32,000 nucleotides of DNA from Flavobacteriaceae bacterium. Lineage in GTDB: Bacteria; Bacteroidota; Bacteroidia; Flavobacteriales; Flavobacteriaceae. Location: the NCBI GenBank assembly GCA_965224465.1, contig OZ245049.1, positions 4,800,001 to 4,832,000 of the forward strand. Direction: 5' to 3'. The notes under the pieces were generated by a model. It saw only the letters and a list, made by a program, of their open reading frames with translations, was not told the DNA's origin and ran no database searches. This document shows, one piece after another, positions 1 to 32,000 of the stretch. Numbering within the stretch: the stretch's first letter is position 1; every line of letters begins with the position of its first letter. Made by a program: the position numbers and the translations under genes.

Positions 1-2
1 TT

Positions 3-398
3 CAAGTAAAGGGAGTGCACTTAAAAGAGGGCTTTAGAGATGTATTACAGGACAAAGGGAGTGATTTTACACAAAAGTTTCAAAGAGAAGGGTTTTGTGT
101 GAGTGCTTCTTTTCATACAAGAGAAAAATTGGAGGCATGTACCATTCCGTTCGATTATTTTCTATTGAGCCCTGTGTTTGATTCTCTTTCTAAAAAGGGA
201 TACAAAGGCAAAGGGTTTGATGTTTCTAATTCCCATAAAACCATTGTAGGCTTGGGAGGAATTACAGAAAAAACAATTCCATCAATGGAGCGATTAGGTT
301 ATAAAGGAATGGCTGTCTTAGGAGCGGTATGGGGGACTGAAAACCCGGTGCTTGGGTTTAAAAAAATAAAAGAATCTTATGAGTCTTGTAGTACATAA
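3..398 (+). CDS. Thiamine-phosphate synthase family protein (ThiE/TenI-like), 5'-truncated by the window edge
   Basis: The frame is open from base 3 to the stop at 398 with no upstream stop, so the listed GTG at 15 is probably internal. ThiE-fold C-terminal motifs are present (FDYFLLSPVFDS.SK, VGLGGI, MAVLGAVW). It lies immediately upstream of and overlaps thiD. Confidence 0.7.
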   Translation, partial: QVKGVHLKEGFRDVLQDKGSDFTQKFQREGFCVSASFHTREKLEACTIPFDYFLLSPVFDSLSKKGYKGKGFDVSNSHKTIVGLGGITEKTIPSMERLGYKGMAVLGAVWGTENPVLGFKKIKESYESCST

Positions 399-1155
399 AA
401 GAACAGGTCAAAGGCCATTGGTATTGACTATTGCTGGGTTTGATCCCTCTAGCGGGGCTGGGCTTACAGCGGATATAAAAACGATGGAGTCTTTAAAATG
501 CTATGGGCTATCTGTGTGTACTGCCAATACTGTTCAGAACGATGTATTGTTTAAAAGTTGCCATTGGACCTCTCTTGAAATCATGAAAAATCAAATTGAT
601 GTGTTGTTTGAACGCTTTGATATTGACTTTGTGAAAATAGGAATAGTGGAAAGTTGGGAGGTTTTAGACGCTTTGATTTCTGTAGTATTGACAAAGAATG
701 CGGGTGTGAAAATCATTTTAGACCCCGTGTTAAAATCGAGTTCAAACTTTGTTTTTCACTCAAAGGGAAGACAGGAGTCTATATTTGATGGCATCTTAAA
801 AAAAATTCACCTGATAACTCCTAATTATAAGGAGATTAAATTGTTGTATGCTGATAAAAGTTTGGAGGAGACCATTGCTTATATTTCTAAGCATACATCT
901 GTACTTTTAAAAGGCGGTCATAGAGAAGATTTTTTAGGGAAGGATGTCTTGTTTCATTGCAATGGAACTTCTTTTGAAATGCTTCCAAGTGATGCTGATT
1001 GTACAGAAAAGCATGGAAGTGGTTGTGTTTTGTCGGCTGCAATTACTTGTTTTTTAGCCCAGGGATTCTCCTTAGAAGCAGCCTGTTTAAAAGGCAAGCG
1101 ATATACAGAAAAATTATTGAGTTCTACTACAAACTTATTGGGTTATCATGGATAA
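379..1155 (+). CDS. thiD: Hydroxymethylpyrimidine/phosphomethylpyrimidine kinase
   Basis: 258 aa. N-terminal LTIAGFDPSSGAGLTADIKT and C-terminal HGSGCVLSAAI are the classic ThiD/PfkB-fold motifs. Thi operon context, with a 20 nt overlap with the upstream gene. Confidence 0.9.
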   Translation: MSLVVHKRTGQRPLVLTIAGFDPSSGAGLTADIKTMESLKCYGLSVCTANTVQNDVLFKSCHWTSLEIMKNQIDVLFERFDIDFVKIGIVESWEVLDALISVVLTKNAGVKIILDPVLKSSSNFVFHSKGRQESIFDGILKKIHLITPNYKEIKLLYADKSLEETIAYISKHTSVLLKGGHREDFLGKDVLFHCNGTSFEMLPSDADCTEKHGSGCVLSAAITCFLAQGFSLEAACLKGKRYTEKLLSSTTNLLGYHG

Positions 1156-1768
1156 ATTATATTATATCTCTCAGGGAAATCATTTAGAAAATATACAAAA
1201 AGTATGTGAGTCAGGTGTTCGATTGGTTCAGTTGAGACTAAAAAACAAGCCGCTAGAGACCTATATTCAAATCGCTTTACAAGCAAAAGAAATATGTGAT
1301 TCTTACGGTGCTATTTTAATTATTAATGATAATGTTGAGGTAGCAGTACGTATAAATACACAAGGTGTTCATTTGGGGAAATCAGATAGCAGTCCTAAAA
1401 AGGCAAGGCTTTTATTAGGCAAAGATAAAATAATTGGAGCTACTGCAAATACCTATGAAGACTGTGTAGCATTGCTCGATCAACAGGTAGATTATATAGG
1501 CTTAGGTCCTTTTAGATTTACGAATACAAAACAACATTTAAGCCCAATTCTAGGATTGCAAGGCTATATAAATATTCTTAAGAAGCTTAAAAAAAGAGGG
1601 TGTAATACACCTATCTATGCTATTGGAGGCATCCAAAAGGAAGATGTAGAGGCGCTTTTTAAAACAAACATTAACGGTGTTGCTGTTTCGGGCATTTTGT
1701 CAGGAAAAACAACAGCAGAAATAAAATCAGACTATGAGTACATTAGTAATTGCGGGAACCGAATTTAA
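1148..1768 (+). CDS. thiE: Thiamine-phosphate synthase
   Basis: 206 aa. Motifs: [51 protein letters not shown] overlap with the thiD stop. Confidence 0.9.
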
Positions 1769-2501
1769 ATCGAGATTATTTACCGGAACAGGTAAGTTTA
1801 GTGATTCATTATTGATGGAAGAAGCCATTTTGGCATCAGAAAGTGAATTGGTAACAATGGCGTTAAAAAGAGTGAATCTCAAGGATGATCAGGATGATAT
1901 TTTATCACATTTGACAGGTGCTTCTATCAATTTATTGCCAAACACCTCTGGGGTAAGAACTGCTAAGGAAGCTGTTTTTGCAGCAGAATTAGCGAGAGAG
2001 GCACTCGGAACTAATTGGATCAAATTAGAAATTCACCCAGATCCAAAATACTTATTACCAGACCCGATAGAGACTTTAATGGCAGCAGAGGAATTGGTGA
2101 AATTAGGTTTTGTAGTGATGCCTTATATCCATGCAGATCCAGTGTTGTGTAAGCGGTTAGAAGATGTTGGCGTCCAAGCAGTGATGCCTTTAGGTGCTCC
2201 TATAGGAACTAATATGGGCTTGAAAACATTGGAGTTTTTGGAGATTATTATTGCACAAAGCAATGTTCCTGTGGTGGTAGACGCAGGGCTAGGTGCTCCA
2301 TCTCATGCTGCTTTGGCAATGGAGATAGGAGCAGATGCTGTGTTGGTAAATACTGCCATTGCAGTGTCAGGAAATCCTGTAGCAATGGCGAAGGCTTTTA
2401 AGTTGGCGGTAATTGCGGGAAGAATGGCTTATGAAGCAAAAATGGCACCGATTAAAAAACAAGCTGTAGCAAGTAGCCCCTTGACGCATTTTTTAAATTA
2501 A
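1734..2501 (+). CDS. thiG: Thiazole synthase
   Basis: 255 aa. Motifs: [51 protein letters not shown]. These are highly characteristic of ThiG. Confidence 0.95.
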
Positions 2502-2523
2502 AGGCCTGTAAAAAAACAATTTT

Positions 2524-3648
2524 ATGAAGACATTTAAAGAAGCACTAAGCGCCTGCGATTGGAAGGAAACTTTACAAAGTATTTTTGATAAGACCGAAAG
2601 TGATGTCTTACGTGCTTTGGGAAAGACGCATCGCGATTTAGAAGATTTTAAAGCCTTGATTTCTCCAGCTGCAAAACCGTATTTGGAGCAGATGGCTCAA
2701 TTGAGTAGTCAGTTGACAAAAAAACGTTTCGGAAATACCATTCAGATGTATGTGCCGCTGTATTTGAGTAACGAATGTCATAATATATGTACTTATTGTG
2801 GTTTTAGTATGACCAATAAAATTCCAAGAAGAACCCTAACGGATGCTGAAATATTAAAAGAAGTAGCCTATTTAAAGTCCAAAGGATATGATCAGATTTT
2901 ATTGGTGACAGGGGAAGCAAACAAAAGTGTAGGAGTGCCATATATTAACAATGCCATTCGTTTAATGCGGGCTCATTTTTCCAATATTTCTATTGAAGTG
3001 CAGCCTTTAGCAACCGATGAATATGAATTGTTGATAAAAAACGGATTGCATTCGGTGATGGTTTATCAAGAAACATATCATAAAGATGCTTATAAAAAAC
3101 ACCACCCAAAAGGTAAAAAATCAAATTTTGATTTCCGTTTAGAAACACCAGAAAGATTAGGAGAAGCAGGGATTCATAAAATAGGACTTGGAGCCTTGTT
3201 GGGGCTAGAAGATTGGAGGGCAGATAGCTTTTTTACTGCCATGCATTTAAAATTCTTACAAAAGCGATTTTGGAAAACAAAGTATTCTATTTCTTTTCCT
3301 AGATTGCGCCCGCATTCTGGAGGATTGGAACCTAAAGTAGCCATGGACGATGCCGATTTAGTACAGTTAATTTGTGCTTTTAGGTTGCTGGACGAGGATG
3401 TTGAAATGTCTATATCTACCAGAGAAAGTGAAGTGTTTAGAAATAATATTGTACAACTAGGGATTACATCTATAAGTGCTGAGTCTAAGACAAACCCTGG
3501 AGGTTATGTGGTTGAAAAACAATCTTTAGAACAGTTTGAAATTTCTGATGATCGAAGTACAGAAGAAGTGGCTGAAATGTTAAAAAAGCAAGGCATAGAG
3601 GCGGTATGGAAAGATTGGGAAAATAACTGGAGCTACTCTAAACCCTAA
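2524..3648 (+). CDS. thiH: 2-iminoacetate synthase (tyrosine lyase), radical SAM
   Basis: 374 aa. Radical-SAM cluster motif CHNICTYCGF (CxxxCxxC). The length and position after thiG fit ThiH. Confidence 0.9.
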   Translation: MKTFKEALSACDWKETLQSIFDKTESDVLRALGKTHRDLEDFKALISPAAKPYLEQMAQLSSQLTKKRFGNTIQMYVPLYLSNECHNICTYCGFSMTNKIPRRTLTDAEILKEVAYLKSKGYDQILLVTGEANKSVGVPYINNAIRLMRAHFSNISIEVQPLATDEYELLIKNGLHSVMVYQETYHKDAYKKHHPKGKKSNFDFRLETPERLGEAGIHKIGLGALLGLEDWRADSFFTAMHLKFLQKRFWKTKYSISFPRLRPHSGGLEPKVAMDDADLVQLICAFRLLDEDVEMSISTRESEVFRNNIVQLGITSISAESKTNPGGYVVEKQSLEQFEISDDRSTEEVAEMLKKQGIEAVWKDWENNWSYSKP

Positions 3649-3652
3649 GATA

Positions 3653-4708
3653 ATGAAGTTTTCTATAGAGGAACAAAAACAATACAGCCGTCATTTAATG
3701 CTGAACGAAATAGGTGAGCAAGGGCAATTGAAACTTAAAAAAGCAAGGGTTCTTGTGATTGGTGCTGGTGGATTGGGCTGTCCTGTATTGCAAATTATAG
3801 CAGCTGCAGGTGTTGGAACAATTGGAATTATAGACGATGATAAAGTGGAGCAGAGTAATTTGCAACGCCAATTATTGTATACCCATCAGGATCTAGGTGA
3901 TTATAAAGTAGCAGCAGCAGCCAAGCGTTTGAGTGGCTTAAACCCTTATATTCGTTTTGTAACTTATAGGGAAAGATTGACCGCTCTAAATGCCATTTCT
4001 ATGTTTTCTAATTATGATATTATTGTAGATGGTTCAGATAATTTCCCAACACGCTATTTGGTAAATGATGCCGCTGTTTTGGTAGGGAAACCATTGGTGT
4101 TTGCTTCCATTTTTAAATTTGAAGGACAGGTTTCGGTATTCAATTATAAAAATGGCCCTACTTATAGGTGCTTATTTCCGTCGGCTCCAGAGGCGCATGC
4201 CATGCCTTCGTGTTCTGAAATAGGGGTGTTTAGTGTACTTCCAAGTCTTGTTGCTGCCTTTCAGGCCAATGAGGTGCTCAAAATAATTTGTGAAATTGGC
4301 AGCGTATTGTCGGGGAAGTTATGGACTTTAAATGCACTTAGTTTAGAACAACGTGTATTTGAATTCTCTAAAAATAAGGCAGATGTAATTACTAGGCTAG
4401 AAAAGGATTACGGATTGTTTTGTGGTCTTTCTGCCCCTGTTTCCGAAATAACATTGGAAGTTTTAATGGCAAATAGGGACTCCTATATGCTGTTGGATGT
4501 GAGGACAGAAGAAGAAAGGGAAGCGTTTCATATTGGTGGAACTCATATTCCGTTGGATGCACTTCGTAATAGGTTTGTAGAACTGAAAACAGCAAAAGAA
4601 ATTGTGGTGTATTGTAAGTCTGGACTTAGAAGTAAAAAAGCCATTCAATTATTACAAGAATTGGGTTTGAAAAATGTTTTTATTAATTTAAAAGGGGGTT
4701 GTTTTTAA
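3653..4708 (+). CDS. thiF: ThiF/MoeB-family adenylyltransferase fused to a C-terminal rhodanese domain (MoeZ-like sulfur-carrier activating enzyme)
   Basis: 351 aa. Rossmann motif VLVIGAGGLGCPV, then DDDKVEQSNLQRQ. The C-terminal ~100 aa carries the rhodanese active-site loop VVYCKSGLRSKKA. It is the last gene of the thi operon. Confidence 0.85.
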   Translation: MKFSIEEQKQYSRHLMLNEIGEQGQLKLKKARVLVIGAGGLGCPVLQIIAAAGVGTIGIIDDDKVEQSNLQRQLLYTHQDLGDYKVAAAAKRLSGLNPYIRFVTYRERLTALNAISMFSNYDIIVDGSDNFPTRYLVNDAAVLVGKPLVFASIFKFEGQVSVFNYKNGPTYRCLFPSAPEAHAMPSCSEIGVFSVLPSLVAAFQANEVLKIICEIGSVLSGKLWTLNALSLEQRVFEFSKNKADVITRLEKDYGLFCGLSAPVSEITLEVLMANRDSYMLLDVRTEEEREAFHIGGTHIPLDALRNRFVELKTAKEIVVYCKSGLRSKKAIQLLQELGLKNVFINLKGGCF

Positions 4709-4770
4709 GCGCTGTTTTTTAGGGTGAAATAATAAAATATGTCCTGTTTCATGTCAATTTAGTCTCAGAA

Positions 4771-4808
4771 TAGCGTGTCGTAGCCTAGGTTACGACACGC
4801 TATTTTTT
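4771..4808 (+). terminator. Rho-independent terminator of the thi operon
   Basis: Perfect 12 bp stem TAGCGTGTCGTA / TACGACACGCTA (4771-4782 / 4791-4802) with an 8 nt loop, followed by TTTTTT. Confidence 0.8.
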
Positions 4809-4828
4809 AATCCCTCATTTAACTATTT

Positions 4829-4936
4829 AACACCAAATATATTTCCAAATGACGATTTAGGAATGTAATTATTTTCTGTTTGAGTGTTGTTAAACTATTT
4901 ACATCAGTCATTTGGATTGTAATTCCCAGAGGGCTT
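4829..4936 (+). repeat. Internally deleted copy of the ~160 bp TIR-bearing intergenic repeat (left arm plus right arm, centre missing)
   Basis: CACCAAATATATTTCCAAATGACGATTTAGGAATGTAATTATTTTCTGTTT aligns with the left arm of the full copies. AAACTATTTACATCAGTCATTTGGATTGTAATT aligns with the right arm. About 50 nt of the central section are absent. Confidence 0.7.
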
Positions 4937-5580
4937 GCCTCAAACAGAAAATATATCTCGAATTCTTGGATGTGGCTGTTTATTTTATGAAAATAAGACT
5001 TCAATATAACGATTCAGTATTTCAAAACTAATTGAATTTTAAAGAGTTTTTTTAAAAAACACCTGTTCTGTTTTCGAGAGCTTTTTTTTATAACGGTTAT
5101 TATAAGGTAATAGAAAGCTACTTGTTTTTTGATGTACCTAAGATTTGTTAAATAAATAACGGTATTAGTGTGCGTTTTGTGTTGGTTTGTGTATCTTTGT
5201 CGGCGAGGAATGTGCAAATGCTCCTTTTTTACATGCATTTAATTTGTTAAATCTGTATCATTATTTGGAGATATATCAAACGTATTTATAAATGACTTTT
5301 TAGAAAAAGAACTGTTTTTTCCTGATTCTATGCAGGAAATTTAAGGGTAATAACAGCCTTTTTTAGTTTTTTTAAAAACTAAAGGGAGGTAAGGCTTTGA
5401 TTTACAGGTTTTTTTGGGTTTGTTTTTTGTGTTGATTGAAAGGAGTAGAGAAGAACGCTCCTTGCTTTACATCAAAACGTGGGGTGCTTTCATGTTGATG
5501 ATAGGCTTAAAGATAAAAGAGTTTGTAAGCAGGAGACGCATTTAAACGGAATAACATCGTTTTTAAAAAAATAAAAAATT

Positions 5581-6309
5581 ATGCCAGGAAAACAAGCAGC
5601 AACAGTAGGAAGTAATCATACTTGTCCCATGTGTAGTGGGACAACACCACACGTAGGAGGTCCAGTAACTCACGGAGAACCTACGGTGCTATTTAACGGA
5701 AAACCCGTAGCAACTATAGGGAGTTTGTGTATATGTGTAGGAGCTCCAGATATGATAGTGCAAGGAAACCCAACCGTATTAATTAATGGGAACCCGATAG
5801 CCTGTGTTGGTGATATGACAGCTCATGGAGGTGTAATCATCTCAGGGTCTTCAAATATTATTATTGGTAGTAGAACCTCCAATCCTCCTACTGAAATAAT
5901 GCCTATAAAAAGAATACCCTTTCCTAAAATCACATTTGTAAATAGATTATTTGGCAATGCAAAAGAAGCCATTGCCAATCAGCAGAAGATTAAAGAACTT
6001 TCTGAATCTAATGATGGTGAACCGATTATATATAATTTACAGTGGGTTAAAGATGAGAAGATAACGAAAGAGTCAAAAGAATTAAAAGAAGTCACTTTAC
6101 GTGCGAATGTTCTAAATATTCCTGATGGAGAAACCTTAGTGTTTACCGTTAAAAGACCTCTTAAATCTACCAATGATACTGGGGACAGTACAGAAGATAC
6201 AGAAGATCTTGTTGAGTTAAAAGGTACGGTACAAGATAAAAAGGTTGAGCTTATTTGGAAAATTAAAGACTTTACTGAAGAGAGCAATCAAAAATCAAGT
6301 CAAAATTAA
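5581..6309 (+). CDS. PAAR-domain spike-tip protein with a ~145 aa C-terminal extension
   Basis: 242 aa. The N-terminal ~97 aa has the three-fold PAAR-like repeat pattern with Cys/His ligands (HTCPMCSG..PHVGGPV, TVLFNGKPVATIGSLCIC, TVLINGNPIACVGDMTAHGG). The rest is charged and Ser/Thr/Asp-rich. Its stop lies 2 nt before the next ATG. Confidence 0.8.
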   Translation: MPGKQAATVGSNHTCPMCSGTTPHVGGPVTHGEPTVLFNGKPVATIGSLCICVGAPDMIVQGNPTVLINGNPIACVGDMTAHGGVIISGSSNIIIGSRTSNPPTEIMPIKRIPFPKITFVNRLFGNAKEAIANQQKIKELSESNDGEPIIYNLQWVKDEKITKESKELKEVTLRANVLNIPDGETLVFTVKRPLKSTNDTGDSTEDTEDLVELKGTVQDKKVELIWKIKDFTEESNQKSSQN

Positions 6310-6311
6310 AA

Positions 6312-9300
6312 ATGACCAATCAAAAAAACGCATTTAATGATGTTATTGAAACTTTATCATTTACGGTAAAAGGTGCTGGAGTTGAATCTGAAGAAGAAGC
6401 AAAAATAGAGATTAAGAAAAAAGGAATTTATTTACATTTTTTGCGTTTGGGACTATTTGATAGAAATGCAAAAAATCAAGATGAACTAGATGTTAATTAC
6501 ACAACTAACATAGATGAAAACACGACGATTACACCTGAGCAACAGCGATTGATTAAATTTAATAATAATTTAATTGAAAGCTGTTTAGTTAAAATAGATA
6601 ATACGAGAGTTGCTAAACCTGTTGACAAGTTTATAAATTATCAAGAAAAAGAAATTTCTTTAGACAAAGTTACTGTCTACACTAAAGAAGGGCTGTCTGG
6701 GTTGAAAAACTTTTACTTTCATCCCACAAATTTAAGTACAGGGTATATTTATTTGATGAATGATGATGACCCTAATGACTATTGCGAATTACATGTTGAC
6801 GATTTTGGTAAACTCAATTATGTTGAATGGAAGTTCAAACGTAATATTGGTAAAGATGCTAAGGAACTGGATGTAAGAGCGCCTTCAGTAACATCAATAA
6901 AAAGTAAAAGAATACACCCGCCAGGAAAAAAGCTATGGGTTGCTTATTCTGCTACACAATGGTCTAGAGAATATCACGCCGACTTAAATTCTGATAGAGA
7001 AAAACGTAAAAAGCGCATGAAACTTTTTGATTGCGTAGCCATTAAAAAAGGAGGGCAGAAAGATAAAGCGTCTACAGATAAACATTTAGGTGGGGAGGAA
7101 GATTATAGAATTAAGCCTATATCCTACAGAGAGGTAGAGGCAATGTATTCTGTAAAAAACAAATCTGAGGCTTATGCATTTCAGAAAACGTTACATGAAA
7201 TTCATGCCGATGAGAAAAGAGAAGATCTAAAAGGAACGAATGATACCTTTGAAGACTTATTCTTTATTATTGATGATCCTATAGGTATTGCAGAAGATGT
7301 TGGGGGGCTTTTAGATGAAGCACATGATAAACATAGAGCAACGGTAGAGTCTATACAAACCGGAGAAGATGAAAAGGATATTTTTGAAAGATTACAAAAT
7401 AAACAGGAAGGGAAATCTGAATTTATTAATTCTGGGTATGGGCAACAGATAAATGCCTTATTCTGCAATGCACTTACGCTATACAAACTTGTAAATTGTG
7501 ATGAGAAAATAAAAGATGAATATGAGAAGTATTTAGATTATAAAAAAATAAATACCATTCTTGCTTTTTCATACCGAGAAAAACAGCGAGAAAGAATAAT
7601 GTACTTTAGACAGGATTTTTTAAGGATTTTAAAAAGCGATTATTATAAAATTTACTTTAATGATGGTTTAGGAGGAAACGATCAAGATACCTTTGAGGTA
7701 AGAAGTATTATTGCTTCTCACATGTCGCTATTAATCGAACACCCTCAACACAAAGATAGGTTTATAGATGTTATAGAAAAGTATAAAGGAAATAATGATA
7801 AGGATGTAGATAGTTTTATCGAAAGCTCAGTGAATTCTAATGATACTATTAGAAAACTGCTCACCAAAGAGTTTAATATAGACGATTTTAAACTAAGTTA
7901 CATAGCATTTAAAAATGGATTTACACTTTCTGCAATGATTGTAAAATCTATGAAAGATGGATTTGCAGCATATACTAAACATGCGGTAAGGGTTAAAGAT
8001 TTTAGAATTGTAGATGAATCGGTAAAGGCTTTTAAATCTAAAAGTGGTTGGAATATTAAAATTAAAACAAAATCTGCCAATAGTCATTTGGGAAAACTAA
8101 ATTTCGGATTGCATGTTAAAAGTATTAAAGAAACTCCCAATATCTCTTTTGATGGTAAAGGGAAAACAATTATAATTAAAACCTCTGAACGCATAGCAAA
8201 ACAAGCAGCCCTAAATAAAAGTATTATTATACCAGGGATTGGTTTAGGTACGAAGACCTCTAGAGTATTACAAAACCTACTAGAAAATCTTAATTTTAGA
8301 AAATTTATAGCAGGGATGGAACTGGTGATTACACTTATCAAAGTGAATAGTTACGCAGAGAAGGATTCGAATAAAAACCTTGTTAGTTTAGCAGGGGCTG
8401 GAGCTGATTTAACGTCCGCTGTATTGGCGTATCAAGAAGCTAGTATGCAATTGGAAAATGCAACTACCCGATCCCTTAGGTATATTGGAAAAATGGGTAG
8501 AGTAGCGGGTTTATTTGGCTCTGGTATCTCTGTAGCCATGTGTGTTAGGGATTCTATAGATAGTTATCAGCTTCGTGATATGGATGCGAGTATAACATGG
8601 GGTTTTACCGCAGTTGTGGGGGGTGTGTTGTTAGCCGATGGTATCGTAGCGTGTGCGGCTTGGTGGGCTGCAGGTACTGCAGTGGGTTTTTTGACTTTTG
8701 GTTGGGGGCTTGTATTCTTGGTCTTATTTGTAGGTCTTACAATGCTAGCTATGTATCTTACAGATAAGGCTTTGGAGAGGTTTTTAAAGAATAATATTTT
8801 AAGCAATGATAATCCTTTTAATTCCACCGAAACAATGCCTTATAAATATGTACAAGCATTGTATAATAACAGCGACACGCTGGTAGATAGTGAAGTTGCC
8901 AGATGGCGTGATTTTGTTGTCGCTTCAGATGATTTATACGATTTGTTAATTAGTTATAGAGTAGATTTTCAATATTTGGAAATGGTAGACTACAAGGAGA
9001 ATGAAAATGAAAAAGAATCCATGATGGATTATATACGTAGTGTTAATCAGATTGGTGCTGGTATGAAATCGATAACCTATAAAAAAATAGTCATTACCAT
9101 AATACTACAAAAATTTATACATAACGTAAGTGAATTTAATTATGCCTTGGTACTATTCCCTAAAGGATTAAAAAATAAGGAACCAGATAATGCAGCTATA
9201 TTTTTAAACAATACAGCAGTTCGGCTTATTGAATATAAAAAATTAGATGGATTACAAATAGAGTTTTCTATAAACAGTAATTTGCGAAAAATAATGACTA

Positions 9301-9545
9301 GAGGTTCAGAATTTCTACTATTCAGCCAAGTTTGTGTTAATAAAGAAGCGAACGAATACTGGCCTAGCCAACGTGGTAAATCCCGCTATCATGGGTATAA
9401 GTTTAATGCCACGAATGATATAGGAGGTATGGGTAGAGCAGGTACAGCTAAGTTCCTAGCAGAAATATCGAATACAGTAATGAATGATTATTTAGGGGCT
9501 AATATACGTATTGGTACGCTAAAAGAAATTAAAAATTGGAAATAA
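6312..9545 (+). CDS. Large (1077 aa) putative membrane-targeting effector/toxin, VasX / BTH_I2691-like architecture (tentative)
   Basis: A long uninterrupted ORF coupled to the PAAR gene. N-terminal motifs GYIYLMNDDD, WVAYSATQWS and IIDDPIGIAEDVGG match, from memory, the N-terminal region of VasX-type T6SS effectors. A glycine-rich hydrophobic multi-helix block spans about nt 8379-8765. No recognisable catalytic motif was found. Confidence 0.6.
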   Translation: MTNQKNAFNDVIETLSFTVKGAGVESEEEAKIEIKKKGIYLHFLRLGLFDRNAKNQDELDVNYTTNIDENTTITPEQQRLIKFNNNLIESCLVKIDNTRVAKPVDKFINYQEKEISLDKVTVYTKEGLSGLKNFYFHPTNLSTGYIYLMNDDDPNDYCELHVDDFGKLNYVEWKFKRNIGKDAKELDVRAPSVTSIKSKRIHPPGKKLWVAYSATQWSREYHADLNSDREKRKKRMKLFDCVAIKKGGQKDKASTDKHLGGEEDYRIKPISYREVEAMYSVKNKSEAYAFQKTLHEIHADEKREDLKGTNDTFEDLFFIIDDPIGIAEDVGGLLDEAHDKHRATVESIQTGEDEKDIFERLQNKQEGKSEFINSGYGQQINALFCNALTLYKLVNCDEKIKDEYEKYLDYKKINTILAFSYREKQRERIMYFRQDFLRILKSDYYKIYFNDGLGGNDQDTFEVRSIIASHMSLLIEHPQHKDRFIDVIEKYKGNNDKDVDSFIESSVNSNDTIRKLLTKEFNIDDFKLSYIAFKNGFTLSAMIVKSMKDGFAAYTKHAVRVKDFRIVDESVKAFKSKSGWNIKIKTKSANSHLGKLNFGLHVKSIKETPNISFDGKGKTIIIKTSERIAKQAALNKSIIIPGIGLGTKTSRVLQNLLENLNFRKFIAGMELVITLIKVNSYAEKDSNKNLVSLAGAGADLTSAVLAYQEASMQLENATTRSLRYIGKMGRVAGLFGSGISVAMCVRDSIDSYQLRDMDASITWGFTAVVGGVLLADGIVACAAWWAAGTAVGFLTFGWGLVFLVLFVGLTMLAMYLTDKALERFLKNNILSNDNPFNSTETMPYKYVQALYNNSDTLVDSEVARWRDFVVASDDLYDLLISYRVDFQYLEMVDYKENENEKESMMDYIRSVNQIGAGMKSITYKKIVITIILQKFIHNVSEFNYALVLFPKGLKNKEPDNAAIFLNNTAVRLIEYKKLDGLQIEFSINSNLRKIMTRGSEFLLFSQVCVNKEANEYWPSQRGKSRYHGYKFNATNDIGGMGRAGTAKFLAEISNTVMNDYLGANIRIGTLKEIKNWK

Positions 9546-9555
9546 ATACATACGT

Positions 9556-10254
9556 ATGGATACATTAGCAAAACGCATAACAGCTTTTCCTGAGAAAAAT
9601 AAAATAGATGCTGTTGGAATTGATACAGGTGAGTTCGCAATAAAAGCAGATGATGTTGAATATATTGAAGATAGGACTTATTGTGCTAAAGGTAAAGGTT
9701 GGAATTATCAATGGATGTGGCCAGGTATGGGTATGGTTTTTTTTGTTTTATTTCTATTCTCAAATAAAAGTTTAGGAGCTATACTTTTTTGTAGTGTTTT
9801 TTTGGCGTTTTTTGGATATATGTATCTCTACCATTATATAGCTCCCACAAAACATTTTATTGCTCACAGACAAACGGGTAAGCTACAGCTGCCTATTTCT
9901 AAAAAGAAGCCACAAAAAATTGTGAATTTTGATGATGGAGATGGTATCATAAAAAGTTATTATGCAAACAATGTATATACGTCCTTGTTTTTTCAAACAA
10001 AAAAAGGCATAGAACCCAAAGCGGCAATGGGATTAGTAGATTGGAATAGAGAAGATTATTGGAATTTTCTGGTATGGTATATGGACAAAAACAGACCATT
10101 ACCTCCAGGGAAAGGATTTGATGCTTATCGTAAACAAGATTTTGAACGCAGAAAAGCAGCAGGTTTTCCTACACCTTTATATCCTAGTGATATTCCAACG
10201 CCAGAAACTACGCCTGAGCAGCAAGCGGAACGAAATCGTATTGGGGGCTGGTAA
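9556..10254 (+). CDS. Two-TM membrane protein, candidate cognate immunity protein
   Basis: 232 aa, starting 10 nt after the effector stop. Two adjacent hydrophobic helices (GMGMVFFVLFLFS and LGAILFCSVFLAFFGYMYLY, nt ~9718-9840) are followed by a soluble ~130 aa Trp/Pro-rich tail. The function is inferred only from position and topology. Confidence 0.5.
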   Translation: MDTLAKRITAFPEKNKIDAVGIDTGEFAIKADDVEYIEDRTYCAKGKGWNYQWMWPGMGMVFFVLFLFSNKSLGAILFCSVFLAFFGYMYLYHYIAPTKHFIAHRQTGKLQLPISKKKPQKIVNFDDGDGIIKSYYANNVYTSLFFQTKKGIEPKAAMGLVDWNREDYWNFLVWYMDKNRPLPPGKGFDAYRKQDFERRKAAGFPTPLYPSDIPTPETTPEQQAERNRIGGW

Positions 10255-10277
10255 AATCAAAAAAGGAACGTAGCTGT

Positions 10278-10343
10278 AACAACAATAACGCTAGAAGGCA
10301 AAATAAACTATTTACATCAGTTATTTGGATAGTATTTGGTATT
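10278..10343 (+). repeat. Partial copy (centre-right section plus right arm) of the intergenic repeat
   Basis: AACAACAATAACGCTAGAAGGCAAAATAAACTATTTACATCAGTTATTTGGATAGTATTTGGTAT aligns with the right ~65 nt of the full copies (GCTAGA subfamily). No left arm is present. Confidence 0.7.
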
Positions 10344-10462
10344 ACATGGATGTATCTGTTAGAGATATCTTGTTCAGAATATTTTTTTGATAAAAAAAGA
10401 CGGATGATGTTTTAAGTTATGCTTCTTTATCGTTCCTTTACATCCTTAAAAACCGAATTATT

Positions 10463-11155
10463 TTGAAAACAATAACCATAGCTATTGATGGCTTTTCATC
10501 CACAGGAAAAAGTACTGTTGCAAAACAATTAGCCAACAAGCTAAAGTATATTTATGTGGATACGGGAGCTATGTATAGAGCAATTACATTGTTTGCCTTG
10601 CAACATGATTTTATTGGAATTATAAAATTAGATAAAGCGGCTATTCTCGCTGCTTTACCAACCATTAATATTAGTTTTAAATACAACGAATCTGTTGGTT
10701 TTGCTGAGGTTTTTTTGAATGATAAGAATGTAGAAAAAGAAATTAGAACCTTGTATGTTTCTCAATTTGTAAGTATTATTTCTACCATTTCGGAAGTGCG
10801 TAAAAAGTTAGTCGCGCAGCAACAAGAGATGGGGAAAGAAGGAGGGATTGTTATGGACGGAAGAGATATAGGTACTGTTGTATTTCCGTCTGCAGAGCTC
10901 AAATTATTTATGACAGCATCTGCAGAAAAACGAGGGCGTAGACGTTATGACGAGTTGATAAAACGTGGAGACAAAGTACGGTTAGAGGAAATAGTAGAAA
11001 ACGTATTAAAACGGGATCATATAGATTCTACAAGAAAAGATTCTCCTTTAGTAAAAGCAGACGATGCTATTGAATTTGACAATTCAGACATGACCTTGGA
11101 AGAGCAGTTTGAGAAAATTTACACTTTGGTGGAACGTGTGCTAGGGGATGAGTAA
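10463..11155 (+). CDS. cmk: Cytidylate kinase
   Basis: 230 aa, TTG start. Motifs: ITIAIDGFSSTGKSTVAK P-loop, YVDTGAMYRA, MDGRDIGTVVFP. Confidence 0.9.
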   Translation: MKTITIAIDGFSSTGKSTVAKQLANKLKYIYVDTGAMYRAITLFALQHDFIGIIKLDKAAILAALPTINISFKYNESVGFAEVFLNDKNVEKEIRTLYVSQFVSIISTISEVRKKLVAQQQEMGKEGGIVMDGRDIGTVVFPSAELKLFMTASAEKRGRRRYDELIKRGDKVRLEEIVENVLKRDHIDSTRKDSPLVKADDAIEFDNSDMTLEEQFEKIYTLVERVLGDE

Positions 11156-11173
11156 TCGGTTTTGTATTATTTT

Positions 11174-11200
11174 TATGGAATAGCCCTCAGCTATTCCATA
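11174..11200. other. Hairpin between convergent cmk and queE (possible factor-dependent or weak terminator)
   Basis: 11 bp perfect stem TATGGAATAGC / GCTATTCCATA with a 5 nt loop. No T-tract follows it on either strand. Confidence 0.3.
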
Positions 11201-11241
11201 GCCAAGAACTAACAACCATTCCACAACCTTGCGAAGGCTCT

Positions 11242-11874
11242 TTAAGGAATGTTTAAAAATTTATGAGTCTGTAAGGATATTTTCCACTGTGGATTTTTCA
11301 TCACATAGTCAACAATAAGAGGGGTCATTTTATCTTTTTTACTCCATTCTGGTTGTAGGTATAATTCACAATTATCGGATACTTTTGCGGCTTGTTCTTC
11401 AGCAAATTTAAAATCGTTCAAATTATAAATAATAGCCTTTAATTCATGCGCTTCTTTGAGTACATGATCTAGTGGTAATTTTGTTTTTTTAGGAGATAAG
11501 CAAATCCAATCCCAAGTTCCAGATAGGGGATAAGCTCCCGAAGTTTCGATATGTGTTTTTAGACCTTTGGCTTGTAATGCATTTGTGATGTAATCTAAGT
11601 TCCACATAAGGGGTTCACCTCCAGTAATAACCACGGTTTGAGCGTGAGAAGCAGCATTTTCTACTACACTATCTACCATTGTAGTGGGGTGTAATTTAGC
11701 GTTCCAACTCTCTTTTACATCACACCAATGGCATCCAACATCACAGCCACCGATACGGATAAAATAGGCTGCTTTTCCTGTGTGATTACCTTCGCCTTGG
11801 ATGGTGTAAAATTCTTCCATTATTGGTAACATCAATCCTTCTGCCAACAATGATTCCTGTGATTTTTCTGTCAT
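11242..11874 (-). CDS. queE: 7-carboxy-7-deazaguanine synthase (radical SAM)
   Basis: Motifs FYTIQGEGNHTGKAAYFIRIGGCDVGCHWCD (QueE-type CxxxCxxC) and VVITGGEP. I prefer the second in-frame ATG (MTEKSQ..., 11874) over the listed 11889, but either is possible. Confidence 0.85.
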   Translation of the reverse strand: MTEKSQESLLAEGLMLPIMEEFYTIQGEGNHTGKAAYFIRIGGCDVGCHWCDVKESWNAKLHPTTMVDSVVENAASHAQTVVITGGEPLMWNLDYITNALQAKGLKTHIETSGAYPLSGTWDWICLSPKKTKLPLDHVLKEAHELKAIIYNLNDFKFAEEQAAKVSDNCELYLQPEWSKKDKMTPLIVDYVMKNPQWKISLQTHKFLNIP

Positions 11875-11896
11875 GCGGCAAAGATACATAAAGCGA

Positions 11897-12058
11897 ATAT
11901 CAATTACAATCCAAAATGACCAATATAATATAGTTTATTTTACGATCTAGCGTTGTTGAAAAACAGAATGATAGCTAAGGCAATTCTTCCATTTTTTGTC
12001 TAGTTAAAACAAAAAATAATTCCATTTCTAAACCGTCACTTGGGAATCTATTTGGTAT
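11897..12058 (-). repeat. Full-length copy of the intergenic TIR repeat (reverse orientation, GCTAGAT subfamily)
   Basis: The reverse complement reads ATACCAAATAGATTCCCAAGTGACGGTTTAGAAATGGAATTATTTTTTGTTTTAACTAG ... CAACAACGCTAGATCGTAAAAT ... GTCATTTTGGATTGTAATTGAT. It lies in the divergent queE / DUF853 intergenic region. Confidence 0.85.
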
Positions 12059-12137
12059 AACTGACATTTGGCAGGAATATTTGCGCAAACAATTTTAATA
12101 TGTGTGATTTAAGTGTATTTTTATAAAAATTTTTAGA

Positions 12138-13652
12138 ATGGGTAACAGAGAAGACTTTTTTAAACATATTACAGAGGGCTATCAAACCAAAGGTGAATTT
12201 ATTACGATGGGAGCTGCCATGTTGGATGGAGAAACGATCACCGATGCTTTTGTGAAAATCCCGTTAAAAACATTAAATCGTCATGGTTTAATAGCGGGAG
12301 CAACGGGAACAGGTAAAACAAAAACCTTACAGGTGATGGCAGAGAATTTGTCTGAAAAAGGAGTTCCTGTGTTGTTGATGGATATAAAGGGAGACCTGAG
12401 TGGTTTGGCACAGGCAAGTCCAGGACATGCTAAAATTGATGAGCGCCATGCAGCTATTGGATTGCCGTTTGAGGCGAAGAAATTCCCTGTAGAAATCTTG
12501 ACTATTTCTGATCAAGAAGGGGTACGCTTGCGTGCTACTGTTTCTGAATTTGGGCCTGTTTTATTAGCTCGTATATTGGATTTATCAGATACGCAAAGTG
12601 GTATTGTCTCTGTGTTATTTAAGTACTGTGATGATCGGAAGTTACCCTTGTTAGATTTAGCAGATTTTAAAAAAGTACTCCAGTTTTCTACCAACGAAGG
12701 GAAAGAAGAGATCCAAGGAGAATACGGTAGAATTTCAACAGCAAGTACAGGTTCTATATTGCGAAAAATTATTGAGTTGGAGCAGCAGGGTGGTGATTTG
12801 TTTTTTGGAGAGCGTTCTTTTGAAGTGGATGATTTGACTCGGATAGACGAAGCAGGAAGAGGTGTTATTTCAATTTTGAGATTGACTGATATTCAGGACA
12901 GGCCAAAGTTGTTTTCTACTTTTATGTTGCAATTATTAGCAGAAATATATGCTACTTTTCCAGAACAAGGAGATAGTGAACGCCCAGAACTAGTCATATT
13001 TATAGACGAGGCGCATCTTATTTTTAAAGAAGCATCCAAGGCATTGATGTCACAAATAGAGAGTATTGTAAAATTGATTCGTTCAAAAGGTATTGGTTTG
13101 TTTTTTGTGACGCAGAATCCAAAGGATATTCCAGAAGATGTATTGGCTCAGTTGGGGTTAAAAATCCAGCATGCACTCCGTGCGTTTACAGCAAAAGACA
13201 GAAAAGCTATTAAATTGGTGTCAGAGAATTATCCAGATTCGGAATATTATAAGACCTCAGAATTACTAACGGAACTAGGGACAGGAGAGGCTTTAATTTC
13301 TGTATTAAACGAGAAAGGACGTCCAACACCGTTAGCGGCTACGATGTTAAGAGCACCGATGAGTAGAATGGATATTCTTACAAAAAAAGAGTTGAAACAA
13401 TTATTGGACAATTCAAGATTGGTTGAGAAATATAATAAGGAGGTGGATAGAGAGAGTGCCTATGAATTATTAAACGAGAAAATTGCGGCGATACATAAAG
13501 AAGAGGAGGCTGAAGAAAAAAAGAAAGAGAGCTCCAAAAGGTCTCGTACTACCAGAAGAAGAAGCACAAGAATGAATCCTATTTTAAAGGTCGTGACCAG
13601 TGCATCATTTATAAGAGGAGTCCTCGGAATTTTAAAAAGAGTAATGCGTTAA
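12138..13652 (+). CDS. DUF853-family HerA/FtsK-like P-loop ATPase (YjgR-like)
   Basis: 504 aa. Walker A GATGTGKTKT, Walker B VIFIDEAHLIF, and a basic C-terminal tail (RSRTTRRRSTR). Confidence 0.8.
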   Translation: MGNREDFFKHITEGYQTKGEFITMGAAMLDGETITDAFVKIPLKTLNRHGLIAGATGTGKTKTLQVMAENLSEKGVPVLLMDIKGDLSGLAQASPGHAKIDERHAAIGLPFEAKKFPVEILTISDQEGVRLRATVSEFGPVLLARILDLSDTQSGIVSVLFKYCDDRKLPLLDLADFKKVLQFSTNEGKEEIQGEYGRISTASTGSILRKIIELEQQGGDLFFGERSFEVDDLTRIDEAGRGVISILRLTDIQDRPKLFSTFMLQLLAEIYATFPEQGDSERPELVIFIDEAHLIFKEASKALMSQIESIVKLIRSKGIGLFFVTQNPKDIPEDVLAQLGLKIQHALRAFTAKDRKAIKLVSENYPDSEYYKTSELLTELGTGEALISVLNEKGRPTPLAATMLRAPMSRMDILTKKELKQLLDNSRLVEKYNKEVDRESAYELLNEKIAAIHKEEEAEEKKKESSKRSRTTRRRSTRMNPILKVVTSASFIRGVLGILKRVMR

Positions 13653-13725
13653 AAAAAACAGTGTTTATGTGTAAATATTATTGCACTTTTGACGTTAAAT
13701 AATTGAAACATTAATAAAATAACTT

Positions 13726-14301
13726 ATGTTTATATTTAAAAAATTAACCCCATTTATTATCTTATCCTTATTGTTTGTACAATGTAATGGTGATAAGGCT
13801 TTTGAAATTGAAAAGGGACGTGTAGGGAATATCCTCAAAGGAACTACAGTTCAAGAGTTAGAAGTAATTTTTAAATCAGATTCCTTAGTCAAAATTTTAA
13901 GTGAAGGAGATTTAGGAGGTCAAACTAGTAAATATTTAGTGGAAGATGATCAGTATTTTGTGTATTCTAAAATCGATAAAAAGAAATTATTAGAAATAGA
14001 ACCTGTAAATCAACACGATTCTATTTCTACAATAAAGAGTGTTCAGATTTTTGACCCTCGTTTTAAAACAGCGAATGGAATTGGATTGCATTCTACGTTT
14101 CAGGAAATTAATACCCACTGTAAAATTAACAAAGTAGAAACAACATTTACTTCTGTAATTTTGTTTATTGATGCCTTGAATGCAACTATTTCTATTGATA
14201 AATCAGAATTAGGGATTAAAGATTTTACTCTTCAAAAAGTGACGATAGATCAAATTCCAGATTTGGCTAAAGTAAAATATTTCACCATTTGGTTTGATTG
14301 A
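13726..14301 (+). CDS. Hypothetical secreted protein or lipoprotein
   Basis: 191 aa. Signal peptide with a lipobox-like LLFVQC. No recognisable family. Confidence 0.6.
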   Translation: MFIFKKLTPFIILSLLFVQCNGDKAFEIEKGRVGNILKGTTVQELEVIFKSDSLVKILSEGDLGGQTSKYLVEDDQYFVYSKIDKKKLLEIEPVNQHDSISTIKSVQIFDPRFKTANGIGLHSTFQEINTHCKINKVETTFTSVILFIDALNATISIDKSELGIKDFTLQKVTIDQIPDLAKVKYFTIWFD

Positions 14302-14324
14302 TGTCAAGAAGTGTTATCATATAA

Positions 14325-14366
14325 AAAATCCCATTTTGAATTTCAAAATGGGATTTTTTTATTTTG
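14325..14366 (+). terminator. Rho-independent (potentially bidirectional) terminator
   Basis: AAAATCCCATTTTGAA / TTCAAAATGGGATTTT form a perfect inverted repeat. An A-run precedes it and TTTTTATTTTG follows. Confidence 0.8.
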
Positions 14367-14418
14367 TTTAAAGTGATATTACAATCGCCATGCTCCTAAG
14401 AATGATGGTGTACTTGTA

Positions 14419-14576
14419 ATACCAAATACATTTCTAAGTGACGGTTAGCGAATGCAATTTATTTTTTTAGTTAGGCGAAATATCTAAGGATAGCCTTAGA
14501 TATCGTTCTGTTTTTCAACATCGACAGCACGTAAAACAAACTATTTATATCGATTATTTCGGATTGAAATTGGTAT
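14419..14576 (+). repeat. Full-length copy of the intergenic TIR repeat (forward, GACAGCACG subfamily)
   Basis: ATACCAAATACATTTCTAAGTGACGG ... central perfect 10 bp hairpin ATATCTAAGG-ATAG-CCTTAGATAT (14480-14503) ... CGACAGCACGTAAAAC ... TTTCGGATTGAAATTGGTAT. Confidence 0.85.
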
Positions 14577-14624
14577 AAATTATTTACTTTTTGCGCATTT
14601 TAAATTGAGGATCTCTTTCTCTAC

Positions 14625-15500
14625 TTAATCTCGACGTTCACAAGCTAGCAATGTGTTTTTAAGGAGCATTGCAATGGTCATTGGTCCAACACCACCTGGA
14701 ACTGGGGTGATAAACGAAGATTTCTTACTTACACTCTCAAAGTGTACATCTCCCGCCAGTCGATAGCCTCTTTTTTTACTTGGATCATCTACGCGTGTGA
14801 TTCCTACATCAATAATGGTGACACCATCTTTTACCATGTCTCCTGTTAAAAATTCTGGAATCCCTAAAGCGGCAACGATAATATCTGCTTGCAAGCACAA
14901 TTCTTTTAAATTCTTGGTTCTGCTATGGGCAACGGTTACAGTTGCATTTCCTGCAGGGCGTTTTTGGCTCATTAAAATACTCATAGGGCGTCCTACAATA
15001 TGGCTACGTCCAATAACTACTACATGTTTTCCAGCTGTTTCTACCTTGTATCGTTCTAGTAGTTCTAAAATTCCAAAAGGAGTTGCAGGTAAAAAGCAAG
15101 GTAAATCCAAAGCCATTTTCCCTACATTTGTTGGATGAAATCCGTCAACATCTTTATCGGGATTTACGGCCATTAATACTTTTTGTTCGTCTATGTGTTT
15201 AGGTAATGGAAGTTGTACTATAAAACCATCAATATCAGGATTGTTGTTCAGCCCTTCAATTTTTTCTAACAAAGTAGCTTCAGATGTACTTGCAGGCATG
15301 TCTAATAAAGAGGAGTTGAAGCCAACATATTCACAGGCTTTTACTTTACTGTTTACATAGGTCATACTTGCGCCATCAGTTCCTACTAAAATAGCTGCTA
15401 AATGTGGTGTTTTTTTACCCGCGGTTCTTCGCAAGTCTACACGTGCTTTAATTTCTTCTTTTAAATCGTTCGAGGTTTTTTTGCCGTCAAGTAATGTCAT
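14625..15500 (-). CDS. folD: Bifunctional 5,10-methylenetetrahydrofolate dehydrogenase/cyclohydrolase
   Basis: 291 aa. Motifs: [48 protein letters not shown]. Confidence 0.95.
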
Positions 15501-15519
15501 TTGTTAGTTTGTAAAGTTA

Positions 15520-16848
15520 CTATTTCATGTTTTTCATCATCTGCATCATCTTGCGGCCTCCTCCGCCTTGCATCATTTTCATCATTTTACTCATTTGATT
15601 GAATTGCTTCATCAATTGATTTACTTCTTGAACAGATGTTCCAGAACCTTTGGCTATACGTTTTTTACGAATTGCATTAATGGTAGTTGGAGTGCTGCGT
15701 TCATCAGGAGTCATAGAATGGATAATGGCTTCAATTCCTTTAAAGGCATCGTCGTCAATATCTACATCTTTCATGGCTTTTCCAGCACCGGGAATCATTC
15801 CAATCAAATCTTTCATGTTACCCATTTTTTTGATCTGTTGGATTTGCTGTAAGAAATCGTCAAAACCAAATTGGTTTTTGGCAATTTTCTTTTGAATTTT
15901 TCGGGCTTCTTCTTCATCGTATTGTTCTTGGGCACGTTCCACTAATGAAACAACATCTCCCATTCCCAAAATACGATCTGCCATACGATCTGGATGGAAT
16001 ACATCAATAGCTTCCATTTTTTCTCCAGTACCAATAAATTTGATAGGTTTGTTTACAACCGTTTTAATGGTCAATGCAGCACCACCGCGAGTATCCCCGT
16101 CAAGTTTTGTTAGCACAACACCGTCAAAGTTAAGGATATCATTAAAGGCTTTTGCAGTATTCACAGCATCTTGCCCTGTCATAGAATCTACTACAAATAA
16201 GGTTTCTTGTGGTTGTACAGCCTTGTGGATATTTGAAATTTCCGTCATCATTGCTTCGTCCACAGCCAAACGACCCGCGGTATCAATAATTACGGCATTA
16301 AATCCATTTGCTTTCGCATGTTTGATAGCATTTATAGAAATTTGAACAGGATTTTTATTATCCTCTTCAGCATATACTTCTACTCCTATCTGCTCTCCAA
16401 CAACACGTAGTTGCTTGATGGCGGCTGGACGATAGACATCACATCCTACTAATAATACGTTTTTAGATTTTTTTGTTTTTAAGTAATTGGCGAGTTTTCC
16501 AGAAAATGTAGTCTTACCAGACCCTTGTAATCCCGACATTAAGATGACGGTAGGGTTTCCTCCTAGGTTGATGCCAACAGTCTCCCCTCCCATTAAATCG
16601 GTCAGTTCGTCTTTTACCAATTTCACCATCAACTGTCCAGGGTTTAACGTGGTTAAAACGTTTTGTCCTAGTGCTTTGTCTTTTAATCTGCTGGTAAAAT
16701 CTTTTGCAATTTTAAAGTTAACATCGGCATCCAATAGCGCTCTACGCACTTCTTTCAATGTTTCAGCTACATTAACTTCTGTAATTTTTCCGTGCCCTTT
16801 TAATACATGTAAGGCTTTATCTAACTTATCACTTAAATTATTAAACAT
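15520..16848 (-). CDS. ffh: Signal recognition particle protein
   Basis: 442 aa. Motifs GLQGSGKTT, DTAGR and TKLDGD, plus a Met-rich C-terminal M domain. Confidence 0.95.
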   Translation of the reverse strand: MFNNLSDKLDKALHVLKGHGKITEVNVAETLKEVRRALLDADVNFKIAKDFTSRLKDKALGQNVLTTLNPGQLMVKLVKDELTDLMGGETVGINLGGNPTVILMSGLQGSGKTTFSGKLANYLKTKKSKNVLLVGCDVYRPAAIKQLRVVGEQIGVEVYAEEDNKNPVQISINAIKHAKANGFNAVIIDTAGRLAVDEAMMTEISNIHKAVQPQETLFVVDSMTGQDAVNTAKAFNDILNFDGVVLTKLDGDTRGGAALTIKTVVNKPIKFIGTGEKMEAIDVFHPDRMADRILGMGDVVSLVERAQEQYDEEEARKIQKKIAKNQFGFDDFLQQIQQIKKMGNMKDLIGMIPGAGKAMKDVDIDDDAFKGIEAIIHSMTPDERSTPTTINAIRKKRIAKGSGTSVQEVNQLMKQFNQMSKMMKMMQGGGGRKMMQMMKNMK

Positions 16849-17153
16849 AAAATCTCGCTTCGTTTTTATAGAACTGCAAAGATACTAAATTGCATCTAAA
16901 ATTGTGAGTTCATTTTTAGAAAAACATGCTTTATTTTTTGAATTTCAACTTGTTAAATAGATCGGATTGGTTTTTTGGAATAGAAAGGGGTTTCCAAGTA
17001 GAATTTTGAGTCGTTTTTCTATTATAAACAAGTTGTGCTATAGGATATGAATACTAAGATACGTGTCTGTTGTTCGCCTCTAGAACGGTATGTTTTTCTG
17101 TGCGTATGATTAGGTCCCCCTTTTCTGGTGATAAATTATCAATAATAGAAAAT

Positions 17154-17312
17154 ATCACCAAGTAAAATCTAAAATGACGGATATTAATAGTTTGTCTTAC
17201 GTGCTGTCGTTGTTGAAATACAGAACGATAGCTAAGGTTATCTACTCAATTTTTGCCTGGCTAAAAAAAATAATTCCATTTCTAAATGGTGACTTGGAAA
17301 TGTATTTGGTAT
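17154..17312 (-). repeat. Full-length copy of the intergenic TIR repeat (reverse orientation, GACAGCACG subfamily)
   Basis: The reverse complement reads ATACCAAATACATTTCCAAGTCACCATTTAGAAATGGAATTATTTTTTTTAGCCAGGC ... CAACAACGACAGCACGTAAGAC ... CGTCATTTTAGATTTTACTTGGTGAT. Confidence 0.85.
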
Positions 17313-17333
17313 AACTCTCGGGAGGTTTCTAGT

Positions 17334-17410
17334 AAAAAAAAATCACCCTAAATATGAACATTAAATAATTTGTTGAAAATGAAACTAATTCAATTTAGTA
17401 TTTAGGGTGA
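17334..17410 (-). terminator. Long-loop terminator downstream of msrB (minus strand)
   Basis: Perfect 12 bp inverted repeat TCACCCTAAATA (17343-17354) / TATTTAGGGTGA (17399-17410) separated by 44 nt. On the minus strand a run of 9 T follows the stem. Confidence 0.55.
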
Positions 17411-17512
17411 CCTATGTTTTGTAAGACTATTTTTTTTCTTTCTAATAGAGGGATTATTGGTGTCCCAAGACTATTATTTTGATTGATACACTATAAATAA
17501 TGTATTTTGAAG

Positions 17513-18001
17513 CTATTCTTTTGGTTGTATTTCTTTTTTAAATTGGATGGAAGAGGTGTTTACACAATACCTTTTTCCTGTTGTTTCCTTTGGACCATCA
17601 TCAAAAATATGTCCGAGATGACTCTTGCACGCTGCGCAAATTATTTCGGTTCTAATCATTCCATGTGCTTCATCTTTAACGTAGTGTACCGTTCCTTCAA
17701 TGGCATCGTCAAAGGAAGGCCAACCACAGTGAGATTCAAATTTGCTGTTAGACTTAAAAAGTTGAGCATCACAAGCATTGCAGTGGTATGTTCCTTTTTT
17801 GAAATGACGGGTGTACCCATCTTGACTTGGTTTATCTGTTCCTTTTTCTCTTAAAACATAGTATTCTTGTGCACTCAATTCGGCTTTCCATTCTGAGTCT
17901 GATTTTATGATTTTTTTCGGCATTTTTTTTGTGTTAATTTTCTGAGCTGATAATTGAAGTGTAAACAATATAAGGATACAGAAAGTTGCTATTTTAATCA
18001 T
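17513..18001 (-). CDS. msrB: Peptide-methionine (R)-S-oxide reductase with N-terminal signal peptide
   Basis: 162 aa. Signal peptide MIKIATFCILILFTLQLSAQ. Two CxxC pairs (CNACD, CAACK) and GWPSF / RYCVNS MsrB motifs. Confidence 0.9.
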   Translation of the reverse strand: MIKIATFCILILFTLQLSAQKINTKKMPKKIIKSDSEWKAELSAQEYYVLREKGTDKPSQDGYTRHFKKGTYHCNACDAQLFKSNSKFESHCGWPSFDDAIEGTVHYVKDEAHGMIRTEIICAACKSHLGHIFDDGPKETTGKRYCVNTSSIQFKKEIQPKE

Positions 18002-18004
18002 GGG

Positions 18005-18871
18005 TTATTTGCTTAAAAACTCGAGTATTTTAGCAATTACTTTTTCGTCTTTTAAAATACGTCGATGTCCTAGGTTTTGAGTGATTATAAGTTCACTATC
18101 TCTTAAGTTTTGTCGTATGTTTTTAGAAGAACTTACAGGGACATCCATATCATTTTCATCGTGGAAGAGTAAGGTGGGTATGGAGACCTCTTTTGCTGCG
18201 ATATTAGCGGAGTAGTTTTCGATGTCAAAATTTAAAATATCAAAGAAAATACGTTTCATTCTTGTGCCTATAACGGGTTTTAATTTCATTTTTTCAATAA
18301 ACATATGAATGATATCGTTAATGCTATCTCCAGAGCCTAAAATTACTAATTTTTTTATAGAGAAGCCTTCTTTTACGGCGGTTAGTAAAGCCATAGCTCC
18401 AAGGGAATGTCCGATAGATGCCTCAAAGGGACCAAAATCTTTTTCTAATTGATGTATACAATCAACAAACTCTGGCATCATGGTAGATTTTGTGGGTGAT
18501 TTTCCATGGGCAGGTGCATCAAAACTAATGGTCATATAACCTTTTTTTAATAAAGCATCGGCAATAGAAACCAATTGTGTGCCTCGGCCAGACCAGCCAT
18601 GAACAAGCAATATTTTTTTGTCCGATTGACCATAACTATAGGTGCGTATTTTTTTATCAAGCGAATTGATATGAATTGTTTGTTGCTTAGATTGCCTGTC
18701 CATATCGAGTTCGTGTTTTGGAGTTTTAAACTTAATAGGAGTTTTAAAGAGGTATACGGCAAATTTAGTAGCAAGTGTAGGAGAGATAAATTGGAGAAAC
18801 TTGGCAATAAATAAAATTGGTTTTGGAACGCTATTTGCGTTGGTATATTTTGTAATTTTGTTGGTTGACAT
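18005..18871 (-). CDS. Alpha/beta-fold hydrolase
   Basis: 288 aa. HGWSGRG oxyanion region, nucleophile elbow GHSLGA, and C-terminal GHRR. It ends 3 nt before the msrB start. Confidence 0.75.
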   Translation of the reverse strand: MSTNKITKYTNANSVPKPILFIAKFLQFISPTLATKFAVYLFKTPIKFKTPKHELDMDRQSKQQTIHINSLDKKIRTYSYGQSDKKILLVHGWSGRGTQLVSIADALLKKGYMTISFDAPAHGKSPTKSTMMPEFVDCIHQLEKDFGPFEASIGHSLGAMALLTAVKEGFSIKKLVILGSGDSINDIIHMFIEKMKLKPVIGTRMKRIFFDILNFDIENYSANIAAKEVSIPTLLFHDENDMDVPVSSSKNIRQNLRDSELIITQNLGHRRILKDEKVIAKILEFLSK

Positions 18872-19002
18872 CTATGTTGTTATTTTTGGTGGTAAATATA
18901 GAATTTGTACATTGAAAAAAAAACATAAAATTGAGAAGTTGTACGTTTTAAGCGAATTTATTTTGTGCTTATTACGGAATAGAAATTTTAAAAAAGAAAG
19001 TT

Positions 19003-19821
19003 ATGAAAAAAATGATATCCTTATGCCTAGTTGCATTGATGATGGTGAGTTGTAGTACAGTGCCTATTACGGGAAGAAAGAGAATCAATGTTGTAAAGGA
19101 TTCTCAAATATTACCTTCCAGTTTTGCCCAATATCAAGGGTTTTTAAAAGAGAATAAGTTGTCTACGGATGTTTCTAAGTCCGCAGAAATAAAAAATGTA
19201 GGAAAAAAAATATCCAAAGCAGTGGATCGTTTTATGCGAGCAAATAATATGAGTTCGGAAGCAAATAATTACCGATGGGAGTTTAATTTGATAGAAAACG
19301 ATGCGATTAATGCATGGTGTATGCCTGGAGGAAAAGTTGTTTTTTATACAGGAATTTTACCGATGTGTGCTAATACTGATGGTATTGCAGCAGTAATGGG
19401 ACATGAAGTTGCGCATGCTTTTGCAAAACATGGACAAGAACGTATGACTACGGCGTATGGACAACAGGTTGGTGGTTTGGCAGTGATGCTTGCAACGGGA
19501 GGTAAAGACCCTAAAAAAGCACAAATGTGGAATACGATATACGGAGTTGGATCTCAGTTGGGGATGTTGGCTTACAGTCGTACACATGAAAACGAGGCTG
19601 ATAAATTAGGAATGGTATTTATGGTAATGGCTGGGTACCAACCAGAAGAAGCAGTAAATGTTTGGATTCGAATGAGTAAGAGAGCAGGAGCAGGCAAAGC
19701 ACCTCCAGAGTTTATGAGTACGCATCCTTCTAATCAAACACGAATTAAAAATTTAAGGGCTTATTTGCCTACAGCTACTGCTTTGGCAAAGAAGTACAAT
19801 GCACAAATGTTACGAAATTAA
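19003..19821 (+). CDS. M48-family zinc metallopeptidase lipoprotein
   Basis: 272 aa. Lipobox MMVSC, HEVAHA zinc motif and downstream ENEADKLG. Confidence 0.85.
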   Translation: MKKMISLCLVALMMVSCSTVPITGRKRINVVKDSQILPSSFAQYQGFLKENKLSTDVSKSAEIKNVGKKISKAVDRFMRANNMSSEANNYRWEFNLIENDAINAWCMPGGKVVFYTGILPMCANTDGIAAVMGHEVAHAFAKHGQERMTTAYGQQVGGLAVMLATGGKDPKKAQMWNTIYGVGSQLGMLAYSRTHENEADKLGMVFMVMAGYQPEEAVNVWIRMSKRAGAGKAPPEFMSTHPSNQTRIKNLRAYLPTATALAKKYNAQMLRN

Positions 19822-19880
19822 ACAGTATTTTGTTTTATAAAAAAATGAATAGTTCTTATTAAAACAAAAATAGTATATTG

Positions 19881-19910
19881 AGCCGTCCAAAAATGGGCGG
19901 CTCTAATATT
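19881..19910 (+). terminator. Probable terminator after the M48 peptidase gene
   Basis: Stem AGCCGTCC / GGGCGGCT (8 bp with one G-U), loop AAAAAT, then CTAATATTTT. It overlaps the first codons of the listed 19878 ORF, which argues for a later start of that gene. Confidence 0.45.
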
Positions 19911-19916
19911 TTATAT

Positions 19917-21221
19917 ATGTTACAAAAAGGTGGTAAAAAATTAATCAATGCTTGGGCGTTTTACGACTGGGCAAATTCTGTGTATTCCCTAGTTATTAGT
20001 ACCGCAGTTTTCCCTATTTATTATGCAACAGTAACCAAGGACGATAATGGTGTGGTTCACTTTTTAGGGACCGATTGGTACAATACTACGCTGTATTCCT
20101 ATGCTTTGGGGCTTTCCTTTTTGATTGTGGCGTTTTTATCTCCAATATTATCCTCTATTGCAGATTATACAGGAAACAAAAAGCGTTTTATGCAGTTTTT
20201 TTGTTTGATGGGATCGGTATCAGTTGGGATGTTATACTTTTTTGAAGGCAAGGATACCTTGTGGATAGGGATTGTATTCACCGTGTTGGCAAGTATAGGA
20301 TTTTGGTCTAGTTTGGTATTTTATAATGCCTATTTACCTGAAATAGCTTTGCCAGAACAACAAGATAGGGTAAGTGCAAAAGGGTTTATATATGGTTATA
20401 TAGGATCTATGCTATTGTTGGGGTTTAATTTATCGATGGTGATGAATCCAGGGATGTATGGGATAACAGAAGGAACATTACCCTCTAGGATTTCCTTTGT
20501 GATGGTGGCTATTTGGTGGTTGGGATTTGCCCAGTATACATTTAAAAAGTTACCGAATAATATGTATCATAAAAAACCAGAGAAAGATTATATTTTTAAA
20601 GGATTTAAAGCGTTAAAAGAAATTGTGAAGGATATAAAAAAACAATACGAACTCAAAGTATTCCTGATGGCATTTTTTGTATATAGTATAGGTGTACAAT
20701 CATTGATATTGTTAGCGAGTATCTATTTTTCAAAAGACTTAGGTTTAGGGACAAGCGATCTAATTATCACCATATTAATTATGCAATTGGTTGGGATTGT
20801 AGGTGCTTATTCTTTTTCTAGATTGTCTGATAGAATAGGAAATATCAAAGCCTTAAAAATTACGATTGTTATTTGGACTTTATGTTGTTTTGCGGGGTAT
20901 GTATTAGAAAAAGGAGACCCAACCTTGTTGTCGAAAATATTTGGATTAGGAGGCTTGTTGGGCTTGGTATTAGGAGCCATTCAGTCTTTGTCTAGATCTA
21001 CCTATTCTAAACTATTACCAGACAGTACAGAGAGCCATGCTACCTATTTTAGTTTTTTTGATGTGACAGAAAAGATTGCGATTGTTGTAGGAATGGTTAT
21101 TTCTGGAATAGTGGCATCATATACCAGTTCCTTAAAACTATTTATTTTGATACTTGGAGGTTTTTTTGTTATAGGATTTGTTATATTGAGCTTTATGAAT
21201 CGTACCAAACACGTAAAATAG
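19917..21221 (+). CDS. MFS transporter, UMF1 (Atg22-like) family
   Basis: About 12 hydrophobic helices. N-terminal AWAFYDWANSVY is typical of UMF1 transporters. I chose the in-frame ATG at 19917 (MLQKGGKK...) over the TTG at 19878, which lies in the upstream hairpin. Confidence 0.8.
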   Translation: MLQKGGKKLINAWAFYDWANSVYSLVISTAVFPIYYATVTKDDNGVVHFLGTDWYNTTLYSYALGLSFLIVAFLSPILSSIADYTGNKKRFMQFFCLMGSVSVGMLYFFEGKDTLWIGIVFTVLASIGFWSSLVFYNAYLPEIALPEQQDRVSAKGFIYGYIGSMLLLGFNLSMVMNPGMYGITEGTLPSRISFVMVAIWWLGFAQYTFKKLPNNMYHKKPEKDYIFKGFKALKEIVKDIKKQYELKVFLMAFFVYSIGVQSLILLASIYFSKDLGLGTSDLIITILIMQLVGIVGAYSFSRLSDRIGNIKALKITIVIWTLCCFAGYVLEKGDPTLLSKIFGLGGLLGLVLGAIQSLSRSTYSKLLPDSTESHATYFSFFDVTEKIAIVVGMVISGIVASYTSSLKLFILILGGFFVIGFVILSFMNRTKHVK

Positions 21222-21228
21222 TATTTCA

Positions 21229-22119
21229 GTGAAGATTATTAACACATATAGTATTTCACCTACAGAAGTAGGAATGCGTTTTTGTACATTTTGTGAAGAA
21301 TTTGTACAGGAGTTTCCTTCTAAAAGTAGTGTTAAAAAAGCAATTTTAAAAGGGAAATTAAGATTGAATGGCAGTTTTGCAAAAGGAGCTATTTGGATGA
21401 AAATAGGTGATATAGTATCTGTAGTAGACTTGGAACTTACCCCTCCTAAACTCTTTAAATTACAATTAGAGGTATTGTTTGAGGATGATGTAATGGCTGT
21501 TGTGAATAAACCTGCGGGAGTTACTGTAAGTGGAAATCAATTTAAAACAATCCTAAATTGTTTGCCGTTTAATTTAGCCTCATCATCAGAAATGGATGCT
21601 CTTCCTTGGCCGTTACCCGTGCATAGGTTGGATAATATGACAAGTGGTTTGCTTGTGATAGCTAAGACAAGAAAGGCACGTGTGGTATTGGGACACTTGT
21701 TTGAAGAAAAAAAAATGATGAAAACCTACCACGCTTTGGTGATGGGGAAGTTAGAAGGAACGGGAGTGATGAACGATCTTATTGAAGGGAAAAAAGCGGA
21801 AACATTCTATAAAAGTATTGCTGTACTTCCTTCTTTGAAAAATAATTTTTTAAGTTTGATTCAGTTAACTCCTAAAACGGGGCGTACGCATCAAATAAGA
21901 ATTCACTTGGCCAATCTTGGACTGCCTATTCTTGGTGATTCTTTGTATGCAGAAAAAACATTATTGCACAAAGGATTGTTTTTGGTGGCTACAAAAATTT
22001 GCTTTCCACATCCACTTACAAATCAAAAAATGTGTGTTGAAATTGCCCTTCCTTCAAAGTTTGAAAATCGCATGAAGAATGAAAAATCACGATGGAAACG
22101 CTTCCATACGCAGAATTAA
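21229..22119 (+). CDS. RluA-family pseudouridine synthase
   Basis: 296 aa. Catalytic motif HRLDNMTSGLLVIAK and TGRTHQIRIHL. The GTG start is uncertain. Confidence 0.85.
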   Translation: MKIINTYSISPTEVGMRFCTFCEEFVQEFPSKSSVKKAILKGKLRLNGSFAKGAIWMKIGDIVSVVDLELTPPKLFKLQLEVLFEDDVMAVVNKPAGVTVSGNQFKTILNCLPFNLASSSEMDALPWPLPVHRLDNMTSGLLVIAKTRKARVVLGHLFEEKKMMKTYHALVMGKLEGTGVMNDLIEGKKAETFYKSIAVLPSLKNNFLSLIQLTPKTGRTHQIRIHLANLGLPILGDSLYAEKTLLHKGLFLVATKICFPHPLTNQKMCVEIALPSKFENRMKNEKSRWKRFHTQN

Positions 22120-22765
22120 AGAATTTTGGCAGGTTTAGGAGCTGTCTAAAATGTAATTTTGTAGTGAATTTTCGCTTTTTTTTTTGCTCCGTGCTTCTTT
22201 TTTTGCGCGAATTAGCTTTTTTTTTTCTTGTTTATGCCCTGAAATAATTAAATTTATAAGTGATAAAAGTTACTTAAAACCACAGTACTATTGCGTTTTA
22301 GGAGTTGTTTTTGTGTCTTTTTTTAAGGTGTTTTAAATGTGTTTATTTTTCTTTTATAGGCGTTTGTTTTCTTGTTGTTTAATGATTGATTTTTTATTGA
22401 TTTATCAGTAAAAACACATATTTGTGAAGTTTTTTGCAGGATTCGTACTTGTTAGCTGTGTAAATTGATATTTAATGAATTGAAAGAGTGTTTTTCTTAT
22501 ACTTAATATATCTTTCTAGGGAAGTGTAAACATGATAAATGTCGTGTTTTTTGGGTGTTCTAATAGTATATTTGAGTAGTGATAGAATTGAAATAAGATC
22601 ATTAAAAAATCAACAATTAAAATGATGAATGTACCATTAGTTACATTCTATTAAAACAGAAAAATTACAGTTTAATTTTTATGAAATGAGCCGAAAATCA
22701 AATCTCCGTGAGGAATCAAATTTGGAAGTTTTGTAGATAAAACAAAAAGCAATAACAATTATAAT

Positions 22766-24322
22766 ATGAACGTAGCAGAAAAAATAGCTTTATTAAAAAG
22801 CAAGCGAGAACAAGTGCTTGAACTAGGAGGTGAAGCACGCGTTGAAAAGCAACACAAAAAAGGTAAACTTACCGCAAGAGAACGTATTAATTTATTGTTT
22901 GACGAAGGTAGTTTTCATGAAATAGATGCTTTTGTGAAACACAGATCTACTAATTTCGGAATGGCAAATGTAGTGATCGAATCTGACGGTGTTATCGTTG
23001 GGTATGGGATGATCAATGGAAGACCTGTTTTTGCTTATTCTCAAGATTTTACTTCAAGAGGAGGATCGTTAGGAGAAAAGCATGCAGCTAAGATTTGTAA
23101 AATCATGGATTTGGCTGTAAAAGCTGGGATGCCAGTTGTTGGATTGAATGATTCTGGAGGAGCACGTGTAGAAGAAGGAGTGGATGCATTACAAGGATAT
23201 GGAGATATTTTCTTCCGTAATTCTAGAGCATCAGGAGTTATTCCTCAAATTTCTGCGATCATGGGCCCTTGTGCTGGTGGTGCGGTGTATTCACCTGCAA
23301 TGACTGATTTTATCTTTATGGTAAAAAAGACCAGTCACATGTTTATTACCAGTCCTTATGTTATTAAAACAGTTACTGGTGAAGAAACTACTTTTGAAGA
23401 ATTAGGAGGTGCAATGGCACACAATTCAACAAGTGGTAATGCACATTTTGCTTGTGAAAACGATGAAGATACGATTGAGCAAATTAGAGAATTGTTAGAA
23501 TACATGCCAAACAACAATATGGAAAGTGTTCCTGCTGTTGAAATGGATGATGAGCCAGACAGAGTTTGTGAAAAATTAGATACAATTATTCCAGACGATG
23601 CAAAAAGACCTTATGATATGAAAGAGATCATTGAAGAGGTATTGGATGAAGGAGAATTTTTTGAAATACACCGTTATTTTGCAGAAAACTGTATCATAGG
23701 ATATGGTCGTTTAAATAATCAAACAGTAGGTATTATTGCAAATCAACCAATGATTTCTGCAGGGTGTTTGGATATCGATGCTTCAGATAAAATAAGTCGT
23801 TTTATCAGAACATGTGATGCATTTAATATTCCTTTAGTAACATTTGTAGATGTACCAGGGTATTTACCAGGAGTAGATCAAGAATTAGGAGGGATTATCC
23901 GCCACGGTGCAAAATTATTATGGAGTTATGCAGAGGCTACAGTACCTAAATTAACAGTTATTGTTCGTAAGGATTACGGAGGTGCTTATTTAGCGATGAG
24001 TTCTAAACAACTTGGTGCTGATATGGTATACGCTTGGCCAACTGCTGAAATTGCAGTGATGGGAGCTAAAGGAGCTGTAGAAGTAATTTCTAGTTACAGA
24101 AAAGAAATTAGTGAAGCAGATGATAAATTAGCTAAGATTAAAGAAAAAATTGATGAATACGAAACTGCATTCAGTGTACCATACATTGCAGCAGAAAGAG
24201 GGTATGTGGATGAAGTAATTCTTCCAAGTGAAACAAGAGAACGTTTGATCTCTGCCTTAACAGTATTAGCATCTAAAACAGAAATATTACCAGCAAAAAA
24301 ACACGGAAATATTCCTCATTAA
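22766..24322 (+). CDS. Acyl-CoA carboxyltransferase (methylmalonyl-CoA carboxyltransferase 12S / propionyl-CoA carboxylase beta-like)
   Basis: 518 aa. Motifs: GKLTARERI, GGSLGEKHAAKI, NDSGGARVEEGVDAL, MGPCAGGAVYSPA, ANQP, GGAYLAM. Confidence 0.9.
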   Translation: MNVAEKIALLKSKREQVLELGGEARVEKQHKKGKLTARERINLLFDEGSFHEIDAFVKHRSTNFGMANVVIESDGVIVGYGMINGRPVFAYSQDFTSRGGSLGEKHAAKICKIMDLAVKAGMPVVGLNDSGGARVEEGVDALQGYGDIFFRNSRASGVIPQISAIMGPCAGGAVYSPAMTDFIFMVKKTSHMFITSPYVIKTVTGEETTFEELGGAMAHNSTSGNAHFACENDEDTIEQIRELLEYMPNNNMESVPAVEMDDEPDRVCEKLDTIIPDDAKRPYDMKEIIEEVLDEGEFFEIHRYFAENCIIGYGRLNNQTVGIIANQPMISAGCLDIDASDKISRFIRTCDAFNIPLVTFVDVPGYLPGVDQELGGIIRHGAKLLWSYAEATVPKLTVIVRKDYGGAYLAMSSKQLGADMVYAWPTAEIAVMGAKGAVEVISSYRKEISEADDKLAKIKEKIDEYETAFSVPYIAAERGYVDEVILPSETRERLISALTVLASKTEILPAKKHGNIPH

Positions 24323-24333
24323 AACTAAAAGTT

Positions 24334-24519
24334 ATGGATTTATTAGCAAAAAAGAAACGTGCAGCCGCCATTGCCGTTAGTTGTTACATTCAACAAATGG
24401 ATGAAGAAGTACAGCCAACCAATGAGAAAGCCTGGAGAAATGCAGGAATTCAACGAATTATGCTTGGAAAAGAAGTGTTATTCAGAAGAGGAAGACTCGT
24501 AGGGCAAAAGAATTTATAA
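24334..24519 (+). CDS. Small (61 aa) basic protein of unknown function within the carboxylase operon
   Basis: Tightly spaced between the two large subunit genes (11 nt and 24 nt gaps). There is no clear TM helix, so it is not a typical OadG-type anchor. Confidence 0.45.
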   Translation: MDLLAKKKRAAAIAVSCYIQQMDEEVQPTNEKAWRNAGIQRIMLGKEVLFRRGRLVGQKNL

Positions 24520-24543
24520 TCAACAATACAATAACAAATTATC

Positions 24544-26436
24544 ATGATATACGATAAACACGGGTCATTAGTAATGACCGATACTAACTATAGCGTAGAC
24601 CGACCAAAAGCAGCAAACCCAATCAAAATTCAAGATTTAAGTTTCCGTGATGGTCACCAATCATTGTTTGCAACCAGAGGTAGAACAGAGGATATGCTTC
24701 CTATTGCTGAACAAATGGACGAAGTAGGATTTCACGCTATCGAAACGTGGGGTGGAGCTACTTTTGATACGATGCACCGTTACTTGGGTGAAGATCCATG
24801 GGAGCGTTTAAGAGTATTAAAAAAATACATGCCTAAAACTCCTTTCTTTATGTTGTTACGTGGTCAAAACGTAGTGGGGTATAGAAATTACGCAGATGAT
24901 GTGGTTGAAAATTTTGTACAACGTGCCTGTGATAATGGTGTTGACATTTTTAGATGTTTTGATGCATTGAACGATTACCGTAACTTTGAAACTGCGGCTA
25001 AAATTGTAAAACAAAACAAAATGCACTTCCAAGGGACTATCTGTTATACCTTAACAGAACCTAGAATGGGTGGTGACGTTTATAATTTAGATTATTATAT
25101 CAACAAAGCAAAAGAATTAATTGATTTTGGAGTAGACTCTATCTGTATCAAAGATATGGCTGGTTTAATTGCCCCTTATGATATTTATAACTTGGTTGTT
25201 GAATTGAAAAAAATTACAGATATTCCTTTAAACTTGCACACGCATTTTACTTCTGGAATGGGAGATTTAGCAATTTTCAAAGCAATTGAAGCTGGTATTG
25301 ATATCGTAGATACTTGTATGTCTCCGTATGCATACCGTACTTCTCATGCTGCTATTGAGCCTCTTGTAATTTCTTTATTAGGAACCAATCGTGATACTGG
25401 ATTTGATATCAAACAATTATCAAACATCAGTAATCAAATGGAAAAAATTATTCCTAAGTACAAGCACTTAGCAAACAATCCTAAATATGCTATTATTGAT
25501 ACAGATGTAATTTTACATCAAACTCCAGGGGGAATGTTATCTAACTTGGTGAATCAATTAAAACAAATGGACGCATTAGACCGTTTGGATGATGTATTTA
25601 AAATGTTGCCTAAAGTTCGTAAAGATCTAGGGACAATTCCATTGGTAACTCCAACAAGTCAAATTGTAGGTGTACAAACGGTAAATAATGTATTGTTTGA
25701 TTCTTATGAAGGTGAGTATTCAAAAATTACGCAAGAGGTAAAAGATCTTTGTTATGGGTTGTATGGTAAAACTACCTTGCCTATCAACGAGGAATTACGT
25801 AAAAAAGCATTGAAAGGATATCCAAGAGGTGAGCAACATATTACCTGTCGTCCAGGAAGTGTGTTAGAACCAGAAATGGATGCTGTAAGAGAAAAGTTTA
25901 AAGATCTTGCAAAAGATGCGGATGACGAAGTATTGTTAGCATTATATCCTATTACTGGAAAACGTTTCTTAAAAATCAAATACGGTTTAGAAGAAATGCC
26001 AGCAGATATGAAAGCAAAAACGTTGGAAGATGTAGCCAAAGAAGAAGCTTTAATTGAGAAAGCGTTGTCTGGTGAATTGACAGCTGCTAAATCTGGAGCT
26101 AAAGGAATGGTAGAAATGGAAGTAATTGTTGATGGTGAAACATTCAATGTTTCTATTCCTAGCAATAAAGCTACAGGACGTACCAAACGTAAGAAAAGAG
26201 AAGTAGTTGAAGAAGCAGGAGCGGAAGGAGCAACAGTTTCTCCAATCCCAGGAATGATTATAGAATACAATGTAAAAAACGGTGATACTGTAAAAGTTGG
26301 AGACGTTGTAGTTGTAGTGGAAGCTATGAAAATGATGAACAACTTTGAAGCGACTAAGGACGGAGTAGTTTCTGGAATTAAGTACGAATCAGGTGACGCG
26401 GTTAAAAAAAACGATGTGTTATTTGTTATTGAATAA
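24544..26436 (+). CDS. Pyruvate/oxaloacetate carboxyltransferase (5S / OadA-like) fused to a C-terminal biotin carboxyl-carrier domain
   Basis: 630 aa. TIM-barrel motifs DLSFRDGHQS and HTHFTSGMG. An Ala/Glu-rich linker is followed by the biotinylation motif EAMKMMN. The start could alternatively be the in-frame ATG 30 nt downstream. Confidence 0.9.
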   Translation: MIYDKHGSLVMTDTNYSVDRPKAANPIKIQDLSFRDGHQSLFATRGRTEDMLPIAEQMDEVGFHAIETWGGATFDTMHRYLGEDPWERLRVLKKYMPKTPFFMLLRGQNVVGYRNYADDVVENFVQRACDNGVDIFRCFDALNDYRNFETAAKIVKQNKMHFQGTICYTLTEPRMGGDVYNLDYYINKAKELIDFGVDSICIKDMAGLIAPYDIYNLVVELKKITDIPLNLHTHFTSGMGDLAIFKAIEAGIDIVDTCMSPYAYRTSHAAIEPLVISLLGTNRDTGFDIKQLSNISNQMEKIIPKYKHLANNPKYAIIDTDVILHQTPGGMLSNLVNQLKQMDALDRLDDVFKMLPKVRKDLGTIPLVTPTSQIVGVQTVNNVLFDSYEGEYSKITQEVKDLCYGLYGKTTLPINEELRKKALKGYPRGEQHITCRPGSVLEPEMDAVREKFKDLAKDADDEVLLALYPITGKRFLKIKYGLEEMPADMKAKTLEDVAKEEALIEKALSGELTAAKSGAKGMVEMEVIVDGETFNVSIPSNKATGRTKRKKREVVEEAGAEGATVSPIPGMIIEYNVKNGDTVKVGDVVVVVEAMKMMNNFEATKDGVVSGIKYESGDAVKKNDVLFVIE

Positions 26437-26454
26437 TAAATTGTAGTTTTTTTT

Positions 26455-26489
26455 AAAAAGGCTTGAACGTTTTGTTCAAGCCTTTTTTT
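26455..26489 (+). terminator. Rho-independent terminator of the carboxylase operon
   Basis: AAAAAGGCTTGAAC / GTTCAAGCCTTTTT stem with a 5 nt loop and a T-run. Confidence 0.85.
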
Positions 26490-26619
26490 ATGTCTTTTTT
26501 TTTGATGCAACCAATCCTCTTTTACGTTTAGTTACATTCAGTTTTTAACAAAACTTATTAACATTATTTATAAAACAGTAGTTTGTGTTTTTAGTCCAAA
26601 TTATTCTGAAAGTACTTTT

Positions 26620-26783
26620 ATACCAATTAAATTCCAAGTAAAGGTTTAGAAATGGAATTATTTGTTGTTTTAGCTAGGCGGAAAACCTAAGGATAGGTTT
26701 AGTTAGCCATGGTTCTATTCTTTAACAACGACAGCACGTAAAGTAGCCTATTTATATCGGTTATTTTGGATTGTAATTGGTAT
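26620..26783 (+). repeat. Full-length copy of the intergenic TIR repeat (forward, GACAGCACG subfamily)
   Basis: ATACCAATTAAATTCCAAGTAAAGGTTTAGAAATGGAATTATTTGTTGTTTTAGCTAGGCGGAAAA ... AACAACGACAGCACGTAAAG ... GTTATTTTGGATTGTAATTGGTAT. Confidence 0.85.
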
Positions 26784-26889
26784 CATTCTTCCCGTTAAAA
26801 AAAAGCTGTAAAGTTCTGGGTAAAGAAAACGTTTTAGTAACTGTTAATAATCACTTTGTACTTGGGTTTTATTAAACTGATGGTTTTAC

Positions 26890-26897
26890 TATTTTTG
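26890..26897 (+). promoter_or_regulatory. Candidate Bacteroidota -7 promoter box (TAnnTTTG)
   Basis: TATTTTTG matches the TAnnTTTG consensus exactly, 26 nt upstream of the ATG at 26923. No well-spaced -33 TTTG was seen, so the call is weak. Confidence 0.3.
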
Positions 26898-26922
26898 CAA
26901 TCAAATCAATCAACTATAACAC

Positions 26923-27579
26923 ATGAAAAAAATTAGTACACTAGTAGCTTTTATTGCTACAGTTGCAGTTACTGCACAGAACTTACAAATGCACTATGAT
27001 TTTGAACGGGAACAGATCACCACTACCTTAGAATTTTTCAAAATGGACTCGTATGGAAACACGTATACTTTTATTGATCTAGATTATAATGCCAAAGCAG
27101 GAATTAGTGGGGCTTATTTTGAAATAGCACGTGTGTTAAAAACAAAGAAAATGCCTGTTGGATTACATATTGAATACAACGGTGGTTTAGGAACTTTTGG
27201 TAATGCGCCAAATCAAGGGGGCTATACTATAAATGAAGCATGGATTTTGGGAGCCAATTATTCGAAAGGAAATGCTACTTGGGGGTTTTCTACCTATGCG
27301 GGATATAAAGCTTTTACAGGTATTGGAGGGGAAGGAAACTACCAAGTAACAGGAACATGGTATTATAATTTTGCGAAGAATTTTTCATTTTCTGGTTTTG
27401 CTGATGTTTGGAGTGAAAACGGATTGACAGACAAGACCGTGTTTTTGTCTGAGCCCCAATTATGGTATCACTTAAACAAAACGTTTTCTATAGGTGGAGA
27501 AGTAGAATTCTCTAATAATTTTGCACATGTTTTTGAATTTAAAGTGCGTCCAACTGTTGCAATTAAATGGAATTTATAA
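26923..27579 (+). CDS. Predicted outer-membrane beta-barrel protein (DUF5020 / Tsx-like nucleoside channel candidate)
   Basis: 218 aa. Signal peptide ending VTAQ. Alternating aromatic/Gly-rich strands (GAYFE, GLHIEYNGG, WGFSTYAGYK, VTGTWYYNF, FSGFADVW). It lies directly upstream of a purine permease. The family assignment is from memory. Confidence 0.55.
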   Translation: MKKISTLVAFIATVAVTAQNLQMHYDFEREQITTTLEFFKMDSYGNTYTFIDLDYNAKAGISGAYFEIARVLKTKKMPVGLHIEYNGGLGTFGNAPNQGGYTINEAWILGANYSKGNATWGFSTYAGYKAFTGIGGEGNYQVTGTWYYNFAKNFSFSGFADVWSENGLTDKTVFLSEPQLWYHLNKTFSIGGEVEFSNNFAHVFEFKVRPTVAIKWNL

Positions 27580-27590
27580 TCGTATAAGCT

Positions 27591-28895
27591 ATGAGTAAAT
27601 TAGATAAATATTTTAAAATAAAAGAAAGCGGTTCTACCATGAAAACCGAAATTATTGCAGGGATTACTACCTTTATGACTATGGTGTATATCCTAGCGGT
27701 AAATCCGGGAATCTTGGGAGAAACGGGGATGGATAAAGGAGCTGTATTTACAGCTACTGCCTTGTCTGCTGTAATTGCAACTTTAGTGATGGCATTGGTC
27801 GCAAAATTACCTTTTGCCTTGGCGCCAGGAATGGGTTTGAATGCGTTTTTTGCATTTACCGTAGTGTTAGGTATGGGCTATTCTTGGGAGTTTGCCTTGA
27901 CAGCAGTGTTTTTAGAAGGAATCGTTTTTATCCTTTTAACGGCTTTTAATATCCGTGAGTTAATTGTGAACTCCATTCCCTTAAATTTGAAACATGCGGT
28001 ATCTGTAGGTATTGGATTTTTTATTGCTTTTATTGGATTGAAAAACACAGGTCTTATTGTGGATAACCAAGCTACTTTAGTGAGTCTTGGGAATATGAAA
28101 AACCCTGCTGTTTTTGTAGGAATGGCTGGTGTTATTATAATAGGAGTATTGTTGGCTAAAAAGGTAAAAGGAGCTATACTGATTGGGATTTTAGCATCTA
28201 CTGTTATTGGTTTGTTTGTTGGAGTTACTGTAATTCCTGAAGGATTTACTTTTGTGAGTTTACCACCATCTATAGAACCTGTATTTTTTAAGTTTGACTT
28301 TTCTCAAGTATTTACTTTAGATATGCTAATTGTTTTATTCACGTTCTTATTTGTAGATATGTTTGATACGGTAGGGACACTTGTAGGAGTGGCTTCTAAA
28401 GCAGATATGTTGGACAAAGAAGGGCGTGTTCCTCGTGTAAAACAAGCCTTGTTTGCAGATTCTATTGGTACGTTCTTTGGCGCTATTTTGGGGACATCTA
28501 CGGTAACTACCTATGTAGAAAGTGCTGCGGGCGTAGCAGAAGGAGGAAAAACAGGAATGACGGCCTTAACGGTTGCCATTATGTTTGCTTTGTCCTTGTT
28601 TTTTGCACCAGTATTTATGATTGTTCCTGCGGCAGCAACAGCTCCTGCATTAATTATTGTGGGCCTGTTTATGATTACACCCATTAAGAAAATAGATTTG
28701 GAAGATTTTACAGAAGCGATTCCTGCATTCTTTACTATTGTAATGATGCCGTTGACATACAGTATTGCAGAAGGTATTGTTTTTGGGATGTTGTCTTTTG
28801 TGATCCTAAAATTGCTCACAGGGAGGTATAAAGAAATTAAGCCTATTATGTATTTAATCGCTGTGTTGTTTTTGGTGAAATTTTATATTGCTTAA
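27591..28895 (+). CDS. NCS2-family (AzgA-type) adenine/guanine/hypoxanthine permease
   Basis: 434 aa polytopic protein. The N-terminus STMKTEIIAGITTFMTMVYILAVNP and the segment TTYVESAAGVAEGGKTG are characteristic of AzgA/PbuG-type permeases. Confidence 0.85.
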   Translation: MSKLDKYFKIKESGSTMKTEIIAGITTFMTMVYILAVNPGILGETGMDKGAVFTATALSAVIATLVMALVAKLPFALAPGMGLNAFFAFTVVLGMGYSWEFALTAVFLEGIVFILLTAFNIRELIVNSIPLNLKHAVSVGIGFFIAFIGLKNTGLIVDNQATLVSLGNMKNPAVFVGMAGVIIIGVLLAKKVKGAILIGILASTVIGLFVGVTVIPEGFTFVSLPPSIEPVFFKFDFSQVFTLDMLIVLFTFLFVDMFDTVGTLVGVASKADMLDKEGRVPRVKQALFADSIGTFFGAILGTSTVTTYVESAAGVAEGGKTGMTALTVAIMFALSLFFAPVFMIVPAAATAPALIIVGLFMITPIKKIDLEDFTEAIPAFFTIVMMPLTYSIAEGIVFGMLSFVILKLLTGRYKEIKPIMYLIAVLFLVKFYIA

Positions 28896-28917
28896 CACAT
28901 GTTCATTTCGAAGATTG

Positions 28918-29020
28918 TTTAGGAAACAATTTCCAATCGATCTGAGTTCGGGTTGTTTTTTGTTTTATATTGACAAAAAAATAGATGGCTAGCCATAGCT
29001 GTTGTTCTATTTCTTAACCA
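28918..29020 (+). repeat. Degenerate, right-arm-less copy of the intergenic repeat
   Basis: AAACAATTTCCAATCGATC...GTTGTTTTTTGTTTTATATTGACAAAAAAATAGATGGCTAGCCATAGCTGTTGTTCTATTTCTTAAC aligns by eye with the left arm and centre of copy 29114-29284 (TTTTTTGTTTTAACTAGGCGGAAAATGGATGGATAGCCTCAGCTATCTTTCTGTTTTTTAAC). Confidence 0.5.
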
Positions 29021-29070
29021 TAGAAAAAGAAAAAAGACTTGACATTACTTGTCATTTTTATATATATTAA

Positions 29071-29106
29071 CAAAAGGGAGTTGCATTGAGATGCAACTCC
29101 CTTTTG
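29071..29106. terminator. Strong hairpin (possible terminator) between two repeat copies
   Basis: Perfect 16 bp stem CAAAAGGGAGTTGCAT / ATGCAACTCCCTTTTG with loop TGAG. Only a short TTGTTGTGT tail follows. Confidence 0.5.
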
Positions 29107-29113
29107 TTGTGTA

Positions 29114-29284
29114 ATACCAACTACATTTCCAAGTGACGGTTTAAAAATGGAATTATTTTTTGTTTTAACTAGGCGGAAAATGGATGGATAGCCTCAGCTA
29201 TCTTTCTGTTTTTTAACAACGCTAGATTGTAAAATCACCTATTAATAGCTTTCATTTTGGATTGTAATTGGTGTACAATCGTAT
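29114..29284 (+). repeat. Full-length copy of the intergenic TIR repeat (forward, GCTAGAT subfamily)
   Basis: ATACCAACTACATTTCCAAGTGACGGTTTAAAAATGGAATTATTTTTTGTTTTAACTAGGCGGAAAA ... AACAACGCTAGATTGTAAAAT ... TTCATTTTGGATTGTAATTGGTGT. Confidence 0.85.
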
Positions 29285-29655
29285 TTGTTACTTTCTTATT
29301 TCGTTATCTCGTATGCTTTTTTTTAATCTAAAAGAGTTTCTTCCTCGTAAATACCGTGATGGGGACAGTATTTATTACGGAGTTTTCAAAATTGTTTTTG
29401 TTTGATTGCGTAGGGTAACAGTACCGATATATGCAAGTTAGAACAGAGTGCCTGTTTTTAAATCCCTGTTTTTTTGATTCTCAAATTAATTAGAAGGTGT
29501 CTTGGTGACTAATAGTATCGTAAACTCCTTTCTTAAGTGCTTGTTTAGAATAGTTTTAAATATGTAAAATACATAAAATATGGGGTGTTTGTGATTGAAT
29601 TTATTAGTAGTTTTATGCGTGTTTTAATATCAACCACAAAAAAAATCATAAAAAA

Positions 29656-29886
29656 ATGCCTATAAAAAGTTATATACTTCATTCTTTTAAAGGGGATCGA
29701 TGTAAACTTGAGAAGGATTTAACTCAATTTTCAGAATGTGAAATTATTCCTTCTGAGAATCTTGATGTTGTCGTACTTGTTACTGATACGGATTCAGAAA
29801 TTGCAGATTGCAACTTATTTAATAAAATCAATGATCTAAAAAGTTTGAAACATCTCTCTCTAGTTTCTGGCTTTGAAGACAAATAA
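29656..29886 (+). CDS. napD: NapD-like chaperone for periplasmic nitrate reductase
   Basis: 76 aa, 7 nt upstream of napA. The size and beta-alpha-beta pattern (IKSYILH ... VVVLVTDTDS ... HLSLVSGF) fit NapD. The sequence signal is weak, so the call rests mainly on context. Confidence 0.55.
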   Translation: MPIKSYILHSFKGDRCKLEKDLTQFSECEIIPSENLDVVVLVTDTDSEIADCNLFNKINDLKSLKHLSLVSGFEDK

Positions 29887-29893
29887 AATAGAT

Positions 29894-32000
29894 ATGGTAC
29901 AAAAAAGAATTGATCGTAGATCTTTTGTTAAAAAAATGGCTGCAGTAGCGGCTATGACAGCAGCGGCAACCATGTTTCCTGGGATTGTTTTTGCACGTGA
30001 GCAGGAACTAGGAATACCTACGGGTGATTTATCTTGGAAAAAAGGACCTTGTCGTTTTTGTGGGGTAGGTTGTGGGATATTGGTAGGCGTAGAAAATGGA
30101 AAAGCAGTGGCTGTAAAAGGGGATCCTAATTCTTCTGTAAATAAAGGGTTGCTTTGTGTAAAAGGATACCATCAAGCGATGTGCATTCAGGCAAAAGATA
30201 GGTTGGAATATGCCTTAGTAAAAAAGAATGGTAAATATGTAAAAACTTCCTTAAGTGAAGCGTTAGATTTAGTGGCAAGTAAAATGAAATCTACCATTGA
30301 AAAATATGGAAAAGATTCGGTAGCGATGTACACCTCTGGTCAGTCGACCATTCCAGAAGGGTATGTAGCTTCTAAATTGATGAAAGGTGCCATTGGAACC
30401 AATAACTTAGATTGCAATGCACGTTTGTGTATGGCAAGTGCGGTGACAGGATTTCTAACTACTTTTGGAGCTGATGAGCCGATGGGTTGTTACGAAGATA
30501 TAGATCATGCAGATTATTTTATTACATGGGGAAATAATATGGCAGAAATGCATCCCGTGTTGTTCTCTCGTATGTTAGAGCAAAAAAATAATAGAGGTGC
30601 TAAAATTATAGATTTTGCTACCAGAACTACGCGTTCCAGTATGGCGTCTAATAAATCAATACTCTTTGAACCTCAGACGGATTTAGCAGTGGCAAATGCT
30701 ATTTGTTATGAAATTATCAATAACGGATGGGTCAATAAAAAGTTTGTAGAAGATCATACAAATTTTCTAAAAGGAAAAACAAATATAGGCTACGGTTTAG
30801 AAGATCATTTTAGCTTTAAAGACAAAGCAACTAAAATTAGTTTTGAGGATTATAAATTATTTTTAGAAGATTATACTCCAGAAATAGTTTCAAAATACTC
30901 AAAAGTTTCCGTAAAAGATATTAAGTATTTAGCAACAATCTACGGAGATCCTAATAAGAAAGTTGTTTCCTACTGGTGTATGGGAATGAATCAACATACA
31001 CGTGGTACTTGGATAAATAATTTGGTGTACAATATTCATTTATTAACAGGGAAGATTTCACAACCGGGGAATGGCCCATTCTCTTTAACGGGACAACCAT
31101 CCGCCTGTGGAACGGCACGTGAAGTAGGAACATTCACTCATAAGTTACCAAAAGGAGTGGTAATGAAAGAAAAACACCGTCGTTTGGCAGCAAAAATTTG
31201 GAAAGTACCTTACGAAAACATTTCACCAAAACCTACGTACCATGCAACCGAGATGTTTAGAGCGGTAGATCGTGGAGATATCAAATTTATTTGGACTCAA
31301 GTTACAAATCCTTTAGTATCCTTACCAAAAACAAGTCGTTACCGACCTGCGATGGAAAAAGATTCTTGCTTTGTGGTAGTTTCGGATGTATTTCCAACTC
31401 CTACTACGGATGTTGCAGATGTAATTCTGCCAGCAAAATGGCATATAGAAAAAGGAGGATTGTTCGGGAATTCTGAGCGAAGAACGCAGTATTGGGAATC
31501 CATGGTGGAAGGTCCAGGAGAAACAGAAGCCGATGCTTGGATGACCATTGAAGTAGCCAGACGAATGGGCTACGGGCATTTATTTCCATACTCAAAAGAA
31601 AATCACGTAGAAGAAATATACAACGAATACCGTCAGTTTCATCAAGGGAAAAAACACGGAATGGCACCATTGGAAGTGTTGAAAAAAGAATCAGGTGTTA
31701 TTTGGCCTTATGTAGATGGTAAATCTACCCAGTGGAGGTTTAATGCAGCATACGATCCTGCATGTGATAATGGAAAAGATTTTCATTTCTATGGAAAACC
31801 AGATGGCAGAGCGGTGATTTGGCAACGTCCTTATGAGCCCGCTCCAGAAGTGCCGGATCAAGAATATCCTTTTTGGTTAAATACAGGGCGTGTAATTGAA
31901 CATTGGCATACAGGATCTATGACGCGTCGTATTCCTGTATTACACAAAGCAATGCCACATTCTTATGTGGAACTGCATCCCGATGATGCTAGGAAAATGG
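29894..32000 (+). CDS. napA: Periplasmic nitrate reductase catalytic subunit, 3'-truncated by the window edge
   Basis: The ATG at 29894 opens a frame that stays open to the window end, which is why it is missing from the ORF track. Twin-arginine signal IDRRSFVKK. 4Fe-4S motif CRFCGVGCGILV...(x26)...CVKG. Mo-bisMGD motifs include TGQPSACGTAREVG and NTGRVIEHWHTGSMTRR. Confidence 0.9.
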   Translation, partial: MVQKRIDRRSFVKKMAAVAAMTAAATMFPGIVFAREQELGIPTGDLSWKKGPCRFCGVGCGILVGVENGKAVAVKGDPNSSVNKGLLCVKGYHQAMCIQAKDRLEYALVKKNGKYVKTSLSEALDLVASKMKSTIEKYGKDSVAMYTSGQSTIPEGYVASKLMKGAIGTNNLDCNARLCMASAVTGFLTTFGADEPMGCYEDIDHADYFITWGNNMAEMHPVLFSRMLEQKNNRGAKIIDFATRTTRSSMASNKSILFEPQTDLAVANAICYEIINNGWVNKKFVEDHTNFLKGKTNIGYGLEDHFSFKDKATKISFEDYKLFLEDYTPEIVSKYSKVSVKDIKYLATIYGDPNKKVVSYWCMGMNQHTRGTWINNLVYNIHLLTGKISQPGNGPFSLTGQPSACGTAREVGTFTHKLPKGVVMKEKHRRLAAKIWKVPYENISPKPTYHATEMFRAVDRGDIKFIWTQVTNPLVSLPKTSRYRPAMEKDSCFVVVSDVFPTPTTDVADVILPAKWHIEKGGLFGNSERRTQYWESMVEGPGETEADAWMTIEVARRMGYGHLFPYSKENHVEEIYNEYRQFHQGKKHGMAPLEVLKKESGVIWPYVDGKSTQWRFNAAYDPACDNGKDFHFYGKPDGRAVIWQRPYEPAPEVPDQEYPFWLNTGRVIEHWHTGSMTRRIPVLHKAMPHSYVELHPDDARKM

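Follow-up and report, generated by a model that had tools for sequence, protein, structure and literature searches.

The 32-kb stretch of DNA analyzed here (hereafter, the window) contains a triad of intact and closely spaced ORFs on the + strand, which are separated by intergenic gaps of 2 nt (genes 1/2) and 10 nt (genes 2/3). The original prediction had described three co-directional genes with these gaps, and we found the ORFs exactly where it had placed them. The triad is preceded by ThiF (positions 3653-4708; PF00899 and a rhodanese domain), which closes the thi operon, and it is followed by the cytidylate kinase gene cmk (10463-11155). Between thiF and the triad, we identified a hairpin on the + strand (4769-4804; inverted repeat I4) with 18-nt arms that are 94% complementary, a 0-nt loop and a subsequent T-run. 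This hairpin was not among the calls of a terminator scan of the window; as the likely thi operon terminator, it would bound the housekeeping block on the upstream side. We detected no Hcp, VgrG, sheath or baseplate genes in the 32 kb, nor even remnants of them, which agrees with the original reading of the locus.

Gene 1 (5581-6309, + strand) encodes a PAAR spike-tip protein of 242 aa with a C-terminal tail. The PAAR-type N-terminal domain that had been proposed is confirmed by the suggested profile search (PF05488; 81.8 bits; E = 4e-23; cut-off of 27). The AF2 model of the protein (pLDDT 82) matches the solved PAAR structures 4jiv_D and 4jiw_D in Foldseek (target-normalised TM of 0.74-0.77), and its fold agrees with that of V. 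cholerae VCA0105. The PAAR cone domain spans residues 1-100 (5581-5880, + strand; Pfam match over residues 20-88; fold match to solved PAARs), and C15, H24, C52 and H82 are invariant among 50 homologs. It is followed by an 'IPFP' linker and a conserved helix (residues 101-147; 5881-6021, + strand; helix at 128-142 in the model), an arrangement that is common to PAAR-toxin fusion proteins. Indeed, residues 1-139 align with PAAR/Het-C-like proteins of 1059-1080 aa (L009, L010 and L017). The remainder of the protein is a β-sandwich tail (residues 148-232; 6022-6276, + strand; strands at 149-229; pLDDT mostly >80), for which Foldseek returned no significant match in the PDB. The 181 homologs of gene 1 all belong to Bacteroidota. 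Across loci, the tail presents 45-69% identity, and it was observed only on PAARs preceding VasX-like toxins; this class of tailed PAARs is restricted to Bacteroidota. Every tailed PAAR gene examined (>20 loci) was followed by a VasX_N gene, and a tail-less PAAR used as control precedes an unrelated effector.

Gene 2 (6312-9545, + strand; 1077 aa) is a pore-forming T6SS toxin of the VasX/BTH_I2691/Bte2 family. The two other profiles that had been proposed both matched: VasX_N (PF20249) scored 35.4 bits, above the Pfam cut-off of 27, and NCBIfam BTH_I2691 (NF041559) gave a partial match of 62 bits, below its cut-off of 150. The only significant structural matches of the gene 2 model in the PDB were Tke5 (9r8g; E = 2.6e-8) and Ptx2 (9qpv; E = 2e-6), with alignments spanning the full length and low global TM-scores (0.23-0.33). 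The VasX-type, membrane-active effector that had been suspected is supported by both the VasX_N domain and the fold matches. The statement that gene 2 carries no recognisable enzymatic motif needs to be amended, since a VasX_N domain can be recognised, and the idea of a new toxin family does not hold: the family is already known, and NCBI names the homologs of gene 2 'toxin VasX'.

The AF2 model of gene 2 is of medium confidence (pLDDT 65) and consists of three parts. The first is the MIX/VasX_N domain, a delivery marker (residues 1-280; 6312-7151, + strand; Pfam match over 140-242), and the gene 2 profile aligns to the MIX region of Ptx2 (E = 3e-5). The motifs LHFLR (41-45), GYIYLM (144-149) and AYSATQWS (211-218) show little or no variation among 22 homologs, and the consensus Arg is missing from the central MIX motif. 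The second part is an α-helical toxic region (residues 281-880; 7152-8951, + strand) that folds into long helices over 285-558 and 649-880; in Tke5, the corresponding region suffices for killing (PMC12909789). The glycine-rich cluster of hydrophobic helices noted originally was recovered within it, at about residues 733-821 (8508-8774, + strand), with Kyte-Doolittle peaks at 761-821 and AF2 helices at 733-753, 757-786 and 791-816, and it is predicted to form a membrane-inserting hairpin. The third part is a β-rich, Ig-like C-terminal domain (residues 881-1077; 8952-9542, + strand; AF2 strands at 883-1037), which weakly matches small β-sandwich and Ig domains in Foldseek and constitutes the most divergent segment of the toxin (mean distance of 0.79).

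Gene 3 (9556-10254, + strand; 232 aa) is predicted to encode an inner-membrane immunity protein, based on its position, on the arrays formed by its homologs and on its co-variation with the toxin. No match was found in Pfam, NCBIfam or PADLOC, and the protein belongs to an unnamed family of two-TM proteins, for which an exhaustive search gave 359 representatives (50% clusters). Hydropathy reveals a single hydrophobic stretch at about residues 50-95 (9703-9840, + strand), which is sufficient for a tight TM hairpin, and most family members present two hydrophobic segments. A K/R-rich stretch follows TM2, and both termini are predicted to be cytoplasmic by the positive-inside rule. The C-terminal motif (residues 166-232; 10051-10251, + strand; VWYMDKNRPLPPG..FD.YR..DFERRKA.GFP.PLY) is conserved, with a mean pairwise distance of 0.30 compared with about 0.8 elsewhere in the protein, and it accounts for most matches of the exhaustive search. 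In practically every locus, homologs of gene 3 directly follow the toxin gene, and they often form tandem arrays of 2-9 genes whose copy number differs between strains. The original prediction had likewise described gene 3 as a two-TM protein in the position of an immunity gene. The variable part of gene 3 co-varies with the toxin body (Mantel r = 0.84; partial r = 0.80).

We further analyzed the context of the triad across genomes. An ordinary housekeeping cluster universally conserved next to thiF, which the original prediction had considered, was not observed: none of the 80 cmk loci examined in relatives carries the triad upstream of cmk, their downstream synteny is preserved, and homologous copies sit elsewhere, beside VgrG, Hcp or TssC or, for the closest homolog (70% identity), in a different and mobile context of RadC, restriction-enzyme and IS genes. 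In addition, a 34-nt direct repeat brackets the triad, with one copy at 4891-4924 (TAAACTATTTACATCAGTCATTTGGATTGTAATT; no strand assigned; candidate left islet edge) and the other between gene 3 and cmk at 10304-10337 (no strand assigned; candidate right islet edge). These copies are identical at 31/34 positions and were the only two matches in the 32 kb, relative to 0 expected from shuffles; the first lies in the loop between the 15-nt arms of a perfect inverted repeat (4870-4884/4939-4953). The absence of the triad from the cmk loci of relatives and the bracketing repeat suggest that the triad is an islet that would have inserted between the thi operon and cmk. We found neither an integrase nor a transposase. 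Since no relative presented an empty thiF-cmk site, the insertion is inferred rather than demonstrated.

Among the flanking ORFs of related loci (n = 60), we identified 10 TssD and 8-9 VgrG. TssC adjoins the module in Aquimarina, the gene order of Labilibaculum is ClpV-TssC-TssN-TssD-VgrG-PAAR-VasX_N, and similar orders were observed in Cellulophaga and Ancylomarina. Together with the domains, folds and gene order described above, these results make it very likely that the cassette is a PAAR/VasX-family toxin/immunity module of T6SS-iii, and the triad is most likely an orphan cargo cassette of this system. The PAAR protein of gene 1 would cap a spike whose VgrG is encoded at another genomic locus, and the toxin would reach the periplasm of a neighbor by contact-dependent delivery. 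Its hairpin would then insert into the cytoplasmic membrane and form small ion-conducting pores, leading to the collapse of the membrane potential, and gene 3 would act as the cognate immunity protein by neutralising the membrane-active region of the toxin within the lipid bilayer of producer and kin cells. The formation of pores, the action in the periplasm and the mechanism of immunity are all proposed by analogy with the characterised relatives VasX, Tke5, Ptx2 and Bte2.

How the toxin attaches to the spike is one unexplored detail of an otherwise fairly ordinary cassette. We observed that the distances of the PAAR tail co-vary with those of the MIX domain (partial Mantel r = 0.49; P = 1e-4), whereas no such relation was seen for the toxin body. 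The correlation of the tail with MIX (0.52) also exceeds those with the core (0.31) and the linker (0.24) of the same PAAR protein. Because no DUF4123 adaptor was seen and because of this co-variation, the tail may act as a loader of the toxin, a possibly new point to which we give somewhat less than even confidence; the adaptor of Bte2 is likewise listed as 'None'. The tail would bind the MIX domain and replace the DUF4123 adaptor (Tap/VasW) of Proteobacteria. Alternatively, T6SS-iii could deliver the module with VgrG or another factor recruiting the toxin, the tail serving for instance in spike stabilisation or shielding, and we consider this a real possibility that falls well short of even. 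In favor of a loader, loci without a tailed PAAR contain a DUF4280 PAAR-like gene instead, which in one locus (L012) is fused to the toxin. This fusion, however, retains the β tail even though the two proteins are covalently joined; tethering may therefore not be the sole role of the tail. In some loci, VgrG and PAAR are also separated by small or unannotated ORFs (87, 133 and 539 aa). Finally, DNA linkage alone can yield the co-variation of tail and MIX; for this signal and for that between gene 3 and the toxin body, physical linkage and recombination blocks may be the cause instead of contacts between the proteins. Against a non-loader role, the tail strictly co-occurs with VasX-like genes and is missing from PAARs preceding other effectors, it tracks MIX more closely than its own protein, and orphan cassettes encode no other candidate.

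Other readings concern the T6SS-iii module as a whole. The cassette might be stranded, i.e., a recent or decaying orphan in a genome without a working T6SS, kept only for immunity against the VasX-like toxins of neighbors. T6SS biology offers many examples of orphan immunity genes, apparatus genes are absent within the 32 kb, and the TssC of the source genome was not among the 120 of 6256 matches listed in a TssC fingerprint search, a listing too short to weigh on the question. However, the three ORFs are intact and tightly spaced, the same genome holds a second PAAR/VasX-like pair (P0023 and P0165; 5,241,564-bp contig), orphan cassettes of identical layout are found in Tenacibaculum maritimum, and other genomes with the module do encode TssC, which makes this scenario unlikely. 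We regard as similarly improbable a toxin directed mainly against eukaryotes, either grazers or hosts, a role first reported for VasX of V. cholerae with Dictyostelium as the target: amoebae are killed by VasX (cited in PMC13133200) and the family is found in animal-associated flavobacteria (T. maritimum and Capnocytophaga), but a dedicated, diversifying immunity gene and its arrays indicate intoxication of kin cells, the signature of an antibacterial effector (PMC12718326). As for an eCIS, which the original prediction had placed beside T6SS-iii, or another PAAR-tipped machine, PAAR proteins also tip eCIS particles (PMC8651086) and the window offers no direct link to an apparatus, but we saw no eCIS genes, the neighbors in relatives are TssD, VgrG, TssC, TssN, TssE and ClpV, and MIX is a T6SS marker (PMC12909789), such that an assignment of the module to an eCIS or a machine of this kind is very improbable.

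The cassette can be compared with several known systems. VasX of Vibrio cholerae (VasX/TsiV2/VasW) is the founding member of the VasX_N family. It is likewise a large T6SS toxin, acts by disruption of the inner membrane and has an immunity gene downstream. It differs by its VasW (DUF4123) adaptor, its VgrG3/VgrG2 clusters and its T6SS-i, and its sequence similarity to gene 2 is confined to the N-terminal region. Tke5/Tki5/Tap3 of Pseudomonas putida and Ptx2/Pti2/Tap6 of P. aeruginosa, the sole significant structural matches, resemble gene 2 in having a MIX domain, a helical toxic region that contains a hydrophobic, Gly-rich hairpin, and a C-terminus rich in β structure, at about 10% sequence identity. 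In these systems, DUF4123 adaptors load the toxin onto VgrG, whereas a tailed PAAR lies directly upstream of gene 2. Their immunity proteins are membrane proteins working in the bilayer, as proposed for gene 3. Immunity proteins of pore-forming colicins (Cai/Cia type) are also small integral inner-membrane proteins, thought to intercept the toxin hairpin in the membrane, but they are not known to have a counterpart of the large, highly conserved and predicted-cytoplasmic C-terminal motif of gene 3. Tki5, a membrane protein, binds the TM region of its toxin (PMC13133200). In TseT-PAAR4 of P. aeruginosa, as cited in PMC8651086, a separate toxin beside a PAAR gene is thought to ride the PAAR tip; TseT requires a chaperone and a co-chaperone, and its PAAR lacks the β-sandwich tail of gene 1.

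Bte2/Bti2 of Bacteroides fragilis (GA3 T6SS-iii; PMC12718326) comes from the same phylum and T6SS subtype. Bte2 and gene 2 both present a MIX domain, a helical region with hidden TM helices and a C-terminal β/Ig-like domain, and both systems have an adjacent immunity gene and no known DUF4123 adaptor. Bte2 is too divergent to appear in sequence searches with gene 2, requires the Rnf complex of the target, whereas the listed flavobacterial genomes lack rnf, and is described without any mention of a PAAR partner (PMC12718326). The original prediction knew of no characterised flavobacterial counterpart; Bte2 has been characterised experimentally in Bacteroidota, and flavobacterial relatives of gene 2 (including Olleya aquimaris, Tenacibaculum gallaicum and Spongiivirga citrea) figure as Bte2/VasX orthologs with adjacent immunity genes in Dataset S3 of that survey, published in PNAS in 2025 (PMC12718326). 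This kind of cassette is, in other words, already catalogued in marine Flavobacteriaceae.

The triad consists of three co-directional genes on the forward strand, lying where the original prediction had placed them: gene 1 (5581-6309; 242 aa), gene 2 (6312-9545; 1077 aa) after a gap of 2 nt, and gene 3 (9556-10254; 232 aa) after a gap of 10 nt. Upstream, the thiamine operon closes with ThiF (3653-4708; PF00899 and a rhodanese domain). Downstream lies the cytidylate kinase gene cmk (10463-11155), followed by genes for a QueE-like radical-SAM protein, a HerA-like ATPase, FolD and Ffh. The gap 5' of gene 1 comprises 870 nt of non-coding sequence with a GC-content of about 0.31. A strong hairpin just 3' of thiF (4769-4804; 18-nt arms followed by a T-run), not listed by the terminator scan, is likely the terminator of the thi operon. 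Sigma-70 promoter and terminator sites were no more common than in shuffled sequence, in a scan that was not built for Bacteroidota promoters. As had been reported, Hcp, VgrG, sheath and baseplate genes are absent from the 32-kb window, and so are remnants of them; tblastn against the 870-nt gap and the rest of the window found no trace of VgrG or Hcp. Elsewhere in the window, two ORFs of the thi operon (15-398 and 1148-1768) match TMP-TENI (ThiE), the first as a partial match of 127 aa at the cut-off. At 13726-14301, an ORF of 191 aa without a Pfam match is kept 3' of herA in metagenomic relatives with 38-56% identity. An open frame of more than 700 aa continues past the window end (29864-32000); its product, which has a twin-arginine-type signal (RRSFVKK...), resembles a molybdopterin oxidoreductase or NapA-like enzyme and is unrelated to the triad.

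We first consider the product of gene 1, which had been proposed to carry a PAAR domain. The profile search bore this out: residues 20-88 match PAAR_motif (PF05488) with a score of 81.8 bits (cut-off 27; E=4.2e-23). The AF2 model (pLDDT 82) presents the conical β-structure of solved PAARs and matches VCA0105 and c1882 with TM-scores of 0.74-0.77 normalised to the target; using Foldseek, 4jiv_D was recovered with E=1.7e-4, a target-normalised TM-score of 0.77 and 34% identity, and 4jiw_D and phage PAARs also matched. C15, H24, C52 and H82 are invariant across 50 homologs, and these residues are candidates for the Cys/His set of the tip metal site. In the model, the cone (residues 1-100) leads via an 'IPFP' linker and a helix (128-142) into a β-sandwich (149-229), hereafter the tail, for which no significant PDB match was found. 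Among related loci, VgrG is located directly 5' in five (L003, L005, L014, L017 and L020) and a short distance 5' in three others (L009, L104 and L106). The seemingly short PAARs of two loci (L004 and L016) were rejected as a separate class, as they are cut off by contig ends.

The product of gene 2 presents the features of a VasX-type toxin. Residues 140-242 match VasX_N (PF20249) above the Pfam cut-off (35.4 against 27 bits). The match to the NCBIfam model BTH_I2691_fam (NF041559), which was built on proteobacterial members, is partial (profile positions 118-266 of 858) and falls below its cut-off (62.3 against 150 bits). We found 24 homologs in a set of 5.8 billion proteins, all in Bacteroidota; PF20249 is present in 22 of them and several are named 'toxin VasX' by NCBI. 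A profile of 22 homologs recovered Ptx2, a toxin of solved structure, at its MIX region (E=3e-5). Compared with the MIX consensus motifs (shhPhR, hRxGhhYhh and hhF/YSxxxWS/T), gene 2 presents LHFLR (41-45), STGYIYLM (142-149) and AYSATQWS (211-218), which are conserved in the family and align to the MIX region of Ptx2; they deviate from the consensus in that the central Arg and the Pro of the first motif are replaced. The AF2 model of gene 2 is of medium confidence (pLDDT 65, pTM 0.57) and consists of three parts: a β/α region (1-280), a helical region (285-880) and a β-rich region (883-1037). The helical region includes the predicted glycine-rich hydrophobic helices (733-816), in agreement with hydropathy. 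The only PDB matches of this model at E<=0.001 are Tke5 (9r8g, 2.6e-8) and Ptx2 (9qpv, 2e-6), both with a Foldseek probability of 1.00; the alignments span the whole chain (about 1100 columns), with TM-scores of just 0.23-0.33. As modelled, this architecture is that of the VasX family, for which a MIX domain, a helical region and a C-terminal β/Ig-like region have been described (PMC12718326, PMC12909789).

Experiments on the T6SS toxins VasX of V. cholerae, Tke5 of P. putida, Ptx2 of P. aeruginosa and Bte2 of B. fragilis have characterised them as forming ion-selective pores that depolarise the inner membrane; each has an immunity protein encoded downstream. We assign gene 2 to the VasX/BTH_I2691/Bte2 family and, by analogy, predict that its product forms pores. 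The original prediction had envisaged a new effector family. Orthologs of Bte2/VasX are already listed in Dataset S3 of the Bte2 paper for Olleya aquimaris, Tenacibaculum gallaicum, T. maritimum, Spongiivirga citrea and Pseudozobellia thermophila, as well as for Aquimarina, Cellulophaga and Capnocytophaga species; these flavobacterial carriers have an immunity gene next to the toxin gene and lack an rnf locus (PMC12718326). Several of these genomes are the same as those of our related loci. The toxin of gene 2 therefore belongs to a known and catalogued family, and the claim of novelty does not hold. Another VasX-like toxin (P0023; 1116 aa), which shares 26% identity with gene 2 over its MIX, helical and TM regions, and another tailed PAAR (P0165; 232 aa), 58% identical to gene 1, are found on a contig equal in length (5,241,564 bp) to that of the window proteins, so that the source genome probably carries two PAAR/VasX-type modules.

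Neither Pfam nor NCBIfam gave a match for gene 3. It had been described as a two-TM membrane protein in the position of an immunity gene, and both descriptions stood up to comparison. Hydropathy reveals one hydrophobic stretch (residues ~50-95) forming a tight hairpin, and on the same basis most of 55 relatives present two hydrophobic segments. The strongly basic segment that follows the hairpin suggests that both termini are cytoplasmic. A gene-3-like gene is found directly downstream of the toxin, in the same direction, in essentially all related loci, as it is here after the 10-nt gap. These genes often occur in tandem arrays of 2-9 copies, which are 80-99% identical at the DNA level within an array (83-100% for the array repeats of the T. 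maritimum strains below). The number of copies differs between two T. maritimum strains (L102 and L103; CP137243 / CP137252; 14252-17300 in an orphan cassette). In one of these strains, the array also contains ORFs of 43 aa and 128 aa that may be broken gene-3-like copies. Arrays of varying copy number are typical of immunity genes, and gene 3 is predicted to neutralise the product of gene 2. For comparison, the immunity protein Tki5 binds the TM region of its toxin in the cytoplasmic membrane (PMC13133200). The gene 3 family comprises 359 clusters at 50% identity; its N-terminus and hairpin are variable and a C-terminal motif of ~65 residues is strikingly conserved. Its members bear only the names 'hypothetical' or 'transmembrane protein' in public databases. 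One member of 381 aa (P0379; L106 10032-11177; Ancylomarina) is labelled 'prepilin peptidase' by NCBI and UniRef, probably in error. A model of its own could be built for the family, under the name of a VasX-type immunity protein.

We further compared 20 related genome loci, and six more reached via individual proteins, relative to the T6SS-iii core genes TssD (PF17642), VgrG, TssC (PF17541) and TssN. The order PAAR, toxin, gene-3-like gene is conserved across these loci. Among 60 flanking ORFs, 10 encode TssD and 8-9 encode VgrG. The module adjoins TssC in Aquimarina, and in Labilibaculum it lies within a complete ClpV-TssC-TssN-TssD-TssD-VgrG-...-PAAR-VasX_N locus; Cellulophaga and Ancylomarina present similar arrangements. 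These neighbours of the relatives, rather than anything in this window, lead us to assign the triad to T6SS-iii as a putative cargo cassette at the family level. The profiles, the models and the conserved order support the original view of a PAAR/effector/immunity module. A delivery by an eCIS, the other system that had been considered, found no support, since every apparatus gene seen beside the relatives is a T6SS-iii gene. A role in anti-phage defence was dropped, as none of the three proteins matched a PADLOC component model (E<=0.01). Orphan copies of the cassette, like this one, are also found amid housekeeping genes in T. maritimum. In two T6SS-iii loci, unannotated ORFs lie between VgrG and the tailed PAAR (L104 9301-9975, 87 and 133 aa; L106 4305-5924, 539 aa), and these could encode extra accessory or chaperone proteins.

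We next turn to how the triad may have come to lie between thiF and cmk. It could have been an ordinary cluster universally conserved next to thiF. A metagenome scan with Cmk, whose best relatives are just 67% identical, yielded 80 cmk loci: several retain the order cmk-queE-herA-folD-ffh, none presents the triad upstream of cmk and none presents thiF in the arrangement of the window. The closest homolog (70% identity) is found away from thiF, amid RadC, HpaII restriction-enzyme and IS genes. The comparison with metagenomic relatives shows a synteny breakpoint and offers no clean before/after pair. A 34-nt direct repeat (4891-4924 and 10304-10337; 31/34 identical) brackets the triad; there are exactly two copies in the window and none in shuffled sequence, and the likeness stops at about 34 nt. 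The first copy is contained in the 54-nt loop of a perfect 15-nt inverted repeat (4870-4884 / 4939-4953). The direct repeat could be the att-like scar of an insertion, or else a regulatory site that both places share. It was absent from the 104 loci searched and no flanking repeats of a similar kind were found around other orphan cassettes, so it was rejected as a family-wide att site. Neither tRNA genes nor Rfam families were found in the 32-kb window, which leaves no tRNA-type integration site. With no empty thiF-cmk site among the metagenomic cmk relatives, no recombinase found and no copy of the repeat in the other loci, that the triad is an inserted islet of ~5.4 kb is something we infer.

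Finally, we analyzed how the tail of gene 1 relates to its cargo. A VasX_N gene is located directly 3' of every tailed PAAR examined (>20 loci). Residues 1-139 of gene 1 are common to PAAR/Het-C-like fusion toxins, and the tail takes the position of the fused toxin. PAAR proteins of 1059-1080 aa that carry a Het-C-like / Zn-phospholipase-C-like domain (L009 4355-7597, L010 514-3756 and L017 17455-20634) share VgrG islands with VasX modules. Two tail-less homologs retain the PAAR and IPFP-linker region and end with a short motif, GYL..DFS[IL]: one in Tamlana (L107 6001-6471) lies ahead of an unrelated protein of 896 aa for which Pfam gave no match, and the other (L020 14923-15426) precedes a non-VasX protein of 1044 aa with DUF5675. 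These tail-less proteins ahead of non-VasX effectors suggest that the C-terminus of the PAAR matches the class of cargo. Loci without a gene-1-type PAAR harbor a DUF4280 PAAR-like gene in the same slot (L011 and L019). This gene is separate from the toxin and adjacent to it in Aquimarina (L011 and L015) and Pseudozobellia (L019); in Ascidiimonas meishanensis (L012 9092-12904; P0021) a DUF4280 PAAR-like domain with its β tail shares one reading frame of 1270 aa with the VasX-like toxin to which it is fused. The retention of the tail in this covalent fusion indicates that tethering may not be its sole role. A four-sequence search revealed a weak likeness between the DUF4280 tails and the tail of gene 1 (E=6e-5 to 0.008), which is no more than suggestive.

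Distances across 16 loci point in the same direction. The tail covaries with MIX (r=0.52; partial r=0.49 when controlling for the toxin body; p=1e-4) and not with the toxin body (partial r=-0.03). The variable part of gene 3, with r=0.84 (partial 0.80), covaries with the toxin body and not with MIX (partial 0.12). This pattern suggests that the cassette consists of two blocks, the tip tail with MIX and the toxin body with the immunity protein, and nominates the tail as the loader. Alternatively, DNA linkage alone could yield both correlations. Our tentative proposal, which we hold at somewhat less than even confidence, is that VasX-family toxins of Bacteroidota are loaded on the T6SS-iii spike by dedicated PAAR/DUF4280 tips and not by DUF4123 proteins. 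The β-sandwich tail would recognise MIX, forming an exchangeable delivery block separate from a killing and protection block composed of the toxin body and a two-TM immunity protein whose cytoplasmic motif is conserved.

Our results add one further effector/immunity pair of the VasX family, a rather divergent one, from marine Flavobacteriaceae, a group for which such toxins have been listed and never tested, and the family reaches the fish pathogen Tenacibaculum maritimum in the same orphan layout. None of these points overturns current understanding. The toxin family is already known, and what may be new is loading through the tail. The strict pairing of tailed PAAR and toxin constitutes a concrete and testable answer to how MIX-type toxins load onto the spike in T6SS-iii, for which no adaptor is known, and the covariation of the two blocks suggests how delivery and toxin/immunity modules get shuffled. 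In Proteobacteria, VasX-type toxins are loaded via DUF4123 adaptors (VasW, Tap3 and Tap6). The adaptor of Bte2 is listed as 'None' (PMC13133200) and the Bte2 paper (PMC12718326) does not mention PAAR; loading by the tail, if true, would supply the missing mechanism for Bte2-like toxins. We detected no DUF4123 protein (Tap/VasW) in the window, nor among the best 25 of 43 families from the 60 flanking ORFs. In contrast to the proteobacterial toxins with their DUF4123 adaptor, the toxin described here has a tailed PAAR directly upstream.

Follow-up and report, generated by a model that had tools for sequence, protein, structure and literature searches.

In this study, we found that the window, which is the whole 32-kb stretch of DNA analysed out of a 5.24-Mb source genome, carries a dense family of ~160-bp repeats, and it is highly probable that these repeats are a non-coding MITE moved in trans by an IS630-family transposase encoded elsewhere. 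The MITE reading is drawn from the terminal inverted repeats, the target-site duplications, the filled and empty sites, the spread across species, and the ends, which match those of an autonomous IS; moreover, the copies are dispersed, and the element is non-coding and shorter than 500 bp. The MITE is ordinary selfish DNA and is unusual only in that it duplicates three bases (TTA or TAA), not TA. The initial annotation had offered a MITE, a REP-like repeat or a structured RNA as options; the first stands on the duplications, the empty site and the IS-matching ends, while the REP and RNA options were not supported (covariation, Rfam).

Five full-length copies of 156–162 bp were recovered by a repeat finder, MAFFT and nhmmer. 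Because the nhmmer profile was made from these five copies, they match it by construction (E = 1e-46 to 1e-51), and the support that is independent of the profile comes from the repeat finder and from a shuffle-controlled pattern match, in which a 30-nt degenerate pattern of the element had five matches in the window and none in 100 dinucleotide-preserving shuffles. With two truncated and one or two decayed copies, the total in 32 kb is eight to nine, in both orientations. All copies are intergenic, and no ORF of at least 80 aa in the ORF list overlaps any of them; a tRNA/tmRNA scan of the window found none. The repeat finder, nhmmer and the ORF list agree with the initial annotation, which had described a dense intergenic family of ~160-bp repeats in both orientations. 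Its coordinates lay within 1–2 nt of the refined ends, except that the last end, 29284, had been placed 11 nt too far, and its three partial copies all proved real by nhmmer.

The first full copy (11898-12057, minus strand, 160 bp; nhmmer E = 4e-48 and end scan) is 90.6% identical to the consensus and is bracketed by the divergent queE and herA-like genes, lying upstream of queE, the real start of which is ~20 nt away. Its plus-strand flanking triplets are GAA (11895-11897, degenerate) and TAA (12058-12060). The second (14420-14575, plus strand, 156 bp; nhmmer E = 9e-47) is flanked by convergent genes, with a terminator hairpin (14323-14359) 60 nt before it and a terminator-like central hairpin of its own (14480-14503), and has a perfect TAA/TAA duplication (14417-14419 and 14576-14578). 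The third (17156-17311, minus strand, 156 bp; nhmmer E = 3e-46 and end scan) is bracketed by msrB and ffh, ~20 nt past a hairpin at 17334-17419, and has the plus-strand triplets TAT and TAA, with one mismatch. The fourth (26621-26782, plus strand, 162 bp; nhmmer E = 4e-46, alignment to the related locus L006 and end scan) lies between TTA (26618-26620) and TCA (26783-26785). The fifth (29115-29273, plus strand, 159 bp; nhmmer E = 9e-51 and alignment to the related loci L006 and L007) was inserted ~10 nt after a permease terminator and upstream of napD/napA; it is flanked by TAA (29112-29114) and TAC (29274-29276) and also has a central terminator-like hairpin (29186-29203).

The remaining copies are all on the plus strand. 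An internally deleted copy at 4831-4924 (4831-4884 and 4891-4924; nhmmer E = 1e-9 and 5e-3, and a match to the pattern at 3 mismatches) has retained the left end, at model positions 3-59, together with a 3' segment, at 126-160; the last ~6 nt are missing, and TAA (4828-4830) precedes the copy. A solo 3' half at 10283-10343 (model positions 105-166; nhmmer E = 2e-8, alignment to consensus) is a direct repeat of 4891-4924 at 91% identity; its right end is intact, reading ...TTTGGTA, and is followed by TTA (10344-10346). These two remnants bracket a PAAR/VasX cassette (4925-10282), and a composite transposon was considered for it; this was rejected, as the TAA and TTA at the outer flanks take away its sole support. 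Between the permease stop codon and the permease terminator sits a decayed full-length copy with eroded ends (~28920-29072; nhmmer core 28953-29019, E = 1e-5, global alignment to consensus). A possible, very decayed copy at 5274-5435 begins TATCAAACGTATTTATAAATGAC and is marginal (nhmmer E = 0.07, end-like match with 5 mismatches, alignment to consensus). The copies are 83–91% identical to the consensus, with a mean pairwise identity of 76.6%, and several are truncated or eroded; judged from their sequences, the copies in the window are old.

The element has terminal inverted repeats of ~23 bp, TACCAA(A/T)TAC...GTAATTGGTA, with TACCAAWTACAWTYCMAARTGAC on both sides; the left end reads TACCAA(A/T)TACATTTCCAAGTGAC and the right end GTCATTTTGGATTGTAATTGGTA. 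End-like matches number 15 in the window, whereas shuffles have 2.1 on average, and the imperfect inverted termini were as first described. No obvious target-site duplication had been seen in the initial annotation, but a 3-bp direct duplication of TTA or TAA (TWA) flanks the MITE. Of the 20 end pairs given by an end-pattern scan, 12 are flanked by the same triplet on both sides (TAA/TAA or TTA/TTA), and the inverted pattern occurs in none; among the informative MITE pairs, the direct match holds in 12/12 and the inverted one in 0/12. Outside the window, ten of the ten listed pairs are perfect, the exception being a copy in L006/L007 with TAC or TTA as the left triplet and TCA as the right one. 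In the window, only one of the five full copies has a perfect duplication, and the copies depart from it by one base at most. Two other readings of the flanks were ruled out. A TA duplication plus one base of the element does not agree with the third base, which matches in every perfect pair, nor with the presence of both TAA and TTA types in one element orientation. The TWA cannot be part of the inverted repeat, since no MITE pair has the inverted pattern.

Syntenic stretches of the relatives GCA_016764435.1 (L006, L008) and NORP129 (L009) were compared with the window, as the initial annotation had suggested for presence and absence, and a precise empty site was obtained. For copy 11898-12057, L008 and L009 both show a clean empty site, with near-identical flanks and a gap of 163 columns, which equals the length of the element (160 bp) plus 3. 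In the window, the site is AAAGC-GAA-[160 bp]-TAA-CTGACATTTG, while the empty site is AAAGC-TTA-CTGACATTTG in L009 and AAAGC-TAG-GTGACATTTG in L008. This is the one window copy for which the exact empty site is readable. At copy 26621-26782, the point at which homology to L006 starts again is exactly the right-hand triplet (TTA in L006). At copy 29115-29273, conservation of the left flank in L006/L007 reaches as far as the triplet, and these relatives have TTA there. The decayed copy 28920-29072 is absent at the same position in L006 and L007, leaving a gap of ~156 bp. In the syntenic stretches of GCA_016764435.1 and NORP129, nhmmer found no counterpart of the eight clear copies. Three further species of Flavobacteriaceae (North Pond MAGs) also have the MITE subfamily, at 80–91% identity and with unrelated flanks. 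A JGI metagenome scan with the internal 30-nt pattern gave zero matches; two matches on viral contigs were discarded, both being one and the same chance occurrence within a phage gene, also met as L016.

These duplications and the precise empty site are unaccounted for by a model in which the repeats are a family of structured non-coding or cis-regulatory RNA with a functional long hairpin of the two ends, and we hold such a model to be highly improbable. It is true that the stretch 29111-29276 folds much better than shuffles (z = -5.1), that each of the five full copies is co-oriented with at least one adjacent gene, and that the central hairpin with its T-run is terminator-like in the sense orientation. 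However, a second copy folds like shuffles on both strands (z = -0.9 and -0.4), which accounts for two of the three single-copy folds. RNAalifold on nine copies gave an unfavourable covariation term (+1.9), with compensatory changes in 2 of 53 pairs and many pairs broken. Where the left and right ends mismatch, the mismatches are conserved too, as would fit recognition by a protein and not base pairing, and the genes adjoining the copies are functionally unrelated. The Rfam search, also advised at the outset, gave no meaningful match, either at the gathering threshold over the whole window or at the E-value threshold around copy 26621-26782; the best match was the CRISPR-DR model (E = 0.34).

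A MITE origin would still allow the copies to have been co-opted as terminators, insulators or promoter modules, their density being kept by host selection. After the central hairpin, which is conserved (GGATAGCC-TTAGCTATC), comes TTCTGTTTTT, and the score is terminator-like in two copies. Moreover, copy 11898-12057 splits queE from its ancestral 101-bp promoter region, so that transcription of queE must now come from or through the element. Against this, a strong native terminator lies upstream of four of the five copies, which thus add nothing obvious; the copies are decaying, as their low mean pairwise identity and the truncated or eroded copies indicate; the search of syntenic stretches in relatives gave no copy; and the promoter scan used does not cover Bacteroidota promoters. 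We consider this secondary role unlikely.

A JGI metagenome scan with the end pattern led to a candidate partner of the MITE. In contig L010, an HTH orfA lies 25 nt beyond a MITE-like end, and contigs homologous to L010 carry a complete 1112-bp IS, TACCAAATACATTTCCAAATGAC...orfA-orfB...CGTAATTGGTA. The left ends of the MITE and the IS are identical at 22/23 bases, and the right ends are alignable over 33–38 nt, with about 28/33 identical. The orfB matches Pfam DDE_3 and the orfA HTH_23/28/29/32/33, and the orfA-orfB protein scored 184.7 bits against NCBIfam NF033545 (cutoff 100, E = 2.6e-54). The query was joined by hand, with a junction of ~12 residues that was guessed wrong (the frames probably shift by +1, at the A8 run), which should not alter the assignment; the predicted protein of the partner IS is an IS630-family transposase. 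Its nearest annotated relatives in finished plasmids are only ~32–34% identical.

Relatives of this IS in Algibacter, Prolixibacteraceae and Nostoc have the same TACCAAT termini and a 3-bp duplication. The flanks are well supported as TTA/TTA in Algibacter (two assemblies), in Prolixibacteraceae (several assemblies), and in contigs L051 and L031, and all IS copies retrieved by protein homology alone have TACCAA...TTGGTA ends flanked by TWA. The Nostoc relative, which lies in finished plasmids, has the ends TACCAATT...AATTGGTA, an exact empty site and a TAA duplication. In five short IS contigs (L029, L030, L033, L035, L039), the two sides differ, one being TTA and the other TAA, which we assume to be due to chimeric assembly across a multicopy IS; the right flank of L039, and not its left flank, is common to L040. 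The duplication is not the TA-only one of the IS630 family: the target contains TA, three bases (TTA or TAA) are duplicated, and the empty sites of copy 11898-12057 and of Nostoc fit only the element plus 3. No transposase was found by tblastn in the window, as the initial annotation had said, and none with these ends in nine related Flavobacteriaceae loci. The partner is therefore identified at the family level only, in metagenome contigs and in other Bacteroidota. Of the two kinds of partner that had been recommended for a search of the genome, an IS with ends matching the terminal inverted repeats was found in these contigs and other Bacteroidota, whereas the REP-associated tyrosine transposase (RAYT) is of the wrong class, the candidate being an IS630-family DDE transposase.

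The same comparison of ends bears on two further explanations. In the first, the element is a MITE moved by a transposase of the IS5/PIF-Harbinger type and not by an IS630-family element; some elements of the IS5 group also make a 3-bp TWA duplication. This duplication is a hallmark of PIF/Harbinger, while IS630/Tc1/mariner elements are described as duplicating TA (PMC8533490). However, both MITE ends match the IS630-family ends, the IS copies found by protein homology alone have these ends and TWA flanks, the Nostoc relative combines them with a TAA duplication and an empty site, and no IS5-type element with these ends (TACCAAATAC...) turned up. It is very unlikely that an IS5-type transposase moved the element. 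In the second, the repeats are REP/BIME extragenic palindromes spread by a RAYT, to which we give almost no weight. The copies are REP-like in being intergenic, dense, partly palindromic and present in both orientations. REPs are palindromes of ~20–40 bp with a conserved 5' tetranucleotide, without a target-site duplication and often clustered. In contrast, the unit here is ~160 bp long and occurs singly, its left end differs from its right end, and a 3-bp duplication goes with it. What the two ends match is a DDE element of the IS630 family and not a Y1 transposase.

For the IS630-derived MITE, we propose the following course. A DDE transposase of the IS630 family (IS630/Tc1/mariner-type) would bind the ~23-bp ends; it would come, in trans, from a ~1.1-kb IS that has these ends as well. 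This transposase would be made from two overlapping frames, orfA for helix-turn-helix DNA binding and orfB for DDE_3 catalysis, probably joined by the +1 shift at the A8 run. It may excise the element and insert it at a TTA/TAA (TWA) target, where a 3-nt stagger would give the 3-bp direct duplication. The copies still present are confined to AT-rich DNA between genes, frequently a short way beyond a terminator. The MITE appears to have spread in this genome after its split from the nearest sequenced relatives, and later decay has left the 83–91% identity to the consensus, the mutated duplications and the truncations. The window copies are probably no longer mobile.

A dense and puzzling repeat in a marine or subseafloor Flavobacteriaceae genome is now accounted for, and its exact ends, consensus and TWA target rule can be used to mask and annotate the family, both here and in related genomes. 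MITEs at such density break short-read assemblies and supply homology for rearrangements, and they can rewire promoters, for example by the copy 20 nt before queE. An IS630-family clade that duplicates three bases, not TA, is also a small concrete point on the variation of target cutting in the IS630/Tc1/mariner group. The initial annotation did not recognise the repeat as a named element, and this stands as far as it was checked: its end sequences were not found in open-access papers, and neither a Cardinium MITE paper nor a large survey of Bacteroidota MITEs describes it.

Among known systems, the PIF/Harbinger-Tourist MITEs share the 3-bp TTA/TAA duplication and a similar MITE architecture, and the duplication of mPing, one of them, is TAA (PMC6042816). 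However, they are eukaryotic and belong to an IS5-related transposase superfamily, whereas the ends of the window MITE match an IS630-family IS. Nezha, a bacterial MITE of Anabaena/Nostoc, is 130–170 bp long, and its sites are filled in some related species and empty in others (PMC3184786). It was rejected as the closest cyanobacterial analogue because its direct repeat is 10 bp (PMC6042816); it pairs with ISNpu3 and is a different system from ours.

The Correia elements (NEMIS) of Neisseria are similar to the window MITE in size, in density (~one per several kb), in their ~25-bp ends and in being intergenic, occasionally before genes. They duplicate TA, and we know of no established autonomous partner for them, whereas a TWA duplication and a matching IS family were found for the window MITE. 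They are listed as MITEs of ~104–157 bp (PMC3184786).

The partner IS resembles the IS630 family in its length of ~1.1 kb, its HTH-rich N-terminal part, its DDE_3 part, its TA-containing target, and its short inverted repeats that overlap the stop codon. It differs in the 3-bp TWA duplication instead of the 2-bp TA, and in a transposase that is split into orfA and orfB at the A8 run. The TWA duplication is outside the textbook description of IS630/Tc1/mariner elements. Bao et al. are said to have reported in 2009 that Zator makes 3-bp duplications. Zator/TP36 is a lineage of the IS630/Tc1/mariner group, with TP36 as its bacterial relative (PMC7386202, PMC8533490). By description only, it is like the partner IS in being IS630-related and in its 3-bp duplication. 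We tentatively raise the idea, which we think is less likely to be right than wrong, that the TACCAAT-ended relatives of IS630 with orfA/orfB form a clade across Bacteroidota and Cyanobacteria with a 3-nt stagger and a TWA duplication. Such a clade could correspond, in bacteria, to the Zator lineage of eukaryotes, and the window MITE would be its first described non-autonomous derivative, as a large burst in one Flavobacteriaceae genome.

RUP of Streptococcus pneumoniae is a MITE derived from an IS630-family IS and paired with IS630-Spn1. It is listed as a 107-bp MITE (PMC3184786). Like RUP, the window element is small, non-coding and intergenic, has IS630-family-like termini, would be mobilised in trans, occurs in many dispersed copies, and can form a long hairpin. 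In contrast, RUP and the canonical IS630/Tc1/mariner elements duplicate TA, and the sequence, the host phylum (Bacteroidota) and the TACCAAT termini are different. Taken together, the sequence of the window MITE appears to be new, and the kind of element, an IS630-family-derived bacterial MITE, is already known.

The repeat families that the initial annotation had placed in the window were recovered at the same coordinates, as direct and inverted repeats, by the repeat finder. A profile search of the window matched the five full copies at E = 1e-46 to 1e-51, values that hold by construction as the profile was built from these copies, and three partial copies outside the training set at E = 1e-9, 2e-8 and 1e-5. 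A 30-nt degenerate pattern of the element gave 5 matches in the window against 0 in 100 dinucleotide-preserving shuffles. Taken together, the repeat finder, the profile search and the shuffle control indicated that the five full and three partial copies are real. With refined ends, the full copies lie at 11898-12057 (-), 14420-14575 (+), 17156-17311 (-), 26621-26782 (+) and 29115-29273 (+); the earlier positions agree with these to within 1-2 nt except for the last end, 29284, which was 11 nt too far. The three partial copies are an internally deleted copy (4831-4924), a solo 3' half (10283-10343) and the recognisable core (28953-29019) of a decayed full-length copy (~28920-29072). By profile search and alignment to the consensus, 5274-5435 may be a ninth, very decayed copy.

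By the ORF list of the window (G+C ~35%), every copy lies between ORFs, in agreement with the description of the repeats as strictly intergenic. The thiamine biosynthesis cluster at 1-4708 (thiD, thiE, thiG, thiH and thiF-like genes), which is syntenic with the relatives, contains no repeat copies. The last copy is followed by a napD-like ORF (29611-29883) and by the start of NapA, the periplasmic nitrate reductase, from ~29894, which is incomplete at the window edge; the region 29611-32000 has no synteny with the related loci L006 and L007.

Among species-representative genomes, an internal pattern of the element was found at five loci, distributed over three Flavobacteriaceae MAGs from North Pond (NORP167, NORP129 and NORP150). 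These loci have the repeat alone in common with the window, at 80-90% identity, so the family is dispersed across species and is not the local duplication that had been named as the alternative. Identity of the window copies to a nine-copy consensus is 83-91%, their pairwise mean is 76.6%, and their similarity to the NORP copies (82%) exceeds that among themselves. The window and the NORP MAGs have two subfamily blocks in common, GCTAGA.. and GACAGCACG. These identity levels and common blocks mark the copies as old insertions from source copies that had already diverged, and it is unlikely that the window copies are mobile today.

The syntenic stretches of two relatives, GCA_016764435.1 (L006 and L008) and NORP129 (L009), were compared with the window, to which L006 is 78-87% identical in the compared stretch. 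None of the eight clear copies was detected by nhmmer in these stretches. The queE/herA-like spacer reads AAAGC-GAA-[160 bp]-TAA-CTGACATTTG in the window, AAAGC-TTA-CTGACATTTG in L009 and AAAGC-TAG-GTGACATTTG in L008, and the alignment gap at the copy 11898-12057 is exactly 163 columns between near-identical flanks, which is the element plus 3. The proposed presence/absence comparison thus gave a clean empty site in both L008 and L009 for this copy, the only one whose exact empty site is readable. At the copy 26621-26782, the L006 homology restarts exactly at the right triplet (TTA in L006, TCA in the window); the left flank of the copy 29115-29273 is conserved with L006/L007 as far as the triplet, and both lack the ~156 bp of the decayed copy 28920-29072. 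Where the window has the copy 26621-26782, the relatives have a 152-aa ORF of undescribed function, and the spacer (26502-26821 in the window, 7982-9212 in L006) is remodelled, not merely filled.

The alignment of ten copies with their flanks defined the element proper as TACCAA...TTGGTA, with T-W-A (TTA or TAA) on either side and the middle base identical on both. A systematic scan of all the DNA gathered for the analysis gave 20 end pairs, 12 of them with identical TAA/TAA or TTA/TTA flanks. A 3-bp target-site duplication is therefore present, which was overlooked when the initial annotation saw no obvious one. Outside the window, ten listed end pairs are all perfect duplications and the one other copy (L006/L007) is imperfect; in the window's five full copies the duplication is perfect in one and one base off in four, which fits their age. 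An inverted repeat that included TWA would predict TTA...TAA flanks, and none was seen among the 20 end pairs. A TA duplication with one extra base was also rejected, since the third base is likewise identical in every perfect pair and the TAA and TTA types are both found in one element orientation.

A pattern covering both ends matched 19 metagenome loci, several of which are other MITEs of ~84-160 bp, whose ends are the same and whose TWA duplications are perfect but whose cores are unrelated. Such subfamilies (84-160 bp; ~23-bp TACCAA... ends, perfect TTA or TAA duplications) were seen on the contigs L014, L018, L020, L023, L026 and L028, and the conserved part across the wider superfamily is the ends rather than the core. 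At one of the 19 loci, L010, the element end is followed 25 nt on by an ORF with helix-turn-helix domains. Homologues of this ORF are proteins of 161-170 aa on contigs of 1-2 kb, where they belong to a 1112-bp IS, TACCAAATACATTTCCAAATGAC...orfA (164 aa, HTH)...A8 run...orfB (190 aa, DDE_3)...CGTAATTGGTA, whose right end overlaps the orfB stop codon. The A8 run (TTTAAAAAAAATACC) is at the orfA/orfB overlap (L029 1270-1320), with orfB in the +1 frame, an arrangement that points to programmed frameshifting or transcriptional slippage as the way in which the complete transposase is produced. A hand-joined orfA-orfB, with the query junction ~12 residues off, scored 184.7 bits on NCBIfam NF033545 'IS630 family transposase' (cutoff 100); the corrected +1 junction should not change this assignment. 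At E <= 1e-10, orfB has 1737 relatives, among them proteins of Algibacter (Flavobacteriaceae) and of Prolixibacteraceae MAGs that are entered as IS630 family transposase.

The left ends of the MITE and the IS are identical at 22/23 bases and the right ends align over 33-38 nt. The MITE thus appears to derive from an IS of this kind by internal deletion. Those IS copies that recur in several independent assemblies have TTA/TTA flanks. Five short IS contigs have unlike flanks (the right flank of L039, not the left, is common to L040), and we assume that these are chimeric assemblies or recombinants. As had been stated, tblastn detected no transposase in the window, nor in nine related Flavobacteriaceae loci. 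The search for an IS with matching ends led to an IS630-family IS, with which the MITE is paired at family level. An IS5/PIF-type partner is suggested by the TWA duplication, but is very unlikely given that both MITE ends match the IS630-type IS. For the proposed REP with a RAYT, the unit has the wrong size, and its ends are distinct and flanked by a 3-bp duplication; the probability of this reading is close to nil. Back-to-back ends with one common TWA, such as ...TTGGTA-TAA-TACCAATC..., were observed at L033 ~1111-1135, L037 ~1442-1470 and L006 16345-16484 (= L007 10597-10726), and in L006 two left ends and one right end form a composite. Insertion beside an existing end seems favoured, or the ends recombine.

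The other reading that had been offered, a structured RNA family, is highly improbable. Although one copy folds well (z = -5.1), another folds poorly on both strands, the RNAalifold covariation term is +1.9 with compensatory pairs at 2/53, and the Rfam search gave no match.

Co-option of copies by the host is also unlikely, if less so. The central hairpin and T-run are terminator-like, and the copy 11898-12057 now lies between queE and its ancestral 101-bp promoter region; however, all copies are decaying, and the majority adjoin strong native terminators on the 3' side. The queE ORF is listed as 11242-11889 (-) with its start at 11889. Since its orthologues have 210 aa and the N-terminus MTEK..., translation probably starts at 11874, and the distance from the start codon to the upstream MITE is then ~20 nt. 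Strong terminator hairpins at 14323-14359, 17334-17419, 26455-26487 and ~29072-29100 precede four of the five full copies by 10-130 nt, and the sites directly 3' of terminators seem either to tolerate insertions or to attract them.

In both relatives thiF and cmk are neighbours, with ~300-380 bp between them; in the window the two genes are separated by a 5.4-kb cassette (within 4709-10462) with a PAAR protein (5581-6309), a VasX-N-like toxin of 1077 aa (6312-9545) and a 232-aa protein without Pfam match that is probably an immunity protein (9556-10254). MITE remnants in the same orientation flank it; the 3' segments of the two (4891-4924 and 10304-10337) have 91% identity and a 1-nt deletion in common. 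Movement of the cassette as a single unit is not supported because the outer flanks are unlike (TAA and TTA), and recombination between MITE copies is possible.

The end sequences were absent from open-access papers, and this well-resolved MITE family of Flavobacteriaceae is apparently undescribed so far. Large automated surveys of Bacteroidota MITEs have been published (bioRxiv 10.1101/2024.01.18.576219) and may already hold it, unnamed. On finished plasmids, the closest annotated relatives of the IS are cyanobacterial IS630-family elements at ~32-34% identity. The one on pNFSY07 of Nostoc flagelliforme has the ends TACCAATT...AATTGGTA and an exact empty site in pn2 of Nostoc sp. UHCC 0926 (CGC-TAA-[IS]-TAA-GTT against CGC-TAA-GTT), so a clade with members in two phyla seems to be characterised by TACCAAT termini and a 3-bp duplication. 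Zator reportedly makes a 3-bp duplication as well (Bao et al. 2009). TP36, a bacterial relative of Zator, groups with IS630 (PMC7386202). IS630/Tc1/mariner elements are described as duplicating TA, and the Sailor superfamily TATA (PMC8533490). The present elements depart from the textbook IS630/Tc1/mariner pattern in one point alone, by duplicating the three bases TWA instead of TA.
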